In this document: one piece after another, positions 1 to 64,000 of the stretch
Layout of the letters: the number at the start of each line of letters is the position of its first letter
How positions within the stretch are numbered: the first letter of the stretch is position 1
IMG/VR virus record: IMGVR_UViG_3300042889_001272
Location: 1-64,000 of that record
Strand: one strand, 5' to 3'
DNA length: 64,000 nt
Translations under genes and position numbers: made by a program
Notes under the pieces: generated by a model
Told to the model about the DNA's origin: nothing
The model's database searches: none
The model's input: the letters and a program-made list of their open reading frames with translations, nothing else

Positions 1-220
1 CATCATTGGTTGACCCGACAGTCTGCTTGGTTAGCAGGGCGGACGCAACGAAGTAGCTTAACTAGCACGATGAAAAAGCCCTTTACGCCGAGAGTGTATT
101 CAACTATGGTCAGTATTGGTAGATCCCGACCCAACTAGGTTGCTAGTCACAATACATAGGGGAAGGGGAATCGCCAAGAAGTTGCAAGAGTAGGCTTGAC
201 CGCCAGAGGGTAGCGACGCC

Positions 221-344
221 ATATAAAAACACACTAGCATAGAGTGACGAGCCCGTTTAGCGGCGGGTGTTATGAGTTACTCGAATGTCAATACTTTGGT
301 GAGTAGCCGGCAAGGCGGTTCGATTCCGTAGTGTGTTTCTATAT
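221..344 (+). ncRNA. Candidate structured RNA with a tRNA-like T-arm
   Basis: Terminal helix atataaaaacacacta (221-236) / tagtgtgtttctatat (329-344). Internal hairpins, including gcgg-TTCGATT-ccgt stacked on the closing helix. Abuts the 5' end of the next tRNA. Confidence 0.55.
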
Positions 345-419
345 GGTAATGTAGGACAATGGTAGTCCACCTCCTTCATACGGAGACTGTTAGTGGTTCG
401 AGTCCACTCATTACCACCA
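345..419 (+). tRNA. tRNA-Met(CAT), elongator or Ile2
   Basis: Cloverleaf, acceptor ggtaatg/cattacc, anticodon loop ttCATac, TTCGA T-loop, encoded CCA. Confidence 0.85.
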
Positions 420-420
420 T

Positions 421-496
421 GGAGTTGTTAGTGTAAAGGTTAACACCACGGATTGTGATTCCGTTAATATGGGTTCGATTCCCATACATCTCCCCA
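421..496 (+). tRNA. tRNA-His(GTG)
   Basis: Anticodon loop ttGTGat, G-1/C73, CCA. Confidence 0.9.
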
Positions 497-505
497 ATCA
501 ACACC

Positions 506-581
506 GCCGCAGTAGCTCCAACGGTAGAGCAGAGGATTGAAAATTCTTGTGTTACTGGTTCGAGTCCAGTCTGTGGCACCA
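506..581 (+). tRNA. tRNA-Phe(GAA)
   Basis: gccgcag/ctgtggc acceptor, ttGAAaa loop, CCA. Confidence 0.92.
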
Positions 582-587
582 AAATTT

Positions 588-662
588 ACTCGATTCGTCT
601 ATCGGTTAGGACATCTGGTTTTCAACCAGGTAAGAGCGGTTCAACTCCGCTATCGAGTACCA
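588..662 (+). tRNA. tRNA-Glu(TTC)
   Basis: actcgat/atcgagt acceptor, ttTTCaa loop, CCA. Confidence 0.9.
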
Positions 663-666
663 TTAC

Positions 667-743
667 AGCCTCATAGCTCAGTTGGTTAGAGCACCGTCTT
701 GATAAGGCGGGGGTCCTGTGTTCGAGTCACAGTGAGGCTACCA
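667..743 (+). tRNA. tRNA-Ile(GAT)
   Basis: agcctca/tgaggct acceptor, ttGATaa loop, CCA. Confidence 0.92.
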
Positions 744-745
744 AA

Positions 746-927
746 TTTTCGGGATAGACGATGGGTTCGAGTCCCCGGTAATCTAGCATAGTCGGGGTTG
801 GCTATGTGACACCGCAGACGATTACCGGGTAGTATAAACTTGCCCATTCGAGACACTACTGAGTAGCACTCTTTAAGGACAAGACATTACCCAGTCGAGT
901 TTATAAAGACTCTCAGTGTCCCGAAAA
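746..927 (+). ncRNA. Candidate structured RNA (~180 nt)
   Basis: Closing helix ttttcgggata/tgtcccgaaaa. Internal helices cccggtaatc/gattaccggg and gcatagtc/ggctatgt, plus further complementarity tataaacttg/cgagtttata. GC-richer than flanks, no ORF. Confidence 0.6.
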
Positions 928-929
928 CC

Positions 930-1121
930 TTATAGATGATATTTTACACGAATAGATAATTGGCCACTAGGCGGTATAAACTCAGTGAGTTTGCCTTCAT
1001 CCTTTTCCTTGTTGATCATAGAAAAGATAGGACCAATGGAATATTCGCCAGTTGGATCAGTGTCTACTGTTATTTCTTTGTAAAAAAGATCATTGATAAA
1101 AATTTGTAAAGTTCTTTGCAT
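930..1121 (-). CDS. Small hypothetical protein
   Basis: 63-64 aa ORF inside the tRNA array, with TAAATA just upstream of the ATG on the minus strand. Confidence 0.6.
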   Translation of the reverse strand: MQRTLQIFINDLFYKEITVDTDPTGEYSIGPIFSMINKEKDEGKLTEFIPPSGQLSIRVKYHL

Positions 1122-1170
1122 CAAGTATTTAAAAACGTTATCGAATATTTGTATAGTACAAAAGTTTTAC

Positions 1171-1244
1171 TCCCGGATAGTGTAGTGGTAGCACAACAGA
1201 CTTTGACTCTGCTAGTGTAGGTTCGATTCCTACTCCGGGTGCCA
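1171..1244 (+). tRNA. tRNA-Gln(TTG)
   Basis: ctTTGac loop, unpaired 1-72, GCCA end. Confidence 0.88.
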
Positions 1245-1257
1245 ATAAATAAAGAAT

Positions 1258-1331
1258 GCGGGATTAGTTTAATGGTCAAACGAAACCTTGCCAAGGTTTA
1301 GTCAGGAGTTCGATTCTCCTATCCCGCTCCA
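1258..1331 (+). tRNA. tRNA-Gly(GCC)
   Basis: gcgggat/atcccgc acceptor, U73, ttGCCaa loop. Confidence 0.92.
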
Positions 1332-1338
1332 AATACAA

Positions 1339-1428
1339 GGAAGTGTGGCAGAGTCCGGTTTATTGCACCTGTCTTGAAAACAGACGGCCTGAAAGGGTCC
1401 GTGAGTTCGAATCTCACCGCTTCCGCCA
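1339..1428 (+). tRNA. tRNA-Ser(TGA)
   Basis: Long variable arm, ctTGAaa loop, G73, CCA. Confidence 0.92.
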
Positions 1429-1440
1429 ATAATAAAAAGA

Positions 1441-2391
1441 ATGTATAACCTTAAATACATGATGAAACAACCCATTAAAATTATTCCCAAAAAATCAGTT
1501 ATAAATGTATACTGGAAACTCACTGATTTTTGTAACTTTAAATGCAATTACTGTCCTAGTTTCTTGCACAGCGGAAAGTATGCCAATGGAAAATTACCCG
1601 GCTTTCCGATTTATTCTGACATTATAGTTTTTATGGACAAGCTAAAAGCATTATCGGCTTCCGGAACGCATTTAAATCTTCAGTTTGGCGGCGGCGAACC
1701 AACCCTACATCCTAATTTCCTTGACATCATAAAATATATGAGTGCAGAAAATGTGTATCTCGGTGTCACTACCAACGGATCTAGAAGTGATGAATGGTGG
1801 AGCGAAGCTTTGCCATTTTTAGATAATGTAACAATGTCTCTTCATCCAGAGTTCACAAAGATAGACAAAGTAAATGTTCTGGCAAAATCCATAGTAGAGT
1901 CTGACACTTCGATATTGTTTAATCTTAGTTGCGATCCTGACAGATGGGACACTGTATTAGAGTTATACGACAATATAGACGATTATTTGAAACCAATGGT
2001 AACTACAAAAGTTCTGAATTATTTAGAAACAACTAGAGAAAATTATTCTTATACAAATGAACAAACCGCATGGATTAAAAACCACATTGCGAATCCGTCA
2101 TCATCCCGTGGTTTTATTAACTCGGTGATATATTTCGACGACGGATCATCTGAAAATTTAGTCCTGAGTAAAATTACTATCAATAATTGGAATGAGTTTG
2201 AAGGTTGGAAATGTAAAGTAGCTAGTCAAAGTTTAGTGATTGATTTTAACGGAAAAGTCAATGCCGGAATATGTAATGCTAAATCTTTGGGTCACATAAC
2301 TGATTTTAATTTAGATACTAACTATCTAGCCTGTCCATTTAAATATTGTACCTGCCCAACTGATATCAGGTCTGAAAAATATAAAATTTAA
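1441..2391 (+). CDS. Radical SAM protein with C-terminal Cys-rich (twitch/SPASM-like) tail
   Basis: CNFKCNYC (CxxxCxxC), GGGEPTLHP, TTNGS, and C-terminal C...C...CPFKYCTC. Confidence 0.9.
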   Translation: MYNLKYMMKQPIKIIPKKSVINVYWKLTDFCNFKCNYCPSFLHSGKYANGKLPGFPIYSDIIVFMDKLKALSASGTHLNLQFGGGEPTLHPNFLDIIKYMSAENVYLGVTTNGSRSDEWWSEALPFLDNVTMSLHPEFTKIDKVNVLAKSIVESDTSILFNLSCDPDRWDTVLELYDNIDDYLKPMVTTKVLNYLETTRENYSYTNEQTAWIKNHIANPSSSRGFINSVIYFDDGSSENLVLSKITINNWNEFEGWKCKVASQSLVIDFNGKVNAGICNAKSLGHITDFNLDTNYLACPFKYCTCPTDIRSEKYKI

Positions 2392-2395
2392 CCCG

Positions 2396-2472
2396 CGGTC
2401 CTTAACTCAATTGGATAGAGTGCCAGTCTTCGAAACTGGAAGTTGGGAGTTCGAATCTCTCAGGACCGGCCA
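2396..2472 (+). tRNA. tRNA-Arg(TCG)
   Basis: cggtcct/aggaccg acceptor, ctTCGaa loop, GCCA. Confidence 0.9.
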
Positions 2473-2475
2473 TTA

Positions 2476-3021
2476 TTAAATAGTTTCTTCCCAAGGTCCA
2501 GGAAACAATCTTATTAAGATCATGATCCTAGTCTGATCACCATTATTGACAACTCTGTGCGGAGTTTTTACTCCCAATATGTATGGCTCATATGTTTCAG
2601 CTTCATATATTAGTTCACACTGGTCTTCGGTGTATCTAAAATATTGATGAGTCTTACCCTTATTGTTTACTTTGGCAATGGTATAATCAGAGTTTACTTT
2701 AAAAAAATTAATCCAAGTATTTTCACAGCCGATTATTGGTATATTTAAACTATGTTTAAAAGGACCACTGTCCATGTGATAAGTGCCGGCGTCTTTTCCA
2801 ACGGTTACGTTGACAGCAATCGAACCCACTGAATCGAACATTTTTTTACTTTTTAAAAAATCGCGTAGTGCGGCAACTTTGAGAAATATTTCTCTATTAT
2901 TTTCTATATAAGTTAATGTTGTTTTATCAAGTAAATATTCAGGTATTAATTTTAATACTTCTTGTTGTATCTCGTTGAGATTTTCAATGTGTACGGGTTT
3001 ATAAAAATCAGCAGTGTTCAT
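2476..3021 (-). CDS. Fe(II)/2OG-dioxygenase-like (AspH-type DSBH) protein
   Basis: YHMD...LNIP...PHRV...R motif pattern. Confidence 0.7.
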   Translation of the reverse strand: MNTADFYKPVHIENLNEIQQEVLKLIPEYLLDKTTLTYIENNREIFLKVAALRDFLKSKKMFDSVGSIAVNVTVGKDAGTYHMDSGPFKHSLNIPIIGCENTWINFFKVNSDYTIAKVNNKGKTHQYFRYTEDQCELIYEAETYEPYILGVKTPHRVVNNGDQTRIMILIRLFPGPWEETI

Positions 3022-3027
3022 AAAAAG

Positions 3028-3045
3028 TATTTATACCTATAAATA
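3028..3045. promoter_or_regulatory. Back-to-back T4-late-like promoters (TATAAATA on both strands)
   Basis: tatttata 3028-3035 lies 6 nt before the minus-strand ATG; tataaata 3038-3045 lies 5 nt before the plus-strand ATG. Confidence 0.65.
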
Positions 3046-3050
3046 TAATT

Positions 3051-3590
3051 ATGCAATTTATCAAACTTAATAAAAAATTTGATGTTAGTAGTTTTACAGA
3101 AACATCACTGATCAACGAATATGCCATCAATGGCAAGGGCATTGGATTCTATAACATCGACAATTACAATAAAGAATTGATGCTTTCAGTTATACCAGAG
3201 AGATTTAGAAAAGATTTCTTTGCAAGAGAAATGAAAATAAATTATAACATTCCTCCTCATACAGATAGCTACGTGTATGCTACTATAAATTTTTATGTCA
3301 AAGCCGTTGATTGCCAAACAAATTTCTTTAAGAAAGTAGATGCTAGCCTTGGAGTTAAAATGACCACTCAGACTACTGGCAGGACATTTAAAGAAGAAAA
3401 TTTAGAACACGCTGGAAGTTTTGTAGCAGAATCTGGAGATGCTTGGTTATTGGATGTGTCTAGCCCACACAGCGTTAAGAATCTAAAATCTAGTACTGTT
3501 GACAGAGTTGCTCTGGTATTACAATCAAGTAACTATACCTTTGATCAAGTACACAGTATGTTACAAGAAACTGGTTACGTCGACGATTAG
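3051..3590 (+). CDS. Fe(II)/2OG-dioxygenase-like protein
   Basis: PHTD...INFY...PHSV...R. Confidence 0.7.
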   Translation: MQFIKLNKKFDVSSFTETSLINEYAINGKGIGFYNIDNYNKELMLSVIPERFRKDFFAREMKINYNIPPHTDSYVYATINFYVKAVDCQTNFFKKVDASLGVKMTTQTTGRTFKEENLEHAGSFVAESGDAWLLDVSSPHSVKNLKSSTVDRVALVLQSSNYTFDQVHSMLQETGYVDD

Positions 3591-4138
3591 ATTATAAATT
3601 CCTGCAATCTAAGTTTCGCTTCTGCCATAGTAAGTCTTTTTTTTGTTATTAAATCAACCAATACCACAGTAATGCATAAACGATCTTCTTTTGTAGTAGT
3701 TACATTATGCGGACATCCTGCTTGCACTAAACTAGGATAACTCAATGGGCTACTTTCCGCCAAGTCGACCATATCTGATCTCCATGGTATATATTCGGTA
3801 TTGATCGGTGTTTTTTCTACTACGGCGGGCGCGGAAGATGTTTCTTTTACTTTATACCAATGCATTAGACTGCCGTGGCCGCCGTATATAAAGTTTATTT
3901 TAACGTAATCACCGCCCATGCAGTCTGTGTGGATTCCTTGTTTACTTAGGTTGGCATACGGACGAGAATAAAATGATTCCATGTACCAAATTTGTATGCC
4001 AAGATTTTTTAAAAAATTAATAAAATCAGGATTTATATTTTCATGATCAATGGGAGTTTGATATTTCTTTTTCAACTCGAGATGATCTATGATCGCTGGA
4101 TTAATATTTAAATTTAAATATACGTAATAATCGGACAT
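3587..4138 (-). CDS. Fe(II)/2OG-dioxygenase-like protein
   Basis: IHTD...KINF...PHNV...R; close paralogue of 32813-33346. Confidence 0.7.
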   Translation of the reverse strand: MSDYYVYLNLNINPAIIDHLELKKKYQTPIDHENINPDFINFLKNLGIQIWYMESFYSRPYANLSKQGIHTDCMGGDYVKINFIYGGHGSLMHWYKVKETSSAPAVVEKTPINTEYIPWRSDMVDLAESSPLSYPSLVQAGCPHNVTTTKEDRLCITVVLVDLITKKRLTMAEAKLRLQEFII

Positions 4139-4157
4139 AACTATATTTAGTCACTAA

Positions 4158-4186
4158 TTGACACAAACACCAAGATGTAGTATAAT
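4158..4186 (+). promoter_or_regulatory. Sigma70-type (early) promoter
   Basis: TTGACA-17-TATAAT, followed by the SD aaggag and ATG at 4205. Confidence 0.8.
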
Positions 4187-4204
4187 ATAACAAAGGAGAA
4201 AGTT

Positions 4205-4672
4205 ATGCCATGGATTGAAAACGTAGCCGCAGATGATATCCCAAAGAGATTTCATCACGAGCCTGGTGAGAACAGTATGCTGATCAGTATTGTCGATCCA
4301 GCAAGCTGGAGACCTTCACCTGCTCACAAGTTTAAAGAACAGCATAACTTTGAGTTCCTTGATATTGAAAAAAATGACTTTGCATTAGATGAAGCCATGC
4401 GTTGCAGTCAAGACCAGGCCAATGAACTTGTTCATTTGTTGCAACATGCCTTGGCCAATCGCATGAACGTTGTTGTTCATTGCTATGCAGGTATCTGCCG
4501 CAGTGGTGCAGTATGTGAAGTCGGAGTCATGATGGGCTTTGACGACACAAGACGATTCCGTAGTCCTAACTTGCTGGTCAAGCATCGCATGATGAAAGCC
4601 TTGGGTTGGACATATGATGAAGATGAGAAGCCAAACGTTGATGACTGGAGAACTTTTAAAAATGATGTATAA
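4205..4672 (+). CDS. Cys-based (tyrosine/dual-specificity-like) phosphatase
   Basis: VVVHCYAGICRS = HCx5R(S) P-loop. Confidence 0.8.
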   Translation: MPWIENVAADDIPKRFHHEPGENSMLISIVDPASWRPSPAHKFKEQHNFEFLDIEKNDFALDEAMRCSQDQANELVHLLQHALANRMNVVVHCYAGICRSGAVCEVGVMMGFDDTRRFRSPNLLVKHRMMKALGWTYDEDEKPNVDDWRTFKNDV

Positions 4673-4862
4673 AGTGATAAGCAAAAATAATTTAACTTTG
4701 AATGAATATCCTACACTGGATCAAGCATTGTTATTTGCCAGTACAGTCGGTGTGTTTGTGACTATTGCAGGTCCAGACTTCGAAGCTTGTGGTATTTTTG
4801 GAGTCGATGAAGTAAAAGATCCCGACTACAATGGATGGATATCAAGAAAAAAAGGAAGATAA
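4662..4862 (+). CDS. Small hypothetical protein
   Basis: Fills the operon gap and overlaps the upstream stop. Confidence 0.55.
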   Translation: MMYKVISKNNLTLNEYPTLDQALLFASTVGVFVTIAGPDFEACGIFGVDEVKDPDYNGWISRKKGR

Positions 4863-4863
4863 A

Positions 4864-5331
4864 ATGCCAATAGCATATATTTTAATAGGAGTACCCGGTA
4901 GTGGAAAATCCACTTGGGTCGACGAAGCCGAATTTGCCACAGACACTGCACATATTTCATCAGATTATTTCATTGAAGAATATGCCGATTTGCACAGTAC
5001 AACATATACATTAGTTTTTAAAGATTATGCGGCCACAGCAAATAAACTAATGTTCGATGAAGCATTGGAAGCAATTCGTCAAGGAATGGATATTGTATGG
5101 GATCAAACAAATACTACAATATCTACCCGCAGAAAAAAACTTGCCATGCTAAAAGACTATCACAAGATTGCAGTAGTGTTTAAAACACCTAAACCAGAAG
5201 TATTGCAACACCGTCTTGAGAGTCGAGGTCATTGGAAAGAAATTCCCAAGGATGTAGTGGAAAGTATGATTACACAATTTCAAGAACCAACTAAAAGCGA
5301 AGGCTTTGATGATATTTGGTTTGAAAATTAA
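4864..5331 (+). CDS. P-loop kinase (AAA_33 / polynucleotide-kinase-like)
   Basis: GVPGSGKST Walker A, ISSD, DQTN...RR, and the R..R lid. Confidence 0.8.
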   Translation: MPIAYILIGVPGSGKSTWVDEAEFATDTAHISSDYFIEEYADLHSTTYTLVFKDYAATANKLMFDEALEAIRQGMDIVWDQTNTTISTRRKKLAMLKDYHKIAVVFKTPKPEVLQHRLESRGHWKEIPKDVVESMITQFQEPTKSEGFDDIWFEN

Positions 5332-5345
5332 ACTAGGAGAATGAT

Positions 5346-5948
5346 ATGCCCTCAGTATTTTTAACCAGCGACACGCACTTTGGACACACAGGTGTATGCC
5401 GTTTTACCCGTAACGACGGAGTTACAAAACTTCGACCATGGGACTCAGCAGAGGAAATGGACGAGGAAATGATTCGTCGTTGGAATGATACAGTTAGACC
5501 CAACGATAAAGTTTATCACTTGGGCGATGTTGTTATCAACCGTAAATCATTGAAAACTCTTGCTCGTCTAAACGGCGACAAAGTATTAATCCGCGGCAAC
5601 CACGACATCTTTCGAGATGACGAGTATCGAGAATACTTTCGAGAACTACGTGCTTACCATGTTATGAACGGGATGATCCTTAGCCATATTCCCGTACACA
5701 GTGACAGCTTGGGTCGTTTTGGCACTAACATTCACGGACACACCCACGCAAATCGTGTACGTAAGGCCCGTGGAGTCGATGCACGTACCGGAGAAATCTT
5801 ATACAGTGACGAACCGGATGTACGCTATCATTGTGTTTGTGTAGAGCAAACTGACTTTGCTCCTATTTTATTTGAAGATGTTATCAAACGTATTGAAGCA
5901 GAAGGCGGAAGTGTGGGATTTAAAAACGGAAATGGTTCTATAATGTGA
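5346..5948 (+). CDS. Calcineurin-like metallophosphoesterase
   Basis: SDTHFGH, HLGD, GNHD, H, HGHTH motifs. Confidence 0.9.
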   Translation: MPSVFLTSDTHFGHTGVCRFTRNDGVTKLRPWDSAEEMDEEMIRRWNDTVRPNDKVYHLGDVVINRKSLKTLARLNGDKVLIRGNHDIFRDDEYREYFRELRAYHVMNGMILSHIPVHSDSLGRFGTNIHGHTHANRVRKARGVDARTGEILYSDEPDVRYHCVCVEQTDFAPILFEDVIKRIEAEGGSVGFKNGNGSIM

Positions 5949-7110
5949 TTGTAGTATTGCTAAAATCAGATATAGCACCAATCTTGTACACTAATCTAAA
6001 AACTTTAAATCCAGTGCGAGGACCATTTAAATAAATAGGATCTATTTCTTTTATAAAATTTCTAAAGTCACTTACAATAAGATCAAAAGTTCTAGTGTTA
6101 TTGTGCATTTTGTAAAACCAATCATCGTGTTCGCCTAAAAACATGCGTGTGGGCTTATGTCCTTGGAATACTTTTCGGTGAGTCTGAGGATATATGCATG
6201 GTATAATAGCTCTTTCATAGAAACTATGCCTGGTTCTAGATTGTTCCAAAGACTGTATTGGCAATCTAAAATCAAGCATCTTTTCTTTAGCAAAACGGTT
6301 CTCTGGCATGTCTATCCATTTGGCTAATACATGCGCTTGCTTCACTTGCATTTCTGGCATTTCTGGGGCAAAATAAAATAATACATTTTCTACATTTGGA
6401 TACTTGTCCTTGAATGGAGGGCGTTGCACATTTACTGTAAGATCAGACATCATCACATTGACAGTATTATCTGTATCGTAGAACAGATGCGGCTTATCAA
6501 TGCCATACACTATAGCAATCTTCTTACCTTGTTCAGCTAACTGTTTGATATGCAACTGTTTGTCTAAATCATATCTTGCTCCGCTACTAGGATGTATCCA
6601 TTCGCCGCATCTAAAAATCCAGTCATCTGTTTCATAATTTAGTAATGTTTCAAAATAGTCGTTGATGGTGATTTTTACATCAGGATGCTTGCTGTGAATT
6701 TCGTGCATCAATGGCATCTGTGCCAGCATTGTTTCACTCATTGTATTACCAGCACTGGTATCTTTGTTGGTTTCAGTCCACTGTGATAAGCCACTGATAG
6801 GAGCACTGGCTACTACTTCATCAACTAATATACCGTTGTTCAAAAAGCTCCATATCACATTGGTGCTATCACCACCACCACTGCACAGGATCACTACATA
6901 ATCATATTGATCCCTGATCTGCTGTGCTCTAAGTTTGTAATACTGATCGAGACTGAGTTCCGGTTCAGTAGTCCAATCAGTGCGGCTATATATCTCATCA
7001 TTAAAATGCCATTCTATTTCTTCTTTAGTTAGACTCGCGTCAAGCACGGCAGCTAATTTATCAGAAAATACTTTATTTCCTACGGTGTAATATCCGGTGT
7101 TTGTTTTCAT
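5938..7110 (-). CDS. N-type ATP pyrophosphatase (Asn-synthetase-like) protein
   Basis: SGGGDS PP-loop after a beta-strand; no glutaminase domain. Confidence 0.65.
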   Translation of the reverse strand: MKTNTGYYTVGNKVFSDKLAAVLDASLTKEEIEWHFNDEIYSRTDWTTEPELSLDQYYKLRAQQIRDQYDYVVILCSGGGDSTNVIWSFLNNGILVDEVVASAPISGLSQWTETNKDTSAGNTMSETMLAQMPLMHEIHSKHPDVKITINDYFETLLNYETDDWIFRCGEWIHPSSGARYDLDKQLHIKQLAEQGKKIAIVYGIDKPHLFYDTDNTVNVMMSDLTVNVQRPPFKDKYPNVENVLFYFAPEMPEMQVKQAHVLAKWIDMPENRFAKEKMLDFRLPIQSLEQSRTRHSFYERAIIPCIYPQTHRKVFQGHKPTRMFLGEHDDWFYKMHNNTRTFDLIVSDFRNFIKEIDPIYLNGPRTGFKVFRLVYKIGAISDFSNTTITL

Positions 7111-8378
7111 TCTAAGTAACCTATGTCTTTTCGGTAAGTAAAGTTGTACATTTCAATATTTTCTAAAAACTTGTAAATTCTATCACTTGCTTCCATTCTT
7201 GTTGGTGCAGAACTAGTTATGACACTATTTAAAAGTTTCCTATCTTTATTAAAACTTATATGTATGTCAGGCAATTCCGGCCATAATTGAGGATTGTGGT
7301 GCGGCTCCAACTCTGCAGATCCGTACATGGCCTGAATATTTACGATATTATGATAATCAGAGTTTACGATTCGTAGACATACGGCTTGCTGATCATTATT
7401 TGACACTGGATCTATTTTTGCGCCAGTTGCGGCTTGGTATAACATATTTGAAATACTACACTTGCTGTCAAATGTCATGGCAATTGATTGAAATTCAGGG
7501 TCGCCTGGTCGGACGTTAATTTCAATCACATATACTTTGCCTTCCAAATCCTCCATAATGCCCAGATACAGAATCCCCACATAAGGAGTACCTTGTGATT
7601 TTAAGTAATTTAAAATAGTATCCGCATACTGATGCACTATGGGGTTAATATTAACTGGGGAATAACAACCCATGCTTGCAGTGTTGCTACCTGTGTCGCC
7701 TTCTCCGAACTTTTTATAATCTCTTGCAGAACCGAGATACTCCCAAGAATTCTCATTGCACAGTATGTGATAGGAATACTCACGTTTCCCGGTTATGAAT
7801 TCTTCTACTAGAAAATGCTGATCCAAGAACTGGCCGAACCCTTTCATATACCTGTTCTGCCCAAAAGATTGCAAATTTTCAAATTCTTTATTCACGTTAT
7901 CGTCGGTTATGATGACAGTCTGTAATCCTGCACGCCAGTCTCTTTCAAATTTTAATACCCATGGTCTGGGTATATTAAAAAATACTTCGAACAGTTTACT
8001 TTTATTATATACTCTGGATTTTGCAGTTGGAATATTCAGCTTTTGAAGTAAAGTCTTGCCATGAGCTTTACTCCATTCTAAGAATGATAAATCATAGCTC
8101 GGAGAGCAAGAAGGAATATTTTTTTCTTTTAGGAAATTCTGAAGACGTTGATTTTGTAGATAATTTATAGTAGTCAACCACACCAAATCCACTGGTGTAG
8201 TAGTCAGAAGGTCTATGATTTCGTCCACTGATTTTAGATCCAATGTGGAGTATCTTAATGAAGGTTGTATTGCAGGATTCGCTGTAATATGATAGATATG
8301 TTCTACTTCGTTTTCTTCTAATAATTTTTTAGAAAAAAAGTGTACCCCTGCGTGTGATCCAAATATTGCAATTTTCAT
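7107..8378 (-). CDS. PurD-like ATP-grasp ligase (diverged)
   Basis: LEWSK, EEFITGKREYS, RDYKKFGEGDTGSNTASMGCYSP, GILYLG, EINVRPGDPEFQ and YRKDIG match GAR synthetase motifs. Confidence 0.8.
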   Translation of the reverse strand: MKIAIFGSHAGVHFFSKKLLEENEVEHIYHITANPAIQPSLRYSTLDLKSVDEIIDLLTTTPVDLVWLTTINYLQNQRLQNFLKEKNIPSCSPSYDLSFLEWSKAHGKTLLQKLNIPTAKSRVYNKSKLFEVFFNIPRPWVLKFERDWRAGLQTVIITDDNVNKEFENLQSFGQNRYMKGFGQFLDQHFLVEEFITGKREYSYHILCNENSWEYLGSARDYKKFGEGDTGSNTASMGCYSPVNINPIVHQYADTILNYLKSQGTPYVGILYLGIMEDLEGKVYVIEINVRPGDPEFQSIAMTFDSKCSISNMLYQAATGAKIDPVSNNDQQAVCLRIVNSDYHNIVNIQAMYGSAELEPHHNPQLWPELPDIHISFNKDRKLLNSVITSSAPTRMEASDRIYKFLENIEMYNFTYRKDIGYLE

Positions 8379-8384
8379 AATGTT

Positions 8385-8416
8385 TATAAACGTGTTGGCC
8401 GGCCAACACGTTTATA
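8385..8416. repeat. Perfect 32-bp palindrome (hairpin/terminator-like)
   Basis: tataaacgtgttggcc|ggccaacacgtttata, with no spacer. Confidence 0.85.
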
Positions 8417-8442
8417 CAAGGCCCGGGTTTTTAAATAAGATA

Positions 8443-8739
8443 TTATTCGCCTAATAATTCAACGGTGTTTGTGATACCATTTGATTCATTGTGTCTTATT
8501 CGAGCTACGCTATTAGCGTTTGTCGAGCTCAGTCCTTTAATTTCAAGATAAGCAGCTTCGTCTCGAAATACATAGTTTCTAATAATAGAGTTGGCATTGA
8601 GTTTAGTTTTACTAACGCTCAATAAACCCGGCAAACTTTTAAACCAAGACGCCCATGCGGCATGACCCGCAGGATTTGCATCGCTAAACCATGCCGCATT
8701 GGCTGGCTTTACTGTTGTTACTCTTACTTTATATGACAT
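8443..8739 (-). CDS. Small hypothetical protein (98 aa)
   Basis: Strong SD aaggaga, Ala/Asn/Ser-rich, followed by the palindrome. Confidence 0.75.
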   Translation of the reverse strand: MSYKVRVTTVKPANAAWFSDANPAGHAAWASWFKSLPGLLSVSKTKLNANSIIRNYVFRDEAAYLEIKGLSSTNANSVARIRHNESNGITNTVELLGE

Positions 8740-8761
8740 AAATGTCTCCTTTGATATATTA

Positions 8762-9418
8762 TTATTTATCTAAGTACGTTCTATTTAGCATAGTATGATT
8801 GTGATCCGTAGGTCCCCAGTCGCCGTCTGGGTGAAAGGCAATAACGGTCATACTACTATCAGTAGTACAGAAACGATGTCTTTCTTGTTCAGTTAAACAA
8901 AAGCTAATGCCAGTAACAAGCTCGTCTTCCTTTAAGTTGCCACTATCGCCGTGATGACTAATACCTTTACCGTCTATGACACAGCCTAATCGGATGCTGG
9001 GATGAGTGTGATAAGACTGTGTGATGCCCGGCGGAAAGAACAATAGATTCAAACTAGCGTCTCCCAGCCTAGCAGGATATACCAGTAAACTATCACTACA
9101 ACCGTCAATATAAGTTAATCTGCCCTTGGATTCTACCCAGCCCATAGTATCTGGTACGATGTATCCTAGTCTAACGATTACAAATAGTTTGTCAACGACG
9201 TCGACACTAACAGAGTCTCTTACGCCTAATCCGAAATATTGCCCTTTTTCCAGTGTATGTTTTTTGCCATCAATTGTGATTGTGGCTGTGCCGTAGCTGT
9301 AACCATACACTGAGCAGAATTTACAGAAATCTGGGAACGTGAATTGCTGATTTTCAAACATGTAGCCAGCTGATGGGTACATACTATTGTACAATTCTAA
9401 TTTTTTTCCATCTATCAT
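8762..9418 (-). CDS. Cupin-domain protein
   Basis: HTHPSIRLG...G.G and ERHRF cupin motifs. Confidence 0.7.
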   Translation of the reverse strand: MIDGKKLELYNSMYPSAGYMFENQQFTFPDFCKFCSVYGYSYGTATITIDGKKHTLEKGQYFGLGVRDSVSVDVVDKLFVIVRLGYIVPDTMGWVESKGRLTYIDGCSDSLLVYPARLGDASLNLLFFPPGITQSYHTHPSIRLGCVIDGKGISHHGDSGNLKEDELVTGISFCLTEQERHRFCTTDSSMTVIAFHPDGDWGPTDHNHTMLNRTYLDK

Positions 9419-9438
9419 TGTTGTATAAGCCTTTTTTG

Positions 9439-10350
9439 TTAAACAATATTTAGTTCTAAAAACCTTTTTGTAACACCGGTCTGTGATTTAAGGTGTGCTA
9501 TTAATTCTTTCCACGGAATAAAACACTGACGTTCTTTACGTACAGTACGAACTTCTTTGTACAGCCAATCAATGTTTTCATAGCCACTGAACTTTGGGAA
9601 ATATACCAGATCTTCTCTCCAGTGTTTGGCATACAGCATAGGTTTGATATAATATTCATAGCGCAATACATCATTAATTTTCATGTTATATAACTTAAAT
9701 CCGTTGCCATCGTAATAAACCCAACTGTCTAAAAAGTAATGAAACAAGTCATCATCGATACTGCTGAGGAAATATTCACTGCTATCTCCGAACATGACAA
9801 TCTTACCAGTACGCTCTATTGCATTAAGCGCACGATATCTAGCAATCTCCGGATCATAATAACTTTGATACACATAGTGATTGCCATCTTTTTTATTGGT
9901 TATTAACCACGGATCGTGTAGCACTTGTATTATATCATAGTCCTTGGGTAATTCACTGACAAATATGTGTTGAATGCAATGATTGGCATGTGCATCTAGT
10001 TCGGGCTTCAATGCTTCTATTTCATCTCTGCGAGTGTTGGGATTTATGTTTACAACATTGGCAGTAAATCCCCACTTCTTTTCCAGCATCTTTAAGTTTT
10101 CGTATTCATTTTCGTTGAAGCCATCTAATCTAAGAAAGCTACATTCAAGTGGAATACCCTGCTTTAGAAAACTTACCAGTGCTATTTGACTGTCTAAACC
10201 AGAACTTAGACACAGCATTATTTTGCCGGGATTGTTCAGATAAATGTCACGAGCACGTCTGTCTGATTCTTCTTTTAAATTACCAGCGGGTCTAGTACAG
10301 CTGGTGTGTTCTACGTAGAACTTATTATTCTCATCAAAACCCCAATGCAT
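9439..10350 (-). CDS. N-type ATP pyrophosphatase (Asn-synthetase-like) protein
   Basis: MLCLSSGLDS PP-loop; C-terminal PKFSGYE. Confidence 0.6.
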   Translation of the reverse strand: MHWGFDENNKFYVEHTSCTRPAGNLKEESDRRARDIYLNNPGKIMLCLSSGLDSQIALVSFLKQGIPLECSFLRLDGFNENEYENLKMLEKKWGFTANVVNINPNTRRDEIEALKPELDAHANHCIQHIFVSELPKDYDIIQVLHDPWLITNKKDGNHYVYQSYYDPEIARYRALNAIERTGKIVMFGDSSEYFLSSIDDDLFHYFLDSWVYYDGNGFKLYNMKINDVLRYEYYIKPMLYAKHWREDLVYFPKFSGYENIDWLYKEVRTVRKERQCFIPWKELIAHLKSQTGVTKRFLELNIV

Positions 10351-10352
10351 TG

Positions 10353-11375
10353 TTATCCTTGTATTGGTTGTTTAGTAAATCTGTAAACACCGTTGTCTTC
10401 GTAGATAAAGTCAAATGTATCTTTATAACGTAGCAATGCTGGCAAGCTAGGGTGCTTGGTTTTGTATTTAAAATATTGCAAGTCACCATCTACTTGATAG
10501 ATAAACTTCTTCATGATACCTTTATATTCGCCCCAGCTGGTTCCTTTGAAGTAATGACCTTCTTGTAGACTCCATTGTTGGAATGTATCTGTATTAAAGA
10601 AATGCTTTAAGTTTTTAATTAGTTGATTGCCCACTGCTTCGTTGTTGGCATGGCTTACTATGCGAAAGTTAACTGCCTGCCACTTTAAGTTAAAGTTCAA
10701 GTACCACAGCAAATCATGACAAGTAACCAATTCAACTGGGCTGGTTGAAATTTGTTGTTCTATAAATTCATATAGTTTTGGTTTTTCTTCTGTGGTTAAA
10801 TTTCTAGCCATCCAATCAACTGCCATTTGCAATGGCTTGTGAACAGTGCTAAAGTCATTGAAATAATCTACACAACTTTTCATAGTTAAACTGCCCACCA
10901 AGTTATCTGCCATTTCGCCTGTGATGATAACCTGATCCGGCTTGGGATCAGCAATAATCTTATCAGCTTGTACTACGCATGATATGAATCTATTTTTAAT
11001 AAATTTATTATAAAAGTTTGGATTTTCGCGGATACTGTCCATGTTCAATCCAATGGTCAATCTATTTTGTTTGTATAGTTCGTCGGCAATGCCAAGGTCA
11101 ACCATTAATGCAAAAATAAATGTACTGTCGATGCCGCCACTCCATAACACATTAACATGCATATTATGATCTGTTAATTCTTTAATTCTAGCAATGCTGG
11201 TTGCCATGAAGTCCGGACACGGTGTATCAACACTGGGCATGGGAAACATATTAACGTAATCGAAATTAGGCCAACGATTTGCGGTTCTGTCCAACACACT
11301 GATAAGTGGGTTGATTGTTTTATGAAAGACTTGTTTTTCTTTCAATGCTATGGGATGATAATAAACTAGATTCAT
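10353..11375 (-). CDS. Asparagine-synthetase-like ATP pyrophosphatase
   Basis: VLWSGGIDST, IITGEMADNLVG, HFF...FQQWS, YK...K..I. Confidence 0.75.
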   Translation of the reverse strand: MNLVYYHPIALKEKQVFHKTINPLISVLDRTANRWPNFDYVNMFPMPSVDTPCPDFMATSIARIKELTDHNMHVNVLWSGGIDSTFIFALMVDLGIADELYKQNRLTIGLNMDSIRENPNFYNKFIKNRFISCVVQADKIIADPKPDQVIITGEMADNLVGSLTMKSCVDYFNDFSTVHKPLQMAVDWMARNLTTEEKPKLYEFIEQQISTSPVELVTCHDLLWYLNFNLKWQAVNFRIVSHANNEAVGNQLIKNLKHFFNTDTFQQWSLQEGHYFKGTSWGEYKGIMKKFIYQVDGDLQYFKYKTKHPSLPALLRYKDTFDFIYEDNGVYRFTKQPIQG

Positions 11376-11914
11376 AATAAAATATTTGTAAAGAACAAGC
11401 GTAACATGAGTTCACGAGCATTGACGAAATCATCTGCATTTTTTGCATCGAGTATTGCGGATATAACCTGCGTTTTAATGTTATTTAAATTTTGCATTAA
11501 CTGCATTTTATTCTCGTATTGAATGCCTGCATCAATGGGTGCAGTTCCTGTAATAACACCCTGTGAAACTAGGTATTCATGTAATTCAATAATTGTAAAA
11601 TTAGAATTGCTTATTCCTAGATTCTCCATGCTGGCTTCTAATCTATAATATAACTCTGCAAAGAATTTTAATCTATGCCCTATAATTATAGATTCCCGGT
11701 TGACCTCGGCTGGACTTGTTGCATTAGTATTAACAGTGACACTGGTCCAACTATTTGTTTTTAACTGCATAGGGCAGGATATTGGCGTGTCTATGGTAAA
11801 TGTTCTAAGAGTATACCAAGGACGGTCTTGAATCGCCCAGTGCATTACTTCTTTAATCGAATGCTCGCCTATTACCCAATTATTACTGTCAAGTATTACT
11901 GTTCGCCATTGCAT
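11372..11914 (-). CDS. Hypothetical protein
   Basis: 180-aa ORF coupled to its neighbours within the operon. Confidence 0.65.
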   Translation of the reverse strand: MQWRTVILDSNNWVIGEHSIKEVMHWAIQDRPWYTLRTFTIDTPISCPMQLKTNSWTSVTVNTNATSPAEVNRESIIIGHRLKFFAELYYRLEASMENLGISNSNFTIIELHEYLVSQGVITGTAPIDAGIQYENKMQLMQNLNNIKTQVISAILDAKNADDFVNARELMLRLFFTNILL

Positions 11915-12734
11915 CTTTTCTTGCCTTAAATATTTTTTCTTTGCTGGCCCTAGTTGCTATTAATGGAACAAATAATAAACTAGGATCAAATTCATCTTTG
12001 CGTCCACTGACACTAGTGCCGAAATCATAGGAACTTGCTTTGGCATGATGGTTATTATGCCATGCTTGCCCCCATACAATTTTAGCCATAATCGATCTAT
12101 TGTTGCTGTCATCCTTGGTTTCGAAGTTTCTATACCCCTGTCCTTTTAAATGACATAACACATTTACTGCTGATTCTTGGTGCAGACTATACACTGCTGG
12201 AATTATAAACATAAACAATAATATTTGCCAATCTATTAGTCCGATGATTGCATAACTAATAAAGATAATTTTAATGTAGTTGTGGGCAAAAAACAAATGC
12301 ATGGGATCTTTGAGTAAATCAATGGCATACTTGGGATTAAAATAATTCCCCCAATCATGCAACCAAAAGTGATAAGCATACAATTTTCCTTTGTTGGGCG
12401 TGTGTGCGTCTTTTTCAGTGTCACTGAATCTATGATGACTGCCTCTATGAATTGCGGCCCAACCCAATGGACTTCCTTGCAAGCACAAACTTGCTGTCCA
12501 CAATGCAATGGGTTTGATTCCTGGTCGCAATTCCAAGGCACGATGGCTGACAATACGATGCAATGTCACAGCACTTCCGAACCCAGCAAGTAGAATCCAG
12601 CCCGCAAATAATAATAGTATTTGTTTTAATCCAAAATCAAAGTAAAAAGGAAATACAAATACGCCCAGCAATGCAACAATATGTGCAGGGTAAAGGACGT
12701 AGTAAAGGAAATTGTTAATTTTTGGTGTATTCAT
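11889..12734 (-). CDS. Membrane fatty-acid desaturase (delta-9-like)
   Basis: His boxes HRIVSH, HRGSHH, WHNNHH; transmembrane segments. Confidence 0.9.
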   Translation of the reverse strand: MNTPKINNFLYYVLYPAHIVALLGVFVFPFYFDFGLKQILLLFAGWILLAGFGSAVTLHRIVSHRALELRPGIKPIALWTASLCLQGSPLGWAAIHRGSHHRFSDTEKDAHTPNKGKLYAYHFWLHDWGNYFNPKYAIDLLKDPMHLFFAHNYIKIIFISYAIIGLIDWQILLFMFIIPAVYSLHQESAVNVLCHLKGQGYRNFETKDDSNNRSIMAKIVWGQAWHNNHHAKASSYDFGTSVSGRKDEFDPSLLFVPLIATRASKEKIFKARKDAMANSNT

Positions 12735-12735
12735 A

Positions 12736-13350
12736 TTAAAGGAAATCTATGTCTCGCTCATCAAACTCAACTGAGCCCTCTGATGTACACAAACTCTTCG
12801 ACATGTACATACTGATATTTATATCGTAAGGAAACAATTTTCCGCCACTAAACTGTAAGTGATCCAACCATTTTGGCATTGTATTTGCTGCCACTCTGGC
12901 ATAAACATAGTGATGATATTTTTCTCTGGCACCAGTGAAAAGTTTTTGCCATGCATCAAACTTTTCTAATTTGCTGACAACAAACCATTGATAAAATCCA
13001 CTTTTTTCCTGATAATCAATAGCAAATTTTAAAAGTTCTTTTATAACCCTGATGCTATTGCCACCGCGATGTGCAGTCACAATAAAACTAAAAATCCAAG
13101 AAGGACTGTTGTCTAAACAACGTAGTCCTATAATAGCAATTAATTTTGAATCTTCATCAAAATATCCAAATGCTCTCATTTTATCAGAACCATAGACATT
13201 CTGCGGTAGCACAAAATATTTAAACACCTTTGAGTTTGTATTGTCTTCGAAAATGCCAGAAGCAGTATTAGTCATAGCAAACTTTTCTTCTGCCATGGCT
13301 TCAATCATACTCAAGTCTTCTTGTAATAATCTTCTTATATATATTGACAC
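12736..13350 (-). CDS. Putative GNAT-fold acyltransferase
   Basis: Beta-hairpin (AFGYFD...LIAIIGL), then HRGG..IRVIKELLKFAI, which resembles motif A. Confidence 0.45.
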   Translation of the reverse strand: MSIYIRRLLQEDLSMIEAMAEEKFAMTNTASGIFEDNTNSKVFKYFVLPQNVYGSDKMRAFGYFDEDSKLIAIIGLRCLDNSPSWIFSFIVTAHRGGNSIRVIKELLKFAIDYQEKSGFYQWFVVSKLEKFDAWQKLFTGAREKYHHYVYARVAANTMPKWLDHLQFSGGKLFPYDINISMYMSKSLCTSEGSVEFDERDIDFL

Positions 13351-14258
13351 ACTGTTCCTTGATTTGTTAAAATATCTATCATATCATTGTAAGAAATATA
13401 AGCATTTCTTGGTTTGAATTGTAATGTTTGTTGTATCAATTCTGAATTCTTTTGATTTAAACCAGGTATATGATCACCGCTGACTGTTTTAACAAACTTG
13501 AAAGTATTTCCATCAAATAAGTTTGTAAAACCTCCTTGATAATAAATTAAATTCTTTAAACTGTTTAAAGAAATTTTTCCGCTGGTTTGTTTTTTCACTA
13601 ATTCCCGTATTACGGGAAGAGTTAAAAAACTATATATTAATTCTGGACTGTATGAGAAGAAATTGTTAATAACTTTATTCTCATTAAAACTATTAAACCG
13701 CTCAGGCCAAAAATCAAAATCTTCATTGCGAATATAGCTCCAAGATAAGTCTGGATTCACATCTCTTCGAAGATTTACTTTATCAACTAATAACACATCC
13801 TCATGTAGTTGCTCCATATAATATGCATGTAAAGTTTGAACAAAACTGTACGTTTGATATTTTTTTGCAGTATCTATCATGTGCTCGTTTACAAACGTTT
13901 CAAAATTCACGTCGACTAATTTAGGTATAATATTATATTTTTTACACTGTTTTACTGCAATCTCGGTGTCATGGGAATTTAATCTAATGGGAAATTTTAA
14001 AATATATACATTTGGAGTAATGCCGGCTTCAATAAACGAGCGTAAACAAATTTGACTTTCCCATCCGCCCGACAATGCAATGTATATGTTGGGATATTTT
14101 AAATGTATTTCTTTGGCAGCAATTATACATTCTTCTTTCAAAGTCAATTCCTGTCTAGTTTTCGAGCTAATCTTAAGGTTGAGAATCTCAAGAGCTGTTG
14201 TCCTAAATTTATTACCAACATCATCGCCATACCAATAGTCTAAATTTTTCATTATCAT
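13335..14258 (-). CDS. N-type ATP-pyrophosphatase-like protein with variant PP-loop
   Basis: IALSGGWESQ (D replaced by E); similar layout to 9439-10350. Confidence 0.55.
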   Translation of the reverse strand: MIMKNLDYWYGDDVGNKFRTTALEILNLKISSKTRQELTLKEECIIAAKEIHLKYPNIYIALSGGWESQICLRSFIEAGITPNVYILKFPIRLNSHDTEIAVKQCKKYNIIPKLVDVNFETFVNEHMIDTAKKYQTYSFVQTLHAYYMEQLHEDVLLVDKVNLRRDVNPDLSWSYIRNEDFDFWPERFNSFNENKVINNFFSYSPELIYSFLTLPVIRELVKKQTSGKISLNSLKNLIYYQGGFTNLFDGNTFKFVKTVSGDHIPGLNQKNSELIQQTLQFKPRNAYISYNDMIDILTNQGTVCQYI

Positions 14259-14263
14259 TGTAT

Positions 14264-14863
14264 TTAATTTATAATTCCACTTTGATTTACAATTACACGG
14301 TTTGTCATATTTCTAATCCATGTTTCGTTGCCTAGATTGGTTAAATGATGTACAGCAACATATTGGATACAGCCTTCTTGCTCGTCATATGTATGCCCAC
14401 AGACATTATATCTATTTGGTTTTATATTAAAGTCTAAATCACAATTAATTTTAATTAAATCGATGTATTGTTTAAATCCGATTAAGTTATATTCTCTGCT
14501 TATGAAGACAGCATCGAGACCGACTTCCTTGGCCTTGTTTATCTGCACAGGTAAACAATATGTGGAGTTTAAAAACTTTGCACCGCCAGTAAACTTACCA
14601 ATGCCTTTTATTCTATAATCAGGATGTATCCACATTCTACTGCTAAATCGTGCAATTCCTTGGCCCCAGCGACGCTCATTATAATGCAGGCCACTGAAGC
14701 AAATTATTTTGTTATTCTCAACTACCGCCGGGAAACTCAAAAATTCATTAAATTTAATATTAGTATAATTACTCTTAAGTCGATCATCGGTGCCACTGAT
14801 ATAATCAATGGTATCTTTCCATAGTTGATCTTGTGGAGCAACAACTAAATCAATGACTTGCAA
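14264..14863 (-). CDS. Putative GNAT acetyltransferase
   Basis: IICFSG...IARFSSRMWIHPDYR...KAKEVGLDAVFIS. Confidence 0.55.
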   Translation of the reverse strand: MQVIDLVVAPQDQLWKDTIDYISGTDDRLKSNYTNIKFNEFLSFPAVVENNKIICFSGLHYNERRWGQGIARFSSRMWIHPDYRIKGIGKFTGGAKFLNSTYCLPVQINKAKEVGLDAVFISREYNLIGFKQYIDLIKINCDLDFNIKPNRYNVCGHTYDEQEGCIQYVAVHHLTNLGNETWIRNMTNRVIVNQSGIIN

Positions 14864-14864
14864 T

Positions 14865-15761
14865 TTATTTCTGCCAGGAGTTGAAAATATTCATACGATA
14901 AAACTCTCTAGATTTAGTATGAAGTTCACTGTGCAATGCTGTTCTAGAATGAATCATATGCACATTATTCCAAATAGCAAAGTCTTGTTCATCCCATGTT
15001 AAATCGTAGATGTTTTCATCTTGAATTGTTTTTTCATGAAGCAAACTCACATAGTCAGCAGTACATGGAACTTCATCACGTTTGGCGCCAAATATCCAAC
15101 CATGCACAGTCCAACCATGCCAATGATGACTGTATTTTTTACCGCTGTTACTGAAGCTGGTGAACTGCAAATACTTTTCACCGTTGTATGGACTAACAGC
15201 AACTACAGGAAGATAAGTCAAGTGTGTGCCCGGTTCGTACCAACTTTGATACAACAGTTTCCAGTGTTCTGCTTCTGCTTGTTCTTCATCAGTCATATTT
15301 CTATAACCCCAGGCACGGTCAGCAAAACTAGTTTTGCCATAACGATTGTCTGGAATACTCACAGCATAAAAACTGCGTAATGGTGCTTGGTGACTTGGCC
15401 ACAACGGAATATCAACATGCCAGCTCATATCAGCATCACCAATGGCCTTTGCAGTACTGCCTACATTGCTGTAATGAGCATAGACTCTTCCACTGGCATC
15501 ATCTATAGGAAAACATTTTTCTTTTCCTACTTCGTAGTCTTCTCTAGTCCAGCCGCCTTGGCCAAAGCGTGTGCTAAAGTCCCAAAACTGTACATTATTA
15601 ATATTTTTCATACCTTTAATGACTAGTAATTTGTCTTGATATACCCATGCATCTAATTGTTCTTTGGGTATAGACATGGCTTCTTCATAACTGTCTACAT
15701 GAACAATTATGCCATAGTGCAGGGCTGTGCCGGCGCGAGATGTTAATTTTTCAGTACGCAT
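14865..15761 (-). CDS. TauD/TfdA-family Fe(II)/2OG dioxygenase
   Basis: LLVIKG, WHVD, GKTSFAD, W...DFAIWNN...HSR...R. Confidence 0.85.
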   Translation of the reverse strand: MRTEKLTSRAGTALHYGIIVHVDSYEEAMSIPKEQLDAWVYQDKLLVIKGMKNINNVQFWDFSTRFGQGGWTREDYEVGKEKCFPIDDASGRVYAHYSNVGSTAKAIGDADMSWHVDIPLWPSHQAPLRSFYAVSIPDNRYGKTSFADRAWGYRNMTDEEQAEAEHWKLLYQSWYEPGTHLTYLPVVAVSPYNGEKYLQFTSFSNSGKKYSHHWHGWTVHGWIFGAKRDEVPCTADYVSLLHEKTIQDENIYDLTWDEQDFAIWNNVHMIHSRTALHSELHTKSREFYRMNIFNSWQK

Positions 15762-16359
15762 TTTTCTCTGATAACTTATTTAGGTAATCTGGAGCAAGAC
15801 TTGGATCGGCATATTCGTCTTTGCGTCTAACAAAAGGACTGTGCAAATCGTGGGGCATTAGGTAATTCTTTAAATCAAAGTCTAAAAATGTAAATGCGGC
15901 ACAGACAAAATCAGCACTGGAAAAGTATCTATTTCCTATTCTGTTGTTGATTCTATATATATTCCCAGGAGTAAGAATGCTAGTAGTGTTAAAATCGTTG
16001 GTTGCAATTTTAACTTGCCCTTTTAATGGAATCAAAAATAATTCACCGATTCTGTTTAAATATCTCGAATGCTGTGAACTATCTCCCATTAATGACTCTG
16101 GAGGCTGGCACAGCATGGTTTCATAAATTACCATATTTTTTAACAATGCATATTGTTGACTATAGATATAAGATCCAATGGCAGTGACATGTCTAATTAA
16201 ATTTACTGGCATCTTGGTAACAATTTGTATTTTATTATCTTTACCAATAATTGCCCTTTTATCGATCTCAGTACTGATCTGCGATTCGTGTTCTAAGATG
16301 TTATCTATAAAATATCTTGGAATAGTGTCTATGGTTTGTGTAAGGTCATTAAAGTACAT
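15751..16359 (-). CDS. Degenerate AspH-like DSBH protein
   Basis: Shares IPL...GNIYRINN with its neighbours but lacks the HxD/H metal triad. Confidence 0.5.
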   Translation of the reverse strand: MYFNDLTQTIDTIPRYFIDNILEHESQISTEIDKRAIIGKDNKIQIVTKMPVNLIRHVTAIGSYIYSQQYALLKNMVIYETMLCQPPESLMGDSSQHSRYLNRIGELFLIPLKGQVKIATNDFNTTSILTPGNIYRINNRIGNRYFSSADFVCAAFTFLDFDLKNYLMPHDLHSPFVRRKDEYADPSLAPDYLNKLSEKNAY

Positions 16360-16930
16360 ATTTTTCTCCTACGGCGTCTGCTAGTATCACAGACACAATA
16401 TCTTGATGTGATTTAAATTTATTATACAATCTTTTTGGCATCATATCAAAGTATATTGCTCGTCTATTATTAATATTATTATTTTTTAATCCATGTGTTA
16501 TGCTGGTGTTTAATCTATAAACATTGCCGTATTCTAATAGATAATTAACTTTCATATTAGATGTGGCCCAATGCCAATTTAAAACGTCAGGAACATCGTT
16601 GACTAATACTATCACTCTTTTTGCCATACGATGAAACATCATGCGGTCGGTGTGATCCACAACTTCACTTTTGCCTTTGAGATAACTCACACTCCAGCCA
16701 AATAATTCATCTTCAGGAAACATAGCTGTTACTGCATTAATTATTTCTGTGCCTGCAATGTCTTCTAATTTGTAATTTTCGGGATTGTGATAGCTGTCTA
16801 AACGCAGCCATTCTCCGTGCTTGAAGTTATATGCTTGTTTCTGTTCAAATAGTTCTATGTTAGAATTAACTTGTTCTAGTAAAGTTTTATTTACTTGCCC
16901 TATTAATTGATAATACCCAGAAAAAAACAT
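16349..16930 (-). CDS. AspH/beta-hydroxylase-like dioxygenase
   Basis: DHTD...GNVYRLN...HGL...R...FD. Confidence 0.7.
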   Translation of the reverse strand: MFFSGYYQLIGQVNKTLLEQVNSNIELFEQKQAYNFKHGEWLRLDSYHNPENYKLEDIAGTEIINAVTAMFPEDELFGWSVSYLKGKSEVVDHTDRMMFHRMAKRVIVLVNDVPDVLNWHWATSNMKVNYLLEYGNVYRLNTSITHGLKNNNINNRRAIYFDMMPKRLYNKFKSHQDIVSVILADAVGEKYVL

Positions 16931-17553
16931 TATAGTTGCACCTTTAAACGTTTTTCAAATTCTTGATTAACTCCAAATATTGTAAGTGCGGCAAGCCTAT
17001 CAGGATGATGGTTGAATTTTGTTTTTAGTCTTGCATCGAATGTATCTATTAAAATGTTATATCTATCAGTATCCTCTAAATTAAGAGCACTATGTATAAC
17101 AGCGTTATTAATTCTATAAATGTTGCCAAATTTCAATGGGTATATAACTTTTTCATCATCGTAGTAGCCATAGTTATAATTCACATCACTGTGTGTCAAC
17201 GGTACCAAGTATCTATTTGTTATTCTGTGTAAGAATCTGCCATCTGTGTGTTCATCCAAGACTTGTTTGGGTTTCAACATACTCACACTAACTGAGTTCA
17301 GTGGATCAATTTTGTATGTTTGTTGAATGTATTCAATGACTGTGAGAATAGCAGAATACAATGGCATTCTGCGCGAATCTGTTGGCGCTTGCATGAAATC
17401 CAGTCGCAACCAACTGTGTTCTTTGTTTACCAAATCTCTGTCTTTATAATTATAGTCATCGTCTGTTAATGCCAGTGAAATTTGTTCATTGACTGCATTT
17501 AGTAAATTATCAGGTACTGTTCCGAGAATTTGATACGCGGCATTAAAGTTCAT
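16930..17553 (-). CDS. AspH/beta-hydroxylase-like dioxygenase
   Basis: LKP...EHTD...RYLVPL...GNIYRINN..IHSA.N...R. Confidence 0.75.
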   Translation of the reverse strand: MNFNAAYQILGTVPDNLLNAVNEQISLALTDDDYNYKDRDLVNKEHSWLRLDFMQAPTDSRRMPLYSAILTVIEYIQQTYKIDPLNSVSVSMLKPKQVLDEHTDGRFLHRITNRYLVPLTHSDVNYNYGYYDDEKVIYPLKFGNIYRINNAVIHSALNLEDTDRYNILIDTFDARLKTKFNHHPDRLAALTIFGVNQEFEKRLKVQL

Positions 17554-17558
17554 ATAAG

Positions 17559-17589
17559 TATTTATAAATGTGTGCCGTGTTTATAAATA
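17559..17589. promoter_or_regulatory. Divergent pair of TATAAATA late-like promoters
   Basis: tatttata 17559-17566 and tataaata 17582-17589, each 5 nt from an ATG. Confidence 0.65.
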
Positions 17590-17594
17590 CAAAT

Positions 17595-18359
17595 ATGAAT
17601 AAATTTTATAACATACGCGATGATTTAAAATCATGGAATATTAATCAAATTAATTTGGAATTAGAAAAAGCAATTACCGCGGCTGGCATTAATTTTAAAC
17701 ATTGGAAAAGAACAGTTGAGCTCAAAGATGTAAAAGGACAATGGACACATAAAAGTCTCCATCATAATAGTTCAGCAGTTAACCCTGCTAGAATTACCAA
17801 TGGTGATGTTAATATAACTACTAATACGTCTATGTTCACTGAGTTAGATCAGCAATTATTCGGAGGCACTGGTCGCAGAGGGCGAGTCGTAGATGGAGTG
17901 GGCGTAGAAGAACCAGCAATGACTGATGATCAACTAGCAGAATTAAATCCTATTTTTAAAGGTACTGTACTAGAAGAATTGCATGAATTTGCTAAAGAAA
18001 AATTTCAAGCACCTGTAAGAATTCGTTGTCAAAATAGAACTGTCAGCGGCACAAGTCAAGGCTTATATTGGCATAAAGATGATCCTGTGGAAAATAGGTT
18101 TCATATTCCATTGTGGACCAATCCAGGACATCTTCTATTGTTTACAGAACAAAATTTTAAATGGAAAGCAGGCTTTGATCCAATAGAAGCCATGCAGCCA
18201 TTAGATGTAGTTGGACATTATATTCCTGCTGACGGACAGGTATATGAAATATATACTAAAGATTTTATGCATGCCGTGGCCAGTGTGGGTGTGGGTTGGT
18301 ATCAGCCGAGGGAAGAACAGACTAGATGTCATTTAAGTTTCTGGGTAGGAAAAAATTAA
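17595..18359 (+). CDS. AspH-like dioxygenase
   Basis: WHKD...RFHIPLWTN...MHAV...RCH. Confidence 0.7.
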   Translation: MNKFYNIRDDLKSWNINQINLELEKAITAAGINFKHWKRTVELKDVKGQWTHKSLHHNSSAVNPARITNGDVNITTNTSMFTELDQQLFGGTGRRGRVVDGVGVEEPAMTDDQLAELNPIFKGTVLEELHEFAKEKFQAPVRIRCQNRTVSGTSQGLYWHKDDPVENRFHIPLWTNPGHLLLFTEQNFKWKAGFDPIEAMQPLDVVGHYIPADGQVYEIYTKDFMHAVASVGVGWYQPREEQTRCHLSFWVGKN

Positions 18360-18898
18360 TGAGTGATTGTTACAAGTATTTAAATCTTCCGTTTGAAAAT
18401 AAATTAAGTCCAGTTGACATGCAACAGGCTCATATTAAATTAGACAGACAGTTAATAGACCCAGTCTTTATTGCTTGGCTAGACAGTTTAGATATTGTAA
18501 TAGGATTTAGTGAAATATTTAAAAAACAACCTGGGGAAGATTTCCCGCATAGTTTGCATTTAGATGGTGATGATTTTGATAATCATGTTAAGATAAACTT
18601 TGTGGTAAATCCAGGAACCAGTGTCATGCGTTGGTGGCGCCTTAAACCAGGCAAAGAACATCAAAAAAAAATAACAATAGTGGGCACCAGTTATTTGTGG
18701 GCATACAGAGATGATTGTGATATGGTCGCAGAAAGTGAATTATCACAGCCAGCATTAGTGAATGGCGGCCAATTACACAATGTAGAACAAGTAGATACAG
18801 TTAGATTGTGTTATAGTTTCATGTTATTACATAAAAAAACGCATAATAGATTATTATGGGATGAAGCCGTAGAAATATTTAAGGACTATTTAAAATGA
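18359..18898 (+). CDS. Fe(II)/2OG-dioxygenase-like protein
   Basis: LHLD...KINF...LHNV...R. Confidence 0.7.
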   Translation: MSDCYKYLNLPFENKLSPVDMQQAHIKLDRQLIDPVFIAWLDSLDIVIGFSEIFKKQPGEDFPHSLHLDGDDFDNHVKINFVVNPGTSVMRWWRLKPGKEHQKKITIVGTSYLWAYRDDCDMVAESELSQPALVNGGQLHNVEQVDTVRLCYSFMLLHKKTHNRLLWDEAVEIFKDYLK

Positions 18899-19653
18899 CA
18901 TTCACATATAGAAAAATTGAATTACCCGTTGATCCCAGTACTATAGAAGAGATACATCGTCAATATCCGTGGCCTGCAAATCCAGAAACAGGTGTCAAGC
19001 GTAGCTATTTTTCACATTACAAATTCGATCATAGAAAATTAAATCACAAGTTTATTGAAATGATGGAATGGGGTGGAATGACCATTAAACACAGCGAAGT
19101 ATTTTATCGTCCTGGCACTGGCGAAACGTTTGATGCTTTTATTCATGTTGATGGACATAAACTTGTAGATTGTATAGGCAAGATCAACTGGGTCATTGGA
19201 GCACGTGGTAATATCATGCACTGGTTTGAAACTGTGGTTGAGATACAACCAAGGCACATGCTAGTAACAAATGCAGGCACAAAATACCTGACATTTTTAC
19301 CAGAAGATGTTAAAAAAATAGATTCCACAGATATGCATGGTTTGTATGTAGTTAATGCAGGTATTCCGCACAGTGTAGACATGATAGACGGCAGTCCTGA
19401 TGAGCCTAGAATCTGTTTGAGTATCGTACCTACATACATCCAAACGCCAGCAGGTAAAAAACCAAACAGCAATATAGGCGGCAACGAGATTTATCTAAGA
19501 TTGATATTTGGTTCTGTTATCATGGGAATTAACACCGTGGAACATTATGTACAAGAAAATAAAAGACTGACAGGTGAAGAACCTTCTCAATATGCTATAG
19601 AAGTATTGGCAGATAAAATGCAGGAAAGAATCCAGAGAGACTTGAAAAATTAA
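18895..19653 (+). CDS. Fe(II)/2OG-dioxygenase-like protein
   Basis: IHVD...KINW...GIPHSV...R. Confidence 0.7.
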   Translation: MTFTYRKIELPVDPSTIEEIHRQYPWPANPETGVKRSYFSHYKFDHRKLNHKFIEMMEWGGMTIKHSEVFYRPGTGETFDAFIHVDGHKLVDCIGKINWVIGARGNIMHWFETVVEIQPRHMLVTNAGTKYLTFLPEDVKKIDSTDMHGLYVVNAGIPHSVDMIDGSPDEPRICLSIVPTYIQTPAGKKPNSNIGGNEIYLRLIFGSVIMGINTVEHYVQENKRLTGEEPSQYAIEVLADKMQERIQRDLKN

Positions 19654-20228
19654 CCTAATGCTGCCGCAACTTGCTCAAAGTCTGGGTTAGTTGCAAATCT
19701 AAATGTAATCAAACATCTAGTACGATCAGTTACAGTGACCGCATGTGGCTGATTAACTGCAACCAAAGTGGGAGTATCGATAATTACTCTGTCAGCGACA
19801 TCCGGTATGTAATCGTCGTCGTCATCGCTCCAAATTAATTCCAAGTGTTTTCTAACTATACCATCTCGTCCCTTGACTGATGCTACTGAAATTTCGTAGT
19901 CTCCTGTGTACCATTCCATGTAGCTGTCATCGCAGTTAAGCAAAGGAATATTGATAGCACATTTAATACCCTGTGGAGGATCGTCGTTATTACAGTCCAA
20001 ATGTATGGGCTGCTGATAACCTCCAGGACGTCTAAATAATATACAATTATATAGACTGGGCAAAGCTGGGTAATTTTCTTTGAGATACCTGCCCAGAATA
20101 TATTGTGGTTTCTTTAAAAAATATAATTGCATTGCACCAAATTGCATGTCCTGCATTTCAGACAGGGCACAATTTTTAATTTCTTCTATTATAGAATCGG
20201 GTAAATTTAAAGTTTTAAAAAGTTTCAT
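19650..20228 (-). CDS. Fe(II)/2OG-dioxygenase-like protein
   Basis: IHLD...AINIP...PHAV...R...RF. Confidence 0.7.
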   Translation of the reverse strand: MKLFKTLNLPDSIIEEIKNCALSEMQDMQFGAMQLYFLKKPQYILGRYLKENYPALPSLYNCILFRRPGGYQQPIHLDCNNDDPPQGIKCAINIPLLNCDDSYMEWYTGDYEISVASVKGRDGIVRKHLELIWSDDDDDYIPDVADRVIIDTPTLVAVNQPHAVTVTDRTRCLITFRFATNPDFEQVAAALG

Positions 20229-20229
20229 A

Positions 20230-20799
20230 TCATATATTTAATATTGCGGGTAGGTTTTTCCATGGAGTAGTAACGGTTAAATTACTGCGACAACTAATTG
20301 TCCATCTAGGTTTATTCTTTATTTCCACAGAATGTAAAATATCTGTTCTGACTAAAGTAGGCTCTTTGCCTATAACTTTCCTGGCCGGCACCTGTTTATT
20401 ACTTACATCTACCAGTATGTACGGATACTCGATACCTTTATTATTTTTTCCAATTCTAATGTCACTGTCAGTATTAATATGATCATGCCATATCATTTCA
20501 CCATTAGGTTCGCCTATACACCAATTTAATGCGTTAGTCGCAATAGTATTTTTATCATACAAATCATAATGTGCTAATCTAGGATTACTATTAACTGCCT
20601 TGTAAAATAAAAAAACAGTGTCTATTTTAAAATTCAATCGACCGTGTACATATTCTATAAATTGAGATTTTAAGATTTCAGTAGAATAATAAAAAAATAA
20701 AAAATTATCTTTTTTAGTAATTTTAGGAAATACAAAATCTTCCTTTATAGCAAATTGTGCTCCTACTAAATTTGTGTCATAAAAATAATCAGTTGACAT
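20230..20799 (-). CDS. Fe(II)/2OG-dioxygenase-like protein
   Basis: AHYD...ALNW...PTLVRTDILHSV...R. Confidence 0.65.
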   Translation of the reverse strand: MSTDYFYDTNLVGAQFAIKEDFVFPKITKKDNFLFFYYSTEILKSQFIEYVHGRLNFKIDTVFLFYKAVNSNPRLAHYDLYDKNTIATNALNWCIGEPNGEMIWHDHINTDSDIRIGKNNKGIEYPYILVDVSNKQVPARKVIGKEPTLVRTDILHSVEIKNKPRWTISCRSNLTVTTPWKNLPAILNI

Positions 20800-21382
20800 A
20801 CTCTATTTTATCAATATCCGGATCCGGGGAAAATCTAAATGTTGTTACTATTCTTCTAGCAGACGTATTATTGACAACTTTATGTGGGATTCTATTATTA
20901 AACATCTTAGGAGTTTCTAAATTGTATCTTCCTATTTCTTCGGCAATTACCTTATCTTCTTTAAAATATATCCATGGTTCTCCTTGACCTGGAGTAGAAT
21001 TAGTTTGTTCAGGAAGCCCGTAGATTTTATAAAAAATATTCCAATTGTCCGCAGCATTTTCTAAACCGATATTTAATGCCAATTCGTTATTACCAGAGTC
21101 TGCATGAATCCATCCATTAGTCATTGGTGGGATATTAAGAACTTTTGCCACTGTGCAATTTAAGTTATAGCCATCAAAATATTCAAACAATCTGGGACAA
21201 TTCTTTTTTAATTCTTTAAAATCTAATGAGATTGCATTATCGATACTCAGGGTAGTTGCGTTTACTACAGGTAAAACAAACTCTTTTAGTTCTGCTGTTA
21301 GAGATTCGAGTTCCGCTATCAGCGGAGTTTTATATATGAAATTTCTGTGCTTATCTAAACAATCTACTTTATATTCTTGCAT
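20789..21382 (-). CDS. Fe(II)/2OG-dioxygenase-like protein
   Basis: IHAD...ALNI...PHKV.N...R...RF. Confidence 0.7.
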   Translation of the reverse strand: MQEYKVDCLDKHRNFIYKTPLIAELESLTAELKEFVLPVVNATTLSIDNAISLDFKELKKNCPRLFEYFDGYNLNCTVAKVLNIPPMTNGWIHADSGNNELALNIGLENAADNWNIFYKIYGLPEQTNSTPGQGEPWIYFKEDKVIAEEIGRYNLETPKMFNNRIPHKVVNNTSARRIVTTFRFSPDPDIDKIEYVN

Positions 21383-21388
21383 AATATC

Positions 21389-21976
21389 TTATTTTTCGAA
21401 TTTTTGTCTAATTGTATTAAAGTCATCATTAACAACTCGCAGACTGGCACACCATCTCGATGATGTAGTCTTTTGCATAACAATATTATGTAATACTGAC
21501 GTATCAACTAGACAGGGATTATTGTATGACACTTCTTGTATTTTAACACAATCTTCTGTGGCATACTTACGATATGTATAAGGCTTGATTGTTTCTCTAC
21601 CATCTTTGTCTAGCCATTTATAAGTTGAACTGACATCGATATATTTTTCAGGAGTTGCATACCAACGCATCACCCAAGGATCACATGGTAACAAAGTCCA
21701 GTTAATTGCCATACTTGCACGGCGAGCAGGATTATCGCCGACAGGGTCAAGACCATCTATATGTATGGGCACAGGTTTCCCCGGCGCTGTGTAGAATACT
21801 TGTATAACATTGTAGATTAATCCCATATTTTTAATTTCTAAAGCCAAGTCAGGCCTGCACATTTCAATAGGATATGTTATAAACTGATGATTTTCCCCTT
21901 GCGGTAACACGACACCGGGTATTAAAGGCCAATCTTTCCAGACAGCTTTTGTAATCTCATAATATAAACTTTTCAT
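21389..21976 (-). CDS. Fe(II)/2OG-dioxygenase-like protein
   Basis: IHID...AINW...LHNI...R...SLR. Confidence 0.7.
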   Translation of the reverse strand: MKSLYYEITKAVWKDWPLIPGVVLPQGENHQFITYPIEMCRPDLALEIKNMGLIYNVIQVFYTAPGKPVPIHIDGLDPVGDNPARRASMAINWTLLPCDPWVMRWYATPEKYIDVSSTYKWLDKDGRETIKPYTYRKYATEDCVKIQEVSYNNPCLVDTSVLHNIVMQKTTSSRWCASLRVVNDDFNTIRQKFEK

Positions 21977-22000
21977 ATTGCTTGTATTTATAAATATCGT

Positions 22001-23446
22001 TTAAATTGAATTTATTGTTATCAGGTACTTTTTTATAAATTCTTGTTTACGTCTGCGAAATTCGTCGCTGTTGTTGATTCGATCCTGATGCTGTGACATA
22101 ATTTCTTCATTGGTATATCCCAGTGTATGTAATGCTATGTGATTGAATCCTGCAAAGTTTAGACGTTTTCTCTGAGGATTTAATTTTTCAGCATAGGCCA
22201 GCACAGACTTTCGTTTCCAGGTGTCATTATACCATTGATTGTTTGAATCAAATTTAAAACCGTACTTGTCTGCATTGCGTTCGAATTCGCTGATATAACT
22301 TCGTTCATGTAGATTATTAGTGACCTGTAAGCCAAAGAATATCACATTTATCATGTGCTGATTCGCCCACAGTAAGCTACCTTGAAGATCATCTGCGGTT
22401 TCGCCTGGCAGTCCCACTATCAGTCCGCAATGAGCAGATATTTTATTTTTCCATATTTTATGAACTAGCTCTGGAACAAACTCACGGGCGCTTTTACCAC
22501 TCCAGCCCTTGCCTACAATTTTACTAGCAGTAGGATGTAGACTCTCTATGCCAAAGAATGCGCCGCGCAGTCCAGTCTCTGCCAGCTTGTCTGCCATGCC
22601 CTTGAATCTATGCACTAAGTCTGCTCTAATATAGGCTGCATATTCTATATTAAACGGCAAGCTTCTTGTGAGTTCTAAAAAGCTGTCTATCTTATATTCA
22701 CTGTCATTGAATGTGTCGTCCAGCATGATATAACTGGTAGTCTGCCACTTATTATAGTTGTTTTCTAGATATTTTTTTACAGAATCATTAGATTTTAAAT
22801 AATCAAATTTCTTTTTACCCAAATGGGGATACGCACAAAAACTACATTTGAAGATACAGCCTCGAGCAGTTTCCATAGGCAATACTTCGCCAGTCTGTAC
22901 ACAGTCTTCATCCTGCCACATAAAGTCACAACTTTGTATCTGGTAATTTTTGTTTATGGGATTTCTATAAGTCAGCTTATTCGTAGTGGGATTTATTTCA
23001 CGTTCAGGTTCTGATGCTTTTTTTGTCCAGTAATCCAGAACTTCCGCAAAAGTATCTTCACTTTCTCCTATGAACACACAGTCTATGTCTTCTATTCGTT
23101 TTCTCATATAACTACTGTGCGCTCCACCTAGTATTACTTTGATATCTGGATATTCTGCTTTGATTAGTTTTACCGCTTGATAGATGTTGGGAGGAATACC
23201 GTTGTCATATGTATAATAATGTTGTGACTCGTCGAACCAAAATGTACTACTCAGTGCCAAGCATATAGTATCAGCAGTGACAAAATTTTTAAATAGCTCC
23301 AGTAACTGAGTTGCAGTCCACTCTTGGCAAAAATCTATAACTCGACTGTTGTATCCTCGTTTTTTTAACTGATGTTTTAGTAGATAGGGACCTAACGCAC
23401 GTTGCGGAATAACTGAATAAATACTGTTTAGAAATATAACGTGCAT
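22001..23446 (-). CDS. B12-binding-domain radical SAM protein
   Basis: N-terminal Rossmann-like domain (VILGGAH, GESE), ETARGCIFKCSFC, DDTFN, FGIES, IVGLPGET. Confidence 0.88.
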   Translation of the reverse strand: MHVIFLNSIYSVIPQRALGPYLLKHQLKKRGYNSRVIDFCQEWTATQLLELFKNFVTADTICLALSSTFWFDESQHYYTYDNGIPPNIYQAVKLIKAEYPDIKVILGGAHSSYMRKRIEDIDCVFIGESEDTFAEVLDYWTKKASEPEREINPTTNKLTYRNPINKNYQIQSCDFMWQDEDCVQTGEVLPMETARGCIFKCSFCAYPHLGKKKFDYLKSNDSVKKYLENNYNKWQTTSYIMLDDTFNDSEYKIDSFLELTRSLPFNIEYAAYIRADLVHRFKGMADKLAETGLRGAFFGIESLHPTASKIVGKGWSGKSAREFVPELVHKIWKNKISAHCGLIVGLPGETADDLQGSLLWANQHMINVIFFGLQVTNNLHERSYISEFERNADKYGFKFDSNNQWYNDTWKRKSVLAYAEKLNPQRKRLNFAGFNHIALHTLGYTNEEIMSQHQDRINNSDEFRRRKQEFIKKYLITINSI

Positions 23447-23474
23447 GCCTTATTTATAGTGGATAAATATATTC

Positions 23475-24185
23475 ATGGAAACTTTAAATTATTGCTATCA
23501 CCAAAGTGACTTTAAATTCAGCGCAGAAGCTGAAAAATGGATACGTGATACTTATCACTATCCTTATTTAAATAAATTTGTAGCCTACGACAAGTATTCT
23601 ACTGCTAACAGCGAAAAAAATATTTTAAATAAAAAAATTACATGGCAAGGCACTAAGGCTTTGGAAGAACTTCGAGACTATTTGTCAAGTTGGGGGATTG
23701 CACGTGATTACGTTGGTAGTGAACTATGTGGCCCTGACGTTTTTATCAGTAACAGTCAGATACATGCACAACCTGGCTGGCCGCACATAGACGGACATAA
23801 ATGGGACAATATCAATCCCAATAAACGATTACCAGTATTAACACGGTTTAATGTGGTTATAGAATACAATCCAGATGATCCCATGCATTGGTGGGAGGAT
23901 GTAACTCCTGGGCATCCAATGGTTGGGCAAATCGATCATAATGTCAATGGCCATCGTAACAATCAATATCTTGCTATTAAAGGCGCAAACCATAAAGAAA
24001 AATGGAATAACCTAGGAACACCCAGTACGACAAAACACGGACTATATAAAAATCATTGCTCTGCATTTTTGCGGACAGACTGTGCTCATTGTCTAGATAT
24101 AAATAAACCAGGATTTAGATTGGTTGTTTCACTGGCATTAGACTGTACCCTAGAAGAATTATACAAACGTCGAGGCTTATTATAA
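23475..24185 (+). CDS. Fe(II)/2OG-dioxygenase-like protein
   Basis: PHID...RFNV...RTDCAH...R; ATAAATA 5 nt before the ATG. Confidence 0.6.
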   Translation: METLNYCYHQSDFKFSAEAEKWIRDTYHYPYLNKFVAYDKYSTANSEKNILNKKITWQGTKALEELRDYLSSWGIARDYVGSELCGPDVFISNSQIHAQPGWPHIDGHKWDNINPNKRLPVLTRFNVVIEYNPDDPMHWWEDVTPGHPMVGQIDHNVNGHRNNQYLAIKGANHKEKWNNLGTPSTTKHGLYKNHCSAFLRTDCAHCLDINKPGFRLVVSLALDCTLEELYKRRGLL

Positions 24186-25664
24186 ATTCAATAGCAGTTG
24201 TTTATAGTCATCAACATATTTTGCTTTACGCTTTAAAAAAGTACTATCTGTTAAAAAACCGTTGTGTGTGAGTTGACTACTTGTAATTTTCCATAGTTCT
24301 TCATCAGTATATCCAAATGCTCTGAGTTGAATATGAAACCAACAGCTGATACGTTTCAGTTTACGTTTGTAGTTTAAATCTTCCATGGCGAATTTTTGAG
24401 CTTTGTGATGTGTCCATAAGTCATTGTACCACCAACCCTTGTCGTCAAATTTATAACCGTACTGTTCTGCATTACGTTCAAACTCACTGTAGAAAGCTAC
24501 TCCGTCCATACTGCCTGCCATTAAACTTGCAGGACTACTGATTCCCAAGCCAAGCCAGAATGTCATGATATCGTTGTCATTGACCCAAGTCAATGTATCA
24601 CGTAGACTGTCGGCATCTTCGCCCGGTAAACCTGCAATAAACCCAGTAGTAACATTAACTCGATCTTTCCATATGTCGTGTAACAGATGCGGGATATATT
24701 CTTTGGCACTTTTACCACTCCATCCCTTTCCCACAGCCTGACTGGCAACAGGGTTTAAACTTTCTAAGCCAAAGAAACATGCTTCTAATCCAGTCTCTTG
24801 TAATTTTTCCGCCATACCATTAAACCTATGAACTAGGTCAGCACGTATATAAGCAACATATCCAATTTTGAATGGTAATGTTCTTGTCATGTCTAACAAT
24901 GTGTCTATTTTATATTCACTGTCATTAAACGTATCATCTAACATAATATAATGTGTAGTTCCCCAATTCTCGTAATTATGCATTAAATGATTACGGATAT
25001 GATCAATGGGTTTTAAGTAATCCATTTTCTTTTTACCCAAATGCGGATAACTACAAAATTTGCATTTAAAAATACAACCGCGAGCAGTTTCCATAGGCAA
25101 AGGTTCTCCGTGAACAATAGCATCTTGATTGCTCCACATAAAATCACATTTGCTTATATCATAATTTTTGTTTATACATTGACTGTAATACGGTTTGTTA
25201 ACTGTGTCATTTGTTTTCATTGGAGGCTCTTCTGTACCTTTGGTCCAATGATCTAATAACTCTATGAATAAATCTTCTGCTTCACCAATTACTAATGCAT
25301 CGACATGATCTACCTTGCTACCTACATTACGTATACCAGCTCCACCTAATACGATTTTAATATGTGGGAACTCTGCTTTAATTCTACGGCTAGCGATGTC
25401 CAGATTAGGAGGCATGCCTCCGTTGTTATCCCATATTTTTTGTTCGATATCACGCCAGAACGTTGTACTAAAACCCAAGCATATTGTAGTGTCATCGATG
25501 AAATGTTTAATCAATTCATACATTGTGTCTGCTGTAAATTCTTGACAATGATCTATCACTTGACAAGAATAATTATTTTTTTCAAGTACGTGTCTAAGCA
25601 AATATGGCCCAAGACTTCTACTGGGCATGATATCATAAATGCCGTTGATTAAAATTACATTCAT
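24180..25664 (-). CDS. B12-binding-domain radical SAM protein
   Basis: ETARGCIFKCKFC, DDTFN, FGLES, IAGLPGE; close paralogue of 22001-23446. Confidence 0.88.
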   Translation of the reverse strand: MNVILINGIYDIMPSRSLGPYLLRHVLEKNNYSCQVIDHCQEFTADTMYELIKHFIDDTTICLGFSTTFWRDIEQKIWDNNGGMPPNLDIASRRIKAEFPHIKIVLGGAGIRNVGSKVDHVDALVIGEAEDLFIELLDHWTKGTEEPPMKTNDTVNKPYYSQCINKNYDISKCDFMWSNQDAIVHGEPLPMETARGCIFKCKFCSYPHLGKKKMDYLKPIDHIRNHLMHNYENWGTTHYIMLDDTFNDSEYKIDTLLDMTRTLPFKIGYVAYIRADLVHRFNGMAEKLQETGLEACFFGLESLNPVASQAVGKGWSGKSAKEYIPHLLHDIWKDRVNVTTGFIAGLPGEDADSLRDTLTWVNDNDIMTFWLGLGISSPASLMAGSMDGVAFYSEFERNAEQYGYKFDDKGWWYNDLWTHHKAQKFAMEDLNYKRKLKRISCWFHIQLRAFGYTDEELWKITSSQLTHNGFLTDSTFLKRKAKYVDDYKQLLLNL

Positions 25665-26287
25665 ATGAGTTTTAATTTTTCTTTAAAGTCGTCTGTGAAT
25701 AACCCATCTAATCTAATACTCCATCTGAGTCCGGACTCGGCTAAAGTATAGTGTTCCACATAATTATTAAACCATGCAATATGTGCTGTTTGTACTTCAT
25801 TGACAAACAGTTTCTTTCCCATGGTGGGAGATGTTATCCATATGAATTCAGAATTTTTTCTATACTCTTCCGGTGCATTTTTTAAATCTTGATCCACGTG
25901 TTTTGGAGTATTGGAATTTTGCAACTGAATAAACACTATCTGCCTGCCTACTTGTTTGAAAATATTGCTGTCTTTGATCCATGTTTGTAACAAGAGAAAA
26001 TTTTCAATGTTAGCAGTAGGAGTCCAATGTTCTTCATGTCCCAACTTATACCATGCATCATGCCATGTATTTGCGGTAGTTAATAAAATGTCTAAACCTT
26101 TCAATGAATCGCCTGTGGTAATCGTTTTATGCCAAACTTGCTGCTCTGGTGTTAGGCCGGCTATGCTATGATTGTGTCCATAAAATATACTTGCTTTCTT
26201 TGCAGACTTGGCAATACCCAATGAGATTTCATCCCAGGGAAATAAAGTAGTGTCTATGATAGAAGTTAAATCGTAGACATCTTTCAT
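25661..26287 (-). CDS. Fe(II)/2OG-dioxygenase-like protein
   Basis: GRQIVF...KHVD...WFN...H...SIRLDG. Confidence 0.6.
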   Translation of the reverse strand: MKDVYDLTSIIDTTLFPWDEISLGIAKSAKKASIFYGHNHSIAGLTPEQQVWHKTITTGDSLKGLDILLTTANTWHDAWYKLGHEEHWTPTANIENFLLLQTWIKDSNIFKQVGRQIVFIQLQNSNTPKHVDQDLKNAPEEYRKNSEFIWITSPTMGKKLFVNEVQTAHIAWFNNYVEHYTLAESGLRWSIRLDGLFTDDFKEKLKLI

Positions 26288-26910
26288 TCTTTAATTAGTG
26301 GTGTAAATTTATCCAAAGCACCTTCCCATGAATGATTGAAATCTTCTTCAAAGAATCTAACACTTACTCCTACTCTGACAGTATTGGGATTATTAAAAAG
26401 AGTTGCATGTGGAATATCAGTTCTAACCAAAGTCGGGCCGTCTATAGTTGTTTGATCTAATAATTTTGCATTTTCGGGTATTCCCATTTTAAAACGTTCA
26501 CCAAAATGTATACCATTTAAATAATTAAATTTACTTTTATCAACTGGCTGTCCAACTGGCCAACATTCTTTAATTCCAGTCATGTCATACCAATAAAAAT
26601 CATTATGACTGCCTTCTATTTCCCAATTAACTCCTGCAACCAATTTACGCCAATTCTCTGGAACGTTATCATCATAAGCAATATCTGCGTGTATCATTCT
26701 ATTTTTTGGCGATGATGTACTGTCTCCGCGACCAAACAGCACCACCATCTTTGGACGCAATCCGATATTTTTAAAAATATCCAATACCTCGGATGTCAAA
26801 ACTTCATTGGGTAAAACAATATTGTATCCAGCAGTGATAGCACGTTGTGTTACTTCTTTGCTGTTCTTCAAAGGATTAATCGGCAAATTTAATTTTTTAA
26901 AATATGACAT
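26284..26910 (-). CDS. Fe(II)/2OG-dioxygenase-like protein
   Basis: IHAD...GVNW...PTLVRTDIPH...R...SVRF. Confidence 0.7.
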   Translation of the reverse strand: MSYFKKLNLPINPLKNSKEVTQRAITAGYNIVLPNEVLTSEVLDIFKNIGLRPKMVVLFGRGDSTSSPKNRMIHADIAYDDNVPENWRKLVAGVNWEIEGSHNDFYWYDMTGIKECWPVGQPVDKSKFNYLNGIHFGERFKMGIPENAKLLDQTTIDGPTLVRTDIPHATLFNNPNTVRVGVSVRFFEEDFNHSWEGALDKFTPLIKE

Positions 26911-26974
26911 AAATGTATTCTAGTTACAGTTATTTATATTTCATAATGTTAAATAAAGCACAACCGAGGAATAT

Positions 26975-27337
26975 ATGGACTACTGGGGTTATCATTTAAT
27001 TTTAGACTGTGGACAATGTGATCCTGCAAAGATGTCGGATTACGACAATGTTGATGTTTGGATTCGTAAACTTGTTAAAGACATTGACATGCAACCAATT
27101 GGCGAACCACGCATCGAATACACTGCCGCAGAGTTTCCTGATAAAGCAGGCTTTACTGTAGTGCAAGTGATTGTAACTAGTTCAATTGTTGCTCACTTTG
27201 TTGATGGTCTGGGGCAAATTTATTTAGATGTTTTTTCATGTAAACCGTTTGATCTCGCCGTAGTTGAGCAAAGCATGAAAGAACATTTCGGCTGTGCTAA
27301 GAGTAGGAAATACTTTTTAACTAGACAAGCAGATTAA
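26975..27337 (+). CDS. speD: S-adenosylmethionine decarboxylase proenzyme (SpeD/SpeH-like)
   Basis: GYHLILD, GFTVVQVIVTSSIVAHF, YLDVFSCKPF. Confidence 0.8.
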   Translation: MDYWGYHLILDCGQCDPAKMSDYDNVDVWIRKLVKDIDMQPIGEPRIEYTAAEFPDKAGFTVVQVIVTSSIVAHFVDGLGQIYLDVFSCKPFDLAVVEQSMKEHFGCAKSRKYFLTRQAD

Positions 27338-27987
27338 ACTAACGTTAAGAAATCTACGACCAAATGTGTTCTAGGACTTGTGCCGTTGTTTTGTACTGAA
27401 TGCCGCATTAAATTATTAAAAATAAAACATTCTCCTAGATCAAAATGACGCTTTTCGCCATTGCACGTTATGTAGCTTTCGTTATTTGTTTCTAATACTA
27501 AATGAACTCTAGTAGTTTCTTCTACAAGTCGATGGCCATCTATATGACTTTTAATTTGTGTATTTGATGGCAGTGTGTTGATTTCCACTCCGTGTGTATA
27601 ATATTGTCGCTGATTGTAATTGTTCAATGCTGCCATCATTTTTGTAGCCAATGGCATAATTAGATCTCGTACATTACGACTAAACTCCATGCGTTCAATG
27701 CTGTTATCAAGTCCAAGATGCCAAAACAAGCCGGCCCAATTGGCATCAGTGTTTTCTTCAGGATTGATACAGCCATTTGCCAATCGTATATATTTAGATT
27801 CAGCGAAGTCGGCTCTTCCTTTGATGTTCGGAGTCAGTAAATGTTGTACTGCCGGATCAGTTATGTATGCTAAAAGATTGTTTATTTCTTCTTTTGCAAT
27901 ATCAACGGTCAATGACTGGAAAGGAACGTCTAGTTTGACATTGGATTTCAAATAATTGAGCGTTTTAAATAATAGTCCAAATTCCAT
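27334..27987 (-). CDS. AspH/beta-hydroxylase-like dioxygenase
   Basis: HID...RVHLVLETN...G...FNN...HSVQN.G...RTHLVVD. Confidence 0.8.
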   Translation of the reverse strand: MEFGLLFKTLNYLKSNVKLDVPFQSLTVDIAKEEINNLLAYITDPAVQHLLTPNIKGRADFAESKYIRLANGCINPEENTDANWAGLFWHLGLDNSIERMEFSRNVRDLIMPLATKMMAALNNYNQRQYYTHGVEINTLPSNTQIKSHIDGHRLVEETTRVHLVLETNNESYITCNGEKRHFDLGECFIFNNLMRHSVQNNGTSPRTHLVVDFLTLV

Positions 27988-28024
27988 AATATTATTTATA
28001 ACAATAAATAGACTACAGTATTAA

Positions 28025-28146
28025 TTGACACAAAGTAAAAAATGTTGTATAATAGACTTTGTTAAGCAGTAATTCATCGTACTCATTGTTTAACAAGAAC
28101 TAGTTAGCCAAATTTAATTGACATTAATTGAATTCTATGTTACAAT
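28025..28146 (+). promoter_or_regulatory. Tandem sigma70-type promoters driving the second RNA array
   Basis: TTGACA-17-TATAAT (28025-28053) and TTGACA-17-TACAAT (28118-28146). Confidence 0.8.
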
Positions 28147-28214
28147 AGTTCTATGTTAAGCAATTAACAATGTTCTTTAAAAAGTTATCCCACATATGAA
28201 ACGCTGTGAAGCGT

Positions 28215-28437
28215 CATTCATATGTAAATATATTATAGGTTACCTACACCGTTAGGTACTTAAGGCGAGGACTGTGAGGCCGCTCACGCTCAATCTAAGT
28301 ATATGAAACAGGAGCGCAAGCTCTGGAGATGTGGCGGAAGATGTAGGAAGTAATGACCGTGCAGGCCCTTGACGGAGACGTTCCCCTGGGTAGACATAGA
28401 TGCACAATGGTTCCTATAGTATTTTTACATATGAATG
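28215..28437 (+). ncRNA. Candidate structured RNA (~220 nt)
   Basis: ~25-bp closing helix cattcatatgtaaatatattatagg / cctatagtatttttacatatgaatg. GNRA hairpins gagc-GCAA-gctc and acg-GAGA-cgt; inner helices cctaca/tgtagg and tactta/taagta. Confidence 0.65.
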
Positions 28438-28520
28438 CCCCGGTGGCGGAATGGTAGACGCGGTGGTCTTAGAAACCACTATCGAGAGGTGTAGGAGTTC
28501 GAGTCTCCTCTGGGGCACCA
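28437..28520 (+). tRNA. tRNA-Leu(TAG)
   Basis: gccccgg/ctggggc acceptor, ctTAGaa loop, variable arm, CCA. Confidence 0.9.
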
Positions 28521-28530
28521 TAATTTGAAG

Positions 28531-28615
28531 GTTAAAAAGGAGAGGCCATATCGCCTGGATACTTCCTTTGGTAACGAAGCACTAGGTCCTGCAACCTTGG
28601 CCTCTCCTTTTTAAC
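28531..28615 (+). ncRNA. Rod-like hairpin RNA candidate
   Basis: Perfect 18-bp helix gttaaaaaggagaggcca / tggcctctcctttttaac enclosing cctgg/ctagg and cttc/gaag stems. Confidence 0.55.
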
Positions 28616-28709
28616 TTACATTAAAGTGTGACTGCGAGATTTGAAAAAGTCTAAGGCCTGTTCTAGCTACAGGACATTAGTGTGAGTTGATATCATAAGT
28701 AAGTATATT

Positions 28710-28797
28710 GGAGCATTGGCCGACCGGTTAAGGCAACAGATTGCTAATCTGTCATTCAGCAATGGGTGAGTAGGTTCGATTCCTACATGCTCCGCCA
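28710..28797 (+). tRNA. tRNA-Ser(GCT)
   Basis: ttGCTaa loop, long variable arm, GCCA. Confidence 0.92.
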
Positions 28798-28812
28798 AAG
28801 TAAAAGGTTAAT

Positions 28813-28953
28813 ATGACAACTAGCGAAGTGATTGAAAAAGCCTATGGGAATATTCCCAAGGATGTCGGCATCAATTTCGACTTATCATGGATACCTACAC
28901 CACGTGGTGTTAAGTATTACTGGTTAGTTCTAGTAAGAAAATTTACAAGATAA
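28813..28953 (+). CDS. Small hypothetical protein (46 aa, MTTSEVIEKAYG...)
   Basis: SD-like aaaaggt; fills the gap between two tRNAs; below the ORF-track cutoff. Confidence 0.5.
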   Translation: MTTSEVIEKAYGNIPKDVGINFDLSWIPTPRGVKYYWLVLVRKFTR

Positions 28954-28956
28954 TTT

Positions 28957-29032
28957 GGGTTCTTAGCTCAGTTGGTAGAGCGTCTGCCTTACACGCAGAA
29001 TGTCGTCAGTTCGACCCTGGCAGAACCCACCA
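28957..29032 (+). tRNA. tRNA-Val(TAC)
   Basis: gggttct/agaaccc acceptor, ctTACac loop, CCA. Confidence 0.92.
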
Positions 29033-29038
29033 AATTAT

Positions 29039-29114
29039 TCCTCAGTAGCTCAGTTGGTAGAGTAGCGGACTGTTAATCCGTTGGTCGCTGGATCGTGCCC
29101 AGCCTGAGGAGCCA
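29039..29114 (+). tRNA. tRNA-Asn(GTT)
   Basis: tcctcag/ctgagga acceptor, ctGTTaa loop, atypical T-loop ATCGTGC. Confidence 0.88.
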
Positions 29115-29126
29115 AGTTTTTATAAT

Positions 29127-29202
29127 GGGGGTGTAGCTCAGTTGGGAGAGCGGTTGCTTTGCAAGCAATAGGTCGCAGGTTCGATCCCTGTCTCCTCCAC
29201 CA
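29127..29202 (+). tRNA. tRNA-Ala(TGC)
   Basis: G3:U70, ttTGCaa loop, CCA. Confidence 0.92.
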
Positions 29203-29208
29203 TTTTTC

Positions 29209-29283
29209 GGAGCGTTCGTCTATCGGTTAGGACACTGGCCTTTCACGTCGGTAAGAGGAGTTCGATTCTCCTACGCTCTACCA
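29209..29283 (+). tRNA. tRNA-Glu(TTC), second copy
   Basis: ctTTCac loop, CCA. Confidence 0.9.
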
Positions 29284-29304
29284 AACACGCCAAGTATCGT
29301 TGGC

Positions 29305-29533
29305 TACTCTGACCCAGAGGATGAAGTACAGTGATGTGTACGGGTGGTTCGAGCAAGGGCCTGCCCCAGCAATGAGGATGGTAAATCTGCTCCGGCGCAA
29401 GCCGCAGTTAAACCGAACTGGCGTTAGCAATACGAGAACGGTCCCTGTCGGGAAGCGGGTGGAAGGTACGTGTGATGGGTATGATAGCGTCATATCTTGA
29501 TGTACTACAATTACCGCCGGGGGATGCAGAGCA
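29305..29533 (+). ncRNA. Candidate structured RNA (~230 nt)
   Basis: GC-rich non-coding stretch after a tRNA. Helices ctccggcg/cgccgggg, gtaca/tgtac, cagtt/aactg, gggtatga/tcatatct and ctctg/cagag. Confidence 0.55.
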
Positions 29534-29542
29534 TCTACATAA

Positions 29543-29571
29543 TTGACACAAAACAAGTTCTATAGTATACT
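29543..29571 (+). promoter_or_regulatory. Sigma70-type promoter
   Basis: TTGACA-17-TATACT, with SD aaggag before 29596. Confidence 0.75.
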
Positions 29572-29595
29572 ACAATCTTAGTACAAGGAGACACA

Positions 29596-30759
29596 ATGTC
29601 CAAAAGAGAGATAACTGTAGAAAAGTTTAAAAACAAATTTACAGACGTCATCCGCCATTCCAAAATGGAAGTGGTGGACATCGTCATTGCCTTAGAGAAA
29701 ATGGATCCTACAAAGAACTTGCAGTATGTTCCTTGGCTGGCCAAACAACTAATAAACGAGCAGTTTAAATTTGAAGATACAAAAAGAGTTAAAACTATAT
29801 TAGAACACTTTGAAACTCTAAAACCTCGTTTGGCTAAGCGAGACATTAACCAGTTTAGTTTTTATGAACTAGACGATACTATTGAACAAGTTCTTAATCC
29901 TAAAATTGGAATTAAGGAAGCTAAAAAACAAGAAGGAACCTTTCCTGTTGTTGCAGACAGCGACGTACTATACAATGGTCCTTTTGGACAGTTAGCTATT
30001 CCTAAAACAGCCCTGGCCTCTAAAGAATTGGGTTTGGGCACCAAATGGTGCACCACTGAACCGGGTGCATTTAAACAGTACAATAGAGATGGTCCTTTGT
30101 ATATATGGAGAGACCGTAGTGGTGACAAGTTTCAATTCCATATTACAACTAAAACTCCTAGCAAAGTACGTTTGGTAGATGCACAGGATCGTTATGTTAA
30201 GGCTCCGGAGGCCAAACAGTTTAAAGAGCATCCTGTAATTGGTCAGATTATAAAAGAGCAAGATAAAATTTATCGTCAGTACTTAGTTGATGAGAAAAAA
30301 GATCAAGAAGAGAAATGGCGAGCCCAGGAAGAACGCAACAAGACACAACGGCAAAGACAACACGAACAAGACAGGATACACGACCTTCACAAATTTATTT
30401 TAGACGAGTACGGTATAAATGTTAAACACATTAAAAAGGCCAAGTCCTATCCTGGTGGATTGGAAGGCTTTTGTAAAGACGTTCTGGATGAGAACTGGGA
30501 CAAAATTAAACCGCAAATGGCATTGGGCCCACGTAGTAGTTTAGAATTTGCTATACTAGTTATTAAAGGTAGATGGATAGAACAAGAACCTCTTATTGCT
30601 AAACACGCAGTAAGTTGGACAATGTACAGTAGAGAGATCCTGGGCACTAACAATATGACAAAAGAAGGTCGTACGCAACGAGATAAGATGCGTAGGGAAG
30701 TGCTAAAGACTATTGGTCTTAAACTTACAGCTAAAATGAAAAAGCTACCACAATGGTGA
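29596..30759 (+). CDS. Hypothetical phage protein (GTKWCT motif)
   Basis: 387-aa ORF with promoter and SD. Confidence 0.75.
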   Translation: MSKREITVEKFKNKFTDVIRHSKMEVVDIVIALEKMDPTKNLQYVPWLAKQLINEQFKFEDTKRVKTILEHFETLKPRLAKRDINQFSFYELDDTIEQVLNPKIGIKEAKKQEGTFPVVADSDVLYNGPFGQLAIPKTALASKELGLGTKWCTTEPGAFKQYNRDGPLYIWRDRSGDKFQFHITTKTPSKVRLVDAQDRYVKAPEAKQFKEHPVIGQIIKEQDKIYRQYLVDEKKDQEEKWRAQEERNKTQRQRQHEQDRIHDLHKFILDEYGINVKHIKKAKSYPGGLEGFCKDVLDENWDKIKPQMALGPRSSLEFAILVIKGRWIEQEPLIAKHAVSWTMYSREILGTNNMTKEGRTQRDKMRREVLKTIGLKLTAKMKKLPQW

Positions 30760-30763
30760 TATA

Positions 30764-31711
30764 ATGGCAACAAAGAAAACACAAACACAAACTAAGATAG
30801 ACTTAGACCTTAATGATATATTTAAGGATAAGAAAGCTCAGCCAATTACTAAACACGTTGATGACAAGCCCAAGGACAAGCGCAAACAGGCCAAGCCTAA
30901 AGTTGTAAACATTAAAAAATCTAGCATTGCTAACACTTTAAAAGCCACAAGTAGCATTAAGCCTACTAAAGCTATGGAGGATATGCTAGGTAAGATGATA
31001 GACATTAAGCTGGATGACGACTTACCATCCTATGAGGAATCTCTGGGCTTAGAAAAAGGCACTAAGGTCAATACAACTATAATTAATAAGACAACCGTTG
31101 ACATAGAGATCAAGTTAGATACAAAGTCAAAGCAAAAGTTTGAGTCCGAGGAAGAAGAAGGCGAGATACCCGTACCTGGAGAGATTCCAGATAAACTGTT
31201 TCCTAAACCAGAAGATGAAGAGGAAGAAGAGGACTTACTTAAACCTGAGATGTTGCCAGCAGTTATAGTAACAACATTGGCAACAACAGCACAGAACGCA
31301 CTACGCAAAGCAGGATACTTGGTACCAGCCTTCCATCAAGTAGCGGCGCTGCCAGGTAACATACAAGACCAAATTAGGCAGCTAGGACGTAGCTTGTTTA
31401 AGTCTATGACAATTACACCTACAAATAAAATCTTTGTAGTGGCTAACTTAGGTGGTATGGGACCTAATACTAATAGGGAAGTACAAAGTGTGGCAAATTG
31501 GATTAGAGACTGTGGTGATGATTTTGGAGATGGTTCCATAGACTTTGACAGGTCTATCCCAGGCTATGAGGCAGAAACGTATATGTATACAGCCGCAGGC
31601 ATTGCTTGGTTACTGGTAAGAGATTTTGCAGGCATATACATTTATGCTTGGCCAGAGAATGACAGCTTGTTTAAAATTGAGACTAACAAGTTATTAGAGA
31701 AGTGTGCATAA
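30764..31711 (+). CDS. Hypothetical phage protein (Lys-rich N-terminus, acidic linker)
   Basis: 315-aa ORF in the same operon. Confidence 0.7.
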   Translation: MATKKTQTQTKIDLDLNDIFKDKKAQPITKHVDDKPKDKRKQAKPKVVNIKKSSIANTLKATSSIKPTKAMEDMLGKMIDIKLDDDLPSYEESLGLEKGTKVNTTIINKTTVDIEIKLDTKSKQKFESEEEEGEIPVPGEIPDKLFPKPEDEEEEEDLLKPEMLPAVIVTTLATTAQNALRKAGYLVPAFHQVAALPGNIQDQIRQLGRSLFKSMTITPTNKIFVVANLGGMGPNTNREVQSVANWIRDCGDDFGDGSIDFDRSIPGYEAETYMYTAAGIAWLLVRDFAGIYIYAWPENDSLFKIETNKLLEKCA

Positions 31712-31721
31712 TTTAGATTTT

Positions 31722-31806
31722 GGAGGTGCCGCCGTAATGGTATGGCAGCGGACTGTAACTCCGCCGACTTCGGTCATAACAGGTTCGATCCCTGTCACCT
31801 CCACCA
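31722..31806 (+). tRNA. tRNA-Tyr(GTA)
   Basis: ggaggtg/cacctcc acceptor, ctGTAac loop, variable arm, CCA. Confidence 0.88.
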
Positions 31807-31822
31807 TTTGGTAAACCACAAG

Positions 31823-31851
31823 TTGACAGCTTGTGCGAGTTTTGTTATAAT
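31823..31851 (+). promoter_or_regulatory. Sigma70-type promoter
   Basis: TTGACA-17-TATAAT just before tRNA-Asp. Confidence 0.8.
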
Positions 31852-31860
31852 AAGTTTAAA

Positions 31861-31936
31861 GCACCGTTAACTCAGTTGGTAGAGTACCCGACTGTCTATT
31901 GGGAGGTCAGGGGTTCGAGTCCCCTACGGTGCGCCA
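31861..31936 (+). tRNA. tRNA-Asp(GTC)
   Basis: gcaccgt/acggtgc acceptor, ctGTCta loop (U37), GCCA. Confidence 0.88.
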
Positions 31937-31970
31937 AGTTTGGTAGTAGTCTTCCAAGATAACTACCCGG

Positions 31971-32205
31971 AGGAAAGAAAGAGATGAGAACTAACACCGT
32001 TATCGCTTCATGCGATACCGAACAAATTACTGGCTGGCGCCTTGAAAACGCCTCGTGCTTGTGTGCTCCAACCCTCGGGATGTGACAGAATTGTGTCTTG
32101 CTCCTGGATATACACAGGTCTCTGTGCCTTGTGCATTGTGACTTGTCAGGATTTTAGTTAAAGCTAATCCGCATGTTATTTGTCCAGTTGGTTACTTTCT
32201 TTCTT
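31971..32205 (+). ncRNA. Candidate structured RNA with 7-nt UUGUG-type repeats
   Basis: Closing helix aggaaagaaag/ctttctttctt. Hairpins tatcgc/gcgata, ggcg/cgcc, ggatt.ag/ctaatcc. Repeats ctctgtg-ccttgtg-cattgtg-acttgtc at 32120-32147. Confidence 0.55.
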
Positions 32206-32232
32206 GACTCTGTTTTTATTTTGTTGTATAAT
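32204..32232 (+). promoter_or_regulatory. Sigma70-type promoter
   Basis: TTGACT-17-TATAAT, with SD aaagga before 32249. Confidence 0.7.
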
Positions 32233-32248
32233 TATTTAAAGGAAATAT

Positions 32249-32818
32249 ATGAATATCAGTCTACGTAAAGCCAGTGTATTGCAGAACAGCATCAATGATG
32301 CTGTCAAAGGCATTGACCTCAAAGGTCAAGTTACACTAACAGAATTCCATGCTCCGATCATGGAAATTGACAAGGCCACAACTGTGTTTAAAACTAATTT
32401 GAATCGTCGCGATTCTTTGGTTAAAGCACTGTATGACATCCGTAAGCAAGTCAGTGCAGTTAACAGTCGTGTGGGCATAGATGACAAACTCACAGAGATT
32501 GCTGGTCTTGAAAAGCAAATTCAGAACTATACAGAGTTGTCTGGCTTTGCAGTTCGCGAACAAGAAGCAGTTGTGCTGGGCAAGTTGGATAAGATTAAAA
32601 ATCGTAAAGAAGAAGGTCGCAGTATCTATGGTTACGAAAGCACAGTAGCCACTAGTGTGTTCACAGAAGAAGACATCAAGGGCTTTAAAGTTTTTGTAAA
32701 TCTAGCCAAGAAAGCCAAACAACGTCTTCAAGACGAAGTTCTAGAATTGAATGTGCGTACTGACATCGGTCTAAGTGTAGACACAGTTCAAACATTGAAG
32801 TCAGAAGAATTATTATAA
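32249..32818 (+). CDS. Coiled-coil protein, DIP1984-family-like
   Basis: N-terminal MNISLRKA..LQ, helical hairpins with ...AVN... and LQDEVLELNVRTDI endings, resembling the DIP1984-family layout. Confidence 0.5.
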   Translation: MNISLRKASVLQNSINDAVKGIDLKGQVTLTEFHAPIMEIDKATTVFKTNLNRRDSLVKALYDIRKQVSAVNSRVGIDDKLTEIAGLEKQIQNYTELSGFAVREQEAVVLGKLDKIKNRKEEGRSIYGYESTVATSVFTEEDIKGFKVFVNLAKKAKQRLQDEVLELNVRTDIGLSVDTVQTLKSEELL

Positions 32819-33346
32819 GTATTGTTTGAACATTTCAATTGATTCTGCCATAGTTAATCTAGTATTATCTTGTTTTTTTAATACTAAACTTAGGCAGTAT
32901 CTAGGTTCTTCAAAATTATGTATGTTATGAGGAATACCAACTTGAACTATACTAGGAAAATTTACTGGCTGTTTATCGATTAAGTCAACTTGGTCTATCT
33001 TGTAATCAATATAAGAACTATTGAGTGCGTTGAGTTCTGCACTATTCGATATATTAGGTTTTTGTTTCCACCAATACATTAAACTGTTTTTGCCGCCGAA
33101 TACATAATTGAGTTTGATATAATCTCCGCCTGTGTCATCGAGATGTATTGTACTAAAACGAAAAGGAAGATTGTAAAATAATTCTACTCGGCCAATGGTT
33201 AGATTTAAAGTTTTTAAAAATAAAATTAAATCATTGTTAATATCGTCAATTGATATTTTAATATGATTGTGTGTGCCATATGAGTTTATATTTAAATCTT
33301 CTCTCAGAGGATTTATGTCTAGATTTATATTAAGACTGTTAATCAT
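32813..33346 (-). CDS. Fe(II)/2OG-dioxygenase-like protein
   Basis: IHLD..GGDYIKLNY...GIPHNI...R. Start moved to ATG 33346, which avoids the tRNA and sits 5 nt from ATAAATA. Confidence 0.7.
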   Translation of the reverse strand: MINSLNINLDINPLREDLNINSYGTHNHIKISIDDINNDLILFLKTLNLTIGRVELFYNLPFRFSTIHLDDTGGDYIKLNYVFGGKNSLMYWWKQKPNISNSAELNALNSSYIDYKIDQVDLIDKQPVNFPSIVQVGIPHNIHNFEEPRYCLSLVLKKQDNTRLTMAESIEMFKQYL

Positions 33347-33358
33347 AAATATATTTAT

Positions 33359-33434
33359 CGCGGGGTACGTCAGTTGGTAGACTATCAGGCTCATAACCTG
33401 GAAGACGGAGGTTCGAGTCCTTCCCCCGCAACCA
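33359..33434 (+). tRNA. Initiator-type tRNA-Met(CAT)
   Basis: cgcgggg/ccccgca with C1:A72 mismatch, ctCATaa loop, ACCA. Confidence 0.88.
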
Positions 33435-33448
33435 ATTATAAACTGTGA

Positions 33449-33600
33449 ATGTAATCTAAAGCAGAATCTAAGTTAGTAAAGTACAGCATTTCAAAGTCAT
33501 TGCTAAAAATATCTTTGACAATGATATAGCAGATACCTTGCTTGCTTAGACTTACATGAAAATGTAGGCCTGCTTCGGTGACAATGTCATAGGATTGCAT
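33449..33600 (+). ncRNA. Candidate structured RNA
   Basis: Helices atgtaatct/ggattgcat, aagcag/ctgctt, tctaag/cttaga, ttacat-GAAA-atgtag. Confidence 0.45.
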
Positions 33601-33620
33601 AGTAGTATTTAATAGAAAAC

Positions 33621-33815
33621 CCGGTTACACTTTGACGTCTAAAGTGGGTAGGGCAGTTACCATAAAGAGTGCTAGGTATGTAGTGCTATGACCATCCGTG
33701 CTCTGTGAAGGAGTGGCGGGAACGCATTAGGTAAGGTATAACACCTGCCCAAAAGAACAAATGTTATGGACAGAGTAACAGCTCAGTCCGGGGCCTATGT
33801 GGTGTAGGTAGCCGG
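33621..33815 (+). ncRNA. Candidate structured RNA (~195 nt)
   Basis: Closing helix ccggttac/gtagccgg; inner cacttt/aaagtg, gggcag/ctgccc, ggac.gagt/gctc.gtcc, cctat/gtagg. Confidence 0.55.
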
Positions 33816-33817
33816 AC

Positions 33818-33949
33818 ACTTTATACGTGCTTTCTGTAGTAGCTACAATGGAACACCGAAATACTTGTCAATGTCGACCATGTACAAGGACCGGCCATGA
33901 AGAGCAGGGCTACCGTGGATTCAAGCGCCGCAGAGAGCACCTATAAAGT
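33818..33949 (+). ncRNA. Candidate structured RNA (~130 nt)
   Basis: Closing helix actttata.gtgctttctg / cagagagcac.tataaagt; inner gtagct/ggctac, atgg/ccat, cttgt/acaag. Confidence 0.5.
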
Positions 33950-33951
33950 CA

Positions 33952-34025
33952 GCGGGATTAGTTTAATGGTAAAACAGCAGATTTCCAATCTTCGGTCAAG
34001 AGTTCGATTCTCTTATCCCGCTCCA
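33952..34025 (+). tRNA. tRNA-Gly(TCC)
   Basis: gcgggat/atcccgc acceptor, ttTCCaa loop, U73 CCA. Confidence 0.88.
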
Positions 34026-34044
34026 ATTTATTAAAGGATTCATC

Positions 34045-34224
34045 ATGGCACATGAAGCAGGCAAAGGTTCAACTCCTAGACCATTTAGTATTGCACAGGA
34101 AGAGTACAATTCTAGATGGGACGCTATATTTGGTCGAGATTCGAAAAAAGAAAAACAAGAAGACGCATTGTCCACCGACAATCGTTTAGATTCTAAATAC
34201 GATAAACCTAAAGAAGAAAATTAA
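34045..34224 (+). CDS. Small phage protein (MAHEAGKGSTPRP...WDAIF)
   Basis: SD aaagga, 59 aa, directly upstream of the next ORF. Confidence 0.6.
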   Translation: MAHEAGKGSTPRPFSIAQEEYNSRWDAIFGRDSKKEKQEDALSTDNRLDSKYDKPKEEN

Positions 34225-34225
34225 A

Positions 34226-34678
34226 ATGTTACATTTAATTCAAAATCTCAGTGATAAATTTGTCGACTTGATTAGTCAAGATCCGGTGCGTCCGCACATT
34301 CCCCGGACTGAACGTGTTGGTGCAAACAAAGACATTTTTGTAACTAGAGACGAGAATGACAATGTACAAGCAATTACCTGTGTCAGTTATCAATTAACTG
34401 TGCCTTGTTCTGAATCTGAATTATTCGAAACCTGCAATGAGCCCCAAGTTGCTGTATTTTATACTATTTGGAGTTATGCCCCAGGCGCAGGAAAAAAGTT
34501 AATCTTTAACGCAGTAAAACATATCAAAGAAAATCAAAAAACAATTAACAGATTCGTAACACTGAGTCCGAAAACTGACATGGCTAGAAAATTCCATATT
34601 AAAAATGGAGCCGTGGTTTTTAGAGACAACGAAGAATCTGTTAACTACGAATACTTAAACAACGAAGTCGAAGGTTAA
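34226..34678 (+). CDS. GNAT-like phage protein
   Basis: AVFYTIWSY.PGAGKKLI, TLSP.T..A.KFH.KNG (motif A/B-like). Confidence 0.55.
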   Translation: MLHLIQNLSDKFVDLISQDPVRPHIPRTERVGANKDIFVTRDENDNVQAITCVSYQLTVPCSESELFETCNEPQVAVFYTIWSYAPGAGKKLIFNAVKHIKENQKTINRFVTLSPKTDMARKFHIKNGAVVFRDNEESVNYEYLNNEVEG

Positions 34679-34689
34679 GTAAATATATT

Positions 34690-35397
34690 ATGACATTCGA
34701 TACCAATGTACCCGGTTGGATGACATCATCAGATCTAGCCGTATTGCACAAGCTAGCAGGATTAGTTCCAAAATCTGGATCTATTATTGAAGTAGGATGC
34801 TTCTTGGGTAGATCAACTGATGCATTTTTCAATGGCAAGGATTCATCTGTTAAAATGACAGTGGTGGATTCGTTTCAGGTACATGGTGGATATGAAACTC
34901 ATCGTAATATATTTGCTAAAAAAGTTAATGAAAAAGGACAAGAATATATCGATGCATTTGGCAGTCAAGAACTTTATGATGCAGCCAAAGAATTAGCAAA
35001 TTCAACTGGAGATTGGTTAGCAGGATTTAAATATTGTGTGGGTCAAGATCTATTAGATGATATTAATTTACACAAATCTTATTTTAAAGATTTTAATCTA
35101 GATCCCAAGGGATATGATTTGGCATTTATCGATGCATCACATAAATTTGAAGATGTATTATTTGATATTTCAAAATTCATTACTAATCAAAAGACTTTAA
35201 TAGTCGGAGATGATTTTACTTGGGCACAACCCGGTGTTGCTAGGGCCTTAACAGAAGTAAGACGCGGTGATATAAATGGCAGATCAACAAAAAGGTTATT
35301 AATTGTACCTGAATGTAGTAAAATATGGATGTTAGTTCCAGTCGAAGGATACTGGAAAGAGCAGTTTAGAAAAAAAGATAGTTTCTTCTTCGAGTAA
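34690..35397 (+). CDS. Class I SAM-dependent methyltransferase (Methyltransf_24-like)
   Basis: PGWM, IEVGCFLGRST, VD.F, DLAFIDASH, GDDF...PGV. Confidence 0.85.
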   Translation: MTFDTNVPGWMTSSDLAVLHKLAGLVPKSGSIIEVGCFLGRSTDAFFNGKDSSVKMTVVDSFQVHGGYETHRNIFAKKVNEKGQEYIDAFGSQELYDAAKELANSTGDWLAGFKYCVGQDLLDDINLHKSYFKDFNLDPKGYDLAFIDASHKFEDVLFDISKFITNQKTLIVGDDFTWAQPGVARALTEVRRGDINGRSTKRLLIVPECSKIWMLVPVEGYWKEQFRKKDSFFFE

Positions 35398-35406
35398 ATA
35401 TAATGT

Positions 35407-35483
35407 CGGAGTGTAGCGCAGTCTGGTAGCGCACCTGGTTTGGGACCAGGGGGTCCAAGGTTCGAATCCTTGTACTCCGACCA
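35407..35483 (+). tRNA. tRNA-Pro(TGG)
   Basis: cggagtg/tactccg acceptor, ttTGGga loop, ACCA. Confidence 0.93.
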
Positions 35484-35513
35484 AGTTTAAGAGCAATTTA
35501 AATAAATATCGTT

Positions 35514-36293
35514 ATGTCCTACAAACGAATCATCAATAATGCTCTTGCGTCTAACACGCAATATCTACCCTACGTACAACTCAGCGCCACGGCACTGGTT
35601 CTACTCTATGCATTCCTTTTACCACAAGTTGGTTTACTGTGGTTACTGAGTGTGCTGATGTATGTGGGCATAGGCGGCCTCGGCATCAGCATAGGCTTTC
35701 ATAGATTATTAACACATAAAAGTTTTAAGACTAGTAAATTCTGGGAATACTTTTGTGCAACATGGGGTGCCCTTGCATTCACAGGCAGTGCAATCGGTTG
35801 GGTGGGTATGCACAGGGATCATCACAAGTACAGCGACAAGCCTGGTGACCCACACAGTCCCATGGTCAGTGGTCCCAAGATGTTGGTAGCTGCCTATGAC
35901 TATGAGCCCAACAAGTGGAAAATACGACATTTGATTTTTGACAAGTATCATATCTTTATGCACAAGTGGTACTTTGGTTTGCTATTATTATGGACAATAT
36001 TCTGGGCTGTTATAGATCCTGTGTTGGCCATGCACGTTGTTGTCATCCCTGCGGTGTTCAGTGTTTGGAGCAGTACAACCAGTAACTACATGAACCACCG
36101 TTGGGGTTATAAGAATTTTGAAACCAGCGACAACAGTCGAAATCTTTGGATCAATGCTATATTCACATTTGGCGAAGGCTGGCACAACAATCACCATGCT
36201 CGACCAGGCAACTATGACTTTGGCAGTGGCACCAGTGGCAAGTGGTGGGAATTTGATCCCGCCGCCAGAGTCATTGAATTAATTAGACGATGA
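35514..36293 (+). CDS. Membrane fatty-acid desaturase (delta-9-like)
   Basis: HRLLTH, HRDHH, GEGWHNNHH. Confidence 0.92.
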   Translation: MSYKRIINNALASNTQYLPYVQLSATALVLLYAFLLPQVGLLWLLSVLMYVGIGGLGISIGFHRLLTHKSFKTSKFWEYFCATWGALAFTGSAIGWVGMHRDHHKYSDKPGDPHSPMVSGPKMLVAAYDYEPNKWKIRHLIFDKYHIFMHKWYFGLLLLWTIFWAVIDPVLAMHVVVIPAVFSVWSSTTSNYMNHRWGYKNFETSDNSRNLWINAIFTFGEGWHNNHHARPGNYDFGSGTSGKWWEFDPAARVIELIRR

Positions 36294-37045
36294 TATTTGG
36301 ATCCACAAGTAGAAATATAAATCTACTAACTATTTTTGTTTTTATTAGCAGTGTAGTTGGATTGTTTTTTGTTGATTACACATTGAACAACATACTAATC
36401 ATGTTAACAAGTTTTTATGTTTTGAACATCCTGGGAGTATGGATGACATTTCATAGATATTATAGTCATAAAAGTTTTGCACTAAATCCCGTGCTTAAAT
36501 GGCTGTTTTCTATTATTGCTTTATTAACAGGTCGCGGTAGTATCTTGGGCTGGGTTTACCTACATAGACTACATCACGCATACAGTGACCGAGACAAGGA
36601 CCCTCATAGCCCTCATAATTTAGGATATAAATTATTTGGCTTTGGACACATGAAACAGCAAGAGGGTGAAATGAAGATATTCTTGGTTAAAGAATTAATG
36701 ACACCGGCTCAATTGTTTATACATAAATGGTACATGCTGTTGTTAATACCCGTGCTTATTATTTTTGCAGTAATAGATTTACAATTATTTTATTGGGCTT
36801 GGCTAGTGCCTGCAATGTTAATACAGTTCAGCACCAGCAACTTTAATTACTTTGGCCACACGCATGGCTATAGGAATTTTGAAACAAAAGATCATAGTAG
36901 AAATAACGCATGGCTTTGGCCCATTATACTGGGCGAAGCGTGGCACAATAATCATCACGGCGACGCAAAGAATCCCAGCACAACATATAAATTCTGGGAA
37001 ATAGATCCTTTGACATGGGTGATTAAACTAGTATGTACAAAGTAA
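36290..37045 (+). CDS. Membrane fatty-acid desaturase (delta-9-like)
   Basis: HRYYSH, HRLHH, GEAWHNNHH. Confidence 0.92.
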   Translation: MIFGSTSRNINLLTIFVFISSVVGLFFVDYTLNNILIMLTSFYVLNILGVWMTFHRYYSHKSFALNPVLKWLFSIIALLTGRGSILGWVYLHRLHHAYSDRDKDPHSPHNLGYKLFGFGHMKQQEGEMKIFLVKELMTPAQLFIHKWYMLLLIPVLIIFAVIDLQLFYWAWLVPAMLIQFSTSNFNYFGHTHGYRNFETKDHSRNNAWLWPIILGEAWHNNHHGDAKNPSTTYKFWEIDPLTWVIKLVCTK

Positions 37046-37674
37046 AAAAATACAATAAATTAACCAAGTCAGAACTACAACGTTTTTGGGATACTATAGA
37101 ATTAGAATGTCAAAAAGATACCAGTCCTGCCATGATCAATATGCACAGCAAAACTTGGAGAAATGAAAATAATACTCTACGCTATATATTAGAAGTAGAA
37201 AATAAATTCGATCACGGCGAATACTTTGTGTTGTTTGACGATAAATTACCAGTGGCCAGCGGCGGCGTTTACTTCAGTGAATGGACCGAAGATATTGCAA
37301 TGGCGGGTATCAGAACATGGGCACACACCGAACATAGAAACAAATTATTAGTTGCCGAATACATTCTCCCTGCATGTAAGGCATGGGCAGTTAAATACAA
37401 ATGTAAATTTATTACATTGACATTTAATGATTATAATAAAAATTTAATCAAAGTATGTATTAGAACTCGTGCTGGAGAAAGTGCTACTAGAATTTCTGGC
37501 AGAACTCCACGCCGATTATTCTATAATGGCGCAACAGTGGTTGACTTTCCATTAGAAATCAACTATACTAAACAATGGCTGATATACGAAAAGTTGGACA
37601 GTGAATTTTTATTTAATTGGGAAGAATTCAAATGGCAGGACAAGATAAAGATTGTGAAGAGAAAGCTGGGCTGA
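37033..37674 (+). CDS. Putative GNAT acetyltransferase
   Basis: PVASGGV...RTWAHTEHRNK...KAWA...CKFITLTFN. Confidence 0.55.
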   Translation: MYKVKKYNKLTKSELQRFWDTIELECQKDTSPAMINMHSKTWRNENNTLRYILEVENKFDHGEYFVLFDDKLPVASGGVYFSEWTEDIAMAGIRTWAHTEHRNKLLVAEYILPACKAWAVKYKCKFITLTFNDYNKNLIKVCIRTRAGESATRISGRTPRRLFYNGATVVDFPLEINYTKQWLIYEKLDSEFLFNWEEFKWQDKIKIVKRKLG

Positions 37675-38246
37675 GTAAAAGCCCTGATAGATATACATTC
37701 CAACGTAATAATTATCTTGCACGTAAAATAGAAGAAGGCAAGCAGGACGATCCTAATACTATTGCTATGCTAGAATACTATGATGAACTTCCAAAAAGGC
37801 AAGCGGACCGAGAAGAGAATCCTGACTGGAAAGAAAATAACATGGAGTACGATCTACGCAATACTTCTTGGATCTGTGATAAAGTAAAAAGCGATGATGT
37901 TTACGCACAAAACTTATATGCTGCCATGTGTAACAATGACTTTCAACGCAATGATATGATGCCCATACTCAAAGATCAACAGTGGAGTTGTAGTTGGAGA
38001 TATGCCGGTGGCATTGTAGCAGACATGCAGGGAAAAGGTGATTACATTGACTGGTACTGTAGTGGTATTAAAAATACTGGTCCAATAGAACAAAGTGAAT
38101 GGGATAATTTAACTTTAGAACAACAACTACGATACAAGGAAACAGAAGCCTATGTATCGGAAAGTGTGGTCACTGACGAGATTCGCAGTGACCTAAAGAA
38201 ACTAGGTTGGCTAGTTTTGGAAGACAACAACGAAATGGATATATAA
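37617..38246 (+). CDS. Hypothetical phage protein (start uncertain)
   Basis: Long ORF with a distinctive YAQNLYAAMCNN...WSCSWR...YIDWYCSG block. Confidence 0.65.
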   Translation: MGRIQMAGQDKDCEEKAGLSKSPDRYTFQRNNYLARKIEEGKQDDPNTIAMLEYYDELPKRQADREENPDWKENNMEYDLRNTSWICDKVKSDDVYAQNLYAAMCNNDFQRNDMMPILKDQQWSCSWRYAGGIVADMQGKGDYIDWYCSGIKNTGPIEQSEWDNLTLEQQLRYKETEAYVSESVVTDEIRSDLKKLGWLVLEDNNEMDI

Positions 38247-38446
38247 TGGCTAGAATTACCAGTGAAAAAGCAGTGGAAGCAGTGGGAAATAGATTTGATC
38301 TAGTGTTGATCGCTTGTCAACGTGCCCGCGAATTGAAGCGAGGCGCTATGCCAAAAGTTTCAAGTAAAAATAGCGCAGTAGTAACAGCACTGCGTGAAAT
38401 TGAAGCGGGTCATATAGGTCGTGATTATTTAAAACGTATTCAATAA
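38246..38446 (+). CDS. rpoZ: RNA polymerase omega subunit
   Basis: MARIT..AVE.VGNRFDLVLIA..RAREL...V.ALREIEAG. Confidence 0.92.
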   Translation: MARITSEKAVEAVGNRFDLVLIACQRARELKRGAMPKVSSKNSAVVTALREIEAGHIGRDYLKRIQ

Positions 38447-38490
38447 TCAAATTTATCTTCTGATGACTTGTGCATCTATATAAATATTGT

Positions 38491-39189
38491 ATGAGATCAT
38501 CGGAAGATAAAGAATTACTAGTGTCTAGATTCACTGATACTATCTATGTAGAAGAATTTCTCCAGCCTGAAGAAATCCAGTATCTAGTCCAACTGTTTGA
38601 TAACTCAAACGACAAAATTTATAAGAACACCGGACCCGTGACTTCTAATTCTATTATGAAAGATTCTATTTTGGAATCTATAGTAGAAAGACTCAGACCT
38701 TTAATTGGTGATTTTAAGATTTATTCTGCGGCATTCTTTAATGTAAAAACGCCGCATATCATACACAATGATGATGAGAAGTCATTTCCTTTGACTTATA
38801 AAGCAATTACATTGCCATTGAAATTAGAGTATTCTGTGGTCTCTACAGAGCTACCCAGTCTGTGTATCTTTGATCAGTATTACTTGGAAGGCCCGAGTAA
38901 ATTTTTTAATGGCTCCAATGATATTCCCACATATTATAATCAACAAATCTACGAATACTCCGAAGTACAAAACAAATCTTCAACCGGTATCAGGGTAGAT
39001 GACATACAGAGATATCTAACACATATAAAACCAAATTGGTTACATGGACTTAGTTTAAATTCAATACATGCATGGAAGCCAGGATCTGCAATTATATTCG
39101 ATGCATTAAAACTTCATTGTGCCAGCGACTTTAGACAGCACAGCATTATCAGCAAACTGGGCATTAGTATTTTTACATACACTGATTAA
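38491..39189 (+). CDS. Fe(II)/2OG-dioxygenase-like protein
   Basis: IHND...LPL...WKPGSAIIFD...LHCA...K; TATAAATA 4 nt before the ATG. Confidence 0.65.
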   Translation: MRSSEDKELLVSRFTDTIYVEEFLQPEEIQYLVQLFDNSNDKIYKNTGPVTSNSIMKDSILESIVERLRPLIGDFKIYSAAFFNVKTPHIIHNDDEKSFPLTYKAITLPLKLEYSVVSTELPSLCIFDQYYLEGPSKFFNGSNDIPTYYNQQIYEYSEVQNKSSTGIRVDDIQRYLTHIKPNWLHGLSLNSIHAWKPGSAIIFDALKLHCASDFRQHSIISKLGISIFTYTD

Positions 39190-39191
39190 TT

Positions 39192-39803
39192 TTACAAAAA
39201 TAAAATTTTACTGTCGTTGACATTTTTTGCGGCATCTTCATAGTCTTGGAATTCTTTTATGTAGGTAAGGTCAAACAAAAGACTTGTTCTTTTACCTACA
39301 TAATTATCCACTGCATGTATAGCCGAATTATTAATCAGATACCATTTGTTAAGATCGAATCTATATCGATTTATTTCTGTCAATTCACTTTTTTCAAACA
39401 TTCTAGCAGCCACGGTATTATTAATATCCTTTTGTTTGTAAAATACAGTATCAGCCGCGCCTTCTACTACATAGATTATACTCATCTTTCTAAAGGTATC
39501 TGTATGTGGCGGCAGTTCGTTGATACTTCGTTGCAGTGTTATATATTCTAAAAATTTTCTATTAATTTTATGACCATGAAAAATCTCATCAAGGAAATTC
39601 ATATGCTCTGGCCATTTCTGCAATTGATACGATCCGGCCGTTTCAACTAAAAAATCATCCTGAACCATACTTTTGCCCTGTTCTATTCTTTTGAACCTTT
39701 TTCCATAATGCTTGTACTGTTCATAATGCTTGATTATTTTTTCAGAGACTTCTATCCCCAATGGTGGCCAGTTTAACTCAATGGCATTGTTCATATAAAT
39801 CAA
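39192..39803 (-). CDS. Fe(II)/2OG-dioxygenase-like protein
   Basis: PPHTD..R...WYLIN...IHAV...R. Confidence 0.7.
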   Translation of the reverse strand: MIYMNNAIELNWPPLGIEVSEKIIKHYEQYKHYGKRFKRIEQGKSMVQDDFLVETAGSYQLQKWPEHMNFLDEIFHGHKINRKFLEYITLQRSINELPPHTDTFRKMSIIYVVEGAADTVFYKQKDINNTVAARMFEKSELTEINRYRFDLNKWYLINNSAIHAVDNYVGKRTSLLFDLTYIKEFQDYEDAAKNVNDSKILFL

Positions 39804-40516
39804 TGCCCGTGTTTAAGATTTGCAATCAATTTAGATACATTGTCAGTGGTAAACGGTACGTTGAGAATCAGATGTATGCTGTTGTCAACCCAACTAATTG
39901 TTCTATGTGTTCGTCTAGTGTTGATGTAATAAGCTCGGCCTTCTTCAATTTGGAGTTTTGTATCGGCACCGATTATCCAGTCATAGTCATAAGTCCCACA
40001 ATGTTTTAAAAACACTGCGATTCTAAATGTTTCTCTTGGTATTTCAGGATGGTCTCTGTGTGGAGTAAAATATCCGCCTATGTTACTTTTTACTAAAAAT
40101 GTTCTGCCCAATGGAGAGAATGTATCCAATAAAGGATGTAAACTGGGACAATTTTGATAAACTGCTGTGTGATGAGAAAACTCTTTCTCAAATACTTTTC
40201 TGCCGGCAGCATGACTGGCCTGTGCTTGGCTGGGATTATCCTGATGTGTTTTGCCTTCGAGGTTAGTAATTGCTAGACCTTTTCTATTATTAAGTCTATC
40301 TGCTCTTGGCAAATAATCTACCCAGTCGTTGTCAAATTTTGCAATTTCACGATTGAACTGCCCCGGATCTATAAAAAAGTTTAAAGATTCAAAGTCTCCC
40401 AGTGTTAATAATGCCAATTCATCTGTGACAGTTTCTTGGCTAATTGCGGCGCTGTTATATTTGGTAGGTCTTCTCACAGCATGTTTTTTACCTACAATAA
40501 TATTTTTGTCATTCAT
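39800..40516 (-). CDS. AspH-like dioxygenase
   Basis: GGYFTPHRD...FRI...GRAYYINT...HRT...HLILN. Confidence 0.72.
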   Translation of the reverse strand: MNDKNIIVGKKHAVRRPTKYNSAAISQETVTDELALLTLGDFESLNFFIDPGQFNREIAKFDNDWVDYLPRADRLNNRKGLAITNLEGKTHQDNPSQAQASHAAGRKVFEKEFSHHTAVYQNCPSLHPLLDTFSPLGRTFLVKSNIGGYFTPHRDHPEIPRETFRIAVFLKHCGTYDYDWIIGADTKLQIEEGRAYYINTRRTHRTISWVDNSIHLILNVPFTTDNVSKLIANLKHGH

Positions 40517-40655
40517 ATTATAATTTATTATCTCTATTCAGAATACAAGATACACATTACGATAAATCAATGTCAATCTCACCGATACCGCCTGCAAAAG
40601 CCTGTTATTGCGATAAACGACATTGGAGATTCGGCTACCTTGAATAAATATCAGT

Positions 40656-41171
40656 ATGCATATACAGTTTAAATCAATTTACCCTAAATTCAAAGAAGTA
40701 TTGGATCAATGTATATATCTAGGCAAAGAATACGCTGATTGGCCGAATAACGAAGAAGGCCAGTTAGCTATTCAAACAGATGATCCAAATATAGATAACT
40801 GGACTTCTGGAATAGGAAAAAGTGTTGCAAAAACTCCCGAGTGGGAGCAACAATTTAGATATATTCAACCAAGTTTAATTGGCACGCCTGTAGATAGATA
40901 TATCAAATGGCTGGGTATTCCCGTTTATCGAACAAGAATTATGTTATCTAAATCTAAATCTTGTTACAGTGTTCATCGTGATTACAGTCCAAGATTGCAT
41001 CTCCCGTTGATAACTAATAAGCAATGCAATTTTTTAATTACAGATCCCATACAGTTTTTTCATTTGCCAGCCGATGGCAGAACAACTTGGGTAAACACAA
41101 CCATGCCCCATACTTTCATGAATGGCAGTTTAGAAAATAGATTACATCTAGTAATGATAACAAAGGAATAA
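40656..41171 (+). CDS. AspH-like dioxygenase
   Basis: RTRIM...CYSVHRD...RLHLPLITN...PADG...HTFMN...RLHLV. Confidence 0.78.
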
Positions 41172-41172
41172 T

Positions 41173-41496
41173 ATGATCACAATTACAGAAAACGTTGATA
41201 CAAAAGTATCGTCAATATTAAAAGAAGAAAATGATCCTACCGCAAGTCTACGAGTATTTGTGCAAGGCGGCGGCTGTTCAGGAATGAGTTATGGCTTTAC
41301 TTTAGAAACTGAACAAAATGAAGATGACTTTGTCATTGAACAACAAGGCGTAAAATACCTTGTTGATGCAATGAGTATGCAATACTTACAAGGTTCTGTT
41401 ATTGATTACAAAGAAGACATTGAAGGTTCAAACTTTGTAATTAAAAATCCCAATGCAGAAACTAGCTGTGGTTGTGGTAGTAGCTTCAGCGTATGA
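41173..41496 (+). CDS. erpA: A-type Fe-S carrier (ErpA/IscA, HesB family)
   Basis: [28 protein letters not shown]. Confidence 0.92.
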
Positions 41497-41738
41497 TGGT
41501 CAGTAAGATCACCGAAGCAGTGATCTACGAAAGTCCGGATGGTGGCGAAACCATCTATGTTCGAGAATCGGGTAGTAGTCAACGACAACTTCATGTTGAA
41601 AGTCCAAGAGCAGTTAGTCTGCATGAACAAATAAAAGAAAATCAACTTTGGGGACAAATACGCAGAGCTGCCAAAACTAATCCCACACTACAACGTGTTC
41701 TTGAAGAAGCAGTTTTAATTTATACCTTATCAAAATAA
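41493..41738 (+). CDS. Hypothetical phage protein ([14 protein letters not shown])
   Basis: 81-aa ORF coupled to erpA. Confidence 0.65.
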
Positions 41739-41767
41739 TTGACATAAAATCTCAGTTGTAGTATAAT
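41739..41767 (+). promoter_or_regulatory. Sigma70-type promoter
   Basis: TTGACA-17-TATAAT, with SD ggag. Confidence 0.8.
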
Positions 41768-41790
41768 ATACAAATATTACTGGAGAATCT

Positions 41791-42183
41791 ATGAGTATGC
41801 ATCTTCATCACCCTAGCCTTAGCTATAATGGCAAGAAAAAAGGCAAGGTTAAGTTTGCCAGTGCGGCAGCAAAACACAAGGCGGAACAATTGGACAAAGA
41901 ATGGCGAGAACTACAGGCTAAATGGGGTGTAGACGCAGAAGAGAAAAAGCGTAAGCGAGCGATGTCTGCCGAACCTTTGGATTATAAACTGTCTGCTCCT
42001 GTGGGGCGAGAAACACAAAAGATTGCCAGTCGTGACACTGGACATAGTGGTGCAGTTAAAACTAAAGGTATTCCACAATACACAGGTACAAAAGTTTTAG
42101 GTATTGGTACTATGCATAAAAGTAATGCTGTTCCAATTTTCAGTAACGAAGAAGCAATATCAATTTCAACAATGCGGAGATAA
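41791..42183 (+). CDS. Basic hypothetical phage protein (GTMHKSNAVP)
   Basis: 130-aa ORF after a promoter. Confidence 0.7.
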   Translation: MSMHLHHPSLSYNGKKKGKVKFASAAAKHKAEQLDKEWRELQAKWGVDAEEKKRKRAMSAEPLDYKLSAPVGRETQKIASRDTGHSGAVKTKGIPQYTGTKVLGIGTMHKSNAVPIFSNEEAISISTMRR

Positions 42184-42187
42184 TATT

Positions 42188-42685
42188 ATGAATCAGCAAT
42201 TAATCAATATGGCATTTAGCAATTACTATCGTAAAGAAATTTTTTCTTTAGAAGAAGCACTGCATTTTCTCGGAGACCGTAACTTGATTAATATTGGAGA
42301 ACTTGCCGAATTTGCTATTCAACGTAAAGGCAAATTAAAGAAAAATGCACGTAATACTAAAGGCAGCGACTTCGAAGATAACAGCGACAGTAAATATGTC
42401 ACCGTTTCGCATTATGAAACTAAACTGGGGACTATTTCCAGTTATGCTTCAATCAGTGGATTGAGAAATAAAATTGGAACTTTGAGAGTAATGGTTTACG
42501 AACCAATAACTGATGTTAATTACTTTTTTAGAATTCCTCACAGGGTTTATGCTCCCTACACTGACGCAGATGATAGTTTGAAAATCTGGTTTGACAGCAA
42601 CGGGTCTCCGCGTGTGCCAACACGTAGTAATATTAGATATAATTTATGGGACTATGAATGCTCGCAAGCAGAATATGTATCTTAA
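42188..42685 (+). CDS. Hypothetical protein
   Basis: 165-aa ORF with SD ggag; E...D...DxK pattern is weakly nuclease-like. Confidence 0.6.
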   Translation: MNQQLINMAFSNYYRKEIFSLEEALHFLGDRNLINIGELAEFAIQRKGKLKKNARNTKGSDFEDNSDSKYVTVSHYETKLGTISSYASISGLRNKIGTLRVMVYEPITDVNYFFRIPHRVYAPYTDADDSLKIWFDSNGSPRVPTRSNIRYNLWDYECSQAEYVS

Positions 42686-42710
42686 ATAAATAAAGCAAAA
42701 GGAAATATAA

Positions 42711-43034
42711 ATGACTTATGTCGTAACAGAAAATTGTATCAAGTGCAAACACACAGATTGCGTGGCCGTTTGTCCAGTGGATTGCTTCTATGAAGGACCA
42801 AACTTTCTAGTAATTAATCCCGACGAATGTATTGATTGTGCAGTATGTGTACCGGAATGTCCCATTGATGCGATTTATGCCGACACTGATCTGCCAGAAG
42901 ATCAAAAAGTTTTTATAGAATGGAACAAAGAATTGAGTAAGTCTTGGAAAAGAATTACTAAACAAAAACCAGCCCTACCTGATCACGAGGCATGGAATGG
43001 TAAACCAAATAAACGTGATTTATTAGAAAGGTAA
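42711..43034 (+). CDS. fdxA: 7Fe ferredoxin (Azotobacter FdI type)
   Basis: [49 protein letters not shown]. Confidence 0.95.
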
Positions 43035-43039
43035 TCGAA

Positions 43040-43708
43040 ATGGAATACGCAGTTTATAGAAGTGCCGGTGAAATCAATTCAGCAATGGGTCGTGTCTATG
43101 GACACATGAGTCTAGCTGTTATTGTATCGATGTTTGTAAGTTATTTTGTAGGTTCAAGCCCTGAACTATTGCAGTTCTTCTTTACAGGTGTACTGAAATG
43201 GATTATAATTTTTGCACCATTGGTGGCAATCTTTGCAATTAGTTTTGCCATGGAAAAGGCAAACAAACAAGGTGCTCAACTCATGCTCTATGGTTTCTCA
43301 GCATTAATGGGATTAAGTTTTGCTATGATATTTGCTGTATTTACAATGGGTAGTATTGTAAGTGCATTCATGGGAGCGGCAATTTTATTTGCTGTAATGA
43401 GCGGTTATGGCTACTTTACCAAACGCAGTTTAGACAGCATGGGACAGTTTATGTTCATTGGTTTAATTGCCATTGTCATTGCCAGCATTGTTAATATCTT
43501 TATCGGCAGCTCAGTAATGCAAACAGTTATCAGCGCATTGGCAATTATTATCTTCCTTGGATTAACTGCCTATGATACACAAAAGATTAGAGAAGAAGTT
43601 AGTTATGAAACTAACGGAGTTGCTGAAGTTCGCGGCGCATTAACGCTGTACATGGATTTTATCAATTTGTTTCTCAACTTATTAAATTTATTTGGAGATA
43701 GAAAATGA
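43040..43708 (+). CDS. Bax inhibitor-1/YccA family membrane protein
   Basis: About 7 TM segments, AYDTQKI, ALTLYMDFINLF. Confidence 0.9.
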   Translation: MEYAVYRSAGEINSAMGRVYGHMSLAVIVSMFVSYFVGSSPELLQFFFTGVLKWIIIFAPLVAIFAISFAMEKANKQGAQLMLYGFSALMGLSFAMIFAVFTMGSIVSAFMGAAILFAVMSGYGYFTKRSLDSMGQFMFIGLIAIVIASIVNIFIGSSVMQTVISALAIIIFLGLTAYDTQKIREEVSYETNGVAEVRGALTLYMDFINLFLNLLNLFGDRK

Positions 43709-44214
43709 CATTGGCACTAAAAAAAGGACAGACAGTAGATCTAGGGGTTGTATATAGAATTAATCCTAATGGACTTCATGAAAGCGTGAATATTAAAGAC
43801 TTGTTCGCAGGCCGAAGATTATTAGTATTCATGGGTCCGGCACCTTTCAGTAAACTAGATACTGAACAAGCCATTGAATTTGAACGTCAAAGTAAACAAA
43901 TCCTTGCACAAAAAATTGATGACATCATTGGCATCTATGTACAAGATGCGTTTGTAATGAAAAAATATCAAGAATTTGTATATGAGTCTGGCGGCACTAA
44001 CAATGTACAATTTTATGGTGACGGTGATGGATTTTTTGTTAAAGCAAATAACTTATCACATGACTTTACATTTGAAGGATTGAGTACAAGATCCGGTCGG
44101 TGGGCGTTTGTAATCAATGACGGCGTTATTGAATATGTAACGGTTGACGATTACTCGGTAGTAGAAACAACCAGTGCTAACAGTATTCTAAAACAATTGA
44201 AGAATGAAGCCTAA
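43705..44214 (+). CDS. Peroxiredoxin (Prx5/Redoxin)-like protein with no Cys
   Basis: DLFAGRR, DAFVM, DGDG.F, G.STRS.RWA...DG.I match Prx5; the PGAFTPTC motif is replaced by PAPFSKLD. Confidence 0.7.
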   Translation: MTLALKKGQTVDLGVVYRINPNGLHESVNIKDLFAGRRLLVFMGPAPFSKLDTEQAIEFERQSKQILAQKIDDIIGIYVQDAFVMKKYQEFVYESGGTNNVQFYGDGDGFFVKANNLSHDFTFEGLSTRSGRWAFVINDGVIEYVTVDDYSVVETTSANSILKQLKNEA

Positions 44215-44719
44215 ATTTAGACTACTCTACAGTATTATGGCGCAGGAAGTAGCTAAAATGAGTCATGCTCGTAGGCTACAAGTAGGCGCAGTTATTGTCA
44301 AAGACGACAGAGTTATCAGTATGGGCTACAATGGTATGCCCGCAGGTTGGGACAATGACTGTGAACTTCGAGAGTATATGTCAAGGGATGCTGGTGGTTG
44401 GCTCAGCCCAGTTGAAATAATGGAAAACTGGCCGTATCAAGAAGATGAAACATCTTTTCAACTTGAAAGACGATACCGATTAAAAACAAGACCAGAAGTA
44501 CTTCATGCAGAATCAAATGCTATAGCAAAATTGGCGAAGAGTAACGACAGTGGTGATGGCGCTGACATATTTGTTACTCACGCTCCTTGCATGGAATGCA
44601 GTAAACTTATTTTTCAGTCAGGTATTCGTAGGGTATATTATAGTTCGGACTACAGGGACGACAGTGGTATTAAATTCCTTAAACAAAGCGGAGTAGAGGT
44701 AATCAAACATGACGAATAA
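44204..44719 (+). CDS. dCMP deaminase
   Basis: VGAVIV, GYNG.P.G, HAE.NAI, PCMEC. Confidence 0.9.
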   Translation: MKPKFRLLYSIMAQEVAKMSHARRLQVGAVIVKDDRVISMGYNGMPAGWDNDCELREYMSRDAGGWLSPVEIMENWPYQEDETSFQLERRYRLKTRPEVLHAESNAIAKLAKSNDSGDGADIFVTHAPCMECSKLIFQSGIRRVYYSSDYRDDSGIKFLKQSGVEVIKHDE

Positions 44720-44939
44720 ATGGACAATTACATTGGAAGAAGCCGAAGATGGCAGTGGTGATTTGGTTATGCCATTACCGCAGGACTTGTTAGACAGCGC
44801 AAGTTGGCAGGAAGGCGACACGCTTAATTGGACAGATCTGGGCAATGGCACTTGGAGCTTGACAAAGCAACAGCCTGATGTTACAATAGAAGAAGAGGAA
44901 GCATGGCGCGACCTTGAAAGTAAAATAAACAAGGCTTAA
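44709..44939 (+). CDS. AbrB/SpoVT-like small protein
   Basis: GDLVMPLPQDLL...W.EGD.L.W swapped-hairpin pattern. Confidence 0.6.
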   Translation: MTNKWTITLEEAEDGSGDLVMPLPQDLLDSASWQEGDTLNWTDLGNGTWSLTKQQPDVTIEEEEAWRDLESKINKA

Positions 44940-44940
44940 C

Positions 44941-45504
44941 ATGGCAGACATTATGGTGGACATTGAAACTCTAGCCACCACACCTGAAGCAGTAGTCATC
45001 ACAATCGGCGCAATTCGCTTTGATCCTTTTGCCGACGATAGAACTAGTTATGAAGGCGACAAGATCCTCATGGATACTTTCTATCGTAGAATTGACCCTG
45101 AGAGTTTTACTTGGCCCAGTGCTCACATTGATGACAACACTCTAGCTTGGTGGAGTAAACAAAAACCTGAAGTACAACACGAAGCATTTACAGACGATGA
45201 TAGACATCCTATTCAAGAAGTCATGCTGGACTTTCATCGTTGGTGTGGCGGTTATCAAAATATGTGGGCCAATGGTCCTGCATTTGATATTGTTATTTTA
45301 GAAGAAGTGTGTAAACAACTTAAACGAGGTGCACCTTGGCAGTATTGGCAAGTAAAAGACACTAGAACTGTGTATGGTCTAGTGGAACACGAACGTCCTA
45401 ATCCCAGACTGCATCATGCCGCGTGGGACTGTTGGAGTCAAATTGTTGCATTACAAAGTTGTTTCAGAAACTTAAATATAACAAAATACCCAGAGAGAAA
45501 ATAA
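44941..45504 (+). CDS. DEDDh 3'-5' exonuclease (Rv2179c/DUF5051-like)
   Basis: MVDIETL, WANGPAFD, DTRT, HHAAWD. Confidence 0.85.
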   Translation: MADIMVDIETLATTPEAVVITIGAIRFDPFADDRTSYEGDKILMDTFYRRIDPESFTWPSAHIDDNTLAWWSKQKPEVQHEAFTDDDRHPIQEVMLDFHRWCGGYQNMWANGPAFDIVILEEVCKQLKRGAPWQYWQVKDTRTVYGLVEHERPNPRLHHAAWDCWSQIVALQSCFRNLNITKYPERK

Positions 45505-46472
45505 TGGAAACAAGCGGTAAAGATACACTGAGTTGGTTGCATGGCTTAGAAGATTATTTGAAGTTTATGGATTCTTCTTTGGCCGAGAATTATGTTCATC
45601 AATTGCTATCTCTAAATTATTCGGAAAATCCTTATTTTCCGTTAAGAAAACTTATTGTACATGCAAAAGAAAATATCGTCGGAGACTCTGATTTATTCAG
45701 GAAAGCAGTTGATGAATTACTAACATCTTTTGAAATTATTTGCACAGAATCTGACAAGGAACTAAGCATACGCACATTTGCATACATTGCCAAGCTAGCT
45801 AATCCAGATGAAAATGTTTTTTATATACTACATGAATATTTTAAATTACATAATGGCGAGCAAGAAATTAATGCTATCTCCGATGCATTTAGTCGTAGTC
45901 AAATTAAAAGTAAGGTATGGCTAGTTGAAGAATTATCTAAGATAGGATTAAAGTACGATAATGTCGTAATAATGGCTAGTTGGTTTGGACAATTAATTCG
46001 TTTGTTAGATAAAAAATTAATATTTAAAAAAGCTCGGTTGCTCGAGCTAGATAAATCTGCATGTATAATTAGTGATAAAATTTTTAACTTTGATAATTTA
46101 GATGGATATCGAGTCAAGAGCATAAACGCTGATATTAGTGCATTAACCGCAGTTAAGTCTGGATATATTTGGAACATCGAAAACTTTACTAATAACAAAG
46201 TGTACGAGGAAAAGTTTCTTCCAGACTTGATTATTAATACCAGTGCAGAACATATGGACGAAGAATGGTTTAATCAAATTAGATTTAAAGAATTTGAAAA
46301 CAATCCTGTTGTTGCGATACAAAGCAACAACCTATTCGACATTCCTGAGCACATTAATTGTGTGCATGGCATTGATCATATGAAGAAAAAGTTTCCAATG
46401 AAAGAGATTTTGTTTGAAGGTGAACTTCAATTAAAAGGGTACAAACGAGTCATGCTAATCGGCAGACCTTGA
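45504..46472 (+). CDS. Methyltransferase-like phage protein
   Basis: DAFS.SQI.SK.WL, V.IMASWFG, ELD, DLIINTSAEHM, QSNN. Confidence 0.6.
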   Translation: METSGKDTLSWLHGLEDYLKFMDSSLAENYVHQLLSLNYSENPYFPLRKLIVHAKENIVGDSDLFRKAVDELLTSFEIICTESDKELSIRTFAYIAKLANPDENVFYILHEYFKLHNGEQEINAISDAFSRSQIKSKVWLVEELSKIGLKYDNVVIMASWFGQLIRLLDKKLIFKKARLLELDKSACIISDKIFNFDNLDGYRVKSINADISALTAVKSGYIWNIENFTNNKVYEEKFLPDLIINTSAEHMDEEWFNQIRFKEFENNPVVAIQSNNLFDIPEHINCVHGIDHMKKKFPMKEILFEGELQLKGYKRVMLIGRP

Positions 46473-46482
46473 TAAGTACTAA

Positions 46483-46547
46483 CAGCGGCCTTTGAGCATC
46501 ATCCCGCTTTACAAACTCTGCTGCCTATGCTATAATTAACATAGGAG
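46483..46547 (+). promoter_or_regulatory. Structured 5' leader of the queD-like gene
   Basis: cagcgg can pair with ctgctg or with ccgct; the cctatg/catagg hairpin covers the SD. Confidence 0.4.
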
Positions 46548-46552
46548 AAAAC

Positions 46553-47059
46553 ATGGCACAATTACAACCTGTACAATATATGTACACATCAACAAAAGAG
46601 TATCACGACGCATTTCCCTGCGCTTATCGTCAGTGGAGGGCAGATAGTCACTGTAACACAATTCACGGCTACTCGTTTAGCATGAAGTTTTACTTTGGTA
46701 CCAACTATCTAGATGCACGAAACTGGGCAGCTGACTATGGCGGCCTAAAAGAACTTAAAGGTGTGTTGGAAAGCCAATTTGATCATACACTACTTGTTTC
46801 CGAAGATGACCCCCATATGGATCTGTATCTAGAAATGCAAAAGCGTGGCATTGCTAAACTTACTATACTACCAAAAGTAGGTTGCGAAGGCCTAGCAGAT
46901 CAGCTTTACAAGTATATCAATGGTGTGTATATCCCAGATTATCTAGGACACGGCGAGGCACAACGCTTGTGGTGCTATCGTGTAGAAGTACGTGAGACAC
47001 AAAGTAACATGGCTTTTAGAGAAGGTCATCGCGAATGGAATGAGAATTTGTTTGCGTGA
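46553..47059 (+). CDS. queD: 6-carboxytetrahydropterin / 6-pyruvoyl-tetrahydropterin synthase (T-fold)
   Basis: C..IHGYS, DYG.LK, FDH, E.LA, V.ET..N.A. Confidence 0.85.
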   Translation: MAQLQPVQYMYTSTKEYHDAFPCAYRQWRADSHCNTIHGYSFSMKFYFGTNYLDARNWAADYGGLKELKGVLESQFDHTLLVSEDDPHMDLYLEMQKRGIAKLTILPKVGCEGLADQLYKYINGVYIPDYLGHGEAQRLWCYRVEVRETQSNMAFREGHREWNENLFA

Positions 47060-47247
47060 ACAGCTTAGAACGCATTTGGGCTAGGGCAACGGGACACCTA
47101 ATGGGCGAGTCAGATCATGATCGCCCAGATGTGCCAATACTTTCACTACGTGAAGCAAGGATTGCACTGTTCTTTAAAACCTTTTGGGTGGTGATTCACA
47201 TCATCACTTGCTTGTTTATTATAGCAAATACTATTCGTCATTGGTAA
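47056..47247 (+). CDS. Small membrane protein
   Basis: GTG start overlapping the queD stop; C-terminal TM segment. Confidence 0.6.
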   Translation: MNSLERIWARATGHLMGESDHDRPDVPILSLREARIALFFKTFWVVIHIITCLFIIANTIRHW

Positions 47248-47249
47248 TA

Positions 47250-47888
47250 TTATAAGTGTGCTTCGAACAATTCAATACATTCGTTCCAGTGATGAATTCT
47301 GTCAGCAAGTCCTAGTGTGCCGCCGTTGATGCGTTTAGACAATAGTACAACATCACCCTTGTCGCAGATATCGTTTAATTTATTTTTGTGCCAAAACCAG
47401 CAGGCACTTAGAACTGCGTATTCTGGTTCACAGACTAGATCTGGATTTTGCACAAGACAATCATCACCAAACAAGTCTTTGCTACACTGTGTGTAATTTG
47501 CACGGCCTGTGAGTTGCACTAGTCCACGACCACGGAATTTAAATCCGTCACCACTGGCTTCAGGGCCGTTGCCCATGCGATTAGCATAAACTCTATTGGC
47601 AATCATTTCTGGTTTTCTTGCGTAGGGTTTAGCTGTGTTTAAATCGGGAAAGTATTTTTTAAATGTGCCCACAAGACCCTTGTCACTGTAGTTTAAGTTT
47701 TCTACTAGTGCTGTGAAGTCTGCACTTTCATGTTGACATTGGCTGATAAAACCAGCAACACGGGCCGGTGTAACAATGGCAAATTGTGGCAATTGATTGC
47801 ATAATCCTTCATACCACTCGTTGGGGTTTTTATTCTTCTTAATGCATTGTGCCAGCATCTCGGCAGTAAATTCAAAAGTAAAGTCCAT
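47250..47888 (-). CDS. GH19 family lysozyme (endolysin)
   Basis: F.SQC.HES, ENLNYS, FRGRGLVQLTGRANY, SACWFW, INGG..GL.DR. Confidence 0.92.
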   Translation of the reverse strand: MDFTFEFTAEMLAQCIKKNKNPNEWYEGLCNQLPQFAIVTPARVAGFISQCQHESADFTALVENLNYSDKGLVGTFKKYFPDLNTAKPYARKPEMIANRVYANRMGNGPEASGDGFKFRGRGLVQLTGRANYTQCSKDLFGDDCLVQNPDLVCEPEYAVLSACWFWHKNKLNDICDKGDVVLLSKRINGGTLGLADRIHHWNECIELFEAHL

Positions 47889-47934
47889 GATTGTCTCCTA
47901 TACGAATATTTACCTTTTTGCAATCAAACTAAAT

Positions 47935-48651
47935 TTATGTCAAGTCGACTCGTTTAACTATGTCTTCAAATGCAGGTCGAGGATATACTTTTTCTACATT
48001 AGATGGAGAGAACGGAATTCGTTTAAAGCTGTCAACTCTAGGGTCAAAATAATTATGCCAAGTATGTTGATCTTTACCGTAGCCTATTCCCATGATAAAT
48101 CTAAAATCTAATGCTCGAGGATCATTATCTATGTTAAAAATCTCGGTGGCTCGTTTATAATTATTACAAATATTTTGACACATTCCAGTTTGTATACCTT
48201 TGTTAGCAAGAGCCAGCATTATATAGGCAGAGAATATTCCAATTTCTATATTTTCTGTTTGTCTCTGGCCGCCGTCGATGTCATTGGTTCTGTGTTTCCC
48301 TTTTCCAAAGCCGTCGAGCGTTCCTCGAATTGATTCAGTTTCGTATCGCGTTTCTAAATCACCAACCCATCTAGCACTAAAACCCAGTAACCAAGGTGCA
48401 AGTACTTGTGGATTTCCATGATCTTCTTCAATAGTTGCATGACCGTTTCGTTGACATATGGTCATTATTTCTTTTCTAATAGCAGGGTCATTATTTCTTA
48501 ACAAGTGTACTTGATATGGAAATTGCAGATTCTTACTTGGAATATGCTGATATACTTCTTGTAATGCTGACAATATTATACTTTCTTCAGGTACAGTATC
48601 GTCCCAAGCAAATGTTGTATGCCTGGCTGTTATTAGTGGGATCCAATCCAT
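47935..48651 (-). CDS. Nitroreductase-fold protein
   Basis: R.T.F.W, IPSK.LQ.PY, QV.AP, L...GIQTG, MGIGY. Confidence 0.7.
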   Translation of the reverse strand: MDWIPLITARHTTFAWDDTVPEESIILSALQEVYQHIPSKNLQFPYQVHLLRNNDPAIRKEIMTICQRNGHATIEEDHGNPQVLAPWLLGFSARWVGDLETRYETESIRGTLDGFGKGKHRTNDIDGGQRQTENIEIGIFSAYIMLALANKGIQTGMCQNICNNYKRATEIFNIDNDPRALDFRFIMGIGYGKDQHTWHNYFDPRVDSFKRIPFSPSNVEKVYPRPAFEDIVKRVDLT

Positions 48652-48722
48652 GTCAACTCCTTAATATTATTCTTGATGCATTATGTCGGCATCTCGCCTA
48701 TAATTGACTCTTATATGAATAT

Positions 48723-50378
48723 TTACCTTTGATAAATCTTATCCCAAGTTCCGGCATCATTTTTCTGCCAGCCTGCTTGTGCTTGTTTCCAAGTTCCATC
48801 GTCATGTTTGACATATACTGCTTGTGTTGGCCTCCACGTATTTGTAGCATCTTTAATGTAAGAATATGTGACGTCTCCTACTAGATTAATATAAGCAATG
48901 CGATTTCCTCCACCATGCAAACTGCGTGTATTAGCATAATCAGTAGACGATCCTGTGGTATATAACATATTGGATGTTGCATTTGAAATTACTAAATCAC
49001 GAATTTGTGCAGGTGTGTATCCTGGATATAATTGTAATAATTGTGCGGACAGACCTGCAACATTAGGACTAGCCATAGACGTTCCCGAAATACTCATAAT
49101 TTTGTAATTACTGTTGAATGGATAAGCTGTGGCAGCGCCATATTTATTAGTGGTGCTGGCGGTACTCACAATATTCGTGCCAGGGGCCCATACATCGACT
49201 CTTGGACCTGATTCACTTGATCCAGATTTTTCTTCAGGATTGTCACTAGACGTAGTTATATTTCCGACACAAATAACTCCGGATGCAGACGTAGGTGAAC
49301 CACCTCGCATATAATAAGTACTAGATCCACTAGTATTAGTATAATAGTTATTGTAATCCAAACCTCCCGGTGCATCAATGGTTTGATAATAATTACCAGC
49401 GGCACCGCATATTATGATTCCGGCTGCAATCATTTCTGCTATGTCAATATCAACCGAATCAACTCTGACACCAAAAATATTACCAGTGGAGCCTCCGCCA
49501 ATCATACCATACTCGGCCATTTTAGTTGAAGTTGCATATGTAGTACCACGATATGTTACACTTTCTATACTACTAAATTGAGTAATATAACTCCAACTCA
49601 TATTAACAACAGTTAGACGTTTATATCCCGTTGCTGGGTCAATCGGTTTATTATTATGCCAGCCTTTAATAGTATCAAAACAATCAGTAACTGAAATGCC
49701 CGTTGTAGGTGACACTGTAAGACCACTTACTGACATTACATATATGCGAGAATTTTTTGCTCTGCCATAAGTTTTGCCGGCTGCTATACCTGTGCAGTGA
49801 GTTCCATGTCCGTCATAGTCTGTATAAAATGTTGCAAAACTAGGCATAGTACCTGAAACGCCACTAGCGGTATACCAGTTGATTTGTTGCACTCTTGTCA
49901 CACCACTGGCATCAGTAAATTCAGGATGGTCTATTTGACAACCCGAATCAGAAACAACAAAATCTACACCTGTACCATCTAATGAATAATTGTAGTTCAG
50001 TGTACCAGATGATCCGGGTGTATTATTAGTTGTAGAATTTAGACGAAAGAGCCCCCAATTTATGCCAAGATTATTTGCTGGATTAGTTCCTGGACTTTTA
50101 TAATACAATCCCGTTTGCACCGCACTGTGTTTAAGTTCAATATCAGTACGATGTTCTGGTGGAATCTCTGCACAATAAACTCTAGGATCATTGCGTAGTT
50201 TTTCTGCCTCTTCATTAGACAGTTCATACCAGCATTGTCGTAAACTAGTAGGGCGTTCATTGACTATACTAACGGATCTGTTAGGAATATATGTACTATC
50301 GGATCCGTTAGTTTCTATTTCATTCCAAAAAGCATCATAATCGACACCTTCGTTTAGTGCTACGTTATATGTTGTCAT
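48723..50378 (-). CDS. Subtilisin-like (S8) serine protease, probably virion-associated
   Basis: VVSDSG, HGTHCTG, AAGN and GTSMASP catalytic motifs; N-terminal prodomain; C-terminal YVK..GTWK repeats. Confidence 0.9.
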   Translation of the reverse strand: MTTYNVALNEGVDYDAFWNEIETNGSDSTYIPNRSVSIVNERPTSLRQCWYELSNEEAEKLRNDPRVYCAEIPPEHRTDIELKHSAVQTGLYYKSPGTNPANNLGINWGLFRLNSTTNNTPGSSGTLNYNYSLDGTGVDFVVSDSGCQIDHPEFTDASGVTRVQQINWYTASGVSGTMPSFATFYTDYDGHGTHCTGIAAGKTYGRAKNSRIYVMSVSGLTVSPTTGISVTDCFDTIKGWHNNKPIDPATGYKRLTVVNMSWSYITQFSSIESVTYRGTTYATSTKMAEYGMIGGGSTGNIFGVRVDSVDIDIAEMIAAGIIICGAAGNYYQTIDAPGGLDYNNYYTNTSGSSTYYMRGGSPTSASGVICVGNITTSSDNPEEKSGSSESGPRVDVWAPGTNIVSTASTTNKYGAATAYPFNSNYKIMSISGTSMASPNVAGLSAQLLQLYPGYTPAQIRDLVISNATSNMLYTTGSSTDYANTRSLHGGGNRIAYINLVGDVTYSYIKDATNTWRPTQAVYVKHDDGTWKQAQAGWQKNDAGTWDKIYQR

Positions 50379-50390
50379 AATTCTTTATAA

Positions 50391-51371
50391 TTAATACTGA
50401 TACCAGATATCACCAGCAACTCCTTCACTATTAGTAGGAGCTCGTTGTTCACGCCATACTTTTACACTTTGGCCGTTAGTGCCGTTAGTGCCTGCAACTC
50501 CATTTGCGCCAGCTGGACCTCGTGCGCCCGTAGCACCTGTCGGACCTGCAGGTCCTGTGGCACCAACTGCGCCAGTATCGCCTTTTGCACCTTGTGGTAT
50601 TGTAAAGTTTAATGTTGCGACATTTGCAGTTCCTGTGTTAGTAACTATTACAGATGAACCAACTGCGCCAGTAGTCACTGTGCCAACAGCAACGGTTGCC
50701 GCTGTTCCCGTAGCACCGACTGCGCCCCGAGCTCCTGTTGCACCTATAGCGCCGCGAGGAATTGTAAAGTTTAATGTCGCGGCATTAATGGTTCCCGTAT
50801 TAGTAACTATTACAGATGAACCAACTGCGCCAGTAGTCACTGTGCCAACTGTTAATGTTGCTGCCGAACCTGTATCGCCTTTTGCGCCTATAGGACCCGT
50901 AAAACCAACTGGGCCCTGAGCTCCAGTCGGTCCTACAGTTCTACCTGCATTTATCAATGTATCATTTGTTCTTGTTAAAATTAAATTTCCACTAGGATTT
51001 ACGACTGCGTCCTTGATGCCAACACCTGTGGGGCCTATTGGGCCCGCTGATCCTGTGTCGCCTTTAGATGCGACAGCACCTGCAATGCCTTGCGATCCGG
51101 CCGGCCCTGTATCTCCAGTATCGCCTTTTGGTCCAGTATCTCCAATATCGCCTTTATCGCCTTTTGGTCCAGTATCTCCAATATCGCCTTTATCGCCTTT
51201 TGGTCCAGTATCTCCAATATCGCCTTTGGGCCCAATAGGTCCTAGAATTCCATTAGATGGGCCTTGTGGCCCTGTGTCTCCTTTATCACCTTTTGGTCCT
51301 TTGTACCCAGTGGGGCCTGATATTCCTCTCGGTCCTTGCGGTCCCCTAAATCCCTTTAGACTTGTAGCCAT
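50391..51371 (-). CDS. Collagen-like (Gly-X-Y) tail-fibre-type protein
   Basis: Long GPxGxxG tracts, two TVGTVTTG...LNFTIP units, C-terminal APT...GDIWYQY. Confidence 0.85.
   Translation of the reverse strand: MATSLKGFRGPQGPRGISGPTGYKGPKGDKGDTGPQGPSNGILGPIGPKGDIGDTGPKGDKGDIGDTGPKGDKGDIGDTGPKGDTGDTGPAGSQGIAGAVASKGDTGSAGPIGPTGVGIKDAVVNPSGNLILTRTNDTLINAGRTVGPTGAQGPVGFTGPIGAKGDTGSAATLTVGTVTTGAVGSSVIVTNTGTINAATLNFTIPRGAIGATGARGAVGATGTAATVAVGTVTTGAVGSSVIVTNTGTANVATLNFTIPQGAKGDTGAVGATGPAGPTGATGARGPAGANGVAGTNGTNGQSVKVWREQRAPTNSEGVAGDIWYQY
51121..51227. repeat. Three tandem copies of a 36-bp unit in the collagen gene
   Basis: tcgccttttggtccagtatctccaatatcgccttta x ~3. Confidence 0.9.
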
Positions 51372-51479
51372 AATATATTCTCCCGTATCCAATATTTACC
51401 AAAATCTACGACTAAAGTACTATATTATTCATAGGTTATTCAAAATTAAATAAATAGTACTATAATTTAGGAGCAGGAT

Positions 51480-51626
51480 ATGAGTTGGTTTAAACATCGT
51501 CCACGTATTAAAGAGCCTGCTGTACCTCACTCACACAGAACTTCTAGTCCTATACTAGATGAAATTAAAAAGAAGGCCAAAGAGGCTGGACCAAATTCAA
51601 AGCCTAAACCGGCTAAAAAGGAATAA
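51480..51626 (+). CDS. Small basic protein (48 aa, MSWFKHRPR...)
   Basis: SD aggag/agga; ends 1 nt before the next ATG. Confidence 0.55.
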   Translation: MSWFKHRPRIKEPAVPHSHRTSSPILDEIKKKAKEAGPNSKPKPAKKE

Positions 51627-51627
51627 A

Positions 51628-52218
51628 ATGGCACTAATTGATTCAGTATTAAATTTAATTAACAAACAACCTAAAGATCCGGATGCTCCTAAGCCACCGG
51701 TAGGATCACGTAGCGAACGTGAAGCTAAACTAAAAGACAAAGCCGGTATGGTTATTTCTATATTTGCATTGTTACTAGCAGTTAACAGTTGGTATGGTGG
51801 TACATTGAGTAGCTTAACATTAGGTAATACTATTAAAGCAAACAATATATGGGCATTCTATCAATCTAAGAGCATTAAACAAACTCTAGCAGAACAAAGT
51901 TTAGATGATGCTACAGTACGTAAAGATACAGCAAAGATGGCCGTGCTACAAGCCAAGATTGACCGTTACGAAAGTGATCCTAAGTCAGGTGAAGGCAAGA
52001 AAGAGCTAATGGAAAAAGCACGAGTATTAGAAGTAGAACGTGATGAAGCTAAACAACGTAGTCCATGGATTGGTTATGCTAATACATTATATCAACTAAG
52101 CATTGTTGTGCTATCAGCAAGTATTCTTGCAGTCAGTGTAAGCATGTTTTGGGGTAGCTTCTTTGTTGCAGGTTTAGGTCTGTTGCTAAGTGCTCAAGGC
52201 TTATTTTTATTCATATAA
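51628..52218 (+). CDS. DUF4337-like membrane protein
   Basis: TM segment, N.WAFYQSKSIKQ, C-terminal TM segments. Confidence 0.7.
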   Translation: MALIDSVLNLINKQPKDPDAPKPPVGSRSEREAKLKDKAGMVISIFALLLAVNSWYGGTLSSLTLGNTIKANNIWAFYQSKSIKQTLAEQSLDDATVRKDTAKMAVLQAKIDRYESDPKSGEGKKELMEKARVLEVERDEAKQRSPWIGYANTLYQLSIVVLSASILAVSVSMFWGSFFVAGLGLLLSAQGLFLFI

Positions 52219-52221
52219 ATT

Positions 52222-52626
52222 ATGCAAATAACATATTCACAAGGCTACAAATATCAACTAGAAAAGGACTTTATAACTGAAGTCGACTTATTCGGCGAAA
52301 GCGTGTCAAGTCCTTTTATTGACCTTAGACCCGACGGGTATCTATTAATTAAAAAAGGATATTCATGGGATGGTCCGAGCGGGCCGGCCGTTGATACTAA
52401 AAACTTTATGAGAGGAGCATTGATACACGATGCTCTTTATCAACTAATGCGAGAATACGGATTAAATCGAGACCATAGACCTATTGCCGATAAAATTATG
52501 AAGCAGTTTTGTTTAATGGACGGAATGAATCCTGCTCGTGCATGGATAACATGGTTTGGTGTTAGACTATTTGGCAGAGATAGTGCTAGGCCAGAAGGCA
52601 GTTATAAAATCACAACTGCTCCGTAA
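52222..52626 (+). CDS. DUF1353-like phage protein
   Basis: GY.WDGPS...GALIHDALYQ...AD...VRLFG. Confidence 0.75.
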   Translation: MQITYSQGYKYQLEKDFITEVDLFGESVSSPFIDLRPDGYLLIKKGYSWDGPSGPAVDTKNFMRGALIHDALYQLMREYGLNRDHRPIADKIMKQFCLMDGMNPARAWITWFGVRLFGRDSARPEGSYKITTAP

Positions 52627-52657
52627 TACTGACAAATTAAGCATAAATATAATTACT

Positions 52658-53476
52658 ATGAAAAAACTTCTTACCCTTTTATTCGTACTGGTTACCTCAC
52701 TAGCACAGGCACAGATGCCAGGTTCCACAGTACCCCTGCCCGCAGATATTGCCGCAATTAAGAAAGCCAATGTTCTTGTTGTTGCAATGACCAAAAATGA
52801 TGTTCCGCCTTTCTTCTCTGGAGAAGGCGATGATATCCGAGGTCTTGACGTTGAGATTGCTCGACGTATTGGCGTCCTGCTTGGCGTCCCTGTACAGTTC
52901 AGACGAGATGCAGTAAGTTTTGCTGAAGTTGTCGAACAAGTTCGTGACGGCAGAGCAGACATTGCAGTTAGTAAATTATCTGTAACTGGTCCACGTTTAC
53001 AAGTTGTTAAGTTCAGCGCACCCTATGTTAAACTAAGACAAAGTTTGGTCATTAACCGACTATGGTTAAGTCAAAATAGCAAAGGCAAAGAAGTTTATCA
53101 AGTCGTTAGAGATTTTAATGGCAAGATAAGTTTTATTCGTAATTCAAGTTACGACACATTTGCCCGTATCAACTTTCCTAATGCAACCTTCCTCCCGGAA
53201 GATAAATGGGATGTAATCATTGACAAGGTCACACGTGGCGACATCGCTGCCGCTTATCGTGATGAATTTGAAATTAAGAAAATTGCTTTTGAAAAGCCTG
53301 ATGCAGCCATCACTACCAAGAGTATTACAATTTCAGACAGCGTGGATAATATTGCTATTGCAGTGAATCCCCGAGCTGTCCAACTATTAAGTATTGTAGA
53401 TCACGTAATTAAAAATGAATTCAATAACATTGACACTAAAAAGTTAATGGACAGATATAAAGCTGAAAAGAAATAA
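52658..53476 (+). CDS. Amino-acid substrate-binding protein (family 3)
   Basis: Signal peptide, PPF, GLDVEIA, V..GRADIA, FS.PY. Confidence 0.85.
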   Translation: MKKLLTLLFVLVTSLAQAQMPGSTVPLPADIAAIKKANVLVVAMTKNDVPPFFSGEGDDIRGLDVEIARRIGVLLGVPVQFRRDAVSFAEVVEQVRDGRADIAVSKLSVTGPRLQVVKFSAPYVKLRQSLVINRLWLSQNSKGKEVYQVVRDFNGKISFIRNSSYDTFARINFPNATFLPEDKWDVIIDKVTRGDIAAAYRDEFEIKKIAFEKPDAAITTKSITISDSVDNIAIAVNPRAVQLLSIVDHVIKNEFNNIDTKKLMDRYKAEKK

Positions 53477-53485
53477 GGACACATC

Positions 53486-54763
53486 ATGACAACAGCACAT
53501 TTAAAAAGTTTCCTGGTTAGTCCCTGGACTATTTTAGGATCAATTATTGTAGGTATATTAAGCGGAGTATATATTCCTGAGTTTAGTATTAGCCTTGACA
53601 GTATTGGTAGTATCTATATTAGTTTGTTAAAGGTAGTTGTACTACCATTCTTATTAGCAACTATCCTAGTTGGTATCATTGGCTTGCTACAAAAAGAAGG
53701 CAGTCAAACATTAATTCGTAAAATCATCATTGGCTTTGTCAGCAGTATGTTTATTGCCGCGGTCATAGGAGTAGGTACTGTAATGGTCACCGGTACAGAA
53801 ATGACACCTGAGAAGAAAACACAGCTTGGTGTACTAGTCAACGACAAAGACAGCGGCACTGATTTAAACATCACGCTTAAAGAACCAATGCCGCAGGCAG
53901 CAGAAGTTAGTGCTGGTAAGATGGCAGAGAAGTTTATTCCAGAAAATATCTTTAACACACTAAACAATGGTGAGAGTTTAAAGATCGTTATCTTCTGTTT
54001 AATCTTTGGTGTAGCATTAGGACACTTAAAAACAGAGGGTCAACGCATGTTGGTTGAAGTACTTAAGAGTATTCAACAGGCAAGTATTAGTATCTTTAAG
54101 TTCTTAAACTATTTCTTGCCCATTGCACTATTAGCAATGATTTCATCACAGGTAGGCAAAGTAGGCGTGGGAATCTTTATGACCATGTTTGACTTTGTGT
54201 TCCAACAGTTTATTGGCGGAATGCTAGTTATTGCGCTAGGTACAGTTGTAATCTGGATGCGTTCTGGATTGAGTCTAATGACTGTTATACGTGAAACTAA
54301 AGAAACGCTAATTGTTGCTGTTAGTTCACGTAGCTCATTGGCCTGTATCCCATATGCACAAGAAGCACTACACAGACTACACTTTGACAAAGGCGGAGTT
54401 GAACTAACTGTTCCACTAAGTTTCACTGTTAACCGTATCGGTAGTATTGTTTACTATGCTATTGCTACAGTATTCATTGCCAACATCTATGATGCACCAT
54501 TGGGCCTAACAGGACTAGCAGTAGTATTATTTGGTAGTATCTTAGCTGGATTAGCAAGTGCTGGTACAACCGGTATCCTTACAGTTGCTACAGTGGCAGT
54601 TGTTTGTGACTTGTTAAAACTACCAAGTGAAGCGGTATTGGTATTACTAATTGCAGTTGATCCATTAATGGATATGATCCGCACTGCAAGTCACGTACAC
54701 GGAAACGTAGCAGTCACAGCATTTGTCTGTGATAAAGAGGCACCGGAAAGTGGACAAACTTAA
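53486..54763 (+). CDS. Dicarboxylate/amino acid:cation symporter (GltP/SDF family)
   Basis: Multi-TM, IP.NIF, SSRSSLA, PL..T.N..G, IAVD...DM.RT..V.GN. Confidence 0.9.
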   Translation: MTTAHLKSFLVSPWTILGSIIVGILSGVYIPEFSISLDSIGSIYISLLKVVVLPFLLATILVGIIGLLQKEGSQTLIRKIIIGFVSSMFIAAVIGVGTVMVTGTEMTPEKKTQLGVLVNDKDSGTDLNITLKEPMPQAAEVSAGKMAEKFIPENIFNTLNNGESLKIVIFCLIFGVALGHLKTEGQRMLVEVLKSIQQASISIFKFLNYFLPIALLAMISSQVGKVGVGIFMTMFDFVFQQFIGGMLVIALGTVVIWMRSGLSLMTVIRETKETLIVAVSSRSSLACIPYAQEALHRLHFDKGGVELTVPLSFTVNRIGSIVYYAIATVFIANIYDAPLGLTGLAVVLFGSILAGLASAGTTGILTVATVAVVCDLLKLPSEAVLVLLIAVDPLMDMIRTASHVHGNVAVTAFVCDKEAPESGQT

Positions 54764-55352
54764 AGATTTTCTTTTAAGTTTATTAACATATATAGGCGAA
54801 AGTCCATTTCGTCTATTCACTGTTGTATTCTTATGTATACTGGGCTTTGGTGGCTGGATAGTTTATTCTGAAAAAGATAACTTCATGGCCAGCTATCGTG
54901 CCCAGCAAGCCATGCCCAAGATGAATGGTCGGTATGAAGAAGCATATAATTTCTTGTTGAAGCACACAGACATAGAACTCGTGTCTATCATGGAAGTCAA
55001 CACATTAATAAACACAAGAAAAATTGTGTTCTTGGCCACACGCAATGGCGGAAAGATTAAAGAACACAATGGATTAGACGTTGGATTGTTTAGTAAAAAC
55101 TACGACAACAACAATGATGTCATAGGACTAATGTCCGGTAAAATTCCTTGTAGTCCATATCTTAAGCCGCAGAGTCTCATTGGCTTTACCTACAAGGAAA
55201 CTGGTGTAAATTATATGTGCAGGATCAGTGTGCCTGCAGAGCCCGGAGTGTTCATTGGACAAATCAGTGTAGGTTGGAAAGAACAGCCTGCAGATGTCGA
55301 AGCGGCACAAACAGCATTAGTCATTGCTTCTGCGTTATTATTTAAAAAATGA
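54750..55352 (+). CDS. T4 holin (gpT)-like protein: single TM plus periplasmic GAF-like domain
   Basis: N-terminal amphipathic helix and one TM, then a Cys pair and the ..C..SVP....IG.ISVGW pattern. Confidence 0.45.
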   Translation: MDKLKDFLLSLLTYIGESPFRLFTVVFLCILGFGGWIVYSEKDNFMASYRAQQAMPKMNGRYEEAYNFLLKHTDIELVSIMEVNTLINTRKIVFLATRNGGKIKEHNGLDVGLFSKNYDNNNDVIGLMSGKIPCSPYLKPQSLIGFTYKETGVNYMCRISVPAEPGVFIGQISVGWKEQPADVEAAQTALVIASALLFKK

Positions 55353-55411
55353 GACTTCCTACTGTCATTGTTGTTGGCATTTTGATAATCATTGTATTTT
55401 TTATACTATGA
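55349..55411 (+). CDS. 20-aa hydrophobic mini-protein (MRLPTVIVVGILIIIVFFIL)
   Basis: ATGA overlaps with both the upstream stop and the downstream start. Confidence 0.45.
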   Translation: MRLPTVIVVGILIIIVFFIL

Positions 55412-56100
55412 AACGACTAGGTATACTTGGTGGCATGGGTCCTGCAGCCAGTGCTGAGTTCGTTAATAGGCTTATAGCACAAACTCCTGCAAGTTGCGAT
55501 CAAGAACACATACCTTTTGTTTTGTGGAACAATCCACAAATCCCAGACCGCAGTACAAGTATGCGTAACGGTGACAACAAACCATTACCGTTTTTACTGG
55601 AAGGAATTCGAGGTCTAAAAGCCGCAGGCTGCGATACTATTGTTATACCTTGTAACACTGCACATTTTTGGTTCAATGATATAATTAAAATTAATATTAG
55701 AACTATTCATATTGTCGACAGCGTGGCCAGTGCATTGCGTGATGTAAAAGTAACTAATACAACTATAGGCGTCATAGGAACACAGGCCACTGTAGAACTG
55801 GGATTGTATCAAACTAGATTAAATGATCAAGGATGGAATTGCATTGTCCCATCTAAAGAAGAAATGTCGACATTGGTACAACCTGCTATTAATTTGATTA
55901 AATGCGGCGAACTCGAACAGTCACATCCAATGTTTATGTCTGTGGTAGATAGTTTGATAGCACGTGGTGCTCAAGCAGTGGTATTGGGGTGTACTGAAAT
56001 ACCATTGGCAGTCAAGGAAGACAACCATAATGGTATTCCATTAATCAACAGTATAGACAGCTTGGTCAAAGCGGCCATTAAAGAAAGAAGTAGGCCTTAA
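55408..56100 (+). CDS. Aspartate/glutamate racemase
   Basis: LGILGGMGP.AS, IPDR, PCNTAH, LGCTEIPL (two catalytic Cys). Confidence 0.92.
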   Translation: MKRLGILGGMGPAASAEFVNRLIAQTPASCDQEHIPFVLWNNPQIPDRSTSMRNGDNKPLPFLLEGIRGLKAAGCDTIVIPCNTAHFWFNDIIKINIRTIHIVDSVASALRDVKVTNTTIGVIGTQATVELGLYQTRLNDQGWNCIVPSKEEMSTLVQPAINLIKCGELEQSHPMFMSVVDSLIARGAQAVVLGCTEIPLAVKEDNHNGIPLINSIDSLVKAAIKERSRP

Positions 56101-56103
56101 AAG

Positions 56104-56724
56104 TTATTTGTTGGCCAATGGATTGTCGATGGCTTTTTGTATCTTACTATCAACTTCTCTTTTCAGCGTTTCAACTTCACGATTAATTTCTCTACGAGCC
56201 GCAGTAAATTCACTGTTGATTTCTTTACGTGTTGATTCCATGTCCCTGCGAATTGCGTTAGCTTCGTTTCTTGCTCGTTCTAAGTCTTCACGAACTGCCT
56301 TACGCATATCACGCATTTCACTTTCAGTTTCACGCTGTGCAGTTTTAACACTGCGCTCTACTTGTTCCGTAACGGTTTCATTACGACGGATATCGTTCTT
56401 TAAATCAACTTTAATATCACGAGTATAGTCAGCACCTTTTTGGCTGTTCTCTTCGATGACTGCTAGACGTTTATCAAAGCCACTTAGATCTGGTGCAGAG
56501 TAGTCGGCAATCTTTTTCTTCATACCTTGATAGTCTTTGTATACTTCAAATGTGCCATAAAGTCCACCTAGTATAGATGACACTAATGTAAATGCCACCA
56601 TCAGTTTGGCCGGTGTAAATTCATATCCACCAATACTGATAACAGTGTCCTTGCTGGCATATTTCTTTGCGGCTGCTTCAAGTTCATCAACTTTAGCGTT
56701 TACGTCTTTAATTTCTTCTGTCAT
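56104..56724 (-). CDS. Membrane-anchored coiled-coil protein
   Basis: One TM segment followed by a long heptad-rich helix ending in NPLA. Confidence 0.7.
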   Translation of the reverse strand: MTEEIKDVNAKVDELEAAAKKYASKDTVISIGGYEFTPAKLMVAFTLVSSILGGLYGTFEVYKDYQGMKKKIADYSAPDLSGFDKRLAVIEENSQKGADYTRDIKVDLKNDIRRNETVTEQVERSVKTAQRETESEMRDMRKAVREDLERARNEANAIRRDMESTRKEINSEFTAARREINREVETLKREVDSKIQKAIDNPLANK

Positions 56725-56735
56725 TTTATTTTCCT

Positions 56736-58484
56736 TTATCTATATTGTAGGTTCACCAAATCTTGGTGTAATTTATCACTAGACAATTGACGCAAAACTT
56801 TTGCATTGTCTACATTCACTTGATTCTTGTAAATCTCTTTTGGTGCATAGAATGCTACATCAGGTATCATCATTGAATATGCTTGATATCCTGCGGGCTG
56901 TGTTGCCATGCCAGCAATATCCACACGTCCAGCCAGTTCATTTGGCTGTACATTTCTGTTTACAGATTCAGTTTTTTGTTCTTGTGCGTTATTACCTTGT
57001 AATATTGGGCGTTGTTCCATTGCGTCATTCAATGCTGAACGACCACCAATTTTAATACCCTCGTTTTGCGGTACTTCTATTTCTGGTTGTTTACTACTAT
57101 TTGTTGGTGCCTGCAAACTATACATATCAACTTGACCCTGCGACATGTTTGATGACGAAGACATACTAGGATCAGCAAATACACTTTGCGTTACTGGTCG
57201 TAAGCCACCGACATTGACTACACTAGTTTGTGATACACTAGCTACATTTACCACAGTCATTTGTGATTGACTGCTGGTTACTACTGTCGATCCAGTACTT
57301 GTACTAGACTGTGCCATACTGCTGGTAATGCTTTGTGTAGTTAATGTGCCTGCTACTGTTTCTGCTTGTTGCTGTGCTTGTTGTGCATCTTTGGCAGCGG
57401 CAGTTTCTGCAGCCTGTACAACAGACTTGGCCTCATTGCCTATTCTAGCTTGATTGCTACTAATCATACTTATAACATTGCCTAGACTAGGTCCCGTCTT
57501 ATCACTTGCTGTTTTATTATCACCTGCTGTTTTAACTTCACCTGCTCGAGGTTGACTACCGCCGCCCTGCGGAGGAGGTTGATTTGCTGGTGGAGGTGAG
57601 CCAGGATTATTGCCTGGTCCAGGAGCTCCGGGTGGTGGTGGTGGGCCTGCCATAGGTCCATCAGCAGGAGGAGGACTACCAAGCGGGGGTGGGCCACCAG
57701 GTGGTGGCGGAGCCGCTTCGTCAGGTGGCGGTGCCGGTCCAACGGTTTCAGGATTAACTACAACTGGATTTAGTTTGGCCATTGCATCGTTATAGCCTCT
57801 GCAACTAGGAGAGTATAGTGGATTGGTAGCACAAGGATCAACACTATATTTCAAACTAAAATTTACATTGATGATTTCCGGACCGTATGGTCCAACCCAA
57901 TAATTATTGTCTCTGCCAACAAATCCATACTGGGCATTGCCAACATTAGATACACTGTATGCGTTGGTAAAAGTTTTACTGTACTCAAAGGTTCTCCAAC
58001 CTTGTGTGTTATAGGACAAGTCCCAGTTGTAGTTTTCTACCACTTTTGAATTTGTATTGTTGTAGATGTTTACGTAAGCACTTAGAGTGTCGGTCATTCC
58101 GTTGTCCCAGCCGTTGCCGTTCTTGGCTTGAAAACTAAAATTGAAACCATTGACTTGCAATCCTGTACCACTGTTGGGCAATGCATTTTTAATAGCAACA
58201 GTTTGATTTAAGTCAGTTAATCCATATGAGAAGTTGATAACATTGCTGCCAACACCCCAGGCAGCAACTCTAGGCAATGGCCCGCAATATCCTGGATCAC
58301 CGCTTGCCCAGCAAGTTAGTGGTTCTCCAATTGTGCCGGCGTTTTGCCAAGTAGAGGTAGTACTGTTAGCCTGACTAGTAAAGTTAGTCAGGTTACCGGT
58401 CGTATCAACTTGTTGACTGTTAGAATAACTTGTGGACAAGAACGCCAAGGATAGCGCCAATGCCAATTTTCTTATAAGTATCAT
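56736..58484 (-). CDS. Exported Pro-rich/low-complexity phage protein
   Basis: Signal-like N-terminus, beta-rich domain, C..NPLYSP.C, poly-Pro and Ser/Thr tracts. Confidence 0.75.
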   Translation of the reverse strand: MILIRKLALALSLAFLSTSYSNSQQVDTTGNLTNFTSQANSTTSTWQNAGTIGEPLTCWASGDPGYCGPLPRVAAWGVGSNVINFSYGLTDLNQTVAIKNALPNSGTGLQVNGFNFSFQAKNGNGWDNGMTDTLSAYVNIYNNTNSKVVENYNWDLSYNTQGWRTFEYSKTFTNAYSVSNVGNAQYGFVGRDNNYWVGPYGPEIINVNFSLKYSVDPCATNPLYSPSCRGYNDAMAKLNPVVVNPETVGPAPPPDEAAPPPPGGPPPLGSPPPADGPMAGPPPPPGAPGPGNNPGSPPPANQPPPQGGGSQPRAGEVKTAGDNKTASDKTGPSLGNVISMISSNQARIGNEAKSVVQAAETAAAKDAQQAQQQAETVAGTLTTQSITSSMAQSSTSTGSTVVTSSQSQMTVVNVASVSQTSVVNVGGLRPVTQSVFADPSMSSSSNMSQGQVDMYSLQAPTNSSKQPEIEVPQNEGIKIGGRSALNDAMEQRPILQGNNAQEQKTESVNRNVQPNELAGRVDIAGMATQPAGYQAYSMMIPDVAFYAPKEIYKNQVNVDNAKVLRQLSSDKLHQDLVNLQYR

Positions 58485-59544
58485 CTATTTTTACCTCATC
58501 CAATTTTGGAATCTTATCTGGATTTGCATCCCAAGATGCTTTGGCTTGTTCACCGATCTTACCTTCATATGGGCACGGTGTTCCTGCGGCTAACATGGCA
58601 TCAAATACTCTGCGATCTTGACACATAGTGGCAACTGCGGCTACTTTCATGCCCATGTCATATAATGTTTTGGATAACTTTAATCTTTCGCAATTCATGT
58701 CCCGAACAGTGCCGCCCGAACTTACACCGAAAACTTGTGTCTGCACACTACCACTACTACCAGTACTACACAAATCAGCATTACCACCCGACAACATAGC
58801 AGGAGCCACTGCTGTTGGAGGAGGCTGAATAATACGTTGTGTAATCTCAGTGGAGTTGATATTTCGATTAGTCATGTCACCTGTCTGTACGTTTTGATTA
58901 ACGGCTGTACTAGCGTTAACATTATTATTAACATTATTACTTGTACTTGTACTTGTATTGACATTTCGATTTGTCATATCACCGGTGTTGACGTTGTTGT
59001 TGGTCGCAGTACTTGTGCTAACATTGTTATTATTGTTGGTGGCTGTGCTGTTGTTGACATTGTTGTTATTGTATGTCATTGTACCAGTATTTTCGTTCTT
59101 GTTAACATTGGTATTATTACTTGTGCTAGTACTTACATTGTTGTTATTGTATGTCATTGTACCAGAGTTGACATTGTTGTTATTGTATGTCATTGTACCA
59201 GAGTTGACATTGTTATTGTTAACAGTACTTGTGCCACTATTGATGTTGTTATTTGTGTTTACACTAGTGCTATTGTTAGTGTTGGTGTTTGCACTAGTAC
59301 TATTGACAGCGGCTGTACTTGTGCTGTTGCTGTTGCTTATAGTATTACTGTTAGAAGTAACTGTACTGGTACTGTTGCTGGTGCTATTGGTATCTACTAG
59401 TGATTTAGAATCATAGCTTCCTTGATTAATTAATGTGGCAGTACCGGTGGTTGTTCCACCTGTTGTGCCTGATGTGGTGGTTGTTTGTGCTGATACAGAA
59501 ATTGCAATGGCTGTCAAAGCAAATGTAACAAGTGTTCTTTTCAT
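58420..59544 (-). CDS. Exported Asn/Thr-rich repeat protein
   Basis: Signal peptide, NxGTMTYNNNNV repeats, Cys-containing C-domain (CERLKLSK...MCQD), C-terminal TM. Confidence 0.8.
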   Translation of the reverse strand: MKRTLVTFALTAIAISVSAQTTTTSGTTGGTTTGTATLINQGSYDSKSLVDTNSTSNSTSTVTSNSNTISNSNSTSTAAVNSTSANTNTNNSTSVNTNNNINSGTSTVNNNNVNSGTMTYNNNNVNSGTMTYNNNNVSTSTSNNTNVNKNENTGTMTYNNNNVNNSTATNNNNNVSTSTATNNNVNTGDMTNRNVNTSTSTSNNVNNNVNASTAVNQNVQTGDMTNRNINSTEITQRIIQPPPTAVAPAMLSGGNADLCSTGSSGSVQTQVFGVSSGGTVRDMNCERLKLSKTLYDMGMKVAAVATMCQDRRVFDAMLAAGTPCPYEGKIGEQAKASWDANPDKIPKLDEVKIDDTYKKIGIGAILGVLVHKLF

Positions 59545-59663
59545 GATCTTACTCCTATACCATTTAATGGCTTTTTAGTATTTAAAATAATATGCGGTCA
59601 GGTAAAGTACTATTAAAACTAATTGCGTATAATGGTTATACTGACTTTTTTTATAAATAGTCA

Positions 59664-59969
59664 ATGAAACATATTTTAATTTTTCTAACTTCTATGATGG
59701 CCATCACAGCATCGGCTCAACCGGCAACCACAAAAAAAGAAGTTTACTGCGATAAAACTGAAACAATGATTTCAGTTTTAAAAGGCCGAGACTATGAAGA
59801 ATCGCCCTTATGGTTTGGTACAGAAAAGGATAGTAAAGCATCAAACTATTCACTGTTTGTTAATCAAGAAACCAAAACCTGGACTATAATCCAATTCAAC
59901 AAAGAAACAGCCTGCGTTCTAGGCGCAGGCGAGGATTTCATCGTACTTTCCAAAAAATCATACATTTAA
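59664..59969 (+). CDS. Small exported hypothetical protein
   Basis: Signal peptide and Cys pair; TATAAATA 4 nt before the ATG. Confidence 0.65.
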   Translation: MKHILIFLTSMMAITASAQPATTKKEVYCDKTETMISVLKGRDYEESPLWFGTEKDSKASNYSLFVNQETKTWTIIQFNKETACVLGAGEDFIVLSKKSYI

Positions 59970-59978
59970 CCGTTTAAC

Positions 59979-60007
59979 TTGACAGTTAAGCCATTAAGTG
60001 CTATTAT
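59979..60007 (+). promoter_or_regulatory. Sigma70-type promoter
   Basis: TTGACA-17-TATTAT, with SD aggaggag before 60064. Confidence 0.7.
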
Positions 60008-60063
60008 AACGAATGTATCGTAACAGATACGTAATTAACCAACCGCGTAAAAGGAGGAGACTT

Positions 60064-60588
60064 ATGATACGCATCATGAAAATCGTCGCTACTTTTGTAG
60101 GACTAATACTGGTAGTTTTTGTAGCAAAATATGCTTATGACTATAAAGTAGCGTCACTGAAGGCAGCTCAAAATTTAAATTCCAGTGTGATCACTGCTGA
60201 AGTTCGCAATACCCAACTCGACTGTTTGACCAGAAATATTTACTACGAAGCAGGACACGAACCCTTCGAAGGTAAAGTTGCTGTGGCCCAAGTTACATTA
60301 AACAGAGTTGACAGCGGAAAATTTCCCAATGACATCTGTAAAGTAGTTTACCAAAAAGACAATGCACTAGGACTGTGCCAGTTCAGTTGGTACTGCAACG
60401 GCGATGTAAGAAAACCCAAAAACTTGGCCGCTTATCGTGAAAGCGAGATTGTTGCAAAACAAGTTTTACTGGAAAAATTTAGACTACCAAGTCTAAACCA
60501 TGCTCTTTATTTTCACGGAACATATATTAATCCGGGATGGAAAAAAGAAAAAGTAGCCATTATCGGCAATCATATATTTTACAAATAA
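60064..60588 (+). CDS. SleB-like cell wall hydrolase (Hydrolase_2)
   Basis: CL..NIYYEA..E...GKVAVAQV.LNRV, CQFSW, IGNHIFY. Confidence 0.9.
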   Translation: MIRIMKIVATFVGLILVVFVAKYAYDYKVASLKAAQNLNSSVITAEVRNTQLDCLTRNIYYEAGHEPFEGKVAVAQVTLNRVDSGKFPNDICKVVYQKDNALGLCQFSWYCNGDVRKPKNLAAYRESEIVAKQVLLEKFRLPSLNHALYFHGTYINPGWKKEKVAIIGNHIFYK

Positions 60589-60599
60589 GAAAGACTAAA

Positions 60600-60920
60600 A
60601 TGAATATTTTCAAAACACTCAACGATTTTACCAGCGAGAGTGCAAAAAATCTGAAAGAGCAATTGGTCACAGTCAGTGCAGAGACACTTGGCTGGGTTGC
60701 TGTTATCCTTGTACACTTGGCTACTATTCCTACGTTAGTTGCCATACTAACTGGTCTCACTGAAAAGACTCCTCCAGTTGATCTAGTATTGTTAGCTTGG
60801 GCAGGTTTGTTCTTATTCTTTGTTAAAGCCACTATCAGTAAAGATATTTTAAATATTGTTACAATTGGCTTTGGATTTTTTATTCAAGCATGTTTAATGG
60901 CACTTATCATTTTTAAATGA
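60600..60920 (+). CDS. Small membrane protein (about 3 TM)
   Basis: Hydrophobic 106-aa ORF. Confidence 0.65.
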   Translation: MNIFKTLNDFTSESAKNLKEQLVTVSAETLGWVAVILVHLATIPTLVAILTGLTEKTPPVDLVLLAWAGLFLFFVKATISKDILNIVTIGFGFFIQACLMALIIFK

Positions 60921-61171
60921 TCAAGTTAGTTGTCAAGACTCTTAGAGTCGGCGATGTTGAAGATCCGGAAATATATCTAGGTGCAGTTGCACACGATTGG
61001 TTACAGACCGACCATGGTAAGTATGTTAAAGAGAAAGCAAGAGATTTGACGTATAATCAAGTACCTTTTGTATTGAATGAAGGCTATTATGGATATCAAT
61101 TTAATATTACAGCAGTGTTTGAAGATGAAGAAGCAGTGATATATAAATTAAAATTTGGTGATGTCAAGTAA
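60917..61171 (+). CDS. Hypothetical phage protein (GDVEDPEIY)
   Basis: Coupled ORF. Confidence 0.65.
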   Translation: MIKLVVKTLRVGDVEDPEIYLGAVAHDWLQTDHGKYVKEKARDLTYNQVPFVLNEGYYGYQFNITAVFEDEEAVIYKLKFGDVK

Positions 61172-61496
61172 TCCCACTGCACATTATAACAGTTCTAAGC
61201 TGTGCTGGGAAATTCTCCTAGAAGAAGCGCAGGGTGATAGAATGGTGTTAGTGCATAAAGAAGCTAATACTGCACACAGGATGTTAAAGGAACGGGGCAT
61301 TAAATTTGTTGATGCAAAAGTCAGTAGATTTGGTGCTCCTATGTTATTAATCTCCGACTTTATATTCTGGTATCAGAATGAAGAAGAAATATTTGACTGG
61401 TGCACCGAAAGTCGTGTACAATGTACACTAACAGGTATGATACTTGAATTTGATAGTCAACAAGATAAAATGATGTTTATGTTGCGGTGGAGTTAA
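61161..61496 (+). CDS. Hypothetical phage protein (C-terminal F.LRW)
   Basis: Coupled ORF. Confidence 0.6.
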   Translation: MSSNPTAHYNSSKLCWEILLEEAQGDRMVLVHKEANTAHRMLKERGIKFVDAKVSRFGAPMLLISDFIFWYQNEEEIFDWCTESRVQCTLTGMILEFDSQQDKMMFMLRWS

Positions 61497-61699
61497 TGTT
61501 TGATCCCATTGGTAATGTTGCTAGGAAGATAAAAATGGCACCTTGGACGATTTGGTTCGCTTGGCATCCAGTTTACACTGTCAACAATGAACGTGTTTGG
61601 GGTAAGCGGATTTATCGCAGAAAAATCAACACCTATGTTGATCACGATGATTGGTCACGATACGAATATGGCAACATGTTCGATATATTAAAACGATGA
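61496..61699 (+). CDS. Hypothetical phage protein (WFAWHPV)
   Basis: Coupled ORF. Confidence 0.6.
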
Positions 61700-63111
61700 A
61701 TGAATTAGAACAAGAATACACAGCAGGGTTTACTACTAATGTTGAAAGTGAATTGACAGGCAAGGGCTTGAATGAAAACACTGTTAGACTTATCAGTGCC
61801 AAAAACAATGAACCCATGTGGTTGCTGGAGTTTAGATTAAATGCTCTAAATAAACTAGCTAGTATAACTGAACCCAACTGGGCAGAGATTAAATATACCC
61901 GACCCGACTACGATAACATTTATTATCACAGTCGTCCTAAGAAACAATTTAAAAGTTTAGATGAAGTCCCGCAAGAGATTTTAGATGACTTTGAAAAGTT
62001 GGGCATTCCTTTACACGAACGTGCCAAACTTGCAGGCGTAGCAGTTGATGCTGTGTTTGACAGTGTCAGTATTGGCACAACATACAAAGCTAAACTAGCA
62101 GAAGAAGGAATTATCTTTTGCAGTTTTACAGAAGCAGTACAAGATCATCCGGAACTAGTTAAAGAATATCTAGGATCAGTTGTGCCTCAAGGTGACAACT
62201 GGTTTGCCTGCATCAATTCAGCAGTGTTCAGTGATGGTAGTTTTGTATATATTCCTGAAGGTAAACGATGCCCTTTGGAGTTAAGCACTTACTTTAGAAT
62301 TAACAGTGCCGGTAGCGGTCAATTTGAACGCACCTTAATTATAGCAGACAAGGATAGTTATGTATCTTACTTGGAGGGATGTACAGCACCCCAACGTGAC
62401 GAGAATCAGTTACATGCCGCAGTGGTCGAACTTATTGCCCTTGATAGGGCAGAGATTAAATATTCAACTGTACAAAATTGGTACCCCGGCAACGAACACG
62501 GGATTGGCGGAGTCTACAACTTTGTCACAAAACGTGCCCATTGTCGAGGAATTAAAAGTAGAGTTAGTTGGACTCAAGTGGAAACAGGATCAGCCATTAC
62601 CTGGAAGTATCCAAGTTGCATATTGCAAGGTGACGGGAGTACCGGAGAGTTTTACTCAGTGGCGGTTACCAAAGGCCATCAACAAGCTGACACTGGTACA
62701 AAAATGATTCACATTGGTGCTAATACTCGCAGTAAAATTATCAGCAAGGGTATTAGCATAGGTAACAGCACGATGACTTATCGTGGACTTGTGCGAATGA
62801 ATCCCGGTGCTAAAAATGCTCGTAACTATACGCAATGCGATAGTTTGATGATTGGCAATAACAGTCGTAGTAACACTGTGCCTTACACAGATTGCAGAAA
62901 TGATTCAGCGCAGATTGAACACGAAGCGACAACTGGCAGAGTAAGTGATGAAGAATTATATTATCTAGCCACTAGAGGATTAGATCCTGAACAGGCAGCA
63001 AGTGCCATTGTAAACGGCTTTTGCCGTAGTGTATTAAACACATTACCTTTAGAATTTGCGGCGGAAGCGAATAAATTACTAGCAGTAACCATGGAAGGAA
63101 GCATAGGATGA
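61696..63111 (+). CDS. sufB: Fe-S cluster assembly protein SufB
   Basis: [59 protein letters not shown]. Confidence 0.96.
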
Positions 63112-63413
63112 ACTTAGAAGAGATTAAACAATTGGTAGAAACAAACAAGGTAGTACTGTTTATGAAAGGTACACCACAATTTCCAGAATGCGGATTTAGT
63201 CAGCAGGCCACAAAAATTTTACGGGCTTGTAATGTTGAACAATTTGAAAGTCGCAATGTTTTAGCCGACGAGGCTTTGAGATCAAACATCAAACAATTCA
63301 GCAATTGGCCCACTGTTCCACAATTATATATCAAGGGCGAATTTATTGGCGGCAGTGATATTATGATGGAAATGTACCAAGCTGGCGAACTGGAAGTTTT
63401 ATTAAATGATTAA
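63108..63413 (+). CDS. grxD: Monothiol glutaredoxin (Grx4)
   Basis: LFMKGTP..P.CGFS, WPT.PQLYI.GEFIGG.DI. Confidence 0.93.
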
Positions 63414-64000
63414 AGTAAGCAATCTATCAGCAAGTATCGGCAATAAACAAATTTTAAACAAGATTAGTTTTACAGTAGAACCCGGAGAATGTTTGTTGAT
63501 CACAGGACCAAACGGCAGCGGCAAATCAACCTTGCTACATACTATTATGGGTAGACCAGATATTAATGCCACAGGTAGTATTAAAATTCGCAGTGGAGAA
63601 ATAATTGACATGCTTTGTCATGATCGTAGTCAAGCAGGAGTATTCATGGCGCATCAAAGTCCTCCTGCCATCGATGGTATCAACACTATGACATTGTTTA
63701 AAGAAATACAAAAAGTTCAAAACGTTGCAGGCAGTACCGGTGAATTAATTAAACTTACCAAGTCATTATTTAAATGGATTGGCTTGCCCGAAGGCTGGGA
63801 GAAAAGACAGTTCAATAATGGTGCCAGCGGCGGTGAGCGTAAAAAAAATGAACTCACACAGGCCGTATATCTACAAGGCAAAACACAAGTCTTACTATTG
63901 GACGAACCCGACAGCGGATTAGAACAAAGCAGCCGTCAAAAAATAATTGATTTAATTCAAGAAACTAAAAATCGACGCGGATGTGTATTATTAGTCACAC
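63406..64000 (+). CDS. sufC: SufC-like ABC ATPase (runs off the window end)
   Basis: [17 protein letters not shown]...GPNGSGKSTL..TIMG.P...SGGERKKNE...LLDEPDSGL. Confidence 0.85.
   Translation, partial: MIKVSNLSASIGNKQILNKISFTVEPGECLLITGPNGSGKSTLLHTIMGRPDINATGSIKIRSGEIIDMLCHDRSQAGVFMAHQSPPAIDGINTMTLFKEIQKVQNVAGSTGELIKLTKSLFKWIGLPEGWEKRQFNNGASGGERKKNELTQAVYLQGKTQVLLLDEPDSGLEQSSRQKIIDLIQETKNRRGCVLLVT

What the first reader, a model, noticed from the sequence alone, without database searches (positions are those of the whole stretch)
3021..59666. Leaderless late-gene cassette architecture: (TA)TAAATA 4-6 nt before the ATG, often as divergent pairs
Seen: the motif-to-ATG gap is 6 nt at 3021(-), 5 at 3051(+), 5 at 4138(-), 5 at 17553(-), 5 at 17595(+), 4 at 23446(-), 5 at 23475(+), 5 at 27987(-), 5 at 33346(-), 4 at 34690(+), 5 at 35514(+), 4 at 38491(+), 5 at 40656(+) and 4 at 59664(+). 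There is no room for an SD in these gaps. Three pairs are back-to-back within 30-45 bp. Sigma70-promoter genes, by contrast, have normal SD leaders. Known: TATAAATA is the T4 gp55 late promoter, with transcription starting a few nt downstream. Inference: the tailoring enzymes are late genes translated from leaderless mRNAs. About 12 bp of upstream DNA would make each a self-contained expression unit that can sit in either orientation.
Basis: partly seen in the sequence, partly recalled or inferred. Interest (0 to 1): 0.7.

Follow-up and report, generated by a model that had tools for sequence, protein, structure and literature searches.

The report
Leaderless late genes in a jumbo phage
In this uncultivated freshwater jumbo phage, about half of the T4-type late promoters (and several ordinary early promoters) sit so close to the start codon that the messenger should begin exactly at the AUG. 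This is a compact, conserved way to express genes without a ribosome-binding site, inferred from sequence only.

Summary
All 14 listed sites were confirmed. Genome-wide, TAAATA-N5-ATG occurs 24 times against 8.1±2.9 in simulations, and 16 of the 60 ATAAATA copies lie exactly 5 nt before an ATG.

- **Context:** the window is the first 64 kb of a 235.6-kb lake-water phage related to Atu_ph07, Phosso, PA5oct and the Rak2 group. It encodes a gp55-like late sigma factor.
- **Start-site geometry:** in T4 the box occupies -13 to -6, so a 5-nt gap puts +1 on the A of ATG.
- **Independent signs:**
  - The base before the ATG is T in 18 of 19 gap-5 sites.
  - Spacing is bimodal, at 4-6 nt or 17-28 nt with a GGAG leader.
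  - The arrangement is kept in a collinear relative of about 70% identity while the gap sequence changes.
  - Protein N-termini confirm the starts.
  - The architecture is not limited to tailoring enzymes; virion and baseplate genes use it too.
  - It is not limited to late promoters. Eight or nine TTGACA/TATAAT promoters are also leaderless, including one in the window (gene at 60013) and that of the sigma gene itself.
  - About 25 late promoters keep SD leaders.
- **Limits:** no transcript evidence could be obtained.
- **Precedents:** Thermus phages have mapped leaderless late transcripts, and ATAAATA is already a predicted late motif in this clade.

Verdict: a new variant of a known kind, of moderate interest.

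The parts
3019..3035 (-). Late box TATAAATA, 6 nt, then the ATG of the 181-aa gene 2476-3021. It is half of a divergent pair.
   Evidence: The pair is conserved in IMG/VR relative L061, where the gap is 5.
3038..3053 (+). TATAAATA, 5 nt, then the ATG of the 179-aa gene 3051-3590. It is the other half of the pair, with 29 bp between the two ATGs.
   Evidence: The N-terminus MQF.KLNKKF and the motif with gap 5 are kept in L061, 72% aa identity.
4136..4150 (-). CTAAATA, 5 nt, then the ATG of the 183-aa gene 3587-4138. It faces a sigma70+SD promoter (4158-4207, +) across 66 bp.
17551..17566 (-). TATAAATA, 5 nt, then the ATG of the Asp/Arg-hydroxylase-like gene 16930-17553. This is the first gene of a 15-gene minus-strand block.
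   Evidence: The orthologue in G001 has CTAAATA plus a 21-nt GGAG leader instead.
17582..17597 (+). TATAAATA, 5 nt, then the ATG of the 254-aa gene 17595-18359. It forms a divergent pair with 17553, 41 bp between the ATGs.
   Evidence: The G001 orthologue keeps TATAAATA-N5-ATG.
20226..20241 (-). TTAAATA, 6 nt, then the ATG of the 192-aa gene 19650-20228.
   Evidence: The G001 orthologue has TATAAATA-N6-ATG.
23444..23458 (-). TATAAATA, 4 nt, then the ATG of the B12-binding radical SAM gene 22001-23446.
   Evidence: The N-terminus M.VIFLNS is conserved in six IMG/VR homologues. The G001 orthologue is leaderless with gap 6.
23463..23477 (+). ATAAATA, 5 nt, then the ATG of the 236-aa gene 23475-24185. 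It forms a divergent pair with 23446, 28 bp between the ATGs.
   Evidence: The G001 orthologue (72% aa) keeps gap 5 with a different gap sequence.
27985..28000 (-). TATAAATA, 5 nt, then the ATG of the Asp/Arg beta-hydroxylase-family gene 27334-27987.
   Evidence: It is kept in the 95%-identical contigs L065-L067. The G001 homologue has ATAAATA-N5-ATG.
33344..33358 (-). ATAAATA, 5 nt, then the ATG of the 177-aa gene 32813-33346. The box abuts tRNA-Met (33359-33434, +).
34679..34692 (+). GTAAATA, 4 nt, then the ATG of the methyltransferase gene 34690-35397.
   Evidence: The N-terminus M.F.TNVPGWM is conserved in L063 and L064.
35502..35516 (+). ATAAATA, 5 nt, then the ATG of the 259-aa gene 35514-36293, just after tRNA-Pro.
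38479..38493 (+). TATAAATA, 4 nt, then the ATG of the 232-aa gene 38491-39189.
40644..40658 (+). ATAAATA, 5 nt, then the ATG of the 171-aa gene 40656-41171.
59652..59666 (+). TATAAATA, 4 nt, then the ATG of the 101-aa gene 59664-59969.
   Evidence: The G001 orthologue has AATAAATA plus a 19-nt GGAG leader.
59979..60015 (+). Sigma70-type promoter, TTGACA-N17-TATTAT, 5 nt before the ATG of the 191-aa gene 60013-60588. This is a leaderless early-type unit inside the window.
8737..8769 (-). Contrast case: the same late box ATAAATA with a 23-nt gap that contains AAGGAG, before the ATG at 8739.
4158..4207 (+). Contrast case: TTGACA-N17-TATAAT with an 18-nt gap that contains AAGGAG, before the ATG at 4205.

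Best explanation
The (A/T)TAAATA boxes are late promoters read by host RNA polymerase carrying the phage's gp55-like sigma factor. Like T4 late promoters they need only a -10-like box. In about 30 genes of the genome (17 in the window) the box ends 4-6 nt, mostly 5 nt, before the ATG. Transcription should therefore start on, or within a base of, the A of the start codon.

The resulting mRNA has no 5' leader and no Shine-Dalgarno sequence. It would have to be translated by the leaderless route, in which the ribosome binds a 5'-terminal AUG directly. That route rests on established knowledge and was not tested here.

The same trick is used at 8-9 sigma70-type early promoters. About 25 other late promoters keep a short SD leader. 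Because no -35 element is needed, two opposed late units fit into 28-41 bp.

- **Shown:** the motif positions, their statistics, their conservation, the presence of the sigma gene, and the start codons.
- **Inferred:** the transcription start, the late timing, and the mode of translation.
For: **Position and statistics**
- TAAATA-N5-ATG occurs 24 times against 8.1±2.9 simulated. 16 of 60 ATAAATA copies are at gap 5. 38 of 60 lie within 45 nt upstream of a same-strand start.
- Spacing is bimodal: 4-6 nt in 30 genes and 17-28 nt with GGAG in about 25 genes. Only three genes fall at 9-16 nt, as expected if a leader must either be absent or be long enough to hold an SD.

**Sigma factor and promoter type**
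- A gp55-like sigma lies at 212418-213290: phrog_12791 E 7e-73, phrog_234 E 6e-23, and T4 gp55 E 4e-8.
- T4's box spans -13 to -6 (PMC2988020), so a 5-nt gap puts +1 on the A.
- Nothing is conserved upstream of the box.

**Independent start-site signature**
- The base before the ATG is T in 18 of 19 gap-5 sites. Over all leaderless sites it is T in 27/38, against 33/100 in SD genes, p 9e-5.

**Conservation**
- In the collinear relative G001 (about 70% nt identity) the orthologues of 17595, 20228, 23446, 23475, 71220 and 83215 keep the box at 5-6 nt with changed gap sequences. Homologues of 1121 and 27987, at only 36-37% aa identity, do the same. The sigma70 cases 68678, 83610 and 136011 are kept too.
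- G001 has 13 of 23 ATAAATA..ATG hits at gap 5, G003 7 of 22 and G004 2 of 3. In G003 five such sites (four at gap 5, one at gap 6) open ORFs of 214-401 aa.

**The same box works at a distance**
- The orthologues of 17553 and 59664 in G001 have the box plus a roughly 20-nt GGAG leader.
- The virion gene beside the sigma gene has box plus SD leader in PA5oct, Atu_ph07 and Phosso, but box-N5-ATG here.

**Genes involved and start codons**
- Typical late genes use the arrangement: virion structural genes 71220 and 212337, and baseplate wedge gene 200355.
- Start codons are confirmed by conserved N-termini.

**Precedents**
- ATAAATA was already predicted as the late motif in CBB and GAP32 (PMC5259590).
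- Thermus phages give an experimental precedent for leaderless late transcripts that start 6 bp after the -10 box.
Against: - There is no RNA evidence. Metatranscriptome contigs laid on 1400-6000 and on the sigma locus came only from roughly 90%-identical relatives and did not cover the promoters.
- No gp33 or gp45 homologue was found in the 235-kb record, which is 66% complete. Activation may therefore differ from T4, and the start-site distance is borrowed from T4.
- The host is unknown, so efficient leaderless translation in it is assumed.
- T4 itself shows no such arrangement (2 of 12 at gap 5).
- Sites with gap 4 or 6 require start-site flexibility.
- A few listed sites, 1121 and 1462, are weak.
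Confidence: 0.74

Rival explanations
1. The boxes are late promoters, but most protein comes from longer read-through transcripts that start upstream. The ATGs would then be reached by SD-independent, A/U-rich (S1-dependent) or coupled initiation. Box-to-ATG adjacency would be a by-product of genome compaction.
For: Eight of the 30 leaderless-late sites are internal to same-strand gene runs. Many internal genes lack a clear SD in the crude calls, with 72 in the 'none' class.
Against: - Twenty-two of the 30 are first in their unit. In the divergent pairs any upstream promoter would have to lie inside the opposing gene.
- The strict 5-nt spacing, the T at -1 (18/19) and the near-empty 9-16 nt range are not expected from compaction alone.
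- The spacing is conserved in G001.
Confidence: 0.12
2. UAAAUA acts at the RNA level as a non-SD translation enhancer placed where an SD would sit. It would not be a promoter.
For: The box ends 4-6 nt from the ATG, close to the usual SD position (established knowledge). It is A/U-rich.
Against: - The identical box sits 17-28 nt upstream of about 25 genes that have their own GGAG at the normal place.
- Orthologues switch between the two layouts.
- The genome encodes a gp55-type sigma whose relatives recognise this very box.
- Divergent 28-41 bp intergenic regions contain nothing else that could be a promoter.
Confidence: 0.05
3. The pattern is a chance product of AT-rich sequence or of wrong start codons, with the true starts lying downstream behind an SD.
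For: The genome is 38% GC. The raw TATAAATA count in the window is not significantly above shuffles. Gene calls here are home-made.
Against: - The gap-5 peak is 5.4 sd above simulation, and control words show no such position bias.
- Conserved N-termini start at the proposed Met.
- The layout is conserved in relatives.
Confidence: 0.03

Closest known systems
T4 late transcription (gp55 sigma, TATAAATA box at -13 to -6, no -35 element)
   Same: - The box is the same.
- A gp55 homologue is encoded.
- There is no upstream conservation.
- Late units occur on both strands.
- The segment after the box is AT-rich.
   Different: - T4 late genes have SD leaders. T4 shows no gap-5 enrichment (2 of 12).
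- No gp33 or gp45 homologue was detected here.
- The sigma is of the longer 290-aa type, phrog_12791.
Predicted ATAAATA late promoters of the Rak2/GAP32/CBB/PA5oct jumbo-phage group (PMC5259590)
   Same: This is the same clade by DNA polymerase and sigma. The motif lies before structural genes. The gp55-like sigma is present without gp33 or gp45.
   Different: - The two papers on this group that were read (CBB and PA5oct) do not mention leaderless layout.
- Cultured relatives mostly keep SD leaders.
- Gap-5 counts are PA5oct 8/29, Atu_ph07 5/32, Phosso 0/11 and Vibrio 2.275.O 0/12, against 16/32 here.
- PA5oct gp262 and gp356 are possible individual cases.
Leaderless transcription units of Thermus phages (phiYS40, Lalka27a)
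   Same: Most transcripts begin at the A or G of the start codon, 6 bp after a -10 element. Late promoters have their own -10 consensus, and opposed late promoters share short intergenic regions.
   Different: The phages are unrelated and the host is of the Deinococcus-Thermus group (own knowledge). The late box is different (TAGGGT) and no gp55-type sigma is reported for them in that preprint. There the 5' ends were mapped; here they are inferred.
Classical leaderless mRNAs (lambda cI from PRM; abundant in Actinobacteria, Deinococcus and Caulobacter)
   Same: There is a 5'-terminal AUG with no SD, and the promoter -10 lies a few nt from the start codon. All 38 sites counted here have ATG, but the site search accepted only ATG; a separate scan found no convincing GTG or TTG case.
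   Different: Those are host or temperate-phage sigma70 promoters. Here a phage-specific late sigma class is involved as well, at about 14% of all genes and 29% of first-in-unit genes. This comparison rests on general knowledge and was not tested here.

Membership tests
T4-type late transcription system | A gp55-family late sigma factor is encoded. | tested here: met
   Genome 212418-213290: phrog_12791 E 6.7e-73, phrog_234 E 6e-23, and T4 gp55 by phmmer E 1.6e-8. Synteny with the SbcD/gp47-like gene matches PA5oct and Vibrio phage 2.275.O; Atu_ph07 and Phosso carry the same nuclease a little further downstream.
T4-type late transcription system | The promoter is an 8-bp TATAAATA-like -10 box without a -35 element, placed upstream of late (structural) genes. 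| tested here: met
   The logo shows A-TAAATA only, with no upstream information. 38 of 60 copies lie before same-strand starts. These include virion and baseplate genes.
T4-type late transcription system | A gp45 sliding clamp acts as activator and gp33 as co-activator. | tested here: not met
   There was no hit with T4 gp45 or gp33 (tblastn, phmmer --max) or with Pfam DNA_PPF. The record is only 66% complete and gp33 is poorly conserved. The CBB paper reports the same absence.
T4-type late transcription system | Transcription starts about 6 nt after the box. | not testable with these tools
   No RNA reads of this phage cover the promoters. The T at -1 and A at +1 fit that position.
Leaderless mRNA | The primary 5' end lies at, or within a few nt of, the start codon. 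| not testable with these tools
   This is inferred from promoter geometry only. Metatranscriptome contigs were uninformative.
Leaderless mRNA | There is no room for an SD, and the start codon is AUG. | tested here: met
   Gaps are 4-6 nt for late sites and 4-9 nt for sigma70 sites, and every site found has ATG. The site search accepted only ATG, so this is partly built in; a separate scan for GTG or TTG at the same spacing found no convincing case.
Leaderless mRNA | The annotated start is the true start of the protein. | tested here: met
   N-termini are conserved from Met1 in homologues of 23446, 3051, 34690 and 27987, and in several G001 orthologues. The remaining sites were not checked.

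The most novel reading that the evidence does not exclude
Leaderless initiation may be a deliberate expression class of this phage lineage. By fusing gp55-type and sigma70-type promoters to AUG codons, the phage would make a set of mRNAs independent of SD-anti-SD pairing. These would keep being translated, or be preferred, when the infected cell's SD-dependent initiation is impaired or altered late in infection. Alternatively, the layout reveals a host lineage with unusually efficient leaderless translation.

The 28-41 bp bidirectional units would be the smallest complete two-gene expression modules described for a T4-type system.
Probability: 0.15. Interest if true: 0.75.

Novelty: new variant of a known kind. 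Interest (0 to 1): 0.5.

Why it matters
If the starts map where predicted, this extends leaderless gene expression to the gp55/T4-type late transcription system and to a widespread group of uncultivated aquatic jumbo phages. This layout was not found described for gp55-type late promoters in the papers read here or in the literature searches.

- **Annotation rule:** a box 4-6 nt before an ATG marks both the true start codon and a late transcription unit. This would correct start calls such as 17568 to 17595 and 38470 to 38491, and probably that of PA5oct gp213.
- **Host biology:** it predicts something testable about the unknown host, or about translation in infected cells.
- **Engineering:** it offers very compact, orientation-free expression units of about 15 bp.

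It does not overturn any principle. Leaderless phage transcripts and the ATAAATA late motif are both known.

Tried and rejected
- **RNA evidence.** Runs holding the phage were searched. The metatranscriptomes hold only 24-38% of the capsid-gene words. Laying eight run-loads on window 1400-6000 and on the sigma locus gave short contigs, about 88-92% alike, from relatives. None lay over the promoters or over 2476-4138. No conclusion either way.
- **Host inference.** Capsid relatives in genome bins lie in MAGs labelled with at least seven unrelated phyla. These are mis-binned phage contigs and give no host signal. A motif scan of those whole MAGs was too mixed to use.
- **Phage-encoded helpers or antagonists of translation initiation.** No RegB, ribosomal protein S21 or IF3 was found.
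- **Mobile-cassette idea.** Leaderless late genes are not enriched among genes lacking an orthologue in G001.
- **Non-ATG leaderless starts.** No convincing GTG or TTG case was found. One possible GTG lies at genome 70439(-).
- **Function of the leaderless window genes.** PHROGs gave one hit of unknown function and nothing for the other nine.
- **Near-identical DNA in cultured phages.** Only tRNA-sized matches were found.
- **Weak sites.** 1462(+) and 1121(-), both gap 4 with TTAAATA, are counted by the scan but treated as doubtful.

Full report
**What the window is**

The 64-kb window is the first part of a 235,561-bp IMG/VR virus record. It is linear, CheckV rates it 66% complete, and its GC content is 38%. 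Its reads come from lake-water metagenomes.

The family-B DNA polymerase is closest to those of Sinorhizobium phage Phosso, Agrobacterium phage Atu_ph07 and Vibrio phage 2.275.O. More distant matches are the GAP32/CBB/121Q (Rak2-like) jumbo phages, at 41-48% aa identity. The record also carries a gp23-type capsid gene and a gp5-like baseplate hub. It is therefore a distant T4-like jumbo myovirus.

The window itself holds 20 tRNA genes. It also holds many small enzyme genes:
- Asp/Arg-hydroxylase-like oxygenases, TauD and cupin;
- two B12-binding radical SAM proteins;
- a fatty-acid desaturase, a GARS-type ATP-grasp enzyme and a methyltransferase.

**Checking the observation**

The bare number of TATAAATA copies in the window is not unusual: 13 against 8.5±2.8 in shuffles. 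Their position is what matters.
- In the whole record, TAAATA followed by exactly 5 nt and ATG occurs 24 times. The other gaps from 0 to 14 nt give 2-9.
- One hundred third-order Markov simulations give 8.1±2.9, with a maximum of 16.
- Twenty of the 24 open ORFs of at least 60 aa.
- Of the 60 ATAAATA copies, 16 sit exactly 5 nt before an ATG.
- 38 of the 60 lie within 45 nt upstream of a same-strand gene start, where 2.7% is expected. Control words of like composition give 8-13%.
- The three divergent pairs have 29, 41 and 28 bp between their ATGs.

**What the motif is**

A gp55-family late sigma factor is encoded at 212418-213290. It matches phrog_12791 at E 7e-73 and T4 gp55 at E 4e-8. It sits next to an SbcD/gp47-like gene; PA5oct and Vibrio 2.275.O have the same adjacency, and Atu_ph07 and Phosso carry that nuclease a little further downstream.

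ATAAATA has already been proposed as the late promoter of CBB and GAP32. Those phages also have a gp55-like sigma and no detectable gp33 or gp45 (PMC5259590). I likewise found no gp33 or gp45 here.

A logo of the 19 gap-5 sites shows information only in A-TAAATA. Nothing is conserved at a -35 position. This is the definition of a T4-type late promoter (PMC2988020).

**Why leaderless**

The T4 review numbers the first T of the box as -13, so the box spans -13 to -6. Five more bases then put +1 on the A of the ATG. Three features that were not part of the search pattern agree with this.
1. The base just before the ATG is T in 18 of 19 gap-5 sites and C in the other one. This is the pyrimidine(-1)/purine(+1) pair that RNA polymerase prefers at start sites. 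Over all leaderless candidates it is T in 27 of 38, against 33 of 100 in SD genes (p 9e-5).
2. The distance from box to ATG is bimodal. It is 4-6 nt in 30 genes and 17-28 nt, with a GGAG in between, in about 25 genes. Only three genes fall at 9-16 nt. This is what one expects if a leader must either be absent or be long enough to hold an SD.
3. Every site found has ATG. This is weak support, because the site search accepted only ATG and 95% of SD genes also use ATG. A separate scan found no convincing GTG or TTG case at the same spacing.

**Conservation**

A 141.7-kb IMG/VR contig (G001) is collinear with genome positions 5-96 kb at about 70% nucleotide identity.
- Orthologues of 17595, 20228, 23446, 23475, 71220 and 83215 keep the box 5-6 nt from the ATG, while the gap sequence differs. 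More distant homologues of 1121 and 27987 (36-37% aa identity) show the same layout.
- The sigma70-type cases 68678, 83610 and 136011 are kept too.
- G001 has 13 of 23 ATAAATA..ATG hits at gap 5. The more distant G003 has 7 of 22 and G004 has 2 of 3.
- In G003, five such sites (four at gap 5, one at gap 6) open ORFs of 214-401 aa.
- The 3021/3051 pair is kept in a contig with 72% aa identity.

Two orthologues in G001, those of 17553 and 59664, carry the same box with a roughly 20-nt GGAG leader. The virion gene next to the sigma gene has box plus SD leader in PA5oct, Atu_ph07 and Phosso, an 11-nt gap in the Vibrio phage, and box-N5-ATG here. The box therefore works independently of its distance to the ATG. 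This argues for a promoter and against an RNA-level ribosome-binding signal.

Start codons are supported by N-termini conserved from Met1.

- **Not only late promoters.** The leaderless layout also occurs at full TTGACA-N16-18-TATAAT promoters. Eight or nine of them lie 4-9 nt from an ATG: 60013 in the window, then 66316, 68678, 83610, 128512, 136011, 137979, 214319, and 212418, which is the late-sigma gene itself. The other sigma70-type promoters have leaders of 13 nt or more, most of them carrying a GGAG-type SD.
- **Not only tailoring enzymes.** Virion structural genes (71220, 212337), a baseplate-wedge gene (200355) and an HNH endonuclease gene (200965) use the layout.
- **How common it is.** By my crude gene calls, about 14% of 280 genes and 29% of 101 first-in-unit genes are leaderless candidates.
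- **No cassette signal.** Leaderless late genes are not enriched among genes missing from G001. The mobile-cassette idea therefore has no specific support.

**Comparison with known systems**

T4 shows no enrichment: 2 of 12 hits at gap 5. The cultured relatives give:

| Phage | ATAAATA..ATG hits at gap 5 |
|---|---|
| This phage | 16 of 32 |
| PA5oct | 8 of 29 |
| Atu_ph07 | 5 of 32 |
| Phosso | 0 of 11 |
| Vibrio 2.275.O | 0 of 12 |

(All.) In PA5oct, two of the four gap-5 positions I looked up coincide with annotated starts: gp262, a structural protein, and gp356. A third lies 5 codons inside gp213. The PA5oct transcriptome paper reports only sigma70-like promoters and does not mention leaderless mRNAs.

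Experimentally mapped leaderless late transcripts are known in Thermus phages phiYS40 and Lalka27a. There the starts lie 6 bp after a distinct late -10 box, and opposed late promoters share short spacers. By contrast, phiKZ and AR9 have no leaderless transcripts.

The finding is therefore a new variant of a known kind: a gp55-type late system fused to start codons.

**What could not be shown**

No RNA of this phage covers the promoters. The host is unknown. No phage gene for RegB, S21 or IF3 was found. The transcription start, the late timing and the leaderless mode of translation therefore remain inferences.

Noticed in passing
genome 212382-212420 (L012:934-972), outside the window: The late-sigma (gp55-like) gene is itself preceded by TTGACA-N18-TATTAT, 6 nt and ATG. 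The switch to late transcription therefore appears to depend on a leaderless early-type mRNA. PA5oct, Atu_ph07, Phosso and the Vibrio phage have leaders at the same gene.
   Followed up: partly
window 345-743, 1171-1428, 2396-2472, 28437-29283, 31722-31936, 33359-34025, 35407-35483: There are 20 tRNA genes in the window, all on the + strand, and several lie behind sigma70-type promoters. Leaderless late units abut tRNA genes at 33346/33359 and 35483/35514. A homologous methyltransferase in contig L063 also follows a tRNA-like 3' end.
   Followed up: partly
window 5938-27987: There is a dense set of oxygenase, radical-SAM and other enzyme genes: TauD, cupin, two Asp/Arg-hydroxylase-like, two B12-rSAM paralogues, a fatty-acid desaturase and a GARS ATP-grasp. 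Their substrate is unknown and most neighbours have no family hit.
   Followed up: partly
genome 135976-141700 (L005), outside the window: There is an array of about ten near-identical sigma70-type promoters (TTGACAnAAATTG...TATAAT) before very small ORFs, like the early host-takeover regions of related jumbo phages. Some are leaderless (136011, 137979) and most have SD leaders.
   Followed up: no
L037-L057 (genome contigs): Capsid relatives at 66-78% aa identity lie on contigs of up to 335 kb in MAGs labelled Neomarinimicrobiota, Crocinitomicaceae, Gammaproteobacteria, Haliscomenobacter, Polynucleobacter, Rickettsiales and others, from marine and fresh water. These look like phage contigs binned into bacterial genomes, so the group is widespread.
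   Followed up: partly
PA5oct NC_071039: 144985, 49602, 180252-180267: ATAAATA-N5-ATG coincides with the annotated starts of gp262 (structural protein) and gp356. For gp213 the annotated start lies 5 codons upstream of such an ATG and overlaps the box, so it may be mis-set.
   Followed up: partly
window 17568 vs 17595, 38470 vs 38491, 33394 vs 33346: The longest-ORF start calls fall inside or upstream of the promoter box. The box-N4/5-ATG rule picks the downstream ATG. At 17595 the G001 orthologue supports the rule, since it too starts at an ATG 5 nt after its own box, though 3 codons further upstream in the alignment.
   Followed up: partly
window 21974-21992, 26908-26938; genome 164235, 169432: A few boxes lie 8-20 nt from the ATG with no recognisable SD. 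These would give very short or SD-less leaders, and they fit neither main class.
   Followed up: no

What the first reader, a model, noticed from the sequence alone, without database searches (positions are those of the whole stretch)
2476..41171. Expansion of about 22 small Fe(II)/2OG-dioxygenase-like paralogues
Seen: ORFs of about 170-260 aa with HxD...(N/H)...H...R spacing start at 2476, 3051, 3587, 15751 (degenerate), 16349, 16930, 17595, 18359, 18895, 19650, 20230, 20789, 21389, 23475, 25661, 26284, 27334, 32813, 38491, 39192, 39800 and 40656, on both strands. Two dispersed copies are clearly related: GGDYVKINFIYGGHGSLMHW...RLTMAEA at 3587 and GGDYIKLNYVFGGKNSLMYW...RLTMAES at 32813. Inference: a diversifying hydroxylase repertoire, each member acting on a different residue or substrate. 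That much variation would suit an arms-race function such as surface masking.
Basis: partly seen in the sequence, partly recalled or inferred. Interest (0 to 1): 0.75.

Follow-up and report, generated by a model that had tools for sequence, protein, structure and literature searches.

The report
Phage array of small 2OG-oxygenase paralogues
An uncultivated lake-water jumbo phage carries about 25 very divergent small iron/2-oxoglutarate hydroxylase-type genes, most of them in a gene island that is swapped out in a near-identical relative; similar expansions are already known from marine cyanophages, and nobody knows what these enzymes act on.

Summary
All 22 ORFs exist. 20 carry HxD...H...R/K in the spacing typical of Fe(II)/2OG oxygenases (2.4 of 22 expected in shuffles).

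Two AlphaFold models (3587 and 23475, pLDDT 94 and 91) are double-stranded beta-helices. Their 50 best PDB neighbours are almost all (49 of 50) or all Fe/2OG oxygenases.

The set is not one recent expansion. It consists of deep subfamilies:
- Group A (10 ORFs) is a virus-borne family with no Pfam, PHROG or PDB sequence match.
- Group B (6 ORFs) is AspH-like (PF05118) and closest to the small-molecule hydroxylase Cpz10.
- C, F and 23475 are linked to A or B by profile comparison.
- 25661 and 38491 rest on the motif and on look-alike searches only.

Three more 2OG-type genes were found: TauD at 14865, and AspH-like and PhyH genes outside the window.

A relative with 87-96% DNA identity in the flanks has window 5958-27332 (14 paralogues) replaced by a different cassette. 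dN/dS is 0.08-0.24, so selection is purifying.

Precedent exists: cyanophage S-SCSM1 has 24 such genes. Substrates are unknown, and nothing supports "surface masking". I file it as a new member of a known kind, of moderate interest.

The parts
2476..3021 (-). Group A paralogue, 181 aa; H82-x-D84, H155, R165
   Evidence: Row of alignment A1; phmmer to 20789 at 1.4e-8; motif positions; 97.8% identical orthologue in G004.
3051..3590 (+). Group C paralogue, 179 aa; H70-x-D72, H140, R152
   Evidence: Group A HMM 1.3e-5; hhalign C vs A 91-94%; related to 39192.
3587..4138 (-). Group A paralogue, 183 aa; H70, D72, N82, H144, R153; the one modelled
5958..27332 (.). Replaceable island, 21.4 kb, holding 14 of the 22 paralogues plus TauD, a cupin, two B12-radical-SAM genes, a desaturase, PP-loop-like genes, an ATP-grasp gene, GNATs and speD
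   Evidence: blastn breakpoints against the close relative G004: colinear at 87-96% up to 5957 and from 27333; between them G004 has a different 13.3 kb.
14865..15761 (-).
   Evidence: PF02668, E 1.7e-16, 61.4 bits.
15751..16359 (-). Group B member with no metal ligands left (probable pseudo-enzyme), 202 aa
   Evidence: phmmer to 16930 at 2e-4. In alignment A2, S and H stand in place of H and D, G in place of the distal H, and there is no R. The L004 orthologue (E 8e-55) is degenerate too.
16349..16930 (-). Group B (AspH/Cpz10-like), 193 aa; H93-x-D95, H146, R156
   Evidence: phmmer to 16930 at 5.5e-22; A2.
16930..17553 (-). Group B, 207 aa; H102-x-D104, H154, R164
   Evidence: PF05118, 22.6 bits, exactly at the cut-off; A2.
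17568..18359 (+).
   Evidence: Linked to group B through L005:11462-12046 and a row of alignment A2; 73% identical orthologue in L004.
18326..18898 (+). Group A, 190 aa (probable start 18359); H78-x-D80, H151, R160
   Evidence: phmmer to 32813 at 1.4e-21 and to 3587 at 1.7e-19; A1.
18895..19653 (+). Group A with a C-terminal extension, 252 aa; H84-x-D86, H159, R172
   Evidence: phmmer to 3587 at 1.5e-12; A1.
19650..20228 (-). Group A, 192 aa; H76-x-D78, H162, R171
   Evidence: phmmer to 21389 and 2476 at about 1e-5; A1.
20230..20799 (-). Group A, 189 aa; H77-x-D79, H156, R165
   Evidence: Linked through L007:4997-5572 (3.7e-20), which also hits 3587, 18895 and 32813; A1. No orthologue found in the 21.4-kb stretch of G001 that was fetched (L004).
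20789..21382 (-). Group A, 197 aa; H93-x-D95, H167, R176/R177
   Evidence: phmmer to 2476 at 1.7e-8; sub-threshold PF05118, 16.5 bits; group B HMM 1.6e-3.
21389..21976 (-). Group A, 195 aa; H72-x-D74, H163, R174
   Evidence: phmmer to 19650 at 5.5e-6; A1.
23475..24185 (+). Own subfamily related to group A, 236 aa; H104, D106, N126, H205, R215 invariant in 16 homologues; the second one modelled
25661..26287 (-). Group D, 208 aa; H130-x-D132, H179, R192; probable member only
   Evidence: HxD, H and SIR.DG are conserved in its 3 homologues. hhalign is weak (15% to F, 8% to the deep A profile). Atlas look-alikes include PF05118 clusters at 0.95. No model made.
26284..26910 (-). Group A with inserts, 208 aa; H74-x-D76, H168, R179
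   Evidence: phmmer to 18895 at 1.2e-3 and to L005:9357-9914 at 4.9e-5; A1; two copies in L004.
27334..27987 (-). Group B, 217 aa; H148-x-D150, H196, R206-x-H208; the clearest AspH-family member
   Evidence: PF05118, E 2.2e-17, 63.8 bits. First row of A2, whose profile hits Cpz10 (7V4F) at 1.4e-17.
32813..33394 (-). Group A, 193 aa; H84-x-D86, H156, R165
   Evidence: 38.5% identical to 3587, E 6e-36; A1.
38491..39189 (+). Group E, 232 aa; H92-N-D94, H209, K222 invariant in 38 homologues; probable member only
   Evidence: A5. No Pfam, PDB or hhalign link. Atlas look-alikes: DUF6445 / 2OG-FeII_Oxy_3 at 0.93-0.95, and structural neighbours of the top hit are PhyH and 2OG-FeII_Oxy_3/5 at TM 0.57-0.64. 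More than 1051 clusters in metagenomes.
39192..39794 (-). Group C, 200 aa; H97-x-D99, H160, R169
   Evidence: Group A HMM 3.9e-3 and group B HMM 1.3e-3; hhalign C vs A 91-94%.
39800..40516 (-). Group F, 238 aa; H153-x-D155 and H204 kept, canonical Arg absent in all 7 homologues
   Evidence: Group B HMM 1.8e-5; hhalign F vs B 91%; alignment.
40656..41171 (+). Group B, 171 aa; H107-x-D109, H152, R162-x-H164
   Evidence: PF05118, 23.1 bits, over the cut-off; A2.

Best explanation
The window is the first 64 kb of a 235.6-kb contig of an uncultivated lake-water jumbo myovirus. It encodes a battery of small (171-263 aa), soluble, single-domain Fe(II)/2-oxoglutarate-dependent oxygenases.

Each has the double-stranded beta-helix core. 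HxD sits on one strand and a distal His 45-117 residues later. An Arg (Lys in one family) 9-13 residues further on, at the start of the next strand, would hold the C5 carboxylate of 2OG.

Inferred from the family's established chemistry, not shown here: each enzyme binds Fe(II) and 2OG, decarboxylates 2OG to succinate and CO2, forms an Fe(IV)-oxo species, and hydroxylates (or otherwise oxidises) a C-H bond of its own substrate.

The set is a collection of old, separately maintained subfamilies, not recent duplicates. Group A has 10 members, AspH/Cpz10-like group B has 6, C has 2, and D, E, F and the 23475 type have one each. They are kept under purifying selection.

14 of the 22 lie in a 21-kb cassette together with other tailoring enzymes: TauD, a cupin, B12-radical-SAM enzymes, a fatty-acid desaturase, PP-loop-like and ATP-grasp ligases, GNATs and SpeD. 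That cassette is exchanged as a block between closely related phages.

My best guess is that they act inside the infected cell. The likeliest substrates are small molecules, such as free or activated amino-acid-like compounds, or side chains of peptides and proteins. That guess on substrates is weak. One member (15751) is a conserved non-catalytic remnant. One (39800) has a non-canonical 2OG site.
For: Fold:
- AF2 models of 3587 (pLDDT 94) and 23475 (pLDDT 91) are beta-sandwich DSBH folds.
- Atlas and BFVD neighbours, after unnamed viral clusters, are viral PF13759, PF13640 and PF05118 clusters.

Catalytic residues:
- H70, D72, N82, H144 and R153 are the only invariant non-Met columns among 25 group A sequences.
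- The same five are invariant in the 23475 family.
- Positions for all 22 are; 20 of 22 match against 2.4 of 22 in shuffles.

Link to characterised enzymes:
- The group B profile hits Cpz10 (7V4F) at 1.4e-17, cis-P4H (4P7W) at 5.7e-9 and P3H (1E5R) at 1.7e-3. HxD, H and R align to Cpz10 H115, D117, H160 and R170.
- PF05118 is over its cut-off for 27334, 16930 and 40656.

Superfamily network by hhalign: A-23475 80-90%, A-C 91-94%, B-F 91%, A-B 44%, B-C 46%.

Genes maintained:
- dN/dS is 0.08-0.24 against relatives of 63-97% aa identity.
- Fragments 92-98% identical occur in contigs of four freshwater RNA libraries.

Old subfamilies: each paralogue's nearest sequence comes from another phage.

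Cassette exchange.

The same gene company (radical SAM, PhyH, desaturase) surrounds a group A homologue on a 358-kb contig.
Against: - No biochemical evidence of any kind exists for these proteins.
- Only two of the 22 were modelled, and the coordinates could not be inspected, so the geometry of the triad was not measured.
- Foldseek alone gave only TM 0.3-0.47 to PDB chains and mixed 2OG oxygenases with other cupins such as RmlC-like epimerases and seed globulins.
- Group A has no sequence-level link to any Pfam, PHROG or PDB entry. Its link to group B is only 44% by hhalign.
- 25661 and 38491 rest on the motif plus language-model look-alikes only.
- The preference for small-molecule substrates rests only on which solved relatives are nearest.
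- RNA-library contigs may derive from contaminating DNA.
Confidence: 0.8

Rival explanations
1. One reading: the enzymes hydroxylate virion (surface) proteins, each at a different residue, so that the particle is masked in an arms race with the host.
For: The main array lies in a cassette that differs between near-identical phages, as arms-race loci often do. Protein hydroxylases (AspH, PHD2, NO66, vCPH) are among the structural neighbours.
Against: - The array is not next to structural genes. Its neighbours are metabolic or tailoring enzymes.
- dN/dS is 0.08-0.24, with no sign of positive selection at gene level.
- The paralogues are ancient subfamilies shared across phages.
- The group B profile matches small-molecule hydroxylases (Cpz10 at 1e-17) far better than AspH (E 0.85).
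Confidence: 0.07
2. The enzymes are tailoring steps of one or more phage-encoded biosynthetic pathways. They would work with the radical SAM enzymes, PP-loop-like and ATP-grasp ligases, GNATs, methyltransferases and desaturases. The product would be a peptide (RiPP-like), a modified metabolite, a lipid, or a hypermodified nucleotide.
For: - Co-location with TauD, a cupin, two B12-radical-SAM genes, a PurD-like ATP-grasp gene, four PP-loop-motif genes, GNATs and SpeD.
- 17 radical SAM matches in the genome, with an AspH-like gene inside that cluster.
- The same company on an unrelated 358-kb contig.
- The nearest solved relative, Cpz10, is a natural-product tailoring enzyme.
Against: - No precursor peptide, core scaffold enzyme or transporter was identified.
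- Genes lie on both strands with no evident operon logic.
- More than 20 hydroxylases is far beyond any known single pathway.
- This overlaps with the best explanation rather than excluding it.
Confidence: 0.2
3. They serve mainly to consume 2-oxoglutarate or make succinate, and so reset the host's carbon/nitrogen signalling during infection, as proposed for cyanophage 2OG oxygenases and PhyH proteins.
For: Proposed in the literature for cyanomyoviruses (PMC3037559). Many 2OG oxygenases show uncoupled turnover (general knowledge).
Against: - A sink needs one efficient enzyme, not more than 20 divergent ones in which only the catalytic residues are conserved.
- The host is unknown, and no cyanobacterial link was found for this lake phage.
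Confidence: 0.07
4. They repair or modify nucleic acids, like AlkB-type demethylases or TET/JBP-type base hydroxylases.
Against: - No Pfam match to AlkB-type or TET/JBP families in any of the 22.
- AlkB hits are no better than many other 2OG oxygenases.
- The proteins are minimal DSBH domains of 170-200 aa. Whether they carry a nucleotide-recognition lid was not examined.
Confidence: 0.07
5. Most are non-catalytic cupin-fold binding proteins that only resemble oxygenases.
For: 15751 and its orthologue have lost every ligand yet are conserved. 39800 lacks the Arg. Foldseek also finds non-oxygenase cupins.
Against: In 20 of 22 the full HxD...H...R/K set is kept. In groups A, 23475 and E these are the invariant columns over sequences only 14-40% identical. 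That is the signature of retained catalysis.
Confidence: 0.05

Closest known systems
The 24 2OG-Fe(II) oxygenase superfamily genes of T4-like cyanophage S-SCSM1 (PMC9602691), and the 1-5 copies in other cyanomyoviruses (PMC3037559)
   Same: - A large aquatic myovirus with about two dozen small (roughly 180-250 aa), mutually very divergent 2OG-oxygenase genes.
- Highest mutual identity is 44% there and 38.5% here.
- Function is unknown in both.
- Cell-wall or metabolic auxiliary genes and speD occur in the same genomes.
   Different: - The S-SCSM1 genes fall in PF13640, PF13661, PF13759 and PF05721. None of the 22 here matches those models.
- Here the families are PF05118-like or have no model at all.
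- This phage is a freshwater lineage. Its DNA polymerase is nearest (41-48%) to Rak2/Atu_ph07-type jumbo phages, not cyanophages.
- tblastn of 3587 and 38491 finds nothing in 50,697 phage records.
Cpz10, the alpha-KG-dependent beta-hydroxylase of caprazamycin biosynthesis (PDB 7V4F/7V4M; PMC9814697)
   Same: - A small (182 aa) single-domain enzyme of the AspH-like family.
- The group B profile matches it at E 1.4e-17, with HxD, H and RxH in register with H115, D117, H160, R170 and H172.
   Different: Cpz10 sits in an actinomycete nucleoside-antibiotic cluster and acts on an aminoacyl-glycyluridine. No such pathway genes were recognised here. Identity is low, and group A does not match it by sequence.
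Free-proline hydroxylases: proline 3-hydroxylase (1E5R) and L-proline cis-4-hydroxylase (4P7W)
   Different: They are 290 aa with extra helical elements. Their substrate-binding residues were not compared.
Aspartyl/asparaginyl beta-hydroxylase family PF05118 (AspH, LpxO), including the AspH-like core gene of pelagimyophages (PMC7029224)
   Same: 27334, 16930, 40656 and 150096 pass the Pfam cut-off. Aquatic myoviruses commonly carry one such gene, along with radical SAM cassettes in a variable region.
   Different: There are six or seven members here instead of one. Human AspH itself matches the group B profile only at E 0.85. There are no membrane anchors of the kind I recall for LpxO (from memory, not checked).
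Arctic sea-ice vOTU S16N20, with nine 2OG-Fe(II) oxygenase and three tauD genes in 27 kb (PMC13436968)
   Same: A dense array of non-identical 2OG oxygenase genes together with tauD, in an uncultivated Caudoviricetes contig; related UViGs come from freshwater and ice.
   Different: Not compared at sequence level here, so kinship is unknown.

Membership tests
Fe(II)/2-oxoglutarate-dependent oxygenase superfamily (DSBH / cupin clan) | Double-stranded beta-helix core fold | tested here: met
Fe(II)/2-oxoglutarate-dependent oxygenase superfamily (DSBH / cupin clan) | 2-His-1-carboxylate facial triad, HxD/E ... H | tested here: met
   Present in 21 of 22 by sequence and invariant in the family alignments. 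Absent in 15751 and its orthologue.
Fe(II)/2-oxoglutarate-dependent oxygenase superfamily (DSBH / cupin clan) | Basic residue (Arg/Lys) about 10 residues after the distal His, to bind the C5 carboxylate of 2OG | tested here: met
   Arg at +9 to +13 in 19, Lys at +13 in 38491, none in 15751 or 39800. In group B it aligns with R170 of Cpz10.
Fe(II)/2-oxoglutarate-dependent oxygenase superfamily (DSBH / cupin clan) | Fe(II)- and 2OG-dependent turnover (2OG to succinate + CO2, coupled to substrate oxidation) | not testable with these tools
   Needs purified protein.
Pfam PF05118 Asp_Arg_Hydrox (AspH / LpxO / Cpz10-like) | Score at or over the Pfam gathering cut-off (22.6 bits) | tested here: met
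   Met for 27334 (63.8), 40656 (23.1) and 16930 (22.6), and outside the window for 150096-150836 (41.7). Not met for the other 19; the best of them, 20789, scores 16.5. 16349, 17568 and 15751 join only through the group B profile.
Cyanophage-type 2OG oxygenase families PF13640 / PF13661 / PF13759 / PF05721 (as in S-SCSM1) | Match to one of these Pfam models | tested here: not met
   No match at E <= 0.1 for any of the 22. Only 134665-135414, outside the window, matches PhyH. Structural similarity to viral clusters of these families is TM 0.54-0.64.
AlkB-type or TET/JBP-type nucleic-acid oxygenases | Sequence match to the family models | tested here: not met
Group A (unnamed virus-borne family defined here by alignment A1) | About 180 aa; invariant H, D, N(+10), W, H, R; no Pfam, PHROG or PDB sequence match | tested here: met
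   10 window ORFs. 3619 clusters at 50% identity with E <= 1e-3 among 1.84 billion representatives. Every name found was 'hypothetical protein'. Atlas and BFVD twins are viral and unnamed, TM 0.87-0.91.

The most novel reading that the evidence does not exclude
The exchangeable 21-kb cassette, together with the 16-gene radical SAM cluster elsewhere in the genome, is a phage-borne combinatorial tailoring system. The hydroxylases, radical SAM enzymes, ligases, acyl- and methyltransferases and desaturases would jointly build or decorate a phage-specific molecule: a peptide, a lipid, or a hypermodified nucleotide or metabolite. Swapping the cassette would change its chemistry, so the cassette would act as a diversifying biosynthetic locus in a virus. 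Group A would then be a new virus-specific clade of minimal 2OG hydroxylases with its own substrate class.
Probability: 0.15. Interest if true: 0.8.

Novelty: new member of a known kind. Interest (0 to 1): 0.45.

Why it matters
Small 2OG oxygenases are among the commonest "auxiliary" genes of aquatic phages, and expansions to two dozen copies have been reported. No substrate is known for any of them.

This genome adds three things:
- The same phenomenon occurs in an unrelated, uncultivated freshwater jumbo-phage lineage.
- Most of its copies belong to families that no Pfam or PHROG model recognises. Group A alone has about 3,600 clusters at 50% identity, and the 38491 family has over 1,000 clusters at 90%. 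Counts of phage 2OG oxygenases based on Pfam are therefore underestimates.
- The bulk of the array sits in a cassette replaced between phages that are 87-96% identical at DNA level in the flanks. That gives a natural comparison for working out what the enzymes do.

If substrates were found, it would address a long-standing open question in phage ecology.

Tried and rejected
- **PHROGs.** No family for 19 of the 20 ORFs scanned, and one unnamed family for 27334.
- **Megablast of 15-28 kb against 50,697 phage records.** No match.
- **tblastn against the same phage records.** 3587 and 38491 found nothing; 27334 found one weak hit, in a Limnohabitans phage.
- **PDB sequence searches.** Profiles of group A and the 38491 family found nothing.
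- **Pfam on 38 members of the 38491 family.** Only noise.
- **hhalign for the 38491 family.** A deeper profile still could not tie it to the other groups. 25661 is tied only weakly.
- **The search for related loci.** With 25661 in viral contigs it found nothing.
- **Relatives of a virus record** cannot be drawn, so no host inference was possible.
- **Weak Pfam hits** of 20230 to Ntox24 and Imm70 (E 0.05-0.09, far under the cut-offs) were dismissed as noise.
- **Regex hits outside the set.** Three other ORFs matched. 46553, 122638 and 223773 do not look like 2OG oxygenases by eye and none matched the group HMMs.
- **dS against L004** was saturated for most pairs, so those ratios were not used.

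Full report
**What the sequence is.**
- The window is the first 64 kb of a single 235,561-bp virus contig with 38% G+C. CheckV rates it 66% complete.
- Its DNA polymerase is T4-type. It is nearest, at only 41-48% aa identity, to Rak2/GAP32/CBB-type and Atu_ph07/Phosso-type jumbo myoviruses.
- Near-identical DNA occurs in many lake-water metagenomes.
- Related IMG/VR fragments have completeness estimates that imply genomes of about 350 kb.
- No cultured relative exists in the 50,697-record phage collection, by megablast of the array region 15-28 kb.

**Check of the observation.**
- All 22 ORFs exist, on both strands.
- I located the motif residues in each one. 21 have HxD and 21 have a distal His. 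20 have a basic residue 9-13 residues after that His.
39800 lacks the basic residue.
- A regex for the pattern hits 20 of 22 candidates, against 2.4 of 22 after shuffling. It hits 6 of 68 other ORFs of similar size, and two of those six turned out to be real 2OG oxygenases.

**Are they one family?** Not in the simple sense.
- All-against-all BLAST and phmmer, extended with ORFs from related IMG/VR loci, give several groups:
  - Group A: 2476, 3587, 18326, 18895, 19650, 20230, 20789, 21389, 26284, 32813.
  - Group B: 15751, 16349, 16930, 17568, 27334, 40656.
  - Group C: 3051, 39192.
  - Singles: 23475, 25661, 38491, 39800.
- Profile-profile comparison joins most of them, with the catalytic residues in register: A-23475 at 80-90%, A-C at 91-94%, B-39800 at 91%, A-B at 44%, B-C at 46%.
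- 25661 is joined only weakly: 15% to the 39800 family and 8% to a deep A profile.
- 38491 is not joined at all.
- Both keep invariant HxD, H and R/K among their own homologues. Their language-model and structure look-alikes are viral PF05118, DUF6445, PF13640 and PF13759 clusters. I call these two probable members only.

**Fold.**
- AlphaFold2 models of 3587 (with alignment A1) and 23475 (with A3) are confident, at pLDDT 94 and 91.
- In both, the DSSP string puts HxD at a strand, the invariant Asn on the next strand, and the distal His and the Arg on two consecutive later strands. That is the canonical layout of 2OG oxygenases.
- Foldseek alone gave only generic cupin similarity.
- In BFVD and the ESM Atlas the near-twins (TM 0.87-0.91) are unnamed proteins of uncultured phages. 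Next come viral PF13759, PF13640 and PF05118 clusters at TM 0.54-0.64.

**Link to characterised enzymes.**
- Only 27334, 16930 and 40656 reach the Pfam cut-off, for PF05118 Asp_Arg_Hydrox.
- The group B profile matches Cpz10 (7V4F) at E 1.4e-17, L-proline cis-4-hydroxylase at 5.7e-9 and proline 3-hydroxylase at 1.7e-3. Human AspH scores only E 0.85.
- In Cpz10 the ligands are H115, D117 and H160, and R170 binds 2OG (PMC9814697). The alignment puts group B's HxD, H and RxH on exactly these residues.
- Group A has no Pfam, PHROG or PDB sequence match. Yet it is a large family: 3619 clusters at 50% identity at E <= 1e-3. Some are tandem fusions of two or three domains. Every name found was "hypothetical protein".
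- The 38491 family has over 1051 clusters at 90% identity, in freshwater and Tara marine data. None of the 120 best-scoring proteins listed carries a Pfam domain.

**More copies.**
- The window also holds a TauD-family gene at 14865-15761 and a Cupin_2 protein at 8762-9418.
- Outside the window, 150096-150836 is AspH-like and lies inside the radical SAM cluster. 134665-135414 is PhyH.
- The genome therefore has about 25 2OG-type genes.

**Evolution.**
- Paralogues are at most 38% identical. In a tree of 171 group A sequences, each window copy is nearest to a sequence from another phage. For example, 3587 is nearest to P0007 at 62% and 32813 to P0060 at 47%. The joins between window copies are long-branch joins.
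- So the repertoire is a collection of old subfamilies, not a recent burst.
- Orthologue pairs with unsaturated dS give dN/dS of 0.08-0.24.
- Related fragments also carry many copies: 13 profile matches to groups A and B in the 142-kb record G001, and 9 in the 54-kb record G002.
- The most telling result is the comparison with G004 (IMGVR_UViG_3300027772_000009):
  - It is colinear with the window at 87-96% DNA identity over 330-4675, 5335-5957 and, apart from a few short gaps, 27333-42183. The 29.5-31.7 kb stretch is more diverged, at 76-79%.
  - Window 5958-27332 is replaced by a different 13.3 kb. The replaced stretch holds 14 paralogues, TauD, both B12-radical-SAM genes and speD.
  - The replacement holds only distantly related (about 30%) 2OG-like genes and another desaturase.
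  - Two smaller cassette differences exist, at 4676-5334 and 34689-35392.
- The more distant G001 keeps the window's version of the island in synteny.

**Expression.** Contigs from four freshwater metatranscriptome runs, from four studies, carry pieces 92-98% identical to 38491, 39192, 39800 and 40656. Contaminating DNA cannot be excluded, so this is weak support.

**Function.**
- Shown:
  - the fold, for two members;
  - catalytic residues conserved;
  - purifying selection;
  - cassette variability;
  - soluble proteins, with no Kyte-Doolittle 19-residue window above 1.63.
- Inferred: Fe/2OG-dependent hydroxylation. The substrate is unknown.
- The neighbours are tailoring or metabolic enzymes:
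  - a PurD-like ATP-grasp gene, four genes with SGGxDS PP-loop motifs, and GNATs;
  - SpeD and a methyltransferase;
  - three fatty-acid desaturases and two B12-radical-SAM genes;
  - elsewhere in the genome, about 16 radical SAM genes.
- A group A homologue on an unrelated 358-kb contig sits among radical SAM, PhyH, aminotransferase and desaturase genes.
- With Cpz10 and free-amino-acid hydroxylases as the nearest solved relatives, I lean towards small-molecule or peptide tailoring in the infected cell. My confidence in that is low.
- I found nothing that ties the genes to the virion surface.

**Comparison with what is known.**
- Multi-copy small 2OG oxygenases are a known feature of aquatic myoviruses. 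Most cyanomyoviruses have 1-5 copies (PMC3037559).
- Cyanophage S-SCSM1 has 24, in four Pfam families, with at most 44% mutual identity (PMC9602691).
- An Arctic sea-ice contig has nine, plus three tauD genes, in 27 kb (PMC13436968).
- Pelagimyophages have a core AspH-like gene and radical SAM cassettes in a variable region. Freshwater ones carry a polyamine gene and a stearoyl-CoA desaturase (PMC7029224).
- Functions proposed there, DNA repair and 2OG/nitrogen signalling, are untested.
- New here are the phage lineage, the family composition (PF05118-like plus families with no model) and the documented cassette replacement.

Noticed in passing
G000:C1:143000-181000 (outside the window) and window 1441-2391: A second large enzyme expansion: 17 Radical_SAM (PF04055) matches in the genome, 16 over the cut-off. 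Most lie in one minus-strand cluster at 146-166 kb, and one 851-aa ORF holds two domains. phmmer groups 16 genome ORFs, including window 1441-2391, into one paralogue family. An AspH-like gene (150096-150836) sits inside the cluster.
   Followed up: partly
window 22001-23446 and 24180-25664 (both -): Two B12-binding radical SAM paralogues, 50% identical to each other, flank the 2OG-like gene 23475. Orthologues in L004 are 76-85% identical, so they are better conserved than the neighbouring 2OG paralogues (35-73%).
   Followed up: partly
window 11889-12734 (-), 35514-36293 (+), 36290-37045 (+): Three paralogous membrane fatty-acid desaturase genes, 31-35% identical to each other. PF00487 was tested only for 11889. 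A desaturase also accompanies group A homologues on other jumbo-phage contigs (L004, L005, L007, L022).
   Followed up: partly
window 5938-7110, 9439-10350, 10353-11375, 13335-14258 (all -): Four genes with an SGGxDS-type PP-loop motif (seen by eye) and no Pfam match. phmmer links three of them (5938, 9439, 13335) with three more copies outside the window (121420, 132217, 133429).
   Followed up: partly
window 5958-27332, 4676-5334 and 34689-35392: Cassette-level differences to a relative that is 87-96% identical at DNA level in the flanks (G004). The 21.4-kb island is replaced by another 13.3 kb. The AAA_33 kinase gene is replaced by two ORFs, one of them another group-A-like gene. The Methyltransf_24 gene is absent. 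Breakpoints fall at gene boundaries.
   Followed up: yes
window 15751-16359 (-) and L004:16533-17150: A group B member that has lost all metal and 2OG ligands is conserved as such in a distant relative (46% identity, E 8e-55). This suggests a retained non-catalytic role.
   Followed up: partly
proteins P0043, P0044, P0170 (metagenomic): Some group A homologues are tandem fusions of two or three domains (375, 388 and 556 aa, with 2-3 matched stretches).
   Followed up: no
window 26975-27337 (+): An S-adenosylmethionine decarboxylase gene (speD; PF02675, E 1.3e-14) lies at the right edge of the island. It is a known auxiliary gene of cyanomyoviruses and is absent from G004.
   Followed up: partly
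window 46553-47059 (+): A 168-aa ORF that looks by eye like a QueD/6-pyruvoyl-tetrahydropterin-synthase-type protein. It was picked up only because it matched the HxD...H...R regex by chance. Not tested.
   Followed up: no
window 28000-32000: A stretch of higher G+C (0.417, against 0.35-0.38 around it) with Lys/Glu-rich ORFs (29596-30759, 30764-31711). It is the most diverged part of the colinear flank against G004 (75-80% DNA identity).
   Followed up: no
window 4205-4672 (+), 4831-5331 (+), 5346-5948 (+): A dual-specificity-phosphatase-like gene (sub-threshold DSPc; PF22785 over its cut-off), an AAA_33 P-loop kinase and a calcineurin-like phosphoesterase sit between the first three 2OG paralogues and the island.
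   Followed up: partly
window 38000-41500: Contigs of four freshwater metatranscriptome runs carry fragments 92-98% identical to the four paralogues here. Relatives of this phage are present in RNA libraries, but transcription is not proven.
   Followed up: partly

What the first reader, a model, noticed from the sequence alone, without database searches (positions are those of the whole stretch)
5938..27987. Phage-encoded 22-kb tailoring/biosynthetic island with no obvious scaffold enzyme
Seen: between two tRNA arrays lies a near-continuous run of tailoring enzymes. It holds 4 PP-loop ATP pyrophosphatases, a PurD-like ATP-grasp, a cupin, a desaturase, 2 GNAT-like proteins, a TauD-like dioxygenase, about 14 small HxD/H dioxygenase-like proteins, 2 B12-type radical SAMs and a SAM decarboxylase. 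The 5938-17553 part is one tightly coupled minus-strand run headed by TATAAATA. Known: amide-forming, oxidising and radical-methylating families together are typical of secondary-metabolite or macromolecule-modification clusters. Inference: this is an uncharacterised late-expressed phage pathway. It may decorate virion proteins (e.g. the collagen-like fibre), modify host envelope lipids or tRNAs, or make a small molecule.
Basis: partly seen in the sequence, partly recalled or inferred. Interest (0 to 1): 0.88.

Follow-up and report, generated by a model that had tools for sequence, protein, structure and literature searches.

The report
Phage island of oxygenases and amide ligases
A large uncultured water phage related to T4-like cyanophages carries a real, co-regulated 22-kb block of about 29 tailoring enzymes whose families travel together in many related phages. 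It is a bigger, new version of the already known "many dioxygenases in a row" clusters of cyanophages, and its product is still unknown.

Summary
Window 5938-27987 lies between two tRNA arrays and encodes 29 genes. They are 14 small HxD...H...R double-stranded beta-helix (DSBH) oxygenase-like proteins (13 intact), a TauD-like protein, a cupin and four PP-loop proteins (three canonical motifs). There are also a PurD-like ATP-grasp, a Delta9-type membrane desaturase, two B12-radical SAM paralogs, one supported and one weak GNAT-like protein, and a divergent AdoMetDC-like protein.

Co-occurrence is conserved. Two relatives are syntenic. Among 38 distinct gene layouts around homologs of the 5938 PP-loop protein in IMG/VR, desaturases (22), the 13335 PP-loop family (22), DSBH proteins (14), GNAT-like proteins (12) and B12-rSAMs (10) recur in shuffled order.

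The island is modular, not one linear pathway. The ATP-grasp/5938/cupin module and a three-oxygenase block are absent from one relative. More paralogs lie outside the stated coordinates (about 22 DSBH genes and 3 desaturases in 64 kb).

TATAAATA heads the operons (8 of 13 copies lie 4-20 nt before a start codon). "Late" expression is not shown.

The most likely function is ATP-dependent amide ligases working without an NRPS, plus oxygenases, desaturases and C-methylases, that tailor a fatty-acyl or amino-acid-derived small molecule or envelope lipid. This is an inference. Dioxygenase arrays in T4-like cyanophages have been known since 2010, so this is a new variant of a known kind.

The parts
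5938..7110 (-). PP-loop ATP pyrophosphatase, '5938 family': phage-specific, no Pfam model
   Evidence: SGGGDS motif; S77, G78, G79, D81 and S82 are invariant in 38 sequences. The AF2 model (pLDDT 93) gives only weak PP-loop hits in the PDB. There are 458 metagenome homologs and at least 513 IMG/VR loci. A motif scan of GTDB genomes found none.
7107..8378 (-). PurD-like ATP-grasp ligase, below the PurD equivalog cutoff
   Evidence: GARS_A E 1.8e-26. PDB PurD E 3.9e-26. TIGR00877 scores 150.7 bits against a 288 cutoff. It is adjacent to a 5938-family gene in the window, L019, L022 and L023.
8443..8739 (-). 98-aa fast-evolving small protein of unknown function
   Evidence: 43% identical in L019 and 30% in L022, although the flanking enzymes are 64-95% identical. 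The C-terminus is not conserved.
8762..9418 (-). Cupin-domain protein
   Evidence: Pfam Cupin_2 E 2.1e-6. It recurs next to 5938-family genes in 5 architectures.
9439..10350 (-). PP-loop protein, a paralog of 13335
   Evidence: SSGLDS motif. 32% identical to 13335 over 117 aa. It is a member of alignment A3, which hits TtuA and NadE.
10353..11375 (-). PP-loop protein, '10353 family'
   Evidence: SGGIDS motif, invariant in alignment A4. Homologs lie next to 5938-family genes in L021 and L023, and next to a B12-rSAM in the bacterial locus L024.
11372..11914 (-). 180-aa protein of unknown function
   Evidence: Conserved only in close relatives.
11889..12734 (-). Membrane fatty-acid desaturase with Delta9-type His boxes
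   Evidence: FA_desaturase E 3.1e-11. His boxes HRIVSH / HRGSHH / WHNNHH. Three hydrophobic segments.
12736..13350 (-). GNAT-fold protein, '12736 family'
   Evidence: Sits between the 13335-type PP-loop gene and the desaturase in window, L012, L016, L017 and L018; in a sixth contig (L011) the family member lies next to desaturases without the PP-loop gene. A 48-sequence profile hits 11 PDB chains, 9 named acetyltransferases, best E 2.6e-4. About 500 representative clusters.
13335..14258 (-). PP-loop-like protein, '13335 family'; the motif here is degenerate (SGGWES)
   Evidence: It co-occurs with desaturases in 22 of 38 architectures.
14264..14863 (-). Second, weakly GNAT-like protein
   Evidence: Pfam Acetyltransf_7 E 0.005. 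It recurs beside the PP13335 family and a desaturase in L104, L111 and L125.
14865..15761 (-). TauD-family Fe(II)/2OG oxygenase
   Evidence: TauD E 1.7e-16. WHVD intact. The best named relative is ScoE, weakly.
15751..17553 (-). Three AspH-like DSBH paralogs: 15751 catalytically dead, 16349 and 16930 intact
   Evidence: Asp_Arg_Hydrox E 1.1e-4 for 16930. Alignment A11 shows H-x-D...R-x-H-x-P-L...H, and shows the triad lost in 15751 and in its L012 ortholog.
17559..17589 (.). Divergent TATAAATA pair that heads the minus-strand 15-gene run and the plus-strand run 17595-19653
17568..19653 (+). Three DSBH oxygenase-like genes: 17568/17595 (AspH-like), 18326 and 18895
   Evidence: Motifs seen by eye. 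Alignments A5 and A11. AF2 model of 18326, pLDDT 89.5, DSBH fold.
19650..21976 (-). Four small DSBH paralogs: 19650, 20230, 20789 and 21389. The last three are absent from relative L002/L012.
22001..23446 (-). B12-binding radical SAM enzyme
   Evidence: Radical_SAM E 1.7e-14 and B12-binding E 8.2e-10. C197, C201 and C204 invariant. The best NCBIfam hit is the lipid-type TIGR04072, 92.5 bits against a 360 cutoff.
23475..24185 (+). 236-aa DSBH-like protein (PHID...AHCL...FRL)
   Evidence: Motifs by eye. 72% identical ortholog in L002.
24180..25664 (-). Second B12-binding radical SAM enzyme, 50% identical to the first
25661..26910 (-). Two DSBH-like paralogs: 25661 and 26284
26975..27337 (+). AdoMetDC-fold (pyruvoyl decarboxylase-like) protein, divergent
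   Evidence: AdoMet_dc E 1.3e-14. NCBIfam 30 bits against a 75.65 cutoff. 82.5% identical in L002 and L016.
27334..27987 (-). Aspartyl/asparaginyl beta-hydroxylase-family oxygenase
   Evidence: Asp_Arg_Hydrox E 2.2e-17. Weak LpxO hit, E 0.0016.
2476..4138 (.). Three more DSBH paralogs outside the stated region: 2476(-), 3051(+) and 3587(-), with a divergent TATAAATA pair at 3028-3045
35514..41171 (.). Second cluster outside the region: two desaturase paralogs (35514, 36290), the x37033 and x37617 unknown proteins, and DSBH-like proteins at 38470, 39192, 39800 and 40656

Best explanation
The block is a genuine, selected accessory enzyme island of an uncultured phage related to T4-like cyanomyophages. 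It is an enlarged relative of the tandem dioxygenase clusters already known in cyanomyophages. It consists of several separable, separately transcribed modules, not one linear pathway:
(a) PP-loop(5938) + PurD-like ATP-grasp (+ cupin + 98-aa protein);
(b) PP-loop(13335/9439/10353) + GNAT-fold proteins + Delta9-type membrane desaturase + TauD + AspH-like oxygenases;
(c) arrays of small DSBH Fe(II)/2OG oxygenase paralogs;
(d) duplicated B12-radical SAM enzymes;
(e) an AdoMetDC-like decarboxylase.

Proposed working (inferred). The PP-loop enzymes activate carboxylates as acyl-adenylates, and the ATP-grasp activates them as acyl-phosphates. The GNAT-fold proteins transfer acyl groups. Together they form amide bonds without an NRPS, so they are the missing "scaffold" makers. 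They act on a fatty-acyl or amino-acid (possibly polyamine) derived molecule taken from the host. The membrane desaturases introduce double bonds into the lipophilic part. The many oxygenases hydroxylate it, and the B12-rSAMs methylate unactivated carbons. The product would be a modified lipoamino-acid-like or aminolipid-like envelope component, or a small metabolite, made during infection. Genes elsewhere in the window could supply cofactors: SufB for Fe-S clusters and a dicarboxylate symporter-like protein for 2OG or succinate.

Shown: the family assignments, the intact catalytic motifs, the operon structure, the shared upstream motif and the conserved co-occurrence.
Inferred: the substrate, the order of steps and the timing of expression.
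For: Real and intact:
- Family hits and motifs.
- High-confidence models of a DSBH fold and a PP-loop fold.

Co-regulated:
- A 15-gene translationally coupled run.
- 8 of 13 TATAAATA copies lie 4-20 nt upstream of start codons of island operons (p 3.5e-12).

Selected together:
- Relative L002/L012 is syntenic over 9439-27987 at 44-85% amino-acid identity.
- L019 is syntenic over 5938-16359.
- Around 5938-family genes in IMG/VR there are 38 distinct architectures. They contain desaturase (22), PP13335 (22), DSBH (14), GNAT-like (12), B12-rSAM (10), AspH-like (9), ATP-grasp (7), cupin (5) and PP10353 (5), with shuffled order and variable copy number.
- The PP13335 - GNAT-fold - desaturase order recurs in five divergent contigs.

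Modular:
- L012 lacks module (a) and the 20230-21976 trio.
- L022 has only module (a).

Small-molecule, amide-ligase reading:
- The nearest cellular homologs of the B12-rSAM sit next to PP-loop amide synthetases. These are two 10353-family genes in a Burkholderiales MAG, and an AsnB-type asparagine synthase in both Enhygromyxa salina strains, with an AMP-binding enzyme and a weak JmjC match in one of them (L026).
- A 373-kb phage places a 5938 homolog among ACP, AMP-ligase, BKACE, SDR, GNAT and carbamoyltransferase genes.

Lipophilic component:
- Desaturases with three His boxes and hydrophobic segments, present in 3 copies here and in at least 8 in L113.
- The best rSAM model is a lipid-type B12-rSAM.
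- The best TauD relative, ScoE, acts on an amino-fatty acid.

Literature:
- Dioxygenase arrays in Syn9 and jumbo cyanophages have been interpreted as peptide-, amino-acid- or sugar-derived metabolite or capsule tailoring (PMC2938197, PMC7824862).
Against: - No substrate is identified. There is no carrier protein, NRPS, PKS, precursor peptide or glycosyltransferase in the island.
- All similarities that might indicate a substrate (lipid-type rSAM, ScoE, LpxO, polyamine acetyltransferases) are far below family cutoffs.
- Only the desaturase has predicted membrane segments.
- Viral Delta9 desaturases already have a simpler known role, membrane fluidity (PMC5776448). They may only share a permissive insertion region with the rest.
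- Co-occurrence in a clade can partly reflect common descent of a hyperplastic region rather than functional coupling.
- The closest solved structures to the small DSBH proteins are protein hydroxylases (NO66/MINA53), which favours a protein target.
Confidence: 0.42

Rival explanations
1. Post-translational modification of proteins: virion proteins such as the collagen-like fibre, or host proteins such as ribosomal proteins. The DSBH/AspH-like paralogs would each hydroxylate a different residue or site. The ATP-grasp, PP-loop and GNAT enzymes would add or amidate amino-acyl groups. The B12-rSAMs would C-methylate side chains.
For: - The best solved-structure matches of the small DSBH model are the ribosomal protein hydroxylases NO66/MINA53 (E 4e-4).
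- Several paralogs belong to the Asp/Asn beta-hydroxylase family.
- The window encodes a fibre with 64 G-X-Y triplets, rich in Asp at X and Lys at Y.
- B12-rSAM models for RiPP C-methyltransferases also match (ApyD 53.7 bits, rSAM_ocin_1 50.4 bits).
- The literature links beta-hydroxylase operons to collagen-like and tail-collar proteins (PMC2938197).
- The TATAAATA sites lack a -35 element, like T4 late promoters.
Against: - The structural matches are weak (TM about 0.43).
- The fibre gene is 22 kb away and is not preceded by the motif.
- Membrane desaturases and a TauD enzyme do not fit a protein substrate.
- There is no precursor-peptide gene and no room for one, since the intergenic gaps are at most 64 nt.
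Confidence: 0.2
2. A collection of independent auxiliary metabolic genes in a hyperplastic, tRNA-flanked region. The desaturases would serve membrane fluidity and the speD-like gene polyamines. The many 2OG oxygenases would manipulate 2-oxoglutarate or nitrogen-status signalling, or repair damage. There would be no common product.
For: - T4-like cyanomyophages and pelagimyophages are known to collect 2OG-Fe(II) oxygenases, speD/speH, desaturases, AspH and radical SAM cassettes in hypervariable regions near tRNAs (PMC3037559, PMC7029224).
- Modules come and go between relatives.
- Paralogs are scattered over at least 40 kb of the window.
Against: - Translational coupling of 15 genes.
- A shared upstream motif restricted to these operons.
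- Persistent linkage of novel PP-loop families with desaturase, GNAT and rSAM genes across contigs only 25-50% identical and rearranged.
- The same PP-loop + B12-rSAM pairing in bacteria.
Confidence: 0.17
3. Tailoring of a sugar or glycan: a capsule, LPS or flagellin-type glycan, or a nucleotide-sugar such as a nonulosonic acid. This would alter the host surface or decorate the virion.
For: - In a Burkholderiales MAG, two 10353-family PP-loop genes and the closest B12-rSAM homolog lie in a flagellar locus beside FliP, a sigma factor and a TPR protein.
- A 373-kb phage places a 5938 homolog beside UDP-glucose dehydrogenase, carbamoyltransferase and an SDR/epimerase.
- The jumbo cyanophage cluster was interpreted as capsule decoration (PMC7824862).
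- Pelagimyophage islands carry glycosyltransferases (PMC7029224).
Against: - Pfam, PHROG and NCBIfam scans found no glycosyltransferase or nucleotide-sugar enzyme in the island. The surrounding window was only sampled (about 30 of its other ORFs were scanned) and showed none.
- The flagellar context is a single MAG.
Confidence: 0.09
4. Hypermodification of nucleic acids: phage DNA bases, or the 20 phage tRNAs. PP-loop enzymes would adenylate base positions, the PurD-like ligase would add an amino acid, and the oxygenases would oxidise methyl groups.
For: - Many PP-loop enzymes act on nucleobases. TtuA, MnmA and QueC are among the hits of the A3 profile.
- PurD acts on a ribose-phosphate amine.
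- The island is flanked by tRNA arrays and by an RNA-repair-like kinase/phosphatase trio.
- T4-like phages commonly hypermodify DNA (general knowledge).
Against: - The similarity is limited to the generic ATP-binding loop.
- AlkB-type structures rank below JmjC types, with TM at most 0.35.
- No base-exchange, hydroxymethylase or DNA glycosyltransferase genes were seen.
- The desaturases are unexplained.
Confidence: 0.08

Closest known systems
Tandem dioxygenase gene arrays of T4-like cyanomyophages, for example the Synechococcus phage Syn9 cluster of 10 dioxygenases including the MINA/No66-like gp49 (Iyer et al. 2010, PMC2938197). Related: the multiple ~190-aa 2OG-Fe(II) oxygenase genes per cyanomyophage genome (Sullivan et al. 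2010, PMC3037559).
   Same: - The phage lineage is related.
- Many small Fe(II)/2OG oxygenase genes from several families lie in tandem in a variable region near tRNAs.
- The nearest solved structures are of the MINA/NO66 type.
- The function is unproven in both.
   Different: - The small oxygenases here have no detectable sequence match in 50,697 isolate phage records.
- The array is larger: 14 in 22 kb and about 22 in 64 kb.
- It is embedded with four PP-loop proteins, an ATP-grasp, desaturases and B12-rSAMs.
- No tryptophan halogenase was found here.
[quoted passage not shown] 2021, PMC7824862).
   Same: - A multi-enzyme tailoring cluster without NRPS or PKS in large cyanophage-like genomes.
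- It includes 2OG oxygenases and a cupin.
- A relative (L021) combines a 5938 homolog with a carbamoyltransferase.
   Different: - The defining carbamoyltransferase, halogenase and HAD phosphatase were not found in this island.
- PP-loop, ATP-grasp, desaturase and B12-rSAM components are not part of that description.
Hypervariable 'host recognition cluster' and accessory regions of pelagimyophages (Zaragoza-Solas et al. 2020, PMC7029224).
   Same: - Radical SAM cassettes gained and lost between close relatives.
- AspH as a recurrent gene.
- speH, a stearoyl-CoA desaturase and a 2OGFeDO in freshwater members.
   Different: - Those islands are defined by tail fibres and glycosyltransferases, which are absent from 5938-27987.
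- No PP-loop or ATP-grasp association is reported there.
Cyanophage-encoded Delta9 lipid desaturases, vFAD (Roitman et al. 2018, PMC5776448).
   Same: A membrane desaturase with DesC-type histidine boxes, carried by T4-like aquatic phages.
   Different: - Here the desaturase is multi-copy: 3 in the window and at least 8 in L113.
- It is operon-linked to PP-loop and GNAT-fold genes.
- Sequence identity to known DesA/DesC models is low (62.9 bits against a 400 cutoff).
- Activity was not tested.
NRPS-independent amide-ligase pathways of bacteria: ATP-grasp and asparagine-synthetase/beta-lactam-synthetase-type PP-loop ligases in small-molecule biosynthesis (family knowledge). The closest example found here is the Enhygromyxa salina locus with B12-rSAM + AsnB-type synthase in both strains, plus AMP-binding and a weak JmjC match in one.
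   Same: - The same combination of enzyme superfamilies: PP-loop amide synthetase, B12-rSAM and JmjC/DSBH.
- Carbapenam synthetase is the top fold hit of the 5938 model.
   Different: - The fold hit is weak (E 2e-3, TM 0.33).
- The phage PP-loop proteins lack the glutaminase domain.
- They belong to families not found in the cellular genomes scanned.
- No product is known for either locus.

Membership tests
PP-loop ATP pyrophosphatase (adenine nucleotide alpha-hydrolase) superfamily | SGGxDS pyrophosphate-binding loop at the start of a Rossmann-like domain | tested here: met
   The motifs are SGGGDS (5938), SGGIDS (10353), SSGLDS (9439) and the degenerate SGGWES (13335). The motif is invariant in the family alignments.
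PP-loop ATP pyrophosphatase (adenine nucleotide alpha-hydrolase) superfamily | Detectable sequence or structure homology to known members | tested here: met
   The A3 profile hits TtuA, NadE, MnmA and QueC (E 4e-6). A2 and A3 align by hhalign at 95.8%. The 5938 model hits carbapenam synthetase, GMPS, LarE and TtuA, but weakly (E >= 2e-3) and only over about 160 residues.
PP-loop ATP pyrophosphatase (adenine nucleotide alpha-hydrolase) superfamily | Membership of a named functional family (QueC, TilS, AsnB, NadE, WbuX and others) | tested here: not met
   There are no Pfam or NCBIfam hits above cutoff. The best is the argG-related model at 15.9 bits against a 425 cutoff.
Fe(II)/2-oxoglutarate oxygenases (DSBH fold) | HxD/E...H metal triad plus a basic residue for the 2OG C5 carboxylate | tested here: met
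   H78, D80, H151 and R160 are invariant in 20 sequences. The AspH-like group has HxD...RxHxPL...H. 13 of the 14 proteins in the region are intact. 15751 is not.
Fe(II)/2-oxoglutarate oxygenases (DSBH fold) | Double-stranded beta-helix fold | tested here: met
   The AF2 model has pLDDT 89.5 and is all-beta. Foldseek hits NO66/MINA53, YxbC, ABH2 and PHYHD1.
Fe(II)/2-oxoglutarate oxygenases (DSBH fold) | 2OG-dependent turnover | not testable with these tools
   Needs an enzyme assay.
Phosphoribosylamine-glycine ligase (PurD) | Score above the equivalog cutoff of TIGR00877, with N, A and C domains | tested here: not met
   The match is full-length (1-421 of 425), but scores 150.7 bits against a 288 cutoff. 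GARS_N and GARS_C are below the Pfam cutoffs. It therefore has the PurD fold but is probably not a PurD.
Class B (cobalamin-dependent) radical SAM enzymes | N-terminal B12-binding domain plus a CxxxCxxC radical SAM core | tested here: met
   PF02310 and PF04055 are above cutoff for 22001. CIFKC[SK]FC is invariant. For 24180 the B12 domain is below cutoff, but the protein is 50% identical to 22001.
Class B (cobalamin-dependent) radical SAM enzymes | Assignment to a characterised subfamily (lipid-type TIGR04072, PhpK, RiPP methylases, HpnR and others) | tested here: not met
   All hits are far below cutoff. The best is 92.5 bits against 360.
Membrane fatty-acid desaturase (Delta9 / DesC-like) | Three histidine boxes and membrane-spanning segments | tested here: met
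   HRIVSH, HRGSHH and WHNNHH, plus hydrophobic segments at 9-55 and 154-185. PF00487 is above cutoff.
Membrane fatty-acid desaturase (Delta9 / DesC-like) | Regiospecific Delta9 activity on acyl-lipids | not testable with these tools
   The NCBIfam DesA-family model scores 62.9 bits against a 400 cutoff. Needs expression in a desaturase-deficient laboratory yeast or E. coli strain.
GNAT acyltransferases | GNAT fold detectable by profile | tested here: met
   This holds for the 12736 family only. The A12 profile hits 11 PDB chains, 9 named acetyltransferases and 2 unnamed or prophage proteins, best E 2.6e-4. For 14264 the result is inconclusive (Pfam E 0.005).
S-adenosylmethionine decarboxylase (SpeD/SpeH) | Equivalog-level score and the conserved processing/active-site motif | tested here: inconclusive
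   Pfam AdoMet_dc scores 54.8 bits (above cutoff), but TIGR03330 scores 30 bits against 75.65. The region around the expected Ser reads VTSSIVAHFVDG. The substrate could be something other than SAM.
Cyanomyophage tandem-dioxygenase cluster (Syn9 type) | Tandem array of several dioxygenase families in a T4-like aquatic phage | tested here: met
   with PMC2938197.
Cyanomyophage tandem-dioxygenase cluster (Syn9 type) | Orthology of the members to the Syn9/P-SSM2 genes | tested here: not met
   tblastn of 18326 against isolate phages found nothing. Structural matches to cyanophage 2OG oxygenases are weak (TM 0.4-0.45).

The most novel reading that the evidence does not exclude
A large uncultured clade of phages related to T4-like cyanomyophages encodes a previously unrecognised pathway that works without NRPS or PKS. 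Three phage-specific PP-loop amide-ligase families act with a PurD-derived ATP-grasp, GNAT-fold acyltransferases, arrays of Delta9-type desaturases, B12-radical SAM methylases and dozens of diversified Fe(II)/2OG oxygenases. Together they make a new class of polyunsaturated, hydroxylated, methylated lipoamino-acid-like or aminolipid-like molecule during infection, either to remodel the envelope or as a bioactive metabolite.
Probability: 0.25. Interest if true: 0.85.

Novelty: new variant of a known kind. Interest (0 to 1): 0.62.

Why it matters
Dioxygenase-rich islands of T4-like cyanophages and pelagiphages have been listed for 15 years without a known product.

This work defines a recurrent and much broader gene set:
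- three PP-loop families with no Pfam model, one of them present in at least 513 IMG/VR loci;
- a PurD-derived ligase;
- multi-copy desaturases;
- B12-radical SAM enzymes.

It also defines a compact 15-gene operon that can be expressed as a unit. That turns a vague class of "AMGs of unknown function" into a concrete biochemical question.

If the product is a modified envelope lipid or a small metabolite, it would be a new way for abundant aquatic phages to reprogram host chemistry. It would also be a source of new amide-ligase and C-H-functionalising enzymes.

Tried and rejected
- Megablast of the whole region against isolate phages found nothing. tblastn of the rSAM, the 5938 protein, a small oxygenase and x37617 also found nothing. 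The lineage has no cultured close relative.
- PHROG scans of the unknown proteins gave only a marginal QueC-like hit, E 8e-4.
- PDB profile searches with the 5938 family (A2) and the small DSBH family (A5) gave no meaningful sequence hits. Only fold comparison placed them.
- I tested whether the 98-aa ORF is a LysW-like carrier or substrate with a conserved C-terminal Glu. The C-termini differ (GE, SD, A), so I rejected this.
- I tested whether the ~180-aa gene after the desaturase is conserved across distant phages. It is not.
- I asked whether x37617 is a functional partner of the 5938 family. It is adjacent in many loci. But it is a hugely abundant, more conserved family (at least 7999 homologs), so it may only be a lineage core gene. 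This is left open.
- A genome-contig scan with the A3 alignment failed for lack of a conserved stretch. The scan with A8 found no cellular homolog.
- TATAAATA is not enriched overall: 13 copies against 8.5 expected, with 9 of 100 shuffles reaching 13 or more. Only its position is significant.
- A look-up of the SufB ORF to extend the contig failed because there was no exact match.
- I rejected a bona fide PurD or SpeD annotation because both score below the equivalog cutoffs.

Full report
ORIGIN AND SETTING

The window is the first 64 kb of IMGVR_UViG_3300042889_001272, a 235,561-bp viral contig. ARAGORN finds 9 tRNAs at 345-2472 and 11 at 28437-35483. GC content is 33-38% across the island.

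No isolate phage shares DNA with the region. A 551-aa virion-type protein (48723-50378) has homologs only in T4-like cyanomyophages, at 27-36% identity. A distant relative that carries the same modules (L023) encodes a T4-type replisome: gp43, gp44, gp45, the clamp-loader subunit (Phage_clamp_A) and RegA. The phage therefore appears to belong to an uncultured lineage related to T4-like cyanomyophages and pelagimyophages. The T4-type replication genes were seen only in the relative L023, not in this window.

THE OBSERVATION

Region 5938-27987 holds 29 ORFs with almost no spacer DNA.

Pfam, NCBIfam and PDB searches confirm these assignments:
- A full-length PurD-like ATP-grasp. It scores below the PurD equivalog cutoff, 150.7 bits against 288.
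- A cupin.
- A membrane desaturase with His boxes HRIVSH / HRGSHH / WHNNHH and hydrophobic segments.
- A TauD-family oxygenase with WHVD intact.
- Two B12-binding radical SAM paralogs, 50% identical, both with CxxxCxxC.
- An AdoMet_dc-family protein that fails the SpeD equivalog cutoff.

The four PP-loop calls have no Pfam support, but they are right at superfamily level:
- The motifs are SGGGDS, SSGLDS, SGGIDS and a degenerate SGGWES.
- A profile of the 13335/9439 family hits TtuA, NAD synthetase, MnmA and QueC (E 4e-6).
- The 5938 family aligns to that family over the loop (hhalign 95.8%).
- Its AlphaFold model (pLDDT 93.2) finds only PP-loop domains in the PDB. The matches are weak and cover about 160 of 390 residues.

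The count of "about 14" small oxygenases is exact: 15751, 16349, 16930, 17568, 18326, 18895, 19650, 20230, 20789, 21389, 23475, 25661, 26284 and 27334.
- In a 20-sequence alignment, H, D, H and R are invariant.
- The AspH-like subgroup shows HxD...RxHxPL...H.
- The model of 18326 (pLDDT 89.5) is a double-stranded beta-helix. Its best solved relatives are the ribosomal oxygenases NO66/MINA53 (E 4e-4, TM about 0.43). Its best viral relatives are uncharacterised proteins of uncultured phages (TM 0.82).
- Only 15751 has lost the metal ligands, and so has its ortholog in a relative.

Of the two GNAT calls, the 12736 family is supported by a 48-sequence profile that hits 11 PDB chains. Nine are named acetyltransferases and the other two are an unnamed protein and a prophage protein (best E 2.6e-4). 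14264 remains weak.

OPERONS AND THE TATAAATA MOTIF

Region 5938-17553 is 15 minus-strand genes separated by -26 to +64 nt.

TATAAATA is not enriched overall: 13 copies against 8.5 expected. But 8 of the 13 copies lie 4-20 nt upstream of a start codon in the right orientation (binomial p 3.5e-12). All eight head oxygenase or rSAM operons: 2476, 3051, 16930, 17595, 21389, 22001, 26284 and 27334. The copy at 17582 suggests that the plus-strand gene starts at ATG 17595, not at 17568.

These sites have no -35 element. By contrast, perfect sigma-70 promoters precede the second tRNA array, at 28025 and 28118. This fits T4-type late promoters (TATAAAT is cited in PMC3037559). However, the 4-8 nt distance to the ATG is unusually short, and the motif was not seen before the fibre genes in this window. 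"Late" therefore remains unproven. "Co-regulated" is the safe statement.

IS IT CHANCE ACCUMULATION?

No.
- One relative (L002/L012, a 141.7-kb contig) keeps the genes from 9439 to 27987 in the same order at 44-85% amino-acid identity.
- Another (L019, a 161.7-kb contig) keeps 5938-16359.

The 5938 family has 458 metagenome homologs, all unnamed, and at least 513 loci in IMG/VR. In the 77 fetched loci I found 38 distinct architectures. They contained:
- desaturases in 22;
- the 13335/9439 PP-loop family in 22;
- small DSBH proteins in 14;
- the GNAT-fold family in 12;
- B12-rSAMs in 10;
- AspH-like proteins in 9;
- the ATP-grasp in 7;
- the cupin in 5;
- the 10353 family in 5.

Gene order is shuffled and copy numbers vary: up to four tandem 5938 paralogs, and at least eight desaturases in L113. 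The order PP-loop(13335) - GNAT-fold - desaturase recurs in five divergent contigs. The 5938 / PurD-like pair is adjacent in four genomes down to 46% identity.

IS IT ONE PATHWAY?

Probably not.
- L012 lacks 5938-9418 and the 20230-21976 trio, yet keeps everything else.
- L022 has only the ATP-grasp/5938 pair.
- B12-rSAMs occur alone in other phages.
- In this window, further DSBH paralogs lie at 2476, 3051, 3587, 32813, 38470, 39192, 39800 and 40656. Two more desaturases, with two conserved unknown proteins, lie at 35514-38246, outside the stated coordinates.

The island is best seen as a set of modules.

WHAT DOES IT DO?

No tool gives a substrate. These clues bear on it.

1. The only enzymes with a confident substrate class are the membrane desaturases, which act on lipophilic chains. 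Viral Delta9 desaturases are experimentally known (PMC5776448).

2. The nearest cellular relatives of the B12-rSAM lie beside PP-loop amide synthetases. In a Burkholderiales MAG these are two 10353-family genes, inside a flagellar locus. In both Enhygromyxa salina strains the neighbours are an AsnB-type asparagine synthase and a DUF3050/haem-oxygenase-like protein. One strain also has an AMP-binding enzyme, a weak JmjC match (E 9.5e-4, below the Pfam cutoff) and a PAD-type deiminase. The pairing of a PP-loop ligase with a B12-rSAM is therefore older than the phage context, and there it looks like small-molecule biosynthesis.

3. A 373-kb phage places a 5938 homolog among ACP, AMP-ligase, BKACE, SDR, GNAT, UDP-glucose dehydrogenase and carbamoyltransferase genes.

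4. Weak best hits point to lipid-type B12-rSAMs, ScoE, LpxO and polyamine acetyltransferases. All are far below family cutoffs.

5. Prior work read the cyanophage dioxygenase arrays as tailoring of peptide-, amino-acid- or sugar-derived metabolites (PMC2938197, PMC7824862).

I therefore favour, at about 0.4, amide-ligase chemistry that works without an NRPS: four PP-loop proteins, the ATP-grasp and the GNAT-fold proteins. It would act on a fatty-acyl or amino-acid-derived molecule, and the desaturases, oxygenases and C-methylases would decorate it. The "missing scaffold enzyme" would be the ligases themselves.

RIVALS

- Protein modification (0.2). It is supported by the NO66/MINA53 and AspH affinities and by a fibre with 64 G-X-Y triplets rich in Asp and Lys.
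- Unlinked auxiliary metabolic genes in a hyperplastic region (0.17).
- Glycan tailoring (0.09).
- Nucleic-acid hypermodification (0.08).

NOVELTY

The kind of feature is known: tandem dioxygenase arrays and radical SAM, desaturase, speD and AspH cassettes in the variable regions of T4-like aquatic phages (PMC2938197, PMC3037559, PMC7029224, PMC7824862).

New here are:
- the scale of the array;
- three phage-specific PP-loop families without any Pfam model, one of which was also absent from a motif scan of 185,579 species genomes;
- their conserved linkage with a PurD-derived ligase, multi-copy desaturases and B12-rSAMs.

I rate this a new variant of a known kind.

Noticed in passing
window 3028-3045, 17559-17589, 21985-21992, 23451-23458, 26931-26938, 27993-28000: TATAAATA lies only 4-8 nt (once 20 nt) upstream of the start codons of oxygenase and rSAM operons, often as divergent pairs, and has no -35 element. 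The spacing is too short for an ordinary leader with a ribosome-binding site. It suggests leaderless mRNAs, or a combined transcription and translation signal.
   Followed up: partly
window 61651-63111 and 53486-54763: There is a phage SufB (60% identical to the sufB of Microcystis phage MaAM05). There is also a Na+/dicarboxylate symporter-like protein (23-25% identical to GltT/DctA). Both are plausible cofactor or co-substrate support for three radical SAM enzymes and about 22 2OG oxygenases (Fe-S clusters; 2OG or succinate).
   Followed up: partly
window 4205-5948: A dual-specificity phosphatase (CX5R), an AAA_33 P-loop kinase and a metallophosphoesterase lie in a row beside the first tRNA array. 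The set looks like RNA/tRNA end-healing. It is conserved in relative L019.
   Followed up: partly
window 37617-38246 (with 37033-37674): A ~190-aa protein belongs to a very abundant, well conserved family: at least 7999 metagenome homologs at 45-97% identity. It has no Pfam, PDB or isolate-phage match. It is often the gene directly upstream of 5938-family PP-loop genes in other phages.
   Followed up: partly
window 15751-16359 and L012:6377-6994: An AspH-like paralog has lost the HxD...H metal ligands in both genomes, yet is conserved at 45% identity inside the operon. It may be a non-catalytic subunit or a substrate-binding partner.
   Followed up: partly
window 26975-27337; L002:6084-6443; L016:19161-19520: The AdoMetDC-like protein is 82.5% identical between phages whose neighbouring genes are only 25-50% identical. 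Its active-site region departs from the SpeD consensus. It is either under unusually strong constraint or was recently exchanged.
   Followed up: no
L024:4376-9467 (Burkholderiales MAG DASRFB010000023.1): In a bacterial flagellar locus (FliP, a sigma factor, a TPR protein) lie two homologs of the phage 10353 PP-loop family, a 497-aa unknown protein, and the closest cellular homolog (35%) of the phage B12-rSAM. It could be a flagellin or glycan modification island.
   Followed up: partly
window 50391-51392: The collagen-like tail-fibre protein has 64 G-X-Y triplets. Pro and Asp are frequent at X, and Lys and Thr at Y (GDKGDIGDTGPK repeats). It is a conceivable substrate for Asp or Lys hydroxylases.
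   Followed up: partly
window 28025-28146: Two near-perfect sigma-70 promoters (TTGACA-17-TATAAT and TTGACA-17-TACAAT) lie just upstream of the second tRNA array. The tRNAs and the enzyme island therefore appear to use different promoter types.
   Followed up: no
window 1441-2391: A third, small radical SAM protein (CNFKCNYC) lies inside the first tRNA array. Homologs sit near B12-rSAMs in L003 and L053.
   Followed up: no
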